Virus record (IMG/VR): IMGVR_UViG_3300017747_000749
Span: 1 to 24,873 of that record
Source of the DNA: a virus
Taxonomy: Duplodnaviria; Caudoviricetes
DNA: 24,873 nt
Reading direction: 5' to 3' (one strand)
Shown: piece after piece, positions 1 through 24,873 of the stretch
Layout: every line of letters starts with the position of its first letter
How positions within the stretch are numbered: the first letter of the stretch is position 1
Program-made: the position numbers and the translations under genes
The notes under the pieces: generated by a model
Database searches by the model: none
What the model saw: only the letters and a program-made list of their open reading frames with translations
Told to the model about the DNA's origin: nothing

Positions 1-127
1 AGTTGTTTAACTGAAACTGGTGCATCTTGTGTCCTTTGGCTTTTATCTCTTGGACTATTTGGTTTCGTGTTTTTACAAGCAATATCCTATTCAGTTGCTT
101 TCGGAGTGCGTCATCGTCAATGTACAT
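1..127 (-). CDS. partial small protein, possibly HTH DNA-binding (runs off window edge)
   Basis: Read by hand: ATG at 127, MYIDDDALRKQLNRILLVKTRNQIVQEIKAKGHKMHQFQLNN..., open to the edge, starting 1 nt after the stop of 129..362. Confidence 0.6.
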   Translation of the reverse strand, partial: MYIDDDALRKQLNRILLVKTRNQIVQEIKAKGHKMHQFQLNN

Positions 128-128
128 A

Positions 129-362
129 CTAAAATGGTAGGTCATCGTCAATACTATCACTTACTGGTCTACGTTCTTCAGTAGGTGCTACATACGGCTC
201 GCTGAATGCAGCGCTAAAAAAAATGGTTTTACCTTGCTTTACCCATAGAGCGACTTCCATTTCTTTTCCGTTTACGTTTACCTTTCCTTTGTAGTCAGGA
301 TGTTTTTCGCTCGTCTTTTTGTCGTTCTTAAAGATTACTCCCGTGTTTGTTTTGTTTTCCAT
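129..362 (-). CDS. small SSB-like (DUF736-like) protein
   Basis: KHPDYKG..VALW core with the acidic SSB-type tail DDDLPF; downstream of ERF and YqaJ. Confidence 0.7.
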   Translation of the reverse strand: MENKTNTGVIFKNDKKTSEKHPDYKGKVNVNGKEMEVALWVKQGKTIFFSAAFSEPYVAPTEERRPVSDSIDDDLPF

Positions 363-369
363 TGTATAT

Positions 370-480
370 TTATTTTAAAAGGTTACTAAATATAGTTGCG
401 ATTACCGTAATCAATACCGCCACTATTAAAAGCATAGTTGTTACTCCTGCTATTAATTCGTTTCTTTCGTTCTTGTTCAT
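370..480 (-). CDS. 36-aa single-transmembrane peptide
   Basis: Read by hand: MNKNERNELIAGVTTMLLIVAVLITVIATIFSNLLK; fills the operon gap. Confidence 0.6.
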   Translation of the reverse strand: MNKNERNELIAGVTTMLLIVAVLITVIATIFSNLLK

Positions 481-491
481 CTTATTCTGAT

Positions 492-749
492 TTATTTAGT
501 TCGTGTTTTACTTGCCTCTCGGTATCCATCGCTAAAGCCTTTGACGTAATGAAGGTCAATCTCTTTCTTAATGCGGCTCAAATAAAGCGTTGCATCCATC
601 AACTCCTCAAGTAAATGGTTTATCCATTGGTCAAGAGTCAGGTCTTCTCGGTCTAATGTAGTTCCGTATTTTCGTAGTCCTGTAGCAGAGCGTTCTGCAT
701 ACTTCGCCATTACGGATAAAACTACTTGGTCTTTTACTTCTTGGCTCAT
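492..749 (-). CDS. phage hypothetical protein, possibly MazG-like all-alpha NTP pyrophosphatase
   Basis: GLRKYGTTL...HLLEELMDATLY motif (EExxD). Confidence 0.5.
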   Translation of the reverse strand: MSQEVKDQVVLSVMAKYAERSATGLRKYGTTLDREDLTLDQWINHLLEELMDATLYLSRIKKEIDLHYVKGFSDGYREASKTRTK

Positions 750-955
750 CTTTTCCAGCTATTTTTATTTATTAAATACAATTCGTAAAGCTCTTCATCC
801 GTAAGATTATGTAAATTACTCCAACTTGTACTTCCGTATGGTTCGCAAAATGAATGTCCTGCTTTTTTAACTAATGGATGGTTAAATGCATCGTAATAAG
901 GAGACCTGCCCTTTACCATATCTTGCAGTTCTTTTGTTGTTAATTCTATTTTCAT
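746..955 (-). CDS. hypothetical protein
   Basis: 69-aa ORF with ATGA overlaps at both ends. Confidence 0.7.
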   Translation of the reverse strand: MKIELTTKELQDMVKGRSPYYDAFNHPLVKKAGHSFCEPYGSTSWSNLHNLTDEELYELYLINKNSWKR

Positions 956-1632
956 AGCATTTGAATTAGTGCGTTGTAATACTCACGAGCAAGTTCAATC
1001 TTCTCTTTTATCTGCTCGATTACCTGTTCGTCTTTTTGTACATAGAAAACTTTAACTCTGCGGTTCTTTGGTATATGTGAAAACTGATGTTTGCTCTCTA
1101 CTTCTTCACGCAAATCTAAGTCCTCGTCAAGTTTGTGAAGTTTCCAATGCGCTCTGCGGATTTCGTCTTCTACCATTTCGATAGGAGTATCTATAAGGCA
1201 GTAGCAAAGCATTGACTGATTCTTGCCAGTAAGCCACATATAACCCTGAAGCTGATAGAAATAGTCTTTGTTAGGTATTTCCGTATCAAAAAACGGAAAG
1301 GTAGTAGCATCCCAAGAGCTTTTTACGTCTAACAATACATCCTCCGTGTTTACGTCAGGTGTTCCTGTTATCCAATCGTTCTCAAAATACTCTTCGTTCT
1401 TGTAGATAAATTTGACGTCTAAGACATCATTGACTAACGAGATAGATTCGTCTTCAACTTGAATACCTTTGTCCGTGTAACGGCTTGAAAACTCCTTACG
1501 GATGCCATATTTATGTTCAAGAACTAACTCGTGAATGTAAGTCTTTGCAGTCTGAGACAAGAACTCGCCTTTTGAGCGTGGTGTAGCCATCAGTTTCCCG
1601 ATGGCACTACACCTAATTTTGAGAGTCTTCAT
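952..1632 (-). CDS. YqaJ / lambda-exonuclease family recombinase
   Basis: RCSAIG, G..E, GTPD, DVK and YYQLQGYM-type motifs; adjacent to ERF. Confidence 0.85.
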   Translation of the reverse strand: MKTLKIRCSAIGKLMATPRSKGEFLSQTAKTYIHELVLEHKYGIRKEFSSRYTDKGIQVEDESISLVNDVLDVKFIYKNEEYFENDWITGTPDVNTEDVLLDVKSSWDATTFPFFDTEIPNKDYFYQLQGYMWLTGKNQSMLCYCLIDTPIEMVEDEIRRAHWKLHKLDEDLDLREEVESKHQFSHIPKNRRVKVFYVQKDEQVIEQIKEKIELAREYYNALIQML

Positions 1633-2156
1633 AGAGCGTTTAAGATGTCGATTTGACCTTCAGTTAATGCAAACGATGCTTCGAGCTTCTCACGAGTGTA
1701 CTCGCCTTTTGCTATGGCTTGGACTGCCGCTGCAAATCTCTTTTGGTCTATGGCAGGAAGTTTCTTCTCGGTTTTAACTTGCTCTCCTGATGCATCCGTG
1801 TCTTTGTCGGTTACTAAACCAAGAGCTGCTGATAATGCGTAACGTCTAAAATAAGTTACTCCGCTACCAAAAGACTGAAAGTCATTCATTCCCTTTAGTT
1901 GTACATAAGGTATAGCTACTGCACTTGTCATATTCTCGCCAGTCTCAACGTGAAATATCATTGTTTCTAAACCAGTATCTCCATCCTTTGTAAAGATGTT
2001 TTGAGTAAATCCGAGTCCGTGTTTTTTTAGCAACGGATTGATTACCTCAAAGATTTTAGGCAAGTCAGCATAAGAATAGCCGTAGCCTTGTGTTGCCTTG
2101 TGGATTACAGGCACTTCTTGTTGGAATGCAGCCAACGATTTTAATAGATTTTTCAT
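1629..2156 (-). CDS. erf: ERF-family ssDNA annealing protein
   Basis: YSYADL and QSFGSGVTYFRRYALSAALGL..DKDTD signature. Confidence 0.9.
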   Translation of the reverse strand: MKNLLKSLAAFQQEVPVIHKATQGYGYSYADLPKIFEVINPLLKKHGLGFTQNIFTKDGDTGLETMIFHVETGENMTSAVAIPYVQLKGMNDFQSFGSGVTYFRRYALSAALGLVTDKDTDASGEQVKTEKKLPAIDQKRFAAAVQAIAKGEYTREKLEASFALTEGQIDILNAL

Positions 2157-2179
2157 AGCGTAAATATTAAATGTTTAGA

Positions 2180-2187
2180 CAAATATA
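2180..2187 (-). promoter_or_regulatory. Bacteroidota sigma70 -7 element (TATATTTG)
   Basis: Matches TAnnTTTG; intergenic, about 24 nt upstream of the erf ATG. Confidence 0.7.
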
Positions 2188-2212
2188 TAAATTATTTAGA
2201 TACGAATATCAA

Positions 2213-2599
2213 TTATGTGATTTTTTTAGCATTTTTTATTTCAAGTAGCGTGTAAGTCTTCTCAACTCGGTTGTTATTGTCGAAATTCGTTGTCTTTGGC
2301 ATCCGTGTATCTGTAGTCCATTCAGGATTTAATTCACTCAAATCAAATACATACACTCCTTTTGGTGTTGAATTAATGTACAAAGGCTTGTAGCCAGTTT
2401 CAACGTAAGATAAAATCAATGCGAAATACTTTTCACGCTCCAATATCAAACTATCGTAATGCGTTTTACGACATTTAAGTTCTATTCTATATTGAAACTT
2501 GTGGCTTAAGCAATCCCATCTGCTGAATTGATATTCTGATTTCTGAAGGTCAGCTATGAATCCTTTTTTCAATAAGTCGAATAATTCACTTTCCTGCAT
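2213..2599 (-). CDS. PD-(D/E)xK-fold nuclease-like protein
   Basis: N-terminal E, then RWD...IELKCR catalytic-type pattern. Confidence 0.6.
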   Translation of the reverse strand: MQESELFDLLKKGFIADLQKSEYQFSRWDCLSHKFQYRIELKCRKTHYDSLILEREKYFALILSYVETGYKPLYINSTPKGVYVFDLSELNPEWTTDTRMPKTTNFDNNNRVEKTYTLLEIKNAKKIT

Positions 2600-3107
2600 C
2601 TTTTATCTTTTGTTTGTAGGTTTTTATCAATTCCTGTAGTTCATAGTTCGTGTACTTCCGTATTTCATTAGCACGTTGGCTTAAATCGTCTAATTTAGCC
2701 TCTCCGATGCGTTTTAAGAGACCTTCTCGGTAGTTCAGTAGGTTTCCGTGCTTGAACTGATTACAAGTGACGCATTGAGCGTGTACGTTATCTTCATCAA
2801 AAGTTACTGATTTGTGTCCTCCCATAGAGTAGAAATGTCCTGCGTCATACTTTGAGTCAAGTTTTGAGCCGCAACTGATGCAAGGTTGAGCTTTATCCCT
2901 GAGCCTGATGTATTGGTTGAATACCTTTTGTGCTTCTTTCATCCAATCAGAGTTCGTCTTTATGTCGTTCTTCATTCGTGTTTTAGTCTGCTTCCATTGC
3001 TTCTCTTTGGCTTCAGCTACAAAAGCACGGACGCACTCGTCTTTAAGGCAGTATTTATGATTGAAGCGGATAGGCTCAAACTTCTCCTTGCAGTTCTTGC
3101 ACCTCAT
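2586..3107 (-). CDS. ninG: NinG/Rap-family recombination endonuclease
   Basis: CxxC N-terminus; FNQYIRLRD, CISCG, DAGH and NVHAQCVTCN motifs. Confidence 0.9.
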   Translation of the reverse strand: MRCKNCKEKFEPIRFNHKYCLKDECVRAFVAEAKEKQWKQTKTRMKNDIKTNSDWMKEAQKVFNQYIRLRDKAQPCISCGSKLDSKYDAGHFYSMGGHKSVTFDEDNVHAQCVTCNQFKHGNLLNYREGLLKRIGEAKLDDLSQRANEIRKYTNYELQELIKTYKQKIKDAGK

Positions 3108-3796
3108 AACTCAAGTTTTAATTGTAGTTTTTCTATTGGGATAAATTCTTGATTAATTTTATCACTTTGCTGATAATTAAACCCTGATTTTTGTTCGTTT
3201 TTTGGATAAGGTTCTTGATTCCAAATTGTTTTTAAATTGTCATCGTAAATAATTAGATACCTGTGCTTTCTTGATTTTATTCTCCATTCACCTTTTAAAC
3301 CCTTGCACTTTCCTCTTTGTAATTTTATAAATGAACCGTCTTCTTGTAGGATAAAAAAATCTTTTTTTTGTGAAGTCAATCCGTAGTATTGAAAATTACA
3401 GGCTTGGTAAATATATCCACTATGATAATCACTATCTGCATACGTCAACAATGCAACCACATTTTTTATTTTTCTCAATAATCTAATGCTTGATGATAAG
3501 AAAAACGATGTGATATTTTTTTCGTGTTTATGTGGGTTCAGACATAATCTACCAAGCTCCATAAAACCTTCTAAATTGTATGTATCTAATCCAAAACAAC
3601 CTTTGGCAATTTCTTTTGCTGACACACTATGAAAAATACATACACCAACCAACAAATTAGTTTCTTTTTCGATTAAACCAAAATTAATACCACTTCTAAA
3701 ATTTCCTTCTTCGTGTAAATAATGGTACTCATCTAATAGCTTTTTAGCACTATTCCTGCTGATTTTTTCAATTATATATTTTTCCTTCAATTTCAT
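3104..3796 (-). CDS. Mom-family DNA adenine modification protein (GNAT-like)
   Basis: HYLH, ELGRLC, SFFLS, LTYAD and HSGYIYQACNF motifs typical of Mu Mom homologues. Confidence 0.8.
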   Translation of the reverse strand: MKLKEKYIIEKISRNSAKKLLDEYHYLHEEGNFRSGINFGLIEKETNLLVGVCIFHSVSAKEIAKGCFGLDTYNLEGFMELGRLCLNPHKHEKNITSFFLSSSIRLLRKIKNVVALLTYADSDYHSGYIYQACNFQYYGLTSQKKDFFILQEDGSFIKLQRGKCKGLKGEWRIKSRKHRYLIIYDDNLKTIWNQEPYPKNEQKSGFNYQQSDKINQEFIPIEKLQLKLEL

Positions 3797-3807
3797 AGCG
3801 TGTTTTT

Positions 3808-4065
3808 TTAGTCTAATTCAATTACTTCCTCAATCCATTGGCGAAACAAAATCTGCAACTGAATCTGCTCGTCAAATATCTTACCTGCGTTCTCTCCGTC
3901 TATTCGTAGGATGTCGCGGTCTACTCGTTGGATTTCTTCTGCAAGCATATTTGCTTTGCGCTTGAGTCCTTGCTTAAAGACGTACTGGTCGTTTAAATCC
4001 TCAATGAAGTCTGCCAACACAGGAAGGAAGGCGGTCAATGCTACTAATTTTTTTTCGATTTTCAT
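3808..4065 (-). CDS. hypothetical protein
   Basis: 85-aa ORF in operon. Confidence 0.7.
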   Translation of the reverse strand: MKIEKKLVALTAFLPVLADFIEDLNDQYVFKQGLKRKANMLAEEIQRVDRDILRIDGENAGKIFDEQIQLQILFRQWIEEVIELD

Positions 4066-4068
4066 ATT

Positions 4069-4170
4069 TTATTTTTTAGGTTTATATGCGTTTAATCTTA
4101 ATGCTTTGTGTTCGTCTTTTGTTAGTGGTTTAACACCTTGTTGTTTTATCAACTTTTGCAGTTTAGTCAT
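4069..4170 (-). CDS. 33-aa basic peptide
   Basis: Read by hand: MTKLQKLIKQQGVKPLTKDEHKALRLNAYKPKK; ATGA overlap with the upstream stop. Confidence 0.55.
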   Translation of the reverse strand: MTKLQKLIKQQGVKPLTKDEHKALRLNAYKPKK

Positions 4171-4463
4171 AATTCAATGTTCTTATATTTGATTTCGTCT
4201 TGTAATTCTTGGTATGCTACTCGCAGTTGAGCATTTCTTCTTGCCAGTTGGTTAAGCTCTCGGTTCAGATTTGTTATTTCGTCTTCAAGTAGAGTTATCA
4301 CCTGAATCGTCTCAAGTAAATACTCCTCACTTTCCTTTCCTCCGTTGATGTAGTCCTTAGCTTCAGGCTTGTCCTTTTCGAGTTTCTCTCTAACGTTCTT
4401 GATTCGTTCTTTAACCGTCCAAACGGTTGTTTTTGCCCATAGTATTTTAAGTGATAAGTCCAT
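4167..4463 (-). CDS. hypothetical coiled-coil protein
   Basis: Heptad-like C-terminus; 1 nt from the helicase stop. Confidence 0.7.
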   Translation of the reverse strand: MDLSLKILWAKTTVWTVKERIKNVREKLEKDKPEAKDYINGGKESEEYLLETIQVITLLEDEITNLNRELNQLARRNAQLRVAYQELQDEIKYKNIEL

Positions 4464-4464
4464 T

Positions 4465-5499
4465 TTAAAAAGGGTTTTGGTTTGCTAATCTAAGAAGTTT
4501 TGCCGATGTGCTTTCTATTTGTCCGTCTTTTGGTATCTCAATTTTACGTTGTGATTCCTTATTGTAAGTAGTGCCTCGGTTTGCATAAACTCGGTTACCT
4601 TTGAAGTCAAGCATATAATACTGGTAGCGGTCTACGTCCAAAAACATTTTGTAAACTCCGTTTTTTGATACACCTTTTGGTTTGCTTTTGGCAACTTTCA
4701 AATGCACTTCGTTTTTTTCAGCTCCTACACCATCTGCATCTCCAAGTCCGTAAGGTGGTCTCCACGGAATTAACACGCTTAAACCCTTTCTAAACCATAC
4801 TTGCCCGCCTGCAAAATCTCGTGCCGTAGGAATAGGAAAATATCTAAGCTCAGTTCCTGCTATTGACATTGCAGTTACCATTGGTTGGTCTCTAACGTGA
4901 TTAATAACGCAGTTGTGTCTGCCTGTTTTTCTTGCGTTTTTACGAACTAACCCTAAAATCCTACTCAAATATTTATCCTCACGTCCTAAATCAGCAGGAA
5001 TAAACTCCTCGGTTAACTCATTCCACGGGTCAATAGTAGTTGTATGGATTTTAATACCTTCTTTGCGCTCAATCTCGTCTACAAGTTTATAGAATTTCGT
5101 GATAGTCAAATCTTCATCAATTGGGTCTACAACAATGAAATGCTCATTTATAAACATCTCAGCACTTACCTGCTCGCTATTAGTCATTGAGTTTTGACCT
5201 TGAACGTATGGTTTACCTATGTACTTGTAGCATAGTTCAGAAAATATCTCAGCACTACTCCCAGTCTCAGGTGAAAATACTACGTGATTCCAACCGTGCA
5301 AACAGGAAAGGTTTATAAGTATCTCAAACCATAGTTCCGTCTTTCCTGATGCAGGAGCTGCACCTATGTAAGTTGTAGTTCCTTCTTTGATTGTAAGTGG
5401 TAGCATCTCGTAATCCCAACCTATTGACTTTCCTCGTACGTCTTTTTCGTGTCTAATACTAAACATTTCAGCATTTAGGTCTGTTAATTTCTTGTACAT
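4465..5499 (-). CDS. DnaB/RecA-family replicative helicase
   Basis: Walker A GAAPASGKT, FSPE, Walker B-like TIDPWN; follows the initiator. Confidence 0.8.
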   Translation of the reverse strand: MYKKLTDLNAEMFSIRHEKDVRGKSIGWDYEMLPLTIKEGTTTYIGAAPASGKTELWFEILINLSCLHGWNHVVFSPETGSSAEIFSELCYKYIGKPYVQGQNSMTNSEQVSAEMFINEHFIVVDPIDEDLTITKFYKLVDEIERKEGIKIHTTTIDPWNELTEEFIPADLGREDKYLSRILGLVRKNARKTGRHNCVINHVRDQPMVTAMSIAGTELRYFPIPTARDFAGGQVWFRKGLSVLIPWRPPYGLGDADGVGAEKNEVHLKVAKSKPKGVSKNGVYKMFLDVDRYQYYMLDFKGNRVYANRGTTYNKESQRKIEIPKDGQIESTSAKLLRLANQNPF

Positions 5500-5502
5500 A
5501 TT

Positions 5503-6111
5503 CTATCCCTCCCAAATTTCAGATGGTAAACTATAAGATATTTCGTTTATATACGGAAGCGTATTTAGTAACGTAGACTTCCAATTTGAAATAGGTTGCA
5601 ATTTACCATTTCTATTTATACTCCAATCACTCTCTTTCCAACTTTCGTATTTAAGTCTTAAATCTATCTGACTGACTTTTGGTTTCTTATCTAAAGCATA
5701 AGCTAAAAACTCTTGAAATGATGGTATAGTATTATTCTTTATTTCTTTACTTTCTTTAGTTGTTGCCCTTTGTTTGACTTGTTGCTTGCCTTTTTCTACG
5801 TCTTCACATTGCAATTTATCCCATTTTATAAGGGTTATAGCCTGCCATTTGTTTGTCGTGTAGCGTGCCACTTCTTTAGACCTTTCTAACTTTTCCATTG
5901 CTACCCTTGTTTGCTTGACCGAAAGACCTATTTCTTTGGAAAGATTTTCCCAACTGGTAACATATGTACCCGCTTTTATTGTTTGCCCTTTCCATTCCTT
6001 GTCTTTGTAATTTACCGAAATAAGCAAATGTAAAAGTAAACGTGTTGCGTTGTGGTCATCATACCACTCCCAGTCTTTTAAACTGCGGTGTAATTTAATC
6101 CAACTGCTCAT
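5503..6111 (-). CDS. phage replication initiator / replisome organiser
   Basis: N-terminal WIKLHR..WEWY, HTH region, low-complexity linker, C-terminal NWKS motif. Confidence 0.8.
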   Translation of the reverse strand: MSSWIKLHRSLKDWEWYDDHNATRLLLHLLISVNYKDKEWKGQTIKAGTYVTSWENLSKEIGLSVKQTRVAMEKLERSKEVARYTTNKWQAITLIKWDKLQCEDVEKGKQQVKQRATTKESKEIKNNTIPSFQEFLAYALDKKPKVSQIDLRLKYESWKESDWSINRNGKLQPISNWKSTLLNTLPYINEISYSLPSEIWEG

Positions 6112-6277
6112 TGCTAAAATTTTCTAAAGTTTTGATTAAGGTGTACGCTTGTTTAATGTCAATGCAAACCGTTTTTGATTCTTCACCTTCTATAATTTCA
6201 AAGCATATGAAATCGCCTTTAGAAACAATCATTTGGTCTTTGTCATTAAATTGACATTTAAAATAAATTTCGTTCAT
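6095..6277 (-). CDS. hypothetical protein (start revised to MNEIYF)
   Basis: The start at 6316 lies inside a terminator hairpin; ATG 6277 has an A-rich context. Confidence 0.6.
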   Translation of the reverse strand: MNEIYFKCQFNDKDQMIVSKGDFICFEIIEGEESKTVCIDIKQAYTLIKTLENFSNEQLD

Positions 6278-6296
6278 TTTGTAATTTTTAGTAAAT

Positions 6297-6387
6297 AAAA
6301 AACCCCTGCATCTCATCGCGGCTGGACTTGCGAATCAATACAAGGGTCAATAATACCTTAGAGTTTATGGTGTCCAGCCAACTCTCC
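6297..6387 (-). ncRNA. two-hairpin kissing-loop leader RNA ending in an intrinsic terminator
   Basis: Hairpin loops contain GGCUGGAC and GUCCAGCC (perfect complements); U-tract after hairpin 2. Confidence 0.7.
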
Positions 6388-6389
6388 TA

Positions 6390-6397
6390 CAAATATA
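6390..6397 (-). promoter_or_regulatory. Bacteroidota -7 element (TATATTTG)
   Basis: TAnnTTTG immediately upstream of the structured leader; no clear -33 element. Confidence 0.65.
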
Positions 6398-6402
6398 ACT
6401 AA

Positions 6403-6813
6403 CTAACTTGCATTTTGTTTCGTTTGTTGAAAACTCATTTGATGGTCGTATCTTCCTTCGTTTAACCAACGTCTGATTCTTCGTAGTTTTTCTAAGTTAC
6501 TGGCTTTTGCTATATCGTCAAAGATATTCCGTCTTTGTCTACTAAACGTCAACGGCTCAGACATTAGCTCCTGACAAGATTCAGTTATTCCACGATACAA
6601 TTTGTCGTTCTTTAACTCTTCGTGTTTCCGTATGGAGTGAATTACAGTTGCGTGATTTCGGTTAAAAATTCTGCCTATCTGCGACAATGTAAGCTGATTT
6701 GTTTTGTACAATGCCCAACATAAATAGTGTCTTCTAAAGACGTAGAAATGCTCTCTGCTCTTTCCATTTAAACCTTCCGACTCAATGTATTCTTTTACTT
6801 GTTCTAAGTTCAT
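6403..6813 (-). CDS. DnaA C-terminal-like HTH protein
   Basis: TLSQIGRIFNRNHATVIHSIRK matches the DnaA domain IV pattern; no AAA+ domain. Confidence 0.8.
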   Translation of the reverse strand: MNLEQVKEYIESEGLNGKSREHFYVFRRHYLCWALYKTNQLTLSQIGRIFNRNHATVIHSIRKHEELKNDKLYRGITESCQELMSEPLTFSRQRRNIFDDIAKASNLEKLRRIRRWLNEGRYDHQMSFQQTKQNAS

Positions 6814-6956
6814 AGCGGTTTAATTATAAATTTTCCATCGTTGTACCTTCCTGATTCTATTAAGTCCATTTTTTTCCAGTAACATAGACTCTTTGAAGTG
6901 AATATCCACTCTTGGACTACTGCAAGTCCGACTTGGTATGTAAGTTTAAATCTCAT
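6810..6956 (-). CDS. 48-aa hypothetical protein
   Basis: Read by hand: MRFKLTYQVGLAVVQEWIFTSKSLCYWKKMDLIESGRYNDGKFIIKPL; ATGA overlaps on both sides. Confidence 0.65.
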   Translation of the reverse strand: MRFKLTYQVGLAVVQEWIFTSKSLCYWKKMDLIESGRYNDGKFIIKPL

Positions 6957-7027
6957 AGCTTGGTGTATTTAATTTCGCAAATTCTGTTATATAAATCGTA
7001 ATTAAAGTTTGTCCAAAAACGTTCCAT
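6953..7027 (-). CDS. 24-aa peptide
   Basis: MERFWTNFNYDLYNRICEIKYTKL; 3' part of the listed 6953..7258 ORF, starting just after the 7038 stop. Confidence 0.5.
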   Translation of the reverse strand: MERFWTNFNYDLYNRICEIKYTKL

Positions 7028-7037
7028 TCGTTGGCGG

Positions 7038-7340
7038 TTAAACGAACCAGTTAGATTCATCGTCAAAGTCTGAGTAGGTATAACAAGCGTAGCAGAACTC
7101 GTGAAACAAGTCTCTTGCTCTTTCAAGTAGTTCGTCTTGGAGTAGTTCGATTTCTTTGATAGTTGGGTTGGTATGGAATTCTGCTGACTCCACTTTCCAT
7201 TCGTCCGTATATTCATCGTATTCGTATTTAAGTTCGATTGTAGCCACTTGTTCATCATCTTGTAAGGTGTAGCATTCTACCTTAATTAAACCTTGTGAAA
7301 CCTTCTGCTCCACGTCAGTAAACCAATATTTATCTTCCAT
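7038..7340 (-). CDS. acidic hypothetical early protein
   Basis: 100-aa D/E-rich ORF overlapping the upstream stop. Confidence 0.7.
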   Translation of the reverse strand: MEDKYWFTDVEQKVSQGLIKVECYTLQDDEQVATIELKYEYDEYTDEWKVESAEFHTNPTIKEIELLQDELLERARDLFHEFCYACYTYSDFDDESNWFV

Positions 7341-7563
7341 AAGTATAGCAATGTTCAGCGTATTTAGTGTATGACTTAGGTAGTTCGTAAGTGCGTTTAC
7401 CTTTGATTTGGTTGTCCGTCTTTTTGACGTCTAATACTGGCATTGAATTAGTCGATGCTAACCACACCATAAAGATTGTACCTGCGATGAATGTTACCAC
7501 ACCACCGAGAATCTGACGCTCGTCTTGGTTGAGGTCAGAGAATAAGAATTTAAGCGTTTTCAT
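7330..7563 (-). CDS. single-transmembrane early protein
   Basis: Hydrophobic ILGGVVTFIAGTIFMVWLA; start revised to MKTLKF. Confidence 0.65.
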   Translation of the reverse strand: MKTLKFLFSDLNQDERQILGGVVTFIAGTIFMVWLASTNSMPVLDVKKTDNQIKGKRTYELPKSYTKYAEHCYTYGR

Positions 7564-7735
7564 TTTCTTCGATTGTTTCAATGTTTTCTAAAATACCCAA
7601 TACCGCATTCCATTGTGCAGATGCATAAGTTGTTGATTCGTGTTTACGACCATACATTCTGCGTAACTCGGTAAATTCAAAGTAAAGAGTCTGCTCTTCT
7701 CCTTTAATAAATTTGATAATTTCTTCTTTTGTCAT
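7550..7735 (-). CDS. first gene of early operon, hypothetical
   Basis: Start revised to MTKEEII, downstream of the promoter at 7772-7779 and within an ACGCTATG motif. Confidence 0.7.
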   Translation of the reverse strand: MTKEEIIKFIKGEEQTLYFEFTELRRMYGRKHESTTYASAQWNAVLGILENIETIEENENA

Positions 7736-7771
7736 AGCGTTTAATTTTTGTGTTTGTAAATTAGTTATATG

Positions 7772-7801
7772 CAAATATATATACTTATTCTGAATTATCA
7801 A
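7772..7801 (-). promoter_or_regulatory. early promoter TTG-N19-TATATTTG
   Basis: Bacteroidota -33/-7 consensus in an AT-rich intergenic region. Confidence 0.75.
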
Positions 7802-7884
7802 CAAAAAAGTTCCGTTTTCTACAAAATATTTTTAAATTCCTTTATTTTACAAGGCTTTCAGGCGCAAAATTTTTTTATATTAAA

Positions 7885-7936
7885 TAAAAAAAGCCTCCAA
7901 ATGAAGGCTCTTTACGCTATGAGTAGAATGGTTAGG
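7885..7936 (-). ncRNA. putative ~50-nt antisense sRNA with terminator
   Basis: TATATTTG at 7941-7948, then seed UCAUAGCGUAAA, then hairpin AGCCUUC-AUUU-GGAGGCU and U-tract; ends approximate. Confidence 0.6.
7886..7909 (-). terminator. intrinsic terminator
   Basis: 7-bp stem with one GU pair, followed by a U-tract. Confidence 0.75.
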
Positions 7937-7940
7937 TAAG

Positions 7941-7948
7941 CAAATATA
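7941..7948 (-). promoter_or_regulatory. Bacteroidota -7 element (TATATTTG) with no downstream ORF
   Basis: Same octamer as the other early promoters; followed only by about 55 nt ending in a terminator. Confidence 0.55.
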
Positions 7949-8983
7949 CTAAAAAATGTGTGTCAAACGAGCAACCTGTCCAAATTCTTTGTGATGAATG
8001 AAGCCTTCAACTGCTTTCGGAACACCCGTGTAGCCGTTTCGGTGATGCCAGCTATCAGTTCCTGAAGGTGAGCGCAATGATTCTACTGTAACTCCGATGT
8101 AATCCTTTGACGTTTTGTGATGAACGTGGTGCGTGTAAACGTAGCGGTGCTTGGTCTGACTCCATTCAACAGGAAACTCAGTTGCCATCAATAAAGGTAA
8201 GTCTTGATGTTTCGCTCCATCTCCGTGAGTCGTTCCGATAAGGTTCTTTCCGTATTGGAAGCCTTTTCGATGTGCAATAGAGCAGTCAAAAGATATGTTC
8301 TTAGCATCTTTAAACCAAGTCTGAATAACGTCAGCAAGAAAGAAGCCGTGAGTATAATCGTGATTTGAGGGATTGAAAGTGAAATGTACATCAGCCACCC
8401 CAATGAGTTTTTCAAGAATTTCGACATAAAGTTTTTTAGCTATTAGAAAGTTTGAGTACCACATTCCATCCGTGTCTTGTGGAGTTCCTGACGTTGTAGT
8501 CCGTTTTGGAGTATCGATGTGCAGAATGTCGTTTCCGCCTATAAATAGAATCTTGTCGATATGAAATCCGCTTGCTTTGTCTAAAATGCCTTGTACGCCT
8601 TCTAAGACACGTTGTACTGCGATTTGGTTGTTATATACTTCTCCTACTTCGAAAGCATCGCAGAGCTTACCTATGTGTATGTCTGCAGGGTCTATGACTA
8701 ATAAGTGTCCGTCTTTGCTTTGAGTCCGTGTTATTGTAGGATATTTCGGTGCATAAACACGAATCTCATCTAATATACTGGCACGAATCTTCTCGTAATT
8801 CTGCTCTTCCTGTTCCTTAAAGTTTGGATTTTTAAAGAACAATGAAGCATTCTTTGATTTTAGCCAACCGTGTTTAACGTCAGCATCGTTTAAGCCCATC
8901 TCATTGGACTCTCTTTGAATTGCACGGTATTGAGAAACTATCTCAAATTCTTCTCGTGTAATTCTTGGTCTGAATTTACTCAT
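7949..8983 (-). CDS. calcineurin-like metallophosphoesterase
   Basis: DIH, GND, NHD, HGD and HVH metal-binding motifs in canonical order. Confidence 0.8.
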   Translation of the reverse strand: MSKFRPRITREEFEIVSQYRAIQRESNEMGLNDADVKHGWLKSKNASLFFKNPNFKEQEEQNYEKIRASILDEIRVYAPKYPTITRTQSKDGHLLVIDPADIHIGKLCDAFEVGEVYNNQIAVQRVLEGVQGILDKASGFHIDKILFIGGNDILHIDTPKRTTTSGTPQDTDGMWYSNFLIAKKLYVEILEKLIGVADVHFTFNPSNHDYTHGFFLADVIQTWFKDAKNISFDCSIAHRKGFQYGKNLIGTTHGDGAKHQDLPLLMATEFPVEWSQTKHRYVYTHHVHHKTSKDYIGVTVESLRSPSGTDSWHHRNGYTGVPKAVEGFIHHKEFGQVARLTHIF

Positions 8984-9417
8984 AAAGGAATTTTAGAAAA
9001 CTTTAGAAGCCAGTTTGCAATAAAACCAGTTCCGAAGCCTATTATAAACAGCCACAAGTTAGGCTTTTTTTTGTTATCTCTTTCTTTTTTCCATTTAACC
9101 ACCTCTACTTTTTCAACCATTTTCAATGTATCTCGTTTTAGTCTATACTCAATACGTGTTTCTAATCGCGTTTTAGGCACTTTAGAAGCCTTGTAACGCA
9201 CTATCGTATCTTTTTGGACTAACACCCTTTCCCACATAATAGAATCTCTTAAAACGTACGGAATTGAGTCAATCGAAGTTATCGTAATTGTATCAGCAAT
9301 AGTGTCGCATATGTAACCTTTCTTTATTGCTTTGCGTAAATGGTAGTTTGCCGAGCAAGAAGTCAGCAAAAACACGAACAAAAGGTATTTAGCTACCGAT
9401 TTCAAAGTGCATTCCAT
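8980..9417 (-). CDS. lipoprotein, probable unimolecular spanin
   Basis: Signal peptide with lipobox LTSC, beta-rich middle and C-terminal TM; in the lysis cassette; exact start uncertain. Confidence 0.7.
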   Translation of the reverse strand: MECTLKSVAKYLLFVFLLTSCSANYHLRKAIKKGYICDTIADTITITSIDSIPYVLRDSIMWERVLVQKDTIVRYKASKVPKTRLETRIEYRLKRDTLKMVEKVEVVKWKKERDNKKKPNLWLFIIGFGTGFIANWLLKFSKIPL

Positions 9418-9904
9418 AAATTGGTTTTTTATTTTTTACTGACCACGACACAGAGCCGCTGCCTAATTTATAATATCGTTGCGCTTCTGACATAGAACCA
9501 AATTCTTTATTATTATCAGTAACACATATTACTTTTTTACTTCTATTGTGTTCACTACCAAACTTACCTTTATAATGAAGTGGTCTGTATTTTTTCATTC
9601 CACTATCATACATATGCTGAATGTTTTCAGAAAATGAACACCATTCTAAATTTGATAATTCGTTGTTTTGCTTGTTACCATCTTTATGGTTCACATAATT
9701 TTTACCTTCTACTTGCTCAATAAATGCAAAAGCTAATGCTCTATGTATAAAACGACCGGCTTGTTTGCCGTTAATTTTTACACTTACACATTGATAACCG
9801 CTATTTGACAAATGTTGCTTCAAAATTTTACCTCGTTTGTTGTATACATTTCCGTTTTCGTCTACAAAATAATCATTTCCTAAATACTCAATTTGCTTTT
9901 TCAT
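9389..9904 (-). CDS. HNH homing endonuclease (NUMOD4-like / HNH / NUMOD1-like)
   Basis: HRALA..F, VNHKDGNKQNNELSNLEW and FGSMSEA motifs; start revised to MKKQIE. Confidence 0.9.
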   Translation of the reverse strand: MKKQIEYLGNDYFVDENGNVYNKRGKILKQHLSNSGYQCVSVKINGKQAGRFIHRALAFAFIEQVEGKNYVNHKDGNKQNNELSNLEWCSFSENIQHMYDSGMKKYRPLHYKGKFGSEHNRSKKVICVTDNNKEFGSMSEAQRYYKLGSGSVSWSVKNKKPIYGMHFEIGS

Positions 9905-9918
9905 ATATCTTTTTATTG

Positions 9919-9926
9919 CAAAGATA
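9919..9926 (-). promoter_or_regulatory. -7 element (TATCTTTG) for the HNH gene
   Basis: TAnnTTTG about 15 nt upstream of ATG 9904. Confidence 0.6.
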
Positions 9927-9946
9927 TAACTATTATGCATATAGAG

Positions 9947-10411
9947 TTAAAAGTTTACTTCAAAATGTTGCCAATCGTAGTTCTTTTCTTTACCAAGTGA
10001 AATAAATCCGTGTTTGTAGAAGATTTCTATCATCGGAGCGTATTCAGGTCGAGCGAATCTTGCAGTCTTACTGGTTTCCTTCAAAGTATTTCGTGCAGGG
10101 TCTAAGTCGATAGCAATACCCCAAGCGTGCTTACTCCAAGACGAACCGCCACGCATTTTACGAAAGTTAAAACATCCGCCGTAAAGGTCGATACCAAGCT
10201 CCACTATCTTATTATACCCATATACCTCTAAAAGTTCGTTAAACACGCTTAAAAACGCATCTGCTACGTCTTTGTGGCAACGCATCTTTGTTACTTTAGA
10301 ATCAGTATCCCAAGCAATGCGCATTGGATAAGGTAGGTTAATGGTTTTTAGATACGTTCCCTTTTCGTTAGGTTGTCCGTATTTTTGTAAGGCTTGTGCG
10401 GTTGTTAGCAT
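9947..10411 (-). CDS. endolysin, M15-family peptidase
   Basis: R...[10 protein letters not shown] (SxHxxGxAxD) and C-terminal DWQHFE. Confidence 0.88.
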
Positions 10412-10509
10412 ATATTAAGTGTTTTTCTCCTTAATTAAGTAAATAACCCCCGACAACAGTATCATCGGTGGAACGCAGGGCAGTTCCTATGGTATGCGTC
10501 TGCGTGAGG

Positions 10510-10932
10510 TTACTTTAATTCTTCTACTTGCTCTTTGCTACGTTTAACAAAGGCTATAAACTTATCCCAAACATTGATACCAGTAACCGAGAAGTAACTC
10601 TCGTTGATTGACTTTACTTCCGTGAATACGCAGAACGCAGTAAATGCTTTTGTGAGTAGTAAGTCAACTGAAATGAAATATCCTAATAAATCAGCTAAGA
10701 TGAACTTTTCAAGTAAGAAGATAAATACTATCGCACCTGAGTACAAAAGGCTCTTAGAAATCGTATTAGAAAGCCTACGAGAGCGAATAGATGCCCATCC
10801 GTTTTTACGTACACTTCTCCAAATTCCAAAGAACATATCGAGAACAATAGTTGCTACTGCCATAAGCACCATCGGCTTAACTGGTGCTAAGACGGAAATC
10901 ATAGAAATAATGAGGATAGATTTAGTTTTCAT
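10510..10932 (-). CDS. holin
   Basis: Several TM segments, D..FG, EVKSINE motif; upstream of endolysin; start revised to MKTKSI. Confidence 0.78.
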   Translation of the reverse strand: MKTKSILIISMISVLAPVKPMVLMAVATIVLDMFFGIWRSVRKNGWASIRSRRLSNTISKSLLYSGAIVFIFLLEKFILADLLGYFISVDLLLTKAFTAFCVFTEVKSINESYFSVTGINVWDKFIAFVKRSKEQVEELK

Positions 10933-11080
10933 AATTTTCAATAACGTGCCAAGTAAGGTAAAAAGCAATACAAGCGGCAAAGAGTTTATGATACAGGTGT
11001 TCTCCTTCAAATATTAAAGCTATAGAAGTAGCGTAGCCACATAAGAAGTACATTGCTCCTATTGCTTCCTTATGCTTCAT
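10922..11080 (-). CDS. 52-aa small membrane protein
   Basis: Read by hand: MKHKEAIGAMYFLCGYATSIALIFEGEHLYHKLFAACIAFYLTWHVIENYEN; overlaps both neighbours. Confidence 0.6.
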   Translation of the reverse strand: MKHKEAIGAMYFLCGYATSIALIFEGEHLYHKLFAACIAFYLTWHVIENYEN

Positions 11081-11273
11081 CTACAGGTGTGTATTCAACT
11101 CGCTCAAGTGCATCGAGTTGTTCGTGAATCTCGCTAAAGTTTGGGTCATTCAAGACCTCAAGACCTACGATAAATTTTCCACTTCCGTCAATAGCAAAAA
11201 TCAAAATGCTTTCGTTTTTTCGGTAGCCGTTAAGTTGAGCGTACTGCTCATTGTTTGCGTGTAGAACTATCAT
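11070..11273 (-). CDS. hypothetical protein, possible fibre-associated chaperone
   Basis: ATGA-coupled to the fibre-like gene. Confidence 0.6.
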   Translation of the reverse strand: MIVLHANNEQYAQLNGYRKNESILIFAIDGSGKFIVGLEVLNDPNFSEIHEQLDALERVEYTPVDEA

Positions 11274-12139
11274 AATGAATTTTTATAAGTATTCCAATCT
11301 GCGATAAATGCCGAGTGTTCAGAAATCAACGATGCGCCCATTGCATACGCTGCACAAGTGTGACTTCCAAATGTTGTAAATCCTTTCAGTATAAATTGAT
11401 TCACTGATAATACTGACGTTGATGCTTGAATCAATGTTGAGCCTGTTGTACTATTGTAAAGCGTTACACTTGTTGAACTTGTACGATGTATTGACTTGGT
11501 GTTAACCGCAGTAGTGTAATCAAACATACCGCTTAATGTTCCAGTCGTACCCGAGTTTATTCTATGTGAAGTAACATTCCCTCGAGTTATACTATTTGAG
11601 TTTGTTGCGTCTACTCCATCAAATCTACCTGTACCTACTGCGTGACTAAAGAAATAGCGTGAAGCATCATTTAAAGTATAATTTACACCTTGCGTTGCGG
11701 GATTAAAGTTAGTGTTAATATAGCTGCTTGTTCCGTTACCTTGAAAACCTCCATTATTTACAAATGTAGGGGAGCTTACAAGTGTGCTTTGATTAGCGTT
11801 AGGATTCTTCCAATTTAAAGTAGCAAATGCGCTACCACCATCTTGAGCAAACACGTAAAACACGTCAAGTTTAGACCACACGCCTGAAGCCTTGAGGGAA
11901 GCAAGTAACGTGTTTTGCTTTAGTTTAACGGCATCAGATGGCAATGTATAACCCAAAGTAGTTGCCTTATCTAAAATTGCTTGGTATTCGTCTTCATATG
12001 CAAAGCCTACAATGTCAGTTAAGCCTGCCCAAGATAACTCGTGAGAATCTCCCCACGAAATAGAATTGTTGACTGCTCCTTGACCCCATCCAATGGAGTT
12101 GTTAGATGCTCCGTCTCCCCATCCGTTGCTATTTGCCAT
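11270..12139 (-). CDS. fibre / receptor-binding-like structural protein
   Basis: N-terminal WG repeats; S/T/G/N-rich beta-type C-terminus (GNGTSSYINT). Confidence 0.55.
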   Translation of the reverse strand: MANSNGWGDGASNNSIGWGQGAVNNSISWGDSHELSWAGLTDIVGFAYEDEYQAILDKATTLGYTLPSDAVKLKQNTLLASLKASGVWSKLDVFYVFAQDGGSAFATLNWKNPNANQSTLVSSPTFVNNGGFQGNGTSSYINTNFNPATQGVNYTLNDASRYFFSHAVGTGRFDGVDATNSNSITRGNVTSHRINSGTTGTLSGMFDYTTAVNTKSIHRTSSTSVTLYNSTTGSTLIQASTSVLSVNQFILKGFTTFGSHTCAAYAMGASLISEHSAFIADWNTYKNSL

Positions 12140-12227
12140 CTTTGTTTAGTTTAGTTAGAAAAACACGGAGTTTCTCAATGTTCTCTTGTTTTGGTTTATA
12201 CGTTCCTACCTTTGTTCGTGTTCTCAT
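12129..12227 (-). CDS. 32-aa basic peptide
   Basis: Read by hand: MRTRTKVGTYKPKQENIEKLRVFLTKLNKDGK; ATGA-coupled. Confidence 0.6.
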   Translation of the reverse strand: MRTRTKVGTYKPKQENIEKLRVFLTKLNKDGK

Positions 12228-12724
12228 AGATACCAACCTGTGTAATTATTTGACGTGTCAGGATACATATCCCCGTTAGTGTTCGTAGTGTACTCAGGGA
12301 ATAAGTCATTGTTGAAGCAGATGTAGTCAATGAATCTCTCAGTATAGTGCTGAGCAATCTGACGCTCTTTCTCGATTAAAAAGTCTACTTCGTTTTTTTC
12401 TACGTTCTCGCTATTCTCAGACGAATGCTTGTAGACACCTTTGTTAGCGATTGTATAAGCCGCAAAAGGGAGATATTCCACCATTGCCCAATGGATTAGC
12501 ATTGGCTTGACGTAAGTCTCTACCAAAGTTTCGTAGTTACCAGTAAGAGTACCTGCTACGATGTCAGCTTGAATCTTCTGCAGTAACTTCGTACCTAAAT
12601 AGTTTTGAATGTGAATATCTTGAGATATTTTGACGAATTGTATGAACTTGTCAGTATCTACGTTACCATTTACCGCAGTAAATCGAACTAAATCGTCTCT
12701 TGTTATGAGTAGTGCAGTTGCCAT
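12224..12724 (-). CDS. probable head-tail adaptor
   Basis: Helical 166-aa protein directly after portal; QDIHIQNYLG motif. Confidence 0.6.
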   Translation of the reverse strand: MATALLITRDDLVRFTAVNGNVDTDKFIQFVKISQDIHIQNYLGTKLLQKIQADIVAGTLTGNYETLVETYVKPMLIHWAMVEYLPFAAYTIANKGVYKHSSENSENVEKNEVDFLIEKERQIAQHYTERFIDYICFNNDLFPEYTTNTNGDMYPDTSNNYTGWYL

Positions 12725-14514
12725 TATTTATCTCCGTAAATTGGGTTAGTAGGTAAAAAGCCGTTATGTGGCATATCAACAGGTCTTACAAATACTTCTT
12801 GTGGATTCCTAACTCGATATCCTGCTTTTTCTGCTTTGTTAGTGCTGATTGTTTTAGCGTTTGGATTGGTTGGGTCAATTCCCATACCCTCCTCAAATGA
12901 TACATAAGTTCTACGCAACCATTTGTGATGGCAGTTACCTCCGCCTTTGTATTTAAAAATGTCGTATGTAGCAGCTCCGTTAGCACCCCATCCTGCATTT
13001 ACAGGTTGATTGCTCATTCTAACGATGTCTTCTTTACGATAAACCTTATTTGCAGCAGTCATCTTCTTGCAGAACTCACGAGATTTAGCAGATGTATCAC
13101 CTGAATAAACGTAGCGAGTAATGAATTGGAATCCGTCAATAACTTTGTCTTGCTCTGACTTGGCTTTAGGATTCGCAGTTCCTGTACTTACGAAGTTGTA
13201 AACTTTAGATAAAAGTGATTGCTTAGGTTTGCTTGCCATTTCTATTTCTGCGTCTATTGCATCTTCTTGGTCAAGGTCAACCTCAAACTCATCAATCAAC
13301 ACCCACTTTTCATCAGGCATCTCTCCGCACTCAATGAGTGCATCAGCAATTTCTTTGTCAAGTCTTTCGTGTTTGCTTAACTCAGTTCCTGTTTCCTCAG
13401 CTACTTGCTCTTGGTTTTGAGCGTTCTCCAAATCCGTAAATTCAAGCGGTTTAAGCGTCTTAAAGAATAAGTTTAGGGATATGCCGTTAAATGCTAAGAT
13501 AGTGTCTAAGGCTTCAAGTATTTCATCCTGAAGTGGCTTAATCACCATATTGTTAAATAGGATAAACGAGTTTTGAAGCTCGTCAGCGTTAGAACTGAAT
13601 CCGTTAGCACCTGCAATACCGAAAAGTAGCGGAGATGTTACGTTGTGTCCAAGCATAATCTTTCTCATACACTCCTCACTTAAATATGTGTAGTGTTCAG
13701 GAGCATCATTCAAAGGCAAATCGTCAACGGTTGTTTTCGTGTCCATATTGTCGTTGAACGCTACGATAACTTTCTGACCTTTGCTACCAGTCAACTTACC
13801 TAAGACTTTGTTTGTAATGATTGATTGTTGCTCCTCAGTAGGCACTCCGTTATTGAAGTTGACCACTTTAGTTCCTGAAAATCCGTTCTGAACCTCGTTG
13901 ATTAAGTAATCAGCTATCTCTTCCTCTAAAAGTGCGTAAGGTACTGCGCCTTGGTAGTCAGGATAAGCGTAATACTTCATACCTACTGCGTAAGGCTTAG
14001 AGAATAGTATCTCAATCTTGTCTTTAGAGTATCCGTATGCAGGTATTCTTTTAGGCGGGTATTTCTTTACATCAGTCCAATCGTCAGAATAGTAGTAGGC
14101 TTCAATTTCTCCGTCTTTATTGCACTTCTCAGCACGCAATAAGTTTACTGGCATATGGAAAGCCTTTAGGATTCTATCGTGCTTATCGTTGTAGTGTACC
14201 TGAATAGCGAACTGACCAAGCATCTTTCTATCGATTGCAATCTTACGCAAGCACTCTTTGTTGAAAAGAGCCATCGCCTGAGCGTATTCGTTAGGCTTAC
14301 GAGAAGCATCAGTTGCACTCAATCCACGCCCATAGACAAGACGTGAGATATTATTGATAATTGCGTTGTTTGTAGTGGAGTTAGTGTATCTATCCAAGAG
14401 GAAAGAGTAGTAGTTGTTATCTTCTCCAAAGTCAACCCACGCATCACGCTTACTCTCCTGAATGACGGGAGTAGTGTATGCGGATAGATTTAAGACGTGT
14501 ACGTTGTTACTCAT
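12724..14514 (-). CDS. portal protein with C-terminal extension
   Basis: Size, position and portal-like motifs (NGFSG, IMLGH.V.SP.LFG, IKPLQ); extra domain with SREFC and GGGNCHHKW. Confidence 0.75.
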   Translation of the reverse strand: MSNNVHVLNLSAYTTPVIQESKRDAWVDFGEDNNYYSFLLDRYTNSTTNNAIINNISRLVYGRGLSATDASRKPNEYAQAMALFNKECLRKIAIDRKMLGQFAIQVHYNDKHDRILKAFHMPVNLLRAEKCNKDGEIEAYYYSDDWTDVKKYPPKRIPAYGYSKDKIEILFSKPYAVGMKYYAYPDYQGAVPYALLEEEIADYLINEVQNGFSGTKVVNFNNGVPTEEQQSIITNKVLGKLTGSKGQKVIVAFNDNMDTKTTVDDLPLNDAPEHYTYLSEECMRKIMLGHNVTSPLLFGIAGANGFSSNADELQNSFILFNNMVIKPLQDEILEALDTILAFNGISLNLFFKTLKPLEFTDLENAQNQEQVAEETGTELSKHERLDKEIADALIECGEMPDEKWVLIDEFEVDLDQEDAIDAEIEMASKPKQSLLSKVYNFVSTGTANPKAKSEQDKVIDGFQFITRYVYSGDTSAKSREFCKKMTAANKVYRKEDIVRMSNQPVNAGWGANGAATYDIFKYKGGGNCHHKWLRRTYVSFEEGMGIDPTNPNAKTISTNKAEKAGYRVRNPQEVFVRPVDMPHNGFLPTNPIYGDK

Positions 14515-14836
14515 AAACTATGAACGTATTTGATGTAGTGTTAGATGTATATTGTCCGTTATTTACGGAGAATGAGACGATGTTTTGGTCAGTACAAAAG
14601 ATTCTATCCTTGTAAACGATGTCCGTGTTTTTGTAAAGTACCAAATCGTAAAAATGTCCTTCTTTTAAAGCGAAAGTCGCCGTAATAGTATTTACGTAAT
14701 CTCCGCTTGTTTGAGATGTGATAGCTACCGTTACTGGTGTGTTCGTTTGGTCATCCGTAATTACCATTGATGTAGGTATGTCTCTTGGAATAAAAGAGAA
14801 GGTTTGTGCGGATGTAGATGTCGTTAGTACAATCAT
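14507..14836 (-). CDS. structural hypothetical protein (beta-rich)
   Basis: Start revised to MIVLTT because the longer start lies in a terminator. Confidence 0.65.
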   Translation of the reverse strand: MIVLTTSTSAQTFSFIPRDIPTSMVITDDQTNTPVTVAITSQTSGDYVNTITATFALKEGHFYDLVLYKNTDIVYKDRIFCTDQNIVSFSVNNGQYTSNTTSNTFIVYE

Positions 14837-14875
14837 ATTAAAGTAACTAAGATTGTAGCGATTTGTTTTAAATGC

Positions 14876-14899
14876 AAAAAGGGTAGCCAAAGCCACCCT
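14876..14899 (-). terminator. intrinsic terminator
   Basis: AGGGUGGC-UUUG-GCUACCCU stem followed by U residues. Confidence 0.75.
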
Positions 14900-14923
14900 C
14901 TTTACACGCTATGAAGAAAACGA

Positions 14924-15484
14924 TTATGCAGTTACGATAGTAGCCGTTCCGAATACATCTCCTGCTGAACCTGCAAGACCTGCTTCGTTAGTACAATCAA
15001 GAAGATTGGCGAGCAAAGTCTCGGTCGCTACAAAAGTCAAGGTATATCCGTTTAGGTCACCCATTGCAGTACCATTTGACACGTTAGCAGTAGTCAATTC
15101 TGAGCCGTGTTCAAGACCCATTAAGAAGAATTGGTTGTTGCGGTTGCGAACTACGATGTGCGGTCTTCCGTAAGCTAACAATTTAACTGACTTGTGTGTA
15201 GTAGCATCTTGCTTCTTTAAAGTCATTGTTAAAGTTTGCTCAACGAATGTAGTTCCGTTTTCACGAGAAGAGTTTACAACTTGCTCAAAAGAGTTAGTTC
15301 CTTTAAGTTCGTATTTGTAGAGAGAAGATACGTTACCTACCGTGTCGATAGTATCAGTACCTGCTACATAAGCTACGTCAGTTTCAGGATTGAAATCCCC
15401 GTAGTTAATGAAGTATACTGCATCGATACCACCGACTGCGTCTTTACATACTTCCAAGCGTCCATTTGCTAAATCACAAGACAT
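14924..15484 (-). CDS. major structural protein, probably tail tube
   Basis: Beta-rich 186-aa protein after the capsid gene, with its own terminator; C...CKD.VGGI and GYTLTF motifs. Confidence 0.55.
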   Translation of the reverse strand: MSCDLANGRLEVCKDAVGGIDAVYFINYGDFNPETDVAYVAGTDTIDTVGNVSSLYKYELKGTNSFEQVVNSSRENGTTFVEQTLTMTLKKQDATTHKSVKLLAYGRPHIVVRNRNNQFFLMGLEHGSELTTANVSNGTAMGDLNGYTLTFVATETLLANLLDCTNEAGLAGSAGDVFGTATIVTA

Positions 15485-15506
15485 ATTTTTAAGTTTTAAA
15501 TGTTAT

Positions 15507-15540
15507 AAAAAAGGGAGGGAAGTTTTTTACCGCCCTCCCC
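15507..15540 (-). terminator. terminator after major capsid gene
   Basis: GGGAGGG/CCCTCCC stem plus U6. Confidence 0.75.
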
Positions 15541-15562
15541 GATTATTTGAGTTTAGCTAAGA

Positions 15563-16513
15563 TTAGTTAGCAGAGTTTGTGATTCCGTAAGTAACAACGT
15601 CAGAAGCAAAACCATATTTAGCGTCTGCGGTGAAGCGCATAACTACACGTACGTTTTGTGAACCATCGATGTCACCCATATCCAAAACTTTAACTTCGTT
15701 CATATCAGAAAGAAGACCAGTAGCGAAGTAAAGGTTAGATTTTTGAGTCAACAATGCGGTGTTAGCAGCAAGACCGTTAGCCATAAATACACGAACACCG
15801 TCAAAGTATACGTCACCAAGAACTTGGTTTGTACCTTTGTTATCGTAACCATTAGCACCTACACCTGAAGCAGCGAAGCCACCCAATGCACGAACATAAG
15901 CACGATAGATATTAGAAGAAACGTAAAGAGTCAAATCTTCTTTTCCGTAAAGAGCAGCAGGACAAGCGTCAACGATTTTACCAAGCTCAGTAATTACGTT
16001 AGCAGCGGTTACAGTAGTACCAGCAACTTCTTGAGCAGCAGGGAGGTTTGCGTCAGTAGTCAACTGAGTCATAATACCTGCAAACTGACCTGCAGTTGCG
16101 TTAACACCTTGCCAAATTGAAGTCTCCATACCTGCAGCAACTTTCTCAGCAGCGTGTGCGATTAAGAAGTCAGCGAAAGATTTAGGAAGAACGTCAAATG
16201 CAGAGTAACCCATTTGAATGGCATCCCAATCGCTGCGAAAGTCTGACTTGCACAATTGTAACGCAACTTGGAAGCTCTCTGGCTGTAATATCTTCTCTGT
16301 CAATGTGATAGTAGACGTAGGGTCAAAATCACAAGTAGCGTTTTTGATGATGTCATCAGTAGCAACGCGTTTGATAACTTGCTTATATTTGACGTTAGGC
16401 ATAATAGTGATACCGCCTTTGTCGAGGGTTGGAGCAGACAATAAAGCTGCTGCGATGTACTTACCTGCGAACTCGCCTGCGTAAGTAGTAGTGATTGAAG
16501 TTGTTGTTGGCAT
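15563..16513 (-). CDS. major capsid protein
   Basis: 316 aa; order protease-scaffold-this gene-terminator. Confidence 0.75.
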   Translation of the reverse strand: MPTTTSITTTYAGEFAGKYIAAALLSAPTLDKGGITIMPNVKYKQVIKRVATDDIIKNATCDFDPTSTITLTEKILQPESFQVALQLCKSDFRSDWDAIQMGYSAFDVLPKSFADFLIAHAAEKVAAGMETSIWQGVNATAGQFAGIMTQLTTDANLPAAQEVAGTTVTAANVITELGKIVDACPAALYGKEDLTLYVSSNIYRAYVRALGGFAASGVGANGYDNKGTNQVLGDVYFDGVRVFMANGLAANTALLTQKSNLYFATGLLSDMNEVKVLDMGDIDGSQNVRVVMRFTADAKYGFASDVVTYGITNSAN

Positions 16514-16534
16514 TTCTTCGTTTAAATTAAATTA

Positions 16535-17137
16535 TTAAATGTTATTGAATTTTTCAAGGATTGAATCCATTGTAGAACGACTGCGATTTTTAGCAAGGCG
16601 CATTACTTCTACTTTAGTTTCGTTTTCAGGGTTGAATGAAATAGGTTTAGGCTCTTCGCTCAATTCAACTGGTGCGACTTCTTCTGCAACTTCAGTAGAT
16701 AAATTGAGTTGTGCTTTCAACTCTTCGTTTTCTTTTTTCAAGGCTTCGATTTCGCTAAAGAAAGATTCTTTAGTTACTGATTCGATGATTTTCTTTGCAG
16801 TAGGTGCAGCAGCCATTTCTTCTTCAGGCATCTTACCTGTTTCAACTTCGGCTTCAGGAGCTTCAACTTCTACCTCTACTTCTGCTTCAGCAGCTTCACG
16901 GATGTCAGCAATGATACCTTCTTCGATTACTACCAAGATGCGACCATCTTCTAACTCATAGTCACCTACAGGAAGTGCAATACGTTGTTCGTCTTCAGTT
17001 AGGATGAACACAGGTTGACCTGCTTCAAATACTTCTGCTTCAAGCATAGATACGCCATCAGTAAGGCGCATAGTTTCCAACTTTACTTCCATTCCAAGAA
17101 GTGTGCGGACTTTGTTTAAAATTGATTTTTCGTTCAT
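16535..17137 (-). CDS. capsid scaffolding protein
   Basis: E-rich coiled-coil, P.GDYELEDG motif, directly upstream of capsid gene. Confidence 0.7.
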   Translation of the reverse strand: MNEKSILNKVRTLLGMEVKLETMRLTDGVSMLEAEVFEAGQPVFILTEDEQRIALPVGDYELEDGRILVVIEEGIIADIREAAEAEVEVEVEAPEAEVETGKMPEEEMAAAPTAKKIIESVTKESFFSEIEALKKENEELKAQLNLSTEVAEEVAPVELSEEPKPISFNPENETKVEVMRLAKNRSRSTMDSILEKFNNI

Positions 17138-17139
17138 AA

Positions 17140-17565
17140 TTAAATTGATAAGATTTGTTTGATGTCTGATTCGTTTCTATCTAAAATTGCGATAGTGTCC
17201 TCAATGTTTGCGGTTAAGTTTACGATTTCTTTTGTTTGTGGAATATCGTTTGGATTTAAACCGACTTCTCTTGCTTGTTTTGATATTTTTTCAATCAAAG
17301 CTACTGCTACTTTAATTTCTTCATTAGCATCATCTCTATCAGCAACCGCACCTAAATAGCCATCTTTTAAATCTCCTTGAACTTTTGCAAATGCAGAAAG
17401 AGCATTGACTGCTTTCTGTGTGGATTTCATAAAAGCACCATCAAGAGCCTTCATTCGGACAACCATTTGTTTAAGGTCATCAATTAAAGCTAATTCTACT
17501 TTGTGCGATTCGAGTTGCACCTCTTCTTTAAAGAGCTTGTTGTAAATTGATTTCTGTGTGTTCAT
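17140..17565 (-). CDS. helical head-region protein (KVELA-type)
   Basis: Similar to 18667..19044 at the N-terminus and in KQAREVG versus KRAKELG. Confidence 0.7.
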   Translation of the reverse strand: MNTQKSIYNKLFKEEVQLESHKVELALIDDLKQMVVRMKALDGAFMKSTQKAVNALSAFAKVQGDLKDGYLGAVADRDDANEEIKVAVALIEKISKQAREVGLNPNDIPQTKEIVNLTANIEDTIAILDRNESDIKQILSI

Positions 17566-17573
17566 ACTATAAT

Positions 17574-17602
17574 AACGTTTTTAGTTTGTGTTGTTGCGTT
17601 TT
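17574..17602 (-). promoter_or_regulatory. putative late promoter AAAAACGCAAC-N16-GTT
   Basis: Same upstream 12-mer and spacing as at 19935-19963. Confidence 0.6.
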
Positions 17603-17616
17603 TATTTTTATGTTTG
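17585..17616 (+). promoter_or_regulatory. host-type promoter TTTG-N20-TATGTTTG
   Basis: Full Bacteroidota -33/-7 consensus. Confidence 0.8.
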
Positions 17617-17630
17617 TCAAAAATTACGCT

Positions 17631-17777
17631 ATGAAAGCAACACAAAAACAAGTAGAACAAGCAAAACATTTTTTAAGCGCAATTTCTATGCTTATAGATA
17701 TGAAAGGAAAGAGTTATTATATGCCGCATATTCATTTGCTTTGGCAGGCTCTTTCGGAAGTAGAAATAGATAATTAA
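17631..17777 (+). CDS. 48-aa hypothetical (moron)
   Basis: MKATQKQVEQ...; follows the promoter; ACGCTATG start. Confidence 0.7.
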   Translation: MKATQKQVEQAKHFLSAISMLIDMKGKSYYMPHIHLLWQALSEVEIDN

Positions 17778-17785
17778 AAAACGCT

Positions 17786-18139
17786 ATGGGATGGACAACA
17801 CATTTTTGGAAGTGCAATAATTGTAATTACGAAACTGTTTACACAAGTAGACAAGCACATCCGAGTAAAAGTCATAAATGCAAAACAATAGAGCGTATGC
17901 AATTTGATATACATACATTTCAAAGAATGGATACTATTCTACATACAGGAGAAAGAGTAAAAGTAACTTGCGGAGACCAATATGAGTATTGGAAAAAAAG
18001 AGTAAATGACCGCATTAAGTACCTAACTCCTTTAATGAATGAAGTAAAAGAAAAAGGATTGAATCTTTGGTGTATATCTAAAGAGTTAAACGAGGAATGG
18101 ATACTGCTAATTGAATCAGTTGAATACCATAATTTTTAA
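17786..18139 (+). CDS. hypothetical protein with N-terminal zinc-finger-like motif (moron)
   Basis: CxxC...HxxxxHxC; ACGCTATG start; followed by terminator. Confidence 0.7.
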   Translation: MGWTTHFWKCNNCNYETVYTSRQAHPSKSHKCKTIERMQFDIHTFQRMDTILHTGERVKVTCGDQYEYWKKRVNDRIKYLTPLMNEVKEKGLNLWCISKELNEEWILLIESVEYHNF

Positions 18140-18144
18140 ATACG

Positions 18145-18179
18145 AAAAAGGGGAGCAGTAAGCATCCCCTTTATTTTTT
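18145..18179. terminator. bidirectional terminator
   Basis: AAAGGGGA...TCCCCTTT stem flanked by A and T tracts between convergent genes. Confidence 0.75.
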
Positions 18180-18192
18180 ATAGTAGTTTATT

Positions 18193-18399
18193 TTATCCGT
18201 TTTGACGTACGATAGTTCTCACTCCGCTTACTTCAGTTGCGGTTACGTTGTTTCCTGTTCCTTCCGTCTTTCCGATGCCTTGTGCCTCTAAACTTCCGTC
18301 ACAACATTTAGTTGAGTATGTTCCGTCTTCACATAGGCAACCTCTTTTGCTACCTGCACGAGGACTTGCTTTACTTGGTGTTTTAAATTTGTCTTTCAT
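18193..18399 (-). CDS. small basic Cys-rich head-region protein
   Basis: RGCLCEDGTYSTKCCDGSL; start revised to MKDKFK. Confidence 0.7.
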   Translation of the reverse strand: MKDKFKTPSKASPRAGSKRGCLCEDGTYSTKCCDGSLEAQGIGKTEGTGNNVTATEVSGVRTIVRQNG

Positions 18400-18425
18400 T
18401 TGTACGTGTTTTTGTAAAATATTAT

Positions 18426-18433
18426 TATATTTG
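18426..18433 (+). promoter_or_regulatory. -7 element TATATTTG
   Basis: 20 nt upstream of ATG 18454. Confidence 0.65.
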
Positions 18434-18453
18434 AGTATAATTAATTTAATCAT

Positions 18454-18675
18454 ATGGAATCAAAACAATTATTTCTAGGCGTGCTTCCTCATTGGAATCC
18501 TAATAATTCATATTTATTATTTGAGAAGATAATTGGAGAAACGTCATACGGAAGAATATTTACACGCTATAAAGTAGTTAAAAGATGGTCTGCTCAAGGT
18601 TGGGGAGAAGAAGGTATATTTACTGATTCACTTGTTGGAATTGAATACACCCCATCTGAGATTATTTTACTTTAA
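18454..18675 (+). CDS. hypothetical protein (moron)
   Basis: Own promoter; occupies a gap in the minus-strand gene run. Confidence 0.65.
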   Translation: MESKQLFLGVLPHWNPNNSYLLFEKIIGETSYGRIFTRYKVVKRWSAQGWGEEGIFTDSLVGIEYTPSEIILL

Positions 18676-19044
18676 AGCCGATGCAATATCAGTTACATAC
18701 TTTACACCTCTATACAAATCGTCTAATTCTTTTTTTGACTGAACATATGTTTTAGATTGGCTTGTGTCAAAACCTAATTCTTTTGCTCTTTTTTCAAAGT
18801 CAATTAAAGCTCCATCAAGGTTAGAAATTAATTTTATAGCTTTATCTTCTTTTTGTTTTAAAACCTGTTTTAAGGCATTGACTCTACCTGCCGTGTCTCC
18901 CAATAAATCATTAGCCAACGATACTGCATCTGCAAATAATTTATTCAAATCTTCTGCTTTTGCAAGTTCAATTTTTTCTGAAGATAAATTTACTTCCTCT
19001 GCGTTACGCTCCATCTGAGCGATTTTGTTTAAGATATTGTTCAT
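18667..19044 (-). CDS. helical head-region protein (KIELA-type)
   Basis: 3 nt after protease gene; similar to 17140..17565. Confidence 0.7.
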   Translation of the reverse strand: MNNILNKIAQMERNAEEVNLSSEKIELAKAEDLNKLFADAVSLANDLLGDTAGRVNALKQVLKQKEDKAIKLISNLDGALIDFEKRAKELGFDTSQSKTYVQSKKELDDLYRGVKYVTDIASALK

Positions 19045-19047
19045 AGT

Positions 19048-19926
19048 TTATTTGTTTCTAATTTGTTCTAATTTACGTTGCGCCCAAGCTACACCCTCAT
19101 CGCCTCCCCAAGCTAACCAAGCGAGTCTGCCGCATCCGTCTCCGAGTTCTTTGTCAGAGTTTTGGCGGTGTCTCTCAAAGGCAGCCATTCGAGCGATTGT
19201 TTCTTCAGAAATAGCCTCTCCGTTTGCGAGTTGGTTTGCACGAGCCTTGCCAGTTGCAGTAAGGCAATCACCCCATCCATTTTCCTCAGCGTATCTAATA
19301 GCAATCTTTGCGTTCTCTTTAGCGGCTTCAGGATAGTCCGTGTATGATTCGAGTTTGAGTAAGTCTCTAAGTTGCTCGATAAGGTCTTGCTTTTTCTTTT
19401 GCTCTAATGACATTTCTAACTTGTCAGCGAAGTAACCCTCGATTGAGAAGCCTTTAACCTTGCCTGCTTTGACGTCATTCCACACCTCATCGTTATCGAC
19501 TTTCATAGAAATCATCCAAGTTCCTTTTGGTAAGCTAAAGCCATACTTCTTAGATTTATCGTGTACTTCGTCTTCAATCAACCAAGACTCAACAACGGTC
19601 ATTCCTTTGACTGCGTCCTTGTGTTCGTAGGTAGCGTTGGATTGGTTTCCGTTTTTAAAGAATAACTCCATAGCTTGGCGCACGGTGTCCTCCGAGAAGT
19701 AGATGTAGTATTCCTCTTTCTTTGCGTTTACACGATAGATTTTCTTGTTAGGGATAAGAGCAGCACCCATTAGGATACGCTTCTCTGCGTTTACTTCTTT
19801 GAGTTCTACTTCGTGTTTTGATAGTGCGATAAAGTTCTCCTCAATCGCAGGAGATTCGACTACACTCACGGCATCTATTCCGCTTTGTGAGTCCTTTTCG
19901 TCAATGATTAATTCGATAACTTGCAT
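19048..19926 (-). CDS. prohead protease (XkdF-like serine protease) with extra C-terminal domain
   Basis: EH, VESW, PKGTW and GKVKGFSIEG motifs. Confidence 0.8.
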   Translation of the reverse strand: MQVIELIIDEKDSQSGIDAVSVVESPAIEENFIALSKHEVELKEVNAEKRILMGAALIPNKKIYRVNAKKEEYYIYFSEDTVRQAMELFFKNGNQSNATYEHKDAVKGMTVVESWLIEDEVHDKSKKYGFSLPKGTWMISMKVDNDEVWNDVKAGKVKGFSIEGYFADKLEMSLEQKKKQDLIEQLRDLLKLESYTDYPEAAKENAKIAIRYAEENGWGDCLTATGKARANQLANGEAISEETIARMAAFERHRQNSDKELGDGCGRLAWLAWGGDEGVAWAQRKLEQIRNK

Positions 19927-19934
19927 ATCTATTC

Positions 19935-19963
19935 AACTTTAAAATGTTATAATGTTGCGTTTT
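19935..19963 (-). promoter_or_regulatory. putative late promoter AAAAACGCAAC-N16-GTT
   Basis: Matches 17574-17602; overlaps the 3' end of the tape-measure gene. Confidence 0.6.
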
Positions 19964-21716
19964 TGATTCGGTTGCGGTCAAGTGCTTGAGCAGATGTAAC
20001 CTCTCCTGAAACTACGAATGCTTGTACTGGCGTTTGCTGAATTTGAGCGAGCTGATTCATACCTGAGTTACCTACTACATTGAAAGATGGAGACATAGAC
20101 GGTGTTGAGCCACCGCTACCACCACCAAGACTACCCGATGGAGAAGGAGAGCCACCGCCCTCAAACTTAGTTTTAGCGATTCCTGCAATTTGCAAGGCAG
20201 CAAAACCTCCTGCAATACTTGCGGCAATAGATTTTAATACAATACCACCTTTAGTTTCTGCAAACGTAGATAACACTGCGTTATAACCATCCATTGTAGC
20301 TGATGCAATATTAGCAGCCTTACGAATGTTAAATGCTCTTTTCTGACGCTTAACGTCTTCTCCTGCATTCATTTCTGCAATACTTGCAATTAGGTCAAGT
20401 CCTTTGATTGATAACTCTACCGATGTTTTTAAATTCTCTTTAAACTTACGTTGCTTTTCCGCTTCCGCCTCTTCAGTTTCTTTGATTCGTGCTAACTCAG
20501 CATCCGTTAAATCTTGTTGAAGTTGTAATTGTGCATCAAGAATTGATTGGTCGTATGCTTTTTGGTCTTCTATGTCTTTTTCCCTTTGTTCAGCTTTTTG
20601 ATTGTTCCAATCAGTCCATCCCTCATCCATATCGGCTATAGATTCGTCAAAAGCCTTAACAGTACCATCAAAAGCTTTTGCATCAAGCTCTTGTTGCTCT
20701 TTGATTCGCTCTCTCCTTTTTTCTATTCGTTGATATTGTATGTCAGCTTCTTTTTCCTCAATAGCTAATCTTTGCTCAGTAACTCTTTGTGCTGAATCTA
20801 AATATGCCTTTTCTGCTGCTTCAAATTCTTTTGTACTTCCTGATTTAGACTTTTGTAAATAAACTCTTTTTAAAGCTTCTTCTTCTCTTTTTAGTGTTTC
20901 TAATCTATCTTTAGCTCCGTCTAATTCGATTTTATCTAATTCAGCTTGACTTGCTCCTCGTTTTTTGGCATTAGCAATATCCTGTCTAACACGATTATCT
21001 ATTGTCAAAGACACTTTTTCAGTAAGTTCTCTTTGAGACTCTAATCTTTTATTAGTTTTTTCAAGTTGGTCATCAAGTTTCTTTTGTTGCTCTTCTGCGT
21101 CTTCAGTAGAAGACGAAAATAAACCCATTGCATTAGCAGCAAATCCTAACGCTACAACAAGTGCGCCTACACCAGTAGTAATTAATGCTCCTTTAAGAGT
21201 AGTTAGAGCAGTAATTGCTTGTGTTTTAATAGCAGTACCAAACGCAGTAATTGCAGGAATGGCTTCTCTCACTCCCTGAACACCTTGTGAAATTGCCATT
21301 GCAGATTGAACTTTCAATAACAATTTTTCTACCTGCTCTGATTCCGCTCCAAACGTACCCATCACGCCCTGCATCAATTCAAATCCTGCAGTTGCACCGC
21401 CTAAAGCACCACCAAGTTTTTGAGCCATTGTAGTAGCCGCAGCATCTACCGCCATATCAGTCTGAATCTGAACCTTACGATAGTTACCAACAGTCTCTAA
21501 TAAGTCCTGATATTCTTTAGTTGCGGTTTGTCCTGCGTTGGCTAACTCATATAAGCGGTCTTCCGCCTCACCCATACGAGTTGTAAGAGGTTGTAAGTCG
21601 CCATATACCTCCTCGAAACTTGCAGAGACATCGTGAGTAGCTTTAGCGAGGTCATCCATCGCCTTAGTTGCGCCTTTGGTGTCTACGTTTATTTGTATGT
21701 TTTTAACCTCTGCCAT
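19947..21716 (-). CDS. tape-measure-like protein
   Basis: Long helical protein alternating A/G-rich hydrophobic and charged coiled-coil segments. Confidence 0.7.
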   Translation of the reverse strand: MAEVKNIQINVDTKGATKAMDDLAKATHDVSASFEEVYGDLQPLTTRMGEAEDRLYELANAGQTATKEYQDLLETVGNYRKVQIQTDMAVDAAATTMAQKLGGALGGATAGFELMQGVMGTFGAESEQVEKLLLKVQSAMAISQGVQGVREAIPAITAFGTAIKTQAITALTTLKGALITTGVGALVVALGFAANAMGLFSSSTEDAEEQQKKLDDQLEKTNKRLESQRELTEKVSLTIDNRVRQDIANAKKRGASQAELDKIELDGAKDRLETLKREEEALKRVYLQKSKSGSTKEFEAAEKAYLDSAQRVTEQRLAIEEKEADIQYQRIEKRRERIKEQQELDAKAFDGTVKAFDESIADMDEGWTDWNNQKAEQREKDIEDQKAYDQSILDAQLQLQQDLTDAELARIKETEEAEAEKQRKFKENLKTSVELSIKGLDLIASIAEMNAGEDVKRQKRAFNIRKAANIASATMDGYNAVLSTFAETKGGIVLKSIAASIAGGFAALQIAGIAKTKFEGGGSPSPSGSLGGGSGGSTPSMSPSFNVVGNSGMNQLAQIQQTPVQAFVVSGEVTSAQALDRNRIKNATL

Positions 21717-21864
21717 TTCGTTTGTTTATGAGTTCTCTTTTACCTTGTTTAATTGCTTTCTTCAGAGACGTGTGTAGCTTGTATTTACCCTTTGCGATGT
21801 CTATGGCTTCCGTGTTTCCGTAGAAGTCATCTAACTGCAGCATTGCGACTATTTGTTGTATCAT
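21703..21864 (-). CDS. 53-aa hypothetical upstream of tape measure
   Basis: Read by hand: MIQQIVAMLQLDDFYGNTEAIDIAKGKYKLHTSLKKAIKQGKRELINKRNGRG; overlaps both neighbours. Confidence 0.7.
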   Translation of the reverse strand: MIQQIVAMLQLDDFYGNTEAIDIAKGKYKLHTSLKKAIKQGKRELINKRNGRG

Positions 21865-24131
21865 TGGAATATGTTAAAAAATTCTTCACTTGTTGAACCA
21901 TCCGTGTAGGAGTAAGTAATACGAATTGTATACACCGTGCCTGCTGAGCCTGAAGGGATACCTATCTGAATTATCTGCGAACTTTCTACGGGATTTACTG
22001 AAAAGGTAACGTTTGTGTCCGTGCAAGATAGATTAGCCTCGTAAGAATCGTTTGGCAGGTTGATTGGATAGTTTACATTACCTCCTTCAGTTCCTGTTTT
22101 AGGTTGTGGGATAGTTGAATTTATAATCGGTCTGAAATCTAAAATCAACTGAAAATCTACATCACCAGTATTTAGGTTAGATTTCATTTCGTTAATTATG
22201 TAACGCTTATCTCGAATGATTAGCCTATCGTTTAGCTGAAGGTTTGTAAGTAGGCTTGTAGGTAGGTTCGTCTTTACATTGACTAATCGTTGCTTCAGAT
22301 TGTAAAGGTTGTAAAGGTATGAAAAGTAATACTGACTGAACTGCGTATTTTGTACAGGATAATTGAGCATCGTTGATGTCTCAGGAGCAAAGTTTAGCGT
22401 TATGTCCGAATTGTTAAAAAACAAGTCTTGCCCGAATGGTGTGTAGGTTGTGATTGTTGAATGACCACCACCATCATTGACAAACTTAAAATCTGTTACT
22501 TGGTTGTCATATTGGTAAAATAAAACAGGCTTGGGTACGTATGGCGAAAATTCTCCGTTAAGCGAGTAGCCTAATTGTATGTCTTGCGTTCCGTTGTATT
22601 TAGTTTGTAGCAAGTTTTCAAAAGGAACTTCAATAGTGAACTCACCGCCATCGTAGTTATACTGGTAAGTCGTGTCTCCGTAGTTTCGGTTGTACGTTTG
22701 AGAGAAGTTCTTGTTTAAAAAGCACTCGGAATCTGTAAACTTAAATTGTATTTTTTTGTAAAGTGGCATACGCTCCATCTCGATGGAAGTTATGTCAGTA
22801 TATTGCGAAATGTCTACGACTGCTCCTTTTGAATACCAATCATCTAACGGCTCTAACCAATACTCGTTATCCTTAACTGAGTAAATGGTCATATTGAACA
22901 TCAGCATAATTCCTTTTAAGAAATCTGCTATCTTCATTACGGGAGCGTTGGCGGATAGGTCTAATTGTAAGGATGTAGCTAAAGACGAATAAGTTACCGT
23001 TAGGTAGTCCGTGTTTACAGAGCCTGTTGTTATGTAGTCAACTTCATAAACTAAATTAGAGCCTATTGTGTTTGTTCCTGTAGTTCGTATTTTGATAGTG
23101 TAGTCAACATCCAATCCTACCACCTGAGCAATATCTGCAATTGTGTAAGTGCCAGTTCCGAAACCTGTTATTGTGTTATATAAGTTTCCATTTTGGTAAA
23201 TGTCGATAAAGTAATCGTCTGAGCTTGTAGTTGACGTAATATTATAAACTAATCGGTGTGTAATTACACCTGCGAGTTCGATAAAGTTTACCGTGTTAGT
23301 TGCGGATGTGTAGCGTTGTGTTAAATCGTAATTCGTAAACGTAGGAACAACAGAAGTAGAAGTTAGCGAGTAGCCGTAAGAAGTTTTTACAAGAGTTTCC
23401 TTTCCCTTGAACCATAAGAACAATTTAGTAAATCGCTCATCAGTTAAAAATGTGCCATTGAATGTGATTCCGTATTTCGCTTCGATGGCTTCAAGAATCT
23501 TAGTAACTCGCACCGCAGGGAATAATTCGTCTTTGTTTATCGCTCCTGAAGTGGTGTGAATATCGTTTTGAGTTAAGACGTTGACCAACCAGTTAGGGAA
23601 AGGTACATTAACAGGAATGCTTTGATACTCCCAAATGCGATTAGACGTGATTAGCGGGTACTTTACATCGTAAGCATTGGTATTGTCTTGGATGCGAGTA
23701 ATAACTTGCGCAGAAGTAAAATTGTGCGATAATGCCGTATAGTTCAAATCAGACAGTAAATCCTCTCCGAACAAATCTTTAAGCGTTACGCCTTCTCCAA
23801 AGAAAGTTATTTTATAAGCCGATGGTTTTCCGTTTGTGATTACTGCTCCGTCAAGTTGTATCTTACCTTTTCTGAATGTAGTTAAGTCGATTTCTATAAA
23901 TCCGTCTTTGCGTAGGTTCGGGTCAGTAGTTGCGTTGACATCTGATTGATACCAATGCTCAAAGATTGCGTTATTGTGAGAACTGGCAGGTACGGTAAAT
24001 CCCTGCGAAAAGTCCGTATAGGTTTTGGATAGGTCTTGTACGTTTTGAATTGACGATGTTACGTTGATAGTCTCATCGTTGAAGAGTTCAATGCGCTGAC
24101 CTTCGATGTATAGTTGTACGCTCCTGTTCAT
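21861..24131 (-). CDS. tail tip / hub-like structural protein
   Basis: 756 aa, beta-rich; N-terminal LYIEG..IELF..FSQGFTVPAS..NN motif. Confidence 0.65.
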   Translation of the reverse strand: MNRSVQLYIEGQRIELFNDETINVTSSIQNVQDLSKTYTDFSQGFTVPASSHNNAIFEHWYQSDVNATTDPNLRKDGFIEIDLTTFRKGKIQLDGAVITNGKPSAYKITFFGEGVTLKDLFGEDLLSDLNYTALSHNFTSAQVITRIQDNTNAYDVKYPLITSNRIWEYQSIPVNVPFPNWLVNVLTQNDIHTTSGAINKDELFPAVRVTKILEAIEAKYGITFNGTFLTDERFTKLFLWFKGKETLVKTSYGYSLTSTSVVPTFTNYDLTQRYTSATNTVNFIELAGVITHRLVYNITSTTSSDDYFIDIYQNGNLYNTITGFGTGTYTIADIAQVVGLDVDYTIKIRTTGTNTIGSNLVYEVDYITTGSVNTDYLTVTYSSLATSLQLDLSANAPVMKIADFLKGIMLMFNMTIYSVKDNEYWLEPLDDWYSKGAVVDISQYTDITSIEMERMPLYKKIQFKFTDSECFLNKNFSQTYNRNYGDTTYQYNYDGGEFTIEVPFENLLQTKYNGTQDIQLGYSLNGEFSPYVPKPVLFYQYDNQVTDFKFVNDGGGHSTITTYTPFGQDLFFNNSDITLNFAPETSTMLNYPVQNTQFSQYYFSYLYNLYNLKQRLVNVKTNLPTSLLTNLQLNDRLIIRDKRYIINEMKSNLNTGDVDFQLILDFRPIINSTIPQPKTGTEGGNVNYPINLPNDSYEANLSCTDTNVTFSVNPVESSQIIQIGIPSGSAGTVYTIRITYSYTDGSTSEEFFNIFQ

Positions 24132-24873
24132 TACACTACTGAATTGATTGTATCGTATGCGTATTCAAATTCCATCTCGTAGCTAATCAAAGACGAGTTG
24201 ATTGATTTCTTTAGGTCTACGGATTTAGTATTGAGCTTGGCAGCCTTCTTGTCAATCAAGATTCTTTCGCTTAACATCATTTGCTTAATAACCTCATTAA
24301 AGCTCTCAGATACCCAATCGGTATTTACTCGGATGGTTTCCTTTCCGTTGGCGTTGAAGACCTTTCTCTGACCTTCTTTAGTGTCGTATGCAGGGTAGGT
24401 ATTAGGCATCAAATTATACTCCGTGTTTTCAACGCTCAATCCGTTGTAAGATGCTTTGAAAAACCATTCACGTTGCCAAGCACCAAACTTGTTTACAAAG
24501 TCAATTTGAACTGGTGTGTATTTACATTCTTCTTTAGGTACAAACGTAGCCGTGTATAAAACTGCGCCTGCACCTGTAACTATTTCTAATTTATTTCCTA
24601 CTGCAGCATATGAAGCATAAACTCTTGGAACATCACGCCATACGTTGTTAGTTAATCCCGTAGTATTGGTTGCACCTGTAGATAGATTCGTGTATTTGAC
24701 CGAGTTGCCACTACCAGTATAAAGCGTGAGCCATCCGTACTCGCCACCTAAATCATAGTTGTAAGTGTATGTAGATGAACTAAGCAAGTAGTTACCCAAA
24801 GCAGGATTAGAACCATCCAAATAGAATCCGTAGCCATCTAAGCCAAAGTGTGTTTGCGTAGAACCTACCTGAA
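24131..24873 (-). CDS. tail structural protein, 5' end outside window
   Basis: Frame stays open from 24820 to the edge; F.NKFGAW motif. Confidence 0.65.
   Translation of the reverse strand, partial: QVGSTQTHFGLDGYGFYLDGSNPALGNYLLSSSTYTYNYDLGGEYGWLTLYTGSGNSVKYTNLSTGATNTTGLTNNVWRDVPRVYASYAAVGNKLEIVTGAGAVLYTATFVPKEECKYTPVQIDFVNKFGAWQREWFFKASYNGLSVENTEYNLMPNTYPAYDTKEGQRKVFNANGKETIRVNTDWVSESFNEVIKQMMLSERILIDKKAAKLNTKSVDLKKSINSSLISYEMEFEYAYDTINSVV

Follow-up and report, generated by a model that had tools for sequence, protein, structure and literature searches.

Predicted FopS-like anti-start-codon RNAs that may silence the early genes of a freshwater phage

The phage analysed here probably encodes FopS-like anti-start-codon RNAs, retuned to its own genome, which together silence its early genes; the RNAs themselves are predictions from sequence. 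The genome analysed was the window alone, i.e., the whole stretch of 24,873 nucleotides (CheckV, 80%). The phage is a small freshwater phage of lytic type and apparently does not integrate.

The 8-mer tag ACGCTATG occurs seven times in the window, against a mean of 0.62 and a maximum of 2 in 100 dinucleotide shuffles. An exact count placed all seven copies where the first-pass annotation had reported them, and its estimate of less than one copy by chance agrees with the shuffles. Five copies form the start codons of early or accessory genes, and two lie reversed before terminator hairpins. On the minus strand, the sense copies cover the starts of erf (2154..2161, start at 2156) and of a Mom-like gene (3794..3801, start at 3796), both assigned by PHROG/Pfam, as well as that of the first early gene (7733..7740, start at 7735), which begins with CTATG in 27 of 29 family members. 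On the plus strand they cover both moron genes (17626..17633, start at 17631, and 17781..17788, start at 17786, the latter as ACGCTATGG). Three of these genes had been described as the first cistron after a host-type promoter, and a TAnnTTTG box (-7 box) is indeed present 23 nt upstream of erf (2180-2187), 36 nt upstream of the first early gene (7772-7779), and 14 nt upstream of moron gene 1 (17609-17616); the Mom-like gene and moron gene 2 have no such box.

The shorter GCTATGA occurs 10 times in the window (mean expectation 2.65), including one copy missing from the earlier list, at 2553-2559 on the plus strand, which is antisense within a gene. The copies at starts 955 (952..958), 6813 (6810..6816, a DnaA-type HTH gene), and 6956 (6953..6959), all on the minus strand, are present as reported, but they are ATGA overlaps in which the upstream gene ends in CTA-TGA, and we regard them as weaker candidate targets. 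Among minus-strand starts in the window, GCTATG is found at 6 of 20 early versus 0 of 21 late genes (Fisher p=0.009), and at only 1 of 380 sense ATGs which are not starts. The first-pass annotation saw no such start among structural or lysis genes; as a correction, one late-region gene, starting at 19044, carries AACTATGA.

The reversed copies belong to two minus-strand elements. Element 1 (7886..7936) is a predicted small RNA of about 51 nt with an unpaired 5' part, a terminator hairpin (7913-7888), and a U run; its predicted fold (-13.3 kcal/mol, z -3.1) leaves the first 22 nt unpaired, the UCAUAG seed included. The seed, UCAUAGCGU, lies at 7914..7922, and its CATAG is invariant in an alignment with FopS. 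Immediately beyond the phosphoesterase stop codon stands a Bacteroidota-type -7 box, TATATTTG (7941..7948), which was overlooked in the first-pass annotation and is a putative promoter for element 1. The element sits at the late-to-early boundary, and its sequence also forms the 3' terminus of the late/lysis transcript. The -7 box, CATAG, and terminator occur together in 50 of 62 related terminator-bearing loci. In a set of 54 loci, the box-to-seed spacer is at least 4 nt throughout and exactly 4 nt in 20. Given this floor and the start of the FopS model, element 1 would begin at +5.

Element 2 (14876..14923) consists of a U tract, the seed (14906-14914), and a terminator. No promoter box was found for it, and it is the 48-nt 3' UTR of a virion gene (14924-15484), not a stand-alone gene, a point missed in the first-pass annotation. 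Its predicted fold has a z of -4.7, with a weak 4-bp helix over part of the seed. That both antisense copies precede terminators was correctly noted before; the AAAGAG said to follow both belongs to the predicted terminator stem, and at copy 2 it comes 2 nt further on. In 3 of 10 close relatives, one terminator stem pair is altered at both of its bases. A micro-ORF reading of the reversed copies was rejected, as the frames run from 1 to 73 codons and hold no conserved peptide, yet the seed is kept.

A predicted 11-bp duplex forms at the erf start (-15.3/-15.4 kcal/mol); the Mom-like start gives -13.7 with element 1 and -19.1 with element 2, and moron gene 2 gives -18.2 with element 1. Among the 15 best duplex sites per RNA in the window, 5 are starts and 10 lie within genes. 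When the seed was shuffled, starts made up 0 of the 10 best duplex sites in each of 12 shuffles.

The first-pass annotation had named an orientation-independent DNA-binding site as a reading that would count against its RNA proposal. ACGCTATG might in that case be the site of a phage repressor, working in either orientation near promoters, as three targets and element 1 sit 14-36 nt behind a -7 box and a DnaA-type HTH protein is among the phage's gene products. We consider this very improbable. Orientation is constrained, sense copies being in-frame starts and antisense copies preceding terminators, and the tag is not palindromic; moreover, the distance to the box varies, and the Mom-like gene, moron gene 2, and element 2 lack the box altogether.

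The same partition holds among relatives. In 15 close relatives (seed-CGU genomes), ACGCTATG is found 80 times, as 48 called starts, 29 antisense copies before terminators, and 3 others, two of which resemble missed starts, leaving 77 of 80 in the two classes. CATAG precedes the terminator at 59 of 62 phosphoesterase loci versus 1 of 104 loci for the terminator of the capsid gene, and it is present at 74 of 79 element-2 (tail-gene) loci, the remaining 5 having TTATAG. At the element 1 and element 2 loci of relatives the spacer and hairpin vary while the seed, which is flanked by U, is kept; in G015, G022, and G038 the element-2 seed has shifted onto the stop codon, and C-to-U seed variants still allow a U-G pair. 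The erf start carries ACGCTATG in all 15 seed-CGU genomes, one of them with a different erf subtype, versus 0 of 11 seed-U genomes. Two cultured relatives without the seed unit have CTATG at 2 of 59 and 1 of 73 starts.

Across 33 genomes, CTATG starts 176 of 700 early versus 25 of 807 late genes; by gene family the figures are 19 of 41 versus 1 of 38, and promoter-first genes carry it in 50 of 67 cases versus 130 of 643 for other genes. About half of the early CTATG starts (90 of 176) are overlaps in which CTA is a Leu codon, which would suit the view that the tag is a strong start context only and that its reversed copies arose by chance or were left behind by opposite-strand genes since lost. 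Another phage group, in which the promoter-seed-terminator unit coincides with a real gene start read on the reverse strand, would suit it too. This explanation is largely refuted and has very little probability left: the translation optimum at -3 is A (PMC6847099), not G, highly expressed virion genes avoid the tag, and the reversed copies keep their seed although their frames encode no conserved peptide.

Covariation between seed and start, which the first-pass annotation had offered as a check on its proposal, was seen in part. In an unrelated phage group the seed is UCAUAG-G and the starts are C-CUAUG, a compensatory change; a bulge is required there for pairing beyond 7 bp, and CCTATG also occurs outside starts. 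At CTATG starts, the -3 base is G79/A39/T6/C5 in seed-C genomes, A43/G25/C5 in seed-U genomes, and C17/A6/G2 in the seed-G group. The difference between seed-U and seed-C genomes disappeared for free-standing early starts, where a within-family comparison was negative (seed-C, 54 G and 4 A; seed-U, 18 G and 3 A; p=0.37). G at -3 under both seeds fits U-G wobble pairing, with no covariation. Seed classes coincide with clades, so that there are few independent contrasts, about three. Among the other lineages with at least three CTATG starts, a match between seed and starts was absent in cluster 5, L227, L238, L398, L408, and L500, and in L371 the seed matches 3 of 6 CTATG starts. In viral contigs, promoter-UCAUAG-terminator units have a hairpin in 37 of 90 distinct matches versus 7 of 103 in a same-dinucleotide control.

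FopS (RF04319) is a 65-70 nt RNA which is bound by RbpB and represses translation of its targets (PMC11697453, PMC7366714). In Bacteroides, FopS and GibS have been shown to block translation at start codons. FopS-10 pairs at the start codon and blocks translation, as supported by compensatory mutants, and the targets of FopS are SusC-like outer-membrane or host glycan transporters (PMC11697453). The UUCAUAG core is present in the GibS oligo and the fopS guide (PMC11697453, PMC7366714). The phage elements resemble FopS and GibS of Bacteroides thetaiotaomicron in their single-stranded 5' UUCAUAG core, intrinsic terminator, and length of about 50-70 nt, in the putative host-type promoter, in occurring in several copies within a genome, of which one derives from a 3' UTR (FopS-14 in the FopS family), and, as predicted for the phage, in pairing over start codons of operon-first genes. 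The FopS R1-type core is found in both (element 2, UUCUUCAUAG; element 1, CUCAUAG), as is the Rho-independent terminator hairpin. Of the canonical FopS promoter, the -7 box is kept, although not in element 2; the -33 box of the element promoters is off-consensus in 31 of 31, and none of these has TTG at spacer 19-21 (0 of 31). Unlike FopS and GibS, the elements are encoded by a freshwater phage, and their predicted targets are early genes of that phage instead of host glycan transporters. The FopS R1' extension (UAUUAGAU...) is absent, the window having CGUAAAG / CGUGUAAAG, and seed-U relatives are closer. At E<=10 the RF04319 covariance model (gathering score 56 bits) did not match the window, and a full Rfam scan of the window returned a single chance lncRNA match, with no FopS and no C4. 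The positive control, L206/G049, scored 80.7 bits. One Caudovirales carrier of FopS has been mentioned, solely as a means by which the family might have spread (PMC11697453).

In view of this likeness, the elements might instead mimic FopS and act chiefly against CUAUGA-start mRNAs of the host, or be sponges for an RbpB-like protein, the matches to phage starts being secondary. The SusC-like targets of FopS are possible phage receptors, seed-U relatives can be aligned with true FopS over about 20 nt and reach 15.3 (G022) and 24.7 bits (G042) with RF04319, below the cut-off, and promoter-UCAUAG-terminator units are widespread in viral contigs, many without a match in their own genome. We nevertheless find it unlikely as the main explanation, since it accounts neither for 77 of 80 extended 8-mers being phage starts or phage seeds nor for a -3 base (G or C) that departs from the host optimum. 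It is compatible with silencing of the phage's own early genes, and the two are not exclusive. A search of GTDB with the capsid protein for a host or prophage returned one 1.4-kb contig in an unrelated MAG and no host.

Alternatively, the leaders may be tuned to FopS-like sRNAs or an RNA-binding protein of the host, with the antisense copies serving as cis elements or decoys in stability or termination control. The UCAUAG core is a host-type seed, element 2 is promoterless, and free early starts remain GCTATG under any phage seed. Still, a decoy for an anti-AUG sRNA would bear the sense tag rather than the antisense, a protein site would need no exact complementarity, and in two unrelated groups the extension follows the starts of the phage itself; this version is quite improbable.

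Self-targeting by the phage, as the first-pass annotation proposed, agrees with the partition of the tag, seed conservation, the predicted unpaired seed of element 1, early bias, the compensatory change in the seed-G group, and identity of the FopS/GibS core, all of them features of sequence. That this core is of a known host sRNA type was not recognised in the first-pass annotation. The RNAs of elements 1 and 2 would base-pair with the start codons of the moron genes, erf, the Mom-like gene, and the first early gene, so that translation of all of them is blocked jointly. Element 1 may act from its own host-type promoter as a standing brake on early expression and may additionally be produced with the lysis-region transcript, whose 3' end it forms, while element 2 would come from the capsid-tail transcript, again at the 3' end. 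As 3' ends of late transcripts, both RNAs would accumulate late, turning early translation off as assembly starts. A phylum-level seed (UCAUAG, fitting any CUAUGA start) appears to have been extended with CGU by the phage to match its own ACGCUAUG leaders, and 9-12 bp over the AUG may be enough in hosts whose group does without Shine-Dalgarno pairing.

More tentatively, and with somewhat less than an even chance, a very abundant freshwater phage family may have turned the host anti-AUG (FopS/GibS-type) design into a programmable address system. A lineage-private seed extension would match a tag at early starts, and with seeds in late 3' ends, late transcription would switch early translation off, an early-to-late switch made of RNA only.

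If this is correct, gene expression in a small phage of lytic type is timed by an sRNA regulon with multiple targets in that phage's genome, for which no precedent was found in the literature searched. The reach of the FopS/GibS seed would widen from gut Bacteroides metabolism to aquatic phages, and pairing-based control would be seen to operate without Shine-Dalgarno sequences. The natural seed/tag pairs UCAUAGC/GCUAUGA and UCAUAGG/CCUAUGA would then be candidate orthogonal switches for Bacteroidota. In these genomes, which lack annotation, the tag is also an aid to calling starts and early genes.

Phage RNAs known as c4 antisense RNA (P1/P7) and the P4 CI RNA act in trans on the phage's own mRNA through short complementary boxes, and c4 controls a single antirepressor operon for immunity. 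The likeness lies in a phage RNA directed, here by prediction, against its own mRNA via short boxes; the boxes here, in contrast, lie over the AUGs of five to nine scattered genes, and Rfam gave no C4 match. No icd-ant antirepressor operon was detected among 43 proteins compared with PHROGs, many small early genes being without annotation. Lambda OOP and aQ are cis-antisense phage RNAs which lower the expression of a phage gene by pairing with it (PMC12197685); they share with our elements the pairing of phage RNA and phage gene, and each overlaps one target, whereas elements 1 and 2 overlap none and match many. Perfect 14-nt targets in L168, L185, and L212 proved to be the opposite strand of the element itself, at the start of a head gene, and vanished once self-overlap was removed. 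A cis form, over a head-gene start, is found in a related phage group.

The window is the entire record and covers part of a siphophage-type genome, whose genes include erf, exonuclease, NinG, Mom-like, helicase, phosphoesterase, portal, and capsid. The early-gene start tag ACGCTATG occurs in it seven times, at exactly the positions listed in the first-pass annotation, versus a mean of 0.62 and a maximum of 2 copies in shuffled sequence. GCTATG was found at 6/20 minus-strand early starts, 0/21 late starts, and 1/380 non-start sense ATGs. We infer a Bacteroidota host because early genes in the window are preceded by TAnnTTTG boxes (which we take to be the Bacteroidota promoter box consensus), SD-like words occur at 2/45 called starts, and the closest protein matches among cultured phages come from Flavobacterium Lillamyvirus (phosphoesterase, 64%) and Nonlabens phage P12024 (capsid, 32%). 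No host genome was found in a GTDB search with the capsid protein.

Two tag copies lie reversed before terminators, as seeds with a UCAUAG core. Element 1 (7886-7936, minus strand), a predicted sRNA unit at the late-to-early boundary, has its -7 box TATATTTG at 7948-7941 (minus strand) directly 3' of the phosphoesterase stop, followed by about 14 nt, UCAUAGCGU, a hairpin, and a U run. In the fold prediction, the 5' 22 bases of its predicted RNA (7936-7886) are unpaired. Element 2 (14876-14923, minus strand) is the 48-nt 3' UTR of a virion gene downstream of the capsid gene and consists of a U tract, the seed, and a hairpin, with no promoter box. With the five tagged starts, the two RNAs are predicted to form duplexes of 9-15 bp (-13.6 to -19.1 kcal/mol), and starts make up 5 of the 15 best sense-strand duplex sites for each RNA; with shuffled seeds, starts were 0/10 best sites in each of 12 shuffles (coarser step). 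A near copy of the tag at 18558-18570 (plus strand), inside the third ORF of the plus-strand accessory genes (morons) and with ATA replacing the final ATG, is another top-ranking site for duplex formation with element 2. These morons lie between the protease and scaffold genes and have on either side a gene without annotation (17140-17565 and 18667-19044), the two looking similar (family 32, 0-3 copies per genome).

Forty of 45 listed relative records were fetched, and the whole-genome set comprised 33 genomes including the window, leaving out eight records of differing gene order and the Lillamyvirus genome. The gene caller ignored positions -6 to -1 and, tuned on the window, recovered 40/43 hand-set starts. 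CTATG was present at 176/700 early and 25/807 late starts, and at 50/67 promoter-first genes versus 130/643 others; families with CTATG in at least a quarter of members numbered 19/41 early and 1/38 late. Only one late-region family, family 34, keeps CTATG at its start: a small gene following that for the large terminase subunit, it begins with AACTATGG in 23/26 genomes and has no member in the window. A second exception is the phosphoesterase (8/31). Fifteen genomes have seed CAUAGCGU; together they contain 80 copies of the 8-mer, of which 48 are called starts, 29 are antisense copies before a terminator, and 3 are others. The seed unit is absent from P12024S and snork6-1, whose CTATG starts number 2/59 and 1/73.

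The seed is conserved at both loci. Among 80 phosphoesterase loci, 3 were truncated and 15, where another gene comes next, had no terminator within 100 nt; in G004, G017, and G035 the unit is displaced behind an inserted gene. Of the 62 scored, 59 have CATAG, the box being present in 50 of these and absent from 9; 2 have TTATAG and 1 has neither. Tail-gene loci (n = 79) have CATAG in 74 and TTATAG in 5, compared with CATAG at 1/104 capsid-gene terminators as a control. Spacer and hairpin vary widely among relatives, the box-to-seed spacer being at least 4 nt in all 54 loci; in nine relatives the seed is simply part of a 3' UTR. The seed's ATG was rejected as an opposite-strand gene start, the frames being 1-73 codons and unconserved.

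Starts were also compared between genome classes defined by seed extension. The erf start is ACGCTATG in 15/15 seed-CGU genomes, one of which carries a divergent erf subtype, whereas in 11/11 seed-U genomes its -3 base is A, the translation optimum according to PMC6847099; ACGCTATG starts average 3.2 and 0.8 per genome, respectively. Two points count against covariation: these classes coincide with clades, and the -3 base of free-standing early CTATG starts is mostly G in either class (G:A 54:4 in seed-C, 18:3 in seed-U, p = 0.37). A second phage group, sharing only a few weak homologues with the window's family, has seed UCAUAG-G and C at -3 in 17/25 CTATG starts; all of the C cases are from G051 and G052 and in small non-structural genes. 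A wider lineage test covered 35 clusters from 110 hairpin-positive loci among 219 examined; starts do not match their own seed in cluster 5 or loci L227, L238, L398, L408, and L500, and L371 matches in 3/6. These sequence comparisons support extended-seed self-targeting in two, perhaps three, lineages; it is not general, as several clusters mismatch their own seed and matches to seed-U/A represent the host default.

The window feature is real and a variant of the kind represented by FopS (RF04319) and GibS (PMC7366714), Bacteroides sRNAs; the oligos for both, listed in PMC11697453 (supplement file 4), carry the same TTCATAG core as the window seeds. As described in that paper, FopS is 65-70 nt long, consists of a promoter, a single-stranded seed, and a terminator, is 3'-UTR-derived in one case, and blocks translation at start codons of first genes of operons. 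The window had no match to the RF04319 model and two relatives scored below cut-off, so the elements are not FopS members, although predicted to be FopS-like in action. A pattern scan of viral sequences (box, TCATAG, T run) gave 120 hits, with a terminator hairpin in 37/90 distinct hits versus 7/103 for the control word TATCAG; one of them, at 80.7 bits, is a true FopS. Bacteroides is not mentioned in the portion available of a phage sRNA list (PMC12197685), and among the papers listed in searches of the openly accessible literature, none was on a phage sRNA silencing many of its own early genes via a shared start tag.

Most likely, both RNAs pair over the tagged AUGs, and this binding would block initiation. 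Element 1 RNA could come from its own box (the -33 part is off-consensus in 31/31 element 1 promoters), and the virion transcript would be the only possible source of element 2 RNA. Both elements terminate late transcripts, and from this we infer that early translation may be shut off late. A weakly sigma-like gene lies upstream of terminase in G001 (E 0.004). The two RNAs may also have a host-directed role; judged from the sequence, the FopS/GibS-type feature is probably directed at genes of the phage itself.

Several other features were noted. At 6290-6397 (minus strand), adjoining the replication genes on their upstream side, a TATATTTG box precedes about 95 nt with two alternative pairings, the loop of a terminator-like hairpin being able to pair with a 5' stretch (fold z -3.35); many relatives have the same promoter-hairpin unit, in a different sequence, after family 20. 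This is a candidate attenuator or replication-control RNA. The word TTGTTGATAA, within 7772-7860 (minus strand) and on the upstream side of the first early promoter, is also present in many relatives, and the window also encodes a DnaA-type HTH protein (6403-6813). In G054 (L588:10050-10694, plus strand), G041, and G055 (cluster 1, 28 loci), the promoter-UCAUAG-terminator unit forms a cis-antisense RNA gene across the start codon of the gene preceding the capsid gene, a gene weakly matching window 16535-17137; such units may be where seeds of this kind came from. Nonlabens phage P12024S (L712), a cultured phage that could serve as a test case for a related idea, has a promoter-terminator unit after holin (~10150-10245) with a FopS-like U-rich 5' part lacking CAU, and its 11-nt complement is found once elsewhere, at 16293 in the leader of promoter-first gp24.

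Follow-up and report, generated by a model that had tools for sequence, protein, structure and literature searches.

A predicted anti-start-codon RNA at the 3' ends of late transcripts of a phage with a likely Bacteroidota host

Genomic setting

The window, i.e. the whole stretch of DNA analysed here, is a 24.9-kb virus record with a completeness of ~80%, and its minus strand carries nearly all genes. The following features frame the element described below.

24.8 to 7.95 kb, minus strand: tail, head, portal and lysis genes
7949..8983, minus strand: phrog_704 gene (annotated DNA repair exonuclease) that closes the late/lysis block and whose 3' UTR holds RNA1
7772..7801, minus strand: early promoter TTG-N19-TATATTTG, downstream of the RNA1 terminator
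7.7 to 0.1 kb, minus strand: replication/recombination genes (helicase loader, primase/helicase, Mom, NinG, Erf, exonuclease, SSB)

The TAnnTTTG boxes, the A-rich start regions and the best cultured matches to Flavobacterium phages (64% for the 7949-8983 protein) indicate that the host is likely a member of the Bacteroidota. Bacteroidota mRNAs lack Shine-Dalgarno sequences. An HNH endonuclease gene (window 9389-9940, minus strand) sits between the endolysin gene and the next gene of the lysis block. An earlier sequence-only reading of this DNA had recognised no protein repressor, and neither a repressor nor an antirepressor is recognisable among the 40 window proteins. In five near-complete relatives a search for tyrosine integrases of the PF00589 type gave none, and an HTH_3 protein is encoded by only one of the five.

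Anatomy of RNA1

Directly after the TAG of ORF 8983-7949 begins an element, RNA1, with the following parts.

7941..7948, minus strand: Bacteroidota sigma-A -7 box TATATTTG
7884..7936, minus strand: RNA1, a predicted small RNA of ~53 nt (putative +1 at ~7936), also the 3' end of the late/lysis transcript
7940-7923, minus strand: leader CUUACCUAACCAUUCUAC
7911..7922, minus strand: seed UCAUAGCGU(AAA), i.e. UCAUAGCGUAAA, antisense to (UUU)ACGCUAUGA start regions
7884..7913, minus strand: intrinsic terminator, an 11-pair hairpin (7913-7888) plus U-tract

The sequence-only reading had placed a box, leader, seed, hairpin and U-tract here on the minus strand, and the coordinates of all of them hold. 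According to an excerpt of PMC9723704, the TAnnTTTG box of Flavobacterium psychrophilum occupies positions -12 to -5; the +1 of RNA1 would therefore lie near 7936 and its length would be ~53 nt. The -33 element had been called unclear, and no TTG is found at 19-21 nt from the RNA1 box. The predicted fold of RNA1 has an energy of -13.3 kcal/mol (z ~ -3), equalled by 0-1 of 200 shuffles. Nucleotides 1-9 of the seed are unpaired with a probability of 0.68-1.0 in this fold, and nucleotide 10 with 0.22. The proposed 12-nt seed is fully complementary to its best target, as claimed. Its last AAA is predicted to lie in the base of the stem, leaving ~9 nt single-stranded.

The stem uses G-U pairs that are workable on the minus strand only. 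Across 20 sequences 98% of the stem cells are paired, with one-sided changes only; in the CG clade (named, like the UU clade, after its seed) no two-sided changes were found and the covariation signal is no better than in shuffles. The hairpin is a modelled structure, resting on folding and on the differently sequenced hairpins of other clades. Of 18 public sequencing runs, all in contig form, none contains half of the words. Contigs of six runs were aligned and reveal no ends, strand or level; the aligned parts of two contigs from one RNA run (one study) stop at 7941, and they were not used as evidence.

To call RNA1 a stand-alone gene, as had been done, is an overstatement, because its box abuts the last late gene and its terminator is common to both. 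That it is driven by a host promoter is partly borne out by the -7 box, conserved in 53 of 77 relatives, but nine relatives keep the seed and U-run without a box, the second copy of the element (RNA2, below) is boxless, and both copies lie at late-gene 3' ends. The element had also been described as free of ORFs. A plus-strand ORF (7769-7939) does overlap it; the frame that starts at the antisense ATG of the seed, on the other hand, is unconserved and ranges from 1 to 120 codons, and a conserved antisense micro-ORF was rejected for lack of a conserved product. A role as leader of the early operon was likewise rejected, because that operon is served by a complete promoter of its own, situated downstream of the terminator of RNA1.

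A second copy behind the tail-tube gene

A second seed and terminator, missed by the sequence-only reading, lies at 14914-14876, directly after the stop of gene 15484-14924.

14875..14923, minus strand: RNA2, promoterless second copy with seed UCAUAGCGU (14914-14906), hairpin and U-tract, located within the 3' UTR of the putative tail-tube gene
14924..15484, minus strand: predicted major tail-tube gene (weak fold evidence), parent transcript of RNA2

The 15484-14924 protein models, weakly, as a tail-tube-like fold (best E 1.2e-3), and its top matches are mostly tail, tube or baseplate proteins. The RNA2 seed core is kept in 104 of 113 loci. RNA2 is of the CG type in 12/13 loci with a CG RNA1 and in 0/10 with a UU RNA1, and in several UU-clade phages it has no AUG complement. 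In five whole relatives the seed precedes the RNA1 and RNA2 terminators (decayed at the second in G004), and it is absent in all five from those that follow the capsid gene and the early operon. A generic terminator box was rejected on these grounds.

Conservation among relatives

The RNA1 sample consisted of the best 80 of 588 relatives by the upstream protein, three of which end too early, leaving 77 that were scored. The seed is conserved: seed plus U-run are retained in 62/77 of this sample, and in 53/77 they are accompanied by a -7 box directly after the stop. The 15 loci without the element comprise ten of a single clade, four with an inserted ORF and one with a UCAUUAG variant. In the ten-locus clade (L033, L035, L036, L038, L040-L043, L047, L054) a TATCTTTG box and a small gene replace the element after the phosphoesterase-like gene, and CT.ATG is found at none of its 26 distinct downstream starts. 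In L011, L060, L064 and L067 the phosphoesterase-like gene is interrupted at its end by the inserted ORF; in two of the three that were checked (L060, L064) this end, followed by the element, reappears ~685 nt further on. The element was not found in Lillamyvirus snork6-1, which has the neighbouring gene, nor in either of the two loci obtained by a phosphoesterase search of genome contigs.

UCAUAG is nearly invariant, and the leader (4-19 nt), seed extension and hairpin are all variable. Extensions among relatives are CGUA, CGUGAG, CUAAUU, UUUUUUGG, UUAUUUGG and UUAGAUUG, and C-to-U seed variants (L023, L024 and seven RNA2 copies) retain a G-U pair. The gap between box and seed is never below 4 nt and is exactly 4 nt in 19/54 boxed elements of the family and in 14/54 of the viral hairpin hits described below; such a minimum would be expected if the seed has to be part of a transcript.

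Predicted targets in the window

The start regions that match the seed are listed here.

2153..2164, minus strand: erf start (ERF ssDNA-annealing protein), 12-nt match, with TATATTTG (2187-2180) just upstream
7732..7740, minus strand: first early gene (61 aa), 9-nt match at its start
3793..3801, minus strand: Mom-family gene start, 9-nt match
6810..6817, minus strand: start of a 136-aa gene with a DnaA_C-like HTH, 8-nt match
6952..6959, minus strand: start of an early gene of 48 aa (GCUAUGAG), weaker target with an 8-nt match
952..960, minus strand: start of an early gene of 69 aa, weaker target with a single G-U in the pairing
17624..17634, plus strand: first gene of an opposite-strand two-gene cassette, 11-nt match, own TATGTTTG box at 17609-17616
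17781..17788, plus strand: second cassette gene (117 aa), 8-nt match

The complementarities originally claimed hold: 12 nt with 2164-2153, 11 nt with 17624-17634 and 9 nt each with 7740-7732 and 3801-3793. More starts match than had been noticed, namely 17786 (plus strand), 6813, 6956 and, with a G-U pair, 955. ACGCTATG occurs seven times in the window against an expectation of 0.62 +/- 0.72, a number reached by none of 100 shuffles. All five of its sense-strand occurrences are early-type start codons (2156 erf, 3796 Mom-like, 7735, 17631 and 17786), the other two being the antisense copies in RNA1 and RNA2. When the 41 start regions of the window are ranked, the ten best duplexes all belong to early or cassette genes (p 0.0098), but raw duplex energy alone is unspecific, as G-rich stretches elsewhere in the window do equally well or better. 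The plus-strand cassette (17609-18139) lies inside the head region, comes with its own box and is followed by a hairpin, and both of its starts are tagged; a similar insert is present in G003.

The start tag distinguishes early from late genes

Tags were counted over distinct contexts with our own start caller, which is blind to positions -4 to -1. In relatives with a CG seed CGCT.ATG is found at 71/371 early starts (19%) and at 0/205 late starts. It is found at 6/196 early starts of relatives with a UU seed and at none of 146 sampled Bacteroidota host starts. A Flavobacterium phage in which the element was not found likewise has RRYT.ATG, the UU-clade tag, on 20/57 of its starts. In Flavobacterium johnsoniae an A at -3 favours initiation, as stated in an excerpt of PMC6847099, and keeping a G there may therefore carry a cost.

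A sigma-70/ECF-like gene of 175 aa with its own TAnnTTTG box (L672:4485-5012, minus strand) follows the early operon in relatives, just past the left end of the window. It probably encodes a late sigma factor, and CT.ATG is absent from all 20 of its distinct starts. A late ECF-type promoter motif was sought and nothing convincing emerged. In L002, L005, L007, L014, L017 and L058 small early genes between the exonuclease and SSB genes repeat the start contexts aatcagaataagATG or acaacaagaacaATG, which do not match the seed and are possibly a second tag or a cassette array.

Seed and target vary together

Orthologous erf starts were compared in 37 distinct pairs. The mean duplex energy of CG erf starts is -14.1 with CG RNAs against -9.2 with UU RNAs; that of UU erf starts is -12.8 with UU RNAs against -3.6 with CG RNAs. 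In UU-clade phages RNA and erf oppose each other along most of 20 positions. CG versus UU is approximately one split on the tree of the upstream protein, so that the Fisher tests overcount, and the rows are related. Among the 15 non-CG pairs, duplex energy is better for the phage's own RNA than for permuted ones (p 0.0002), an advantage that is not significant for the same pairs in gapless register (p 0.11).

An unrelated family (seven loci, with one weak protein match to the window) has the seed UCAUAGG. It carries CCT.ATG on 21/93 same-strand starts and on 0/23 starts of the tail-gene strand, with GCT.ATG on 1/93 and the G predicted at -4 on none of the 93. For a broader comparison 15 lineages were used, i.e. 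21 clusters minus L206, L194, L553, L212, L169 and L233, dropped beforehand as probable opposite-strand gene starts or doubtful elements. In this test, underpowered and run on partial loci, the own-seed advantage is not significant (p 0.067, 0.25 and 0.08) and is carried by two of them, the CG/UU family and the UCAUAGG family. Self-targeting is therefore supported for these two families and not for the whole class.

A wider class of box-UCAUAG-terminator elements

The pattern TATATTTG-N-TCATAG-N-T6 was scored at 120 viral loci from 6/64 parts of the collection, near-duplicates included. A terminator hairpin is found at 54 of them (45%) as compared to 6/120 for a control hexamer; an antisense frame of at least 40 codons accompanies 12 of the 54, and some of these are real gene starts of the opposite strand. 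In genomes hits with a hairpin amount to 21/46 in Bacteroidota and 1/74 in others (18% of the sampled hits). We estimate 1300 viral and 6600 genome stretches holding the pattern.

Three of 17 scanned hairpin-bearing genome loci are FopS, a small RNA family of Bacteroides thetaiotaomicron. A true FopS copy (82 bits) was also met in a 177-kb viral record (L573, G007:C1:46042-46112), with a near-identical sequence (L592) in another viral cluster. Seven Sphingobacteriaceae loci (L415, L418, L420, L444, L472, L501, L514) share a conserved chromosomal small-RNA candidate composed of box, 5' hairpin, UUUUUCAUAGGUAGAUGU and terminator, for which none of three scanned loci gave an Rfam match at gathering score. 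Chromosomal candidates of the Flavobacteriaceae (L411, L468, L484) have UUUUUCAUAGCAAUUUU followed by a terminator, two of them with a doubled UCAUAG, and have no Rfam match.

Proposed function and alternatives

We conclude that the element is very probably a pairing RNA aimed at the early starts of the phage itself. The sequence-only reading had put forward a translational repressor RNA; as far as sequence comparison can tell, conservation, the segregation of the tag between early and late genes and the co-variation of seed and target support it well. That its main role is the late shut-off of early translation is, on balance, probable. The -7 box of RNA1 would give rise to small amounts of it, the bulk coming from the 3' end of the late/lysis transcript, and RNA2 would arise solely from the 3' UTR of the tail-tube mRNA. 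The exposed seed would pair across the AUG and block ribosome loading, as might be expected from the in vitro behaviour of FopS-10. As late transcription rises, RNA1 and RNA2 would shut down erf, the Mom-like gene, the first early gene and further accessory genes, and the late genes and the phage sigma-factor gene, having no tag, would escape. Against late shut-off speaks the sigma-A box, which would fire early, alongside the targets.

That same box, conserved in non-coding DNA (53/77), would suit RNA1 being made from a host-type promoter at the start of infection and either limiting the dose of early genes or providing an RNA-only switch for superinfection or the carrier state, with seed classes that correspond to immunity groups. 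A leader of at least 4 nt agrees with a genuine start site, the seeds do form distinct classes, HTH_3 is encoded by one relative in five, and the c4 RNA of P1/P7 sets heteroimmunity by antisense pairing (PMC12197685, in excerpt). This is the chief alternative, yet we consider such a role unlikely, given the absence of the PF00589 integrase from all five near-complete relatives, the boxless state of RNA2 and of nine RNA1 copies, and the missing -33 box. Of the putative timing or immunity switch suggested earlier, timing is favoured over immunity, as no tyrosine integrase was found in 5/5 near-complete relatives and an HTH_3 protein in 1/5 only.

Host mRNAs could be the main targets, with a FopS-like general anti-start-codon RNA freeing ribosomes for late mRNAs and the early-gene matches being secondary. 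The pattern is indeed present in Bacteroidota genomes (21/46 hairpins versus 1/74 in others), where some instances are FopS, and many phage lineages with U-rich seeds show no preference for their own genome. CGCT.ATG, however, is found on 0/146 sampled host starts as opposed to 19% of early phage starts, and the erf start tracks the RNA across clades, which makes host mRNAs improbable as the principal targets.

Both copies directly precede a terminator, as a protein-binding or antitermination box before late terminators might, and a pairing that activates translation is compatible with the sequence. Yet in five whole relatives the capsid-gene and early-operon terminators are without the seed, a protein box has no need for complementarity to start codons kilobases away, and activation is at odds with pairing that covers the AUG itself; we regard these options as highly improbable. 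Hardly any credence can be given to an ordinary terminator behind a chance or relic reversed start site (of a lost opposite-strand gene or micro-ORF), which the plus-strand hexapeptide frame, the overlapping 56-codon ORF and the 12/54 viral hairpin hits with long antisense frames, some of them real gene starts, might suggest, and which the unconserved product of a frame of 1 to 120 codons, the control hexamer (6/120 versus 54/120 hairpins) and stem G-U pairs that function on the minus strand only contradict.

Returning to late shut-off by a self-targeting RNA, we tentatively propose a generalisation: Bacteroidota phages may switch from early to late expression by RNA barcodes, where late transcripts end in anti-start-codon seeds, early AUGs carry the matching tag, and both co-evolve as lineage codes (CG/CGCT, GG/CCT, U-rich/A-rich), forming a protein-free regulon on a UCAUAG scaffold common to host FopS-type RNAs. 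If the tag-matching seed acts as predicted, it would explain how early genes are turned off in small phages without a recognisable repressor, and would extend the FopS/GibS architecture far beyond Bacteroides. The erf/RNA pairs are available as natural compensatory pairs, and the element would offer a compact scaffold for gene silencing in Bacteroidota.

Comparison with known RNA regulators

An Rfam scan of the window gave one chance match only. The FopS model (RF04319, cut-off at least 56 bits; R1/R1' seed) has no match in the window at E<=5 or E<=10, and the B. thetaiotaomicron control set and the viral record G007 score above the cut-off; c4/CI-type Rfam family models have no match in the window at E<=5. 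In the literature searched, which lay mostly outside subscription journals, we found no description of an RNA directed against the early start codons of the same phage in Bacteroidota phages.

In the excerpts of PMC11697453 and PMC7366714 drawn on here, FopS and GibS of B. thetaiotaomicron share with RNA1 the TAnnTTTG box and a 5' part with UCAU(A/G)G that is single-stranded, in RNA1 by prediction. In the same excerpt of PMC11697453 the terminator of FopS is its sole hairpin, as in the predicted fold of RNA1; FopS pairs at translation starts, often of the first genes of operons, and exists in several copies, all of which is predicted for RNA1 as well; one member is 3'-UTR-derived, like RNA2; and FopS-10 blocks translation in vitro. 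A FopS sequence is mentioned there in one Caudovirales phage, without study. The canonical sigma-ABfr promoter of FopS, as described there, combines the -7 TAnnTTTG with a -33 TTTG, whereas RNA1 has the conserved -7 box and no -33 element at the usual spacing. Unlike the long R1' of FopS, the RNA1 seed is short and GC-rich, and the reported FopS targets are host polysaccharide loci (PUL susC), in contrast to the phage's own early genes with co-varying tags predicted for RNA1.

P22 Sar and P4 CI RNA are phage RNAs that repress an mRNA of their own phage by pairing. The c4 RNA of P1/P7, as presented in an excerpt of PMC12197685, also pairs with its own mRNA to repress it, as predicted for RNA1, and sets heteroimmunity by sequence class. 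It acts on antirepressor mRNA and its pairing sequences likely lie in loops, whereas here one seed, predicted to be linear and placed before the terminator, matches ~5-8 start codons, with no antirepressor among the 40 window proteins. According to the same excerpt, PreS (lambda) and VpdS (VP882) are, like RNA1, short trans-acting phage RNAs (~50-90 nt) supporting phage development; PreS acts on host dnaN and VpdS via Hfq, and the excerpt ascribes to neither of them the recognition of a common start-codon tag on the phage's early genes. The phage antisense RNAs covered in it control one switch gene or host targets, and here a single 9-nt seed, present twice at late 3' ends, matches a tag that marks a set of early genes and co-varies with it in relatives. 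By analogy, the element would work like FopS/GibS, and like c4 in repressing its own mRNA, and is a member of neither family.
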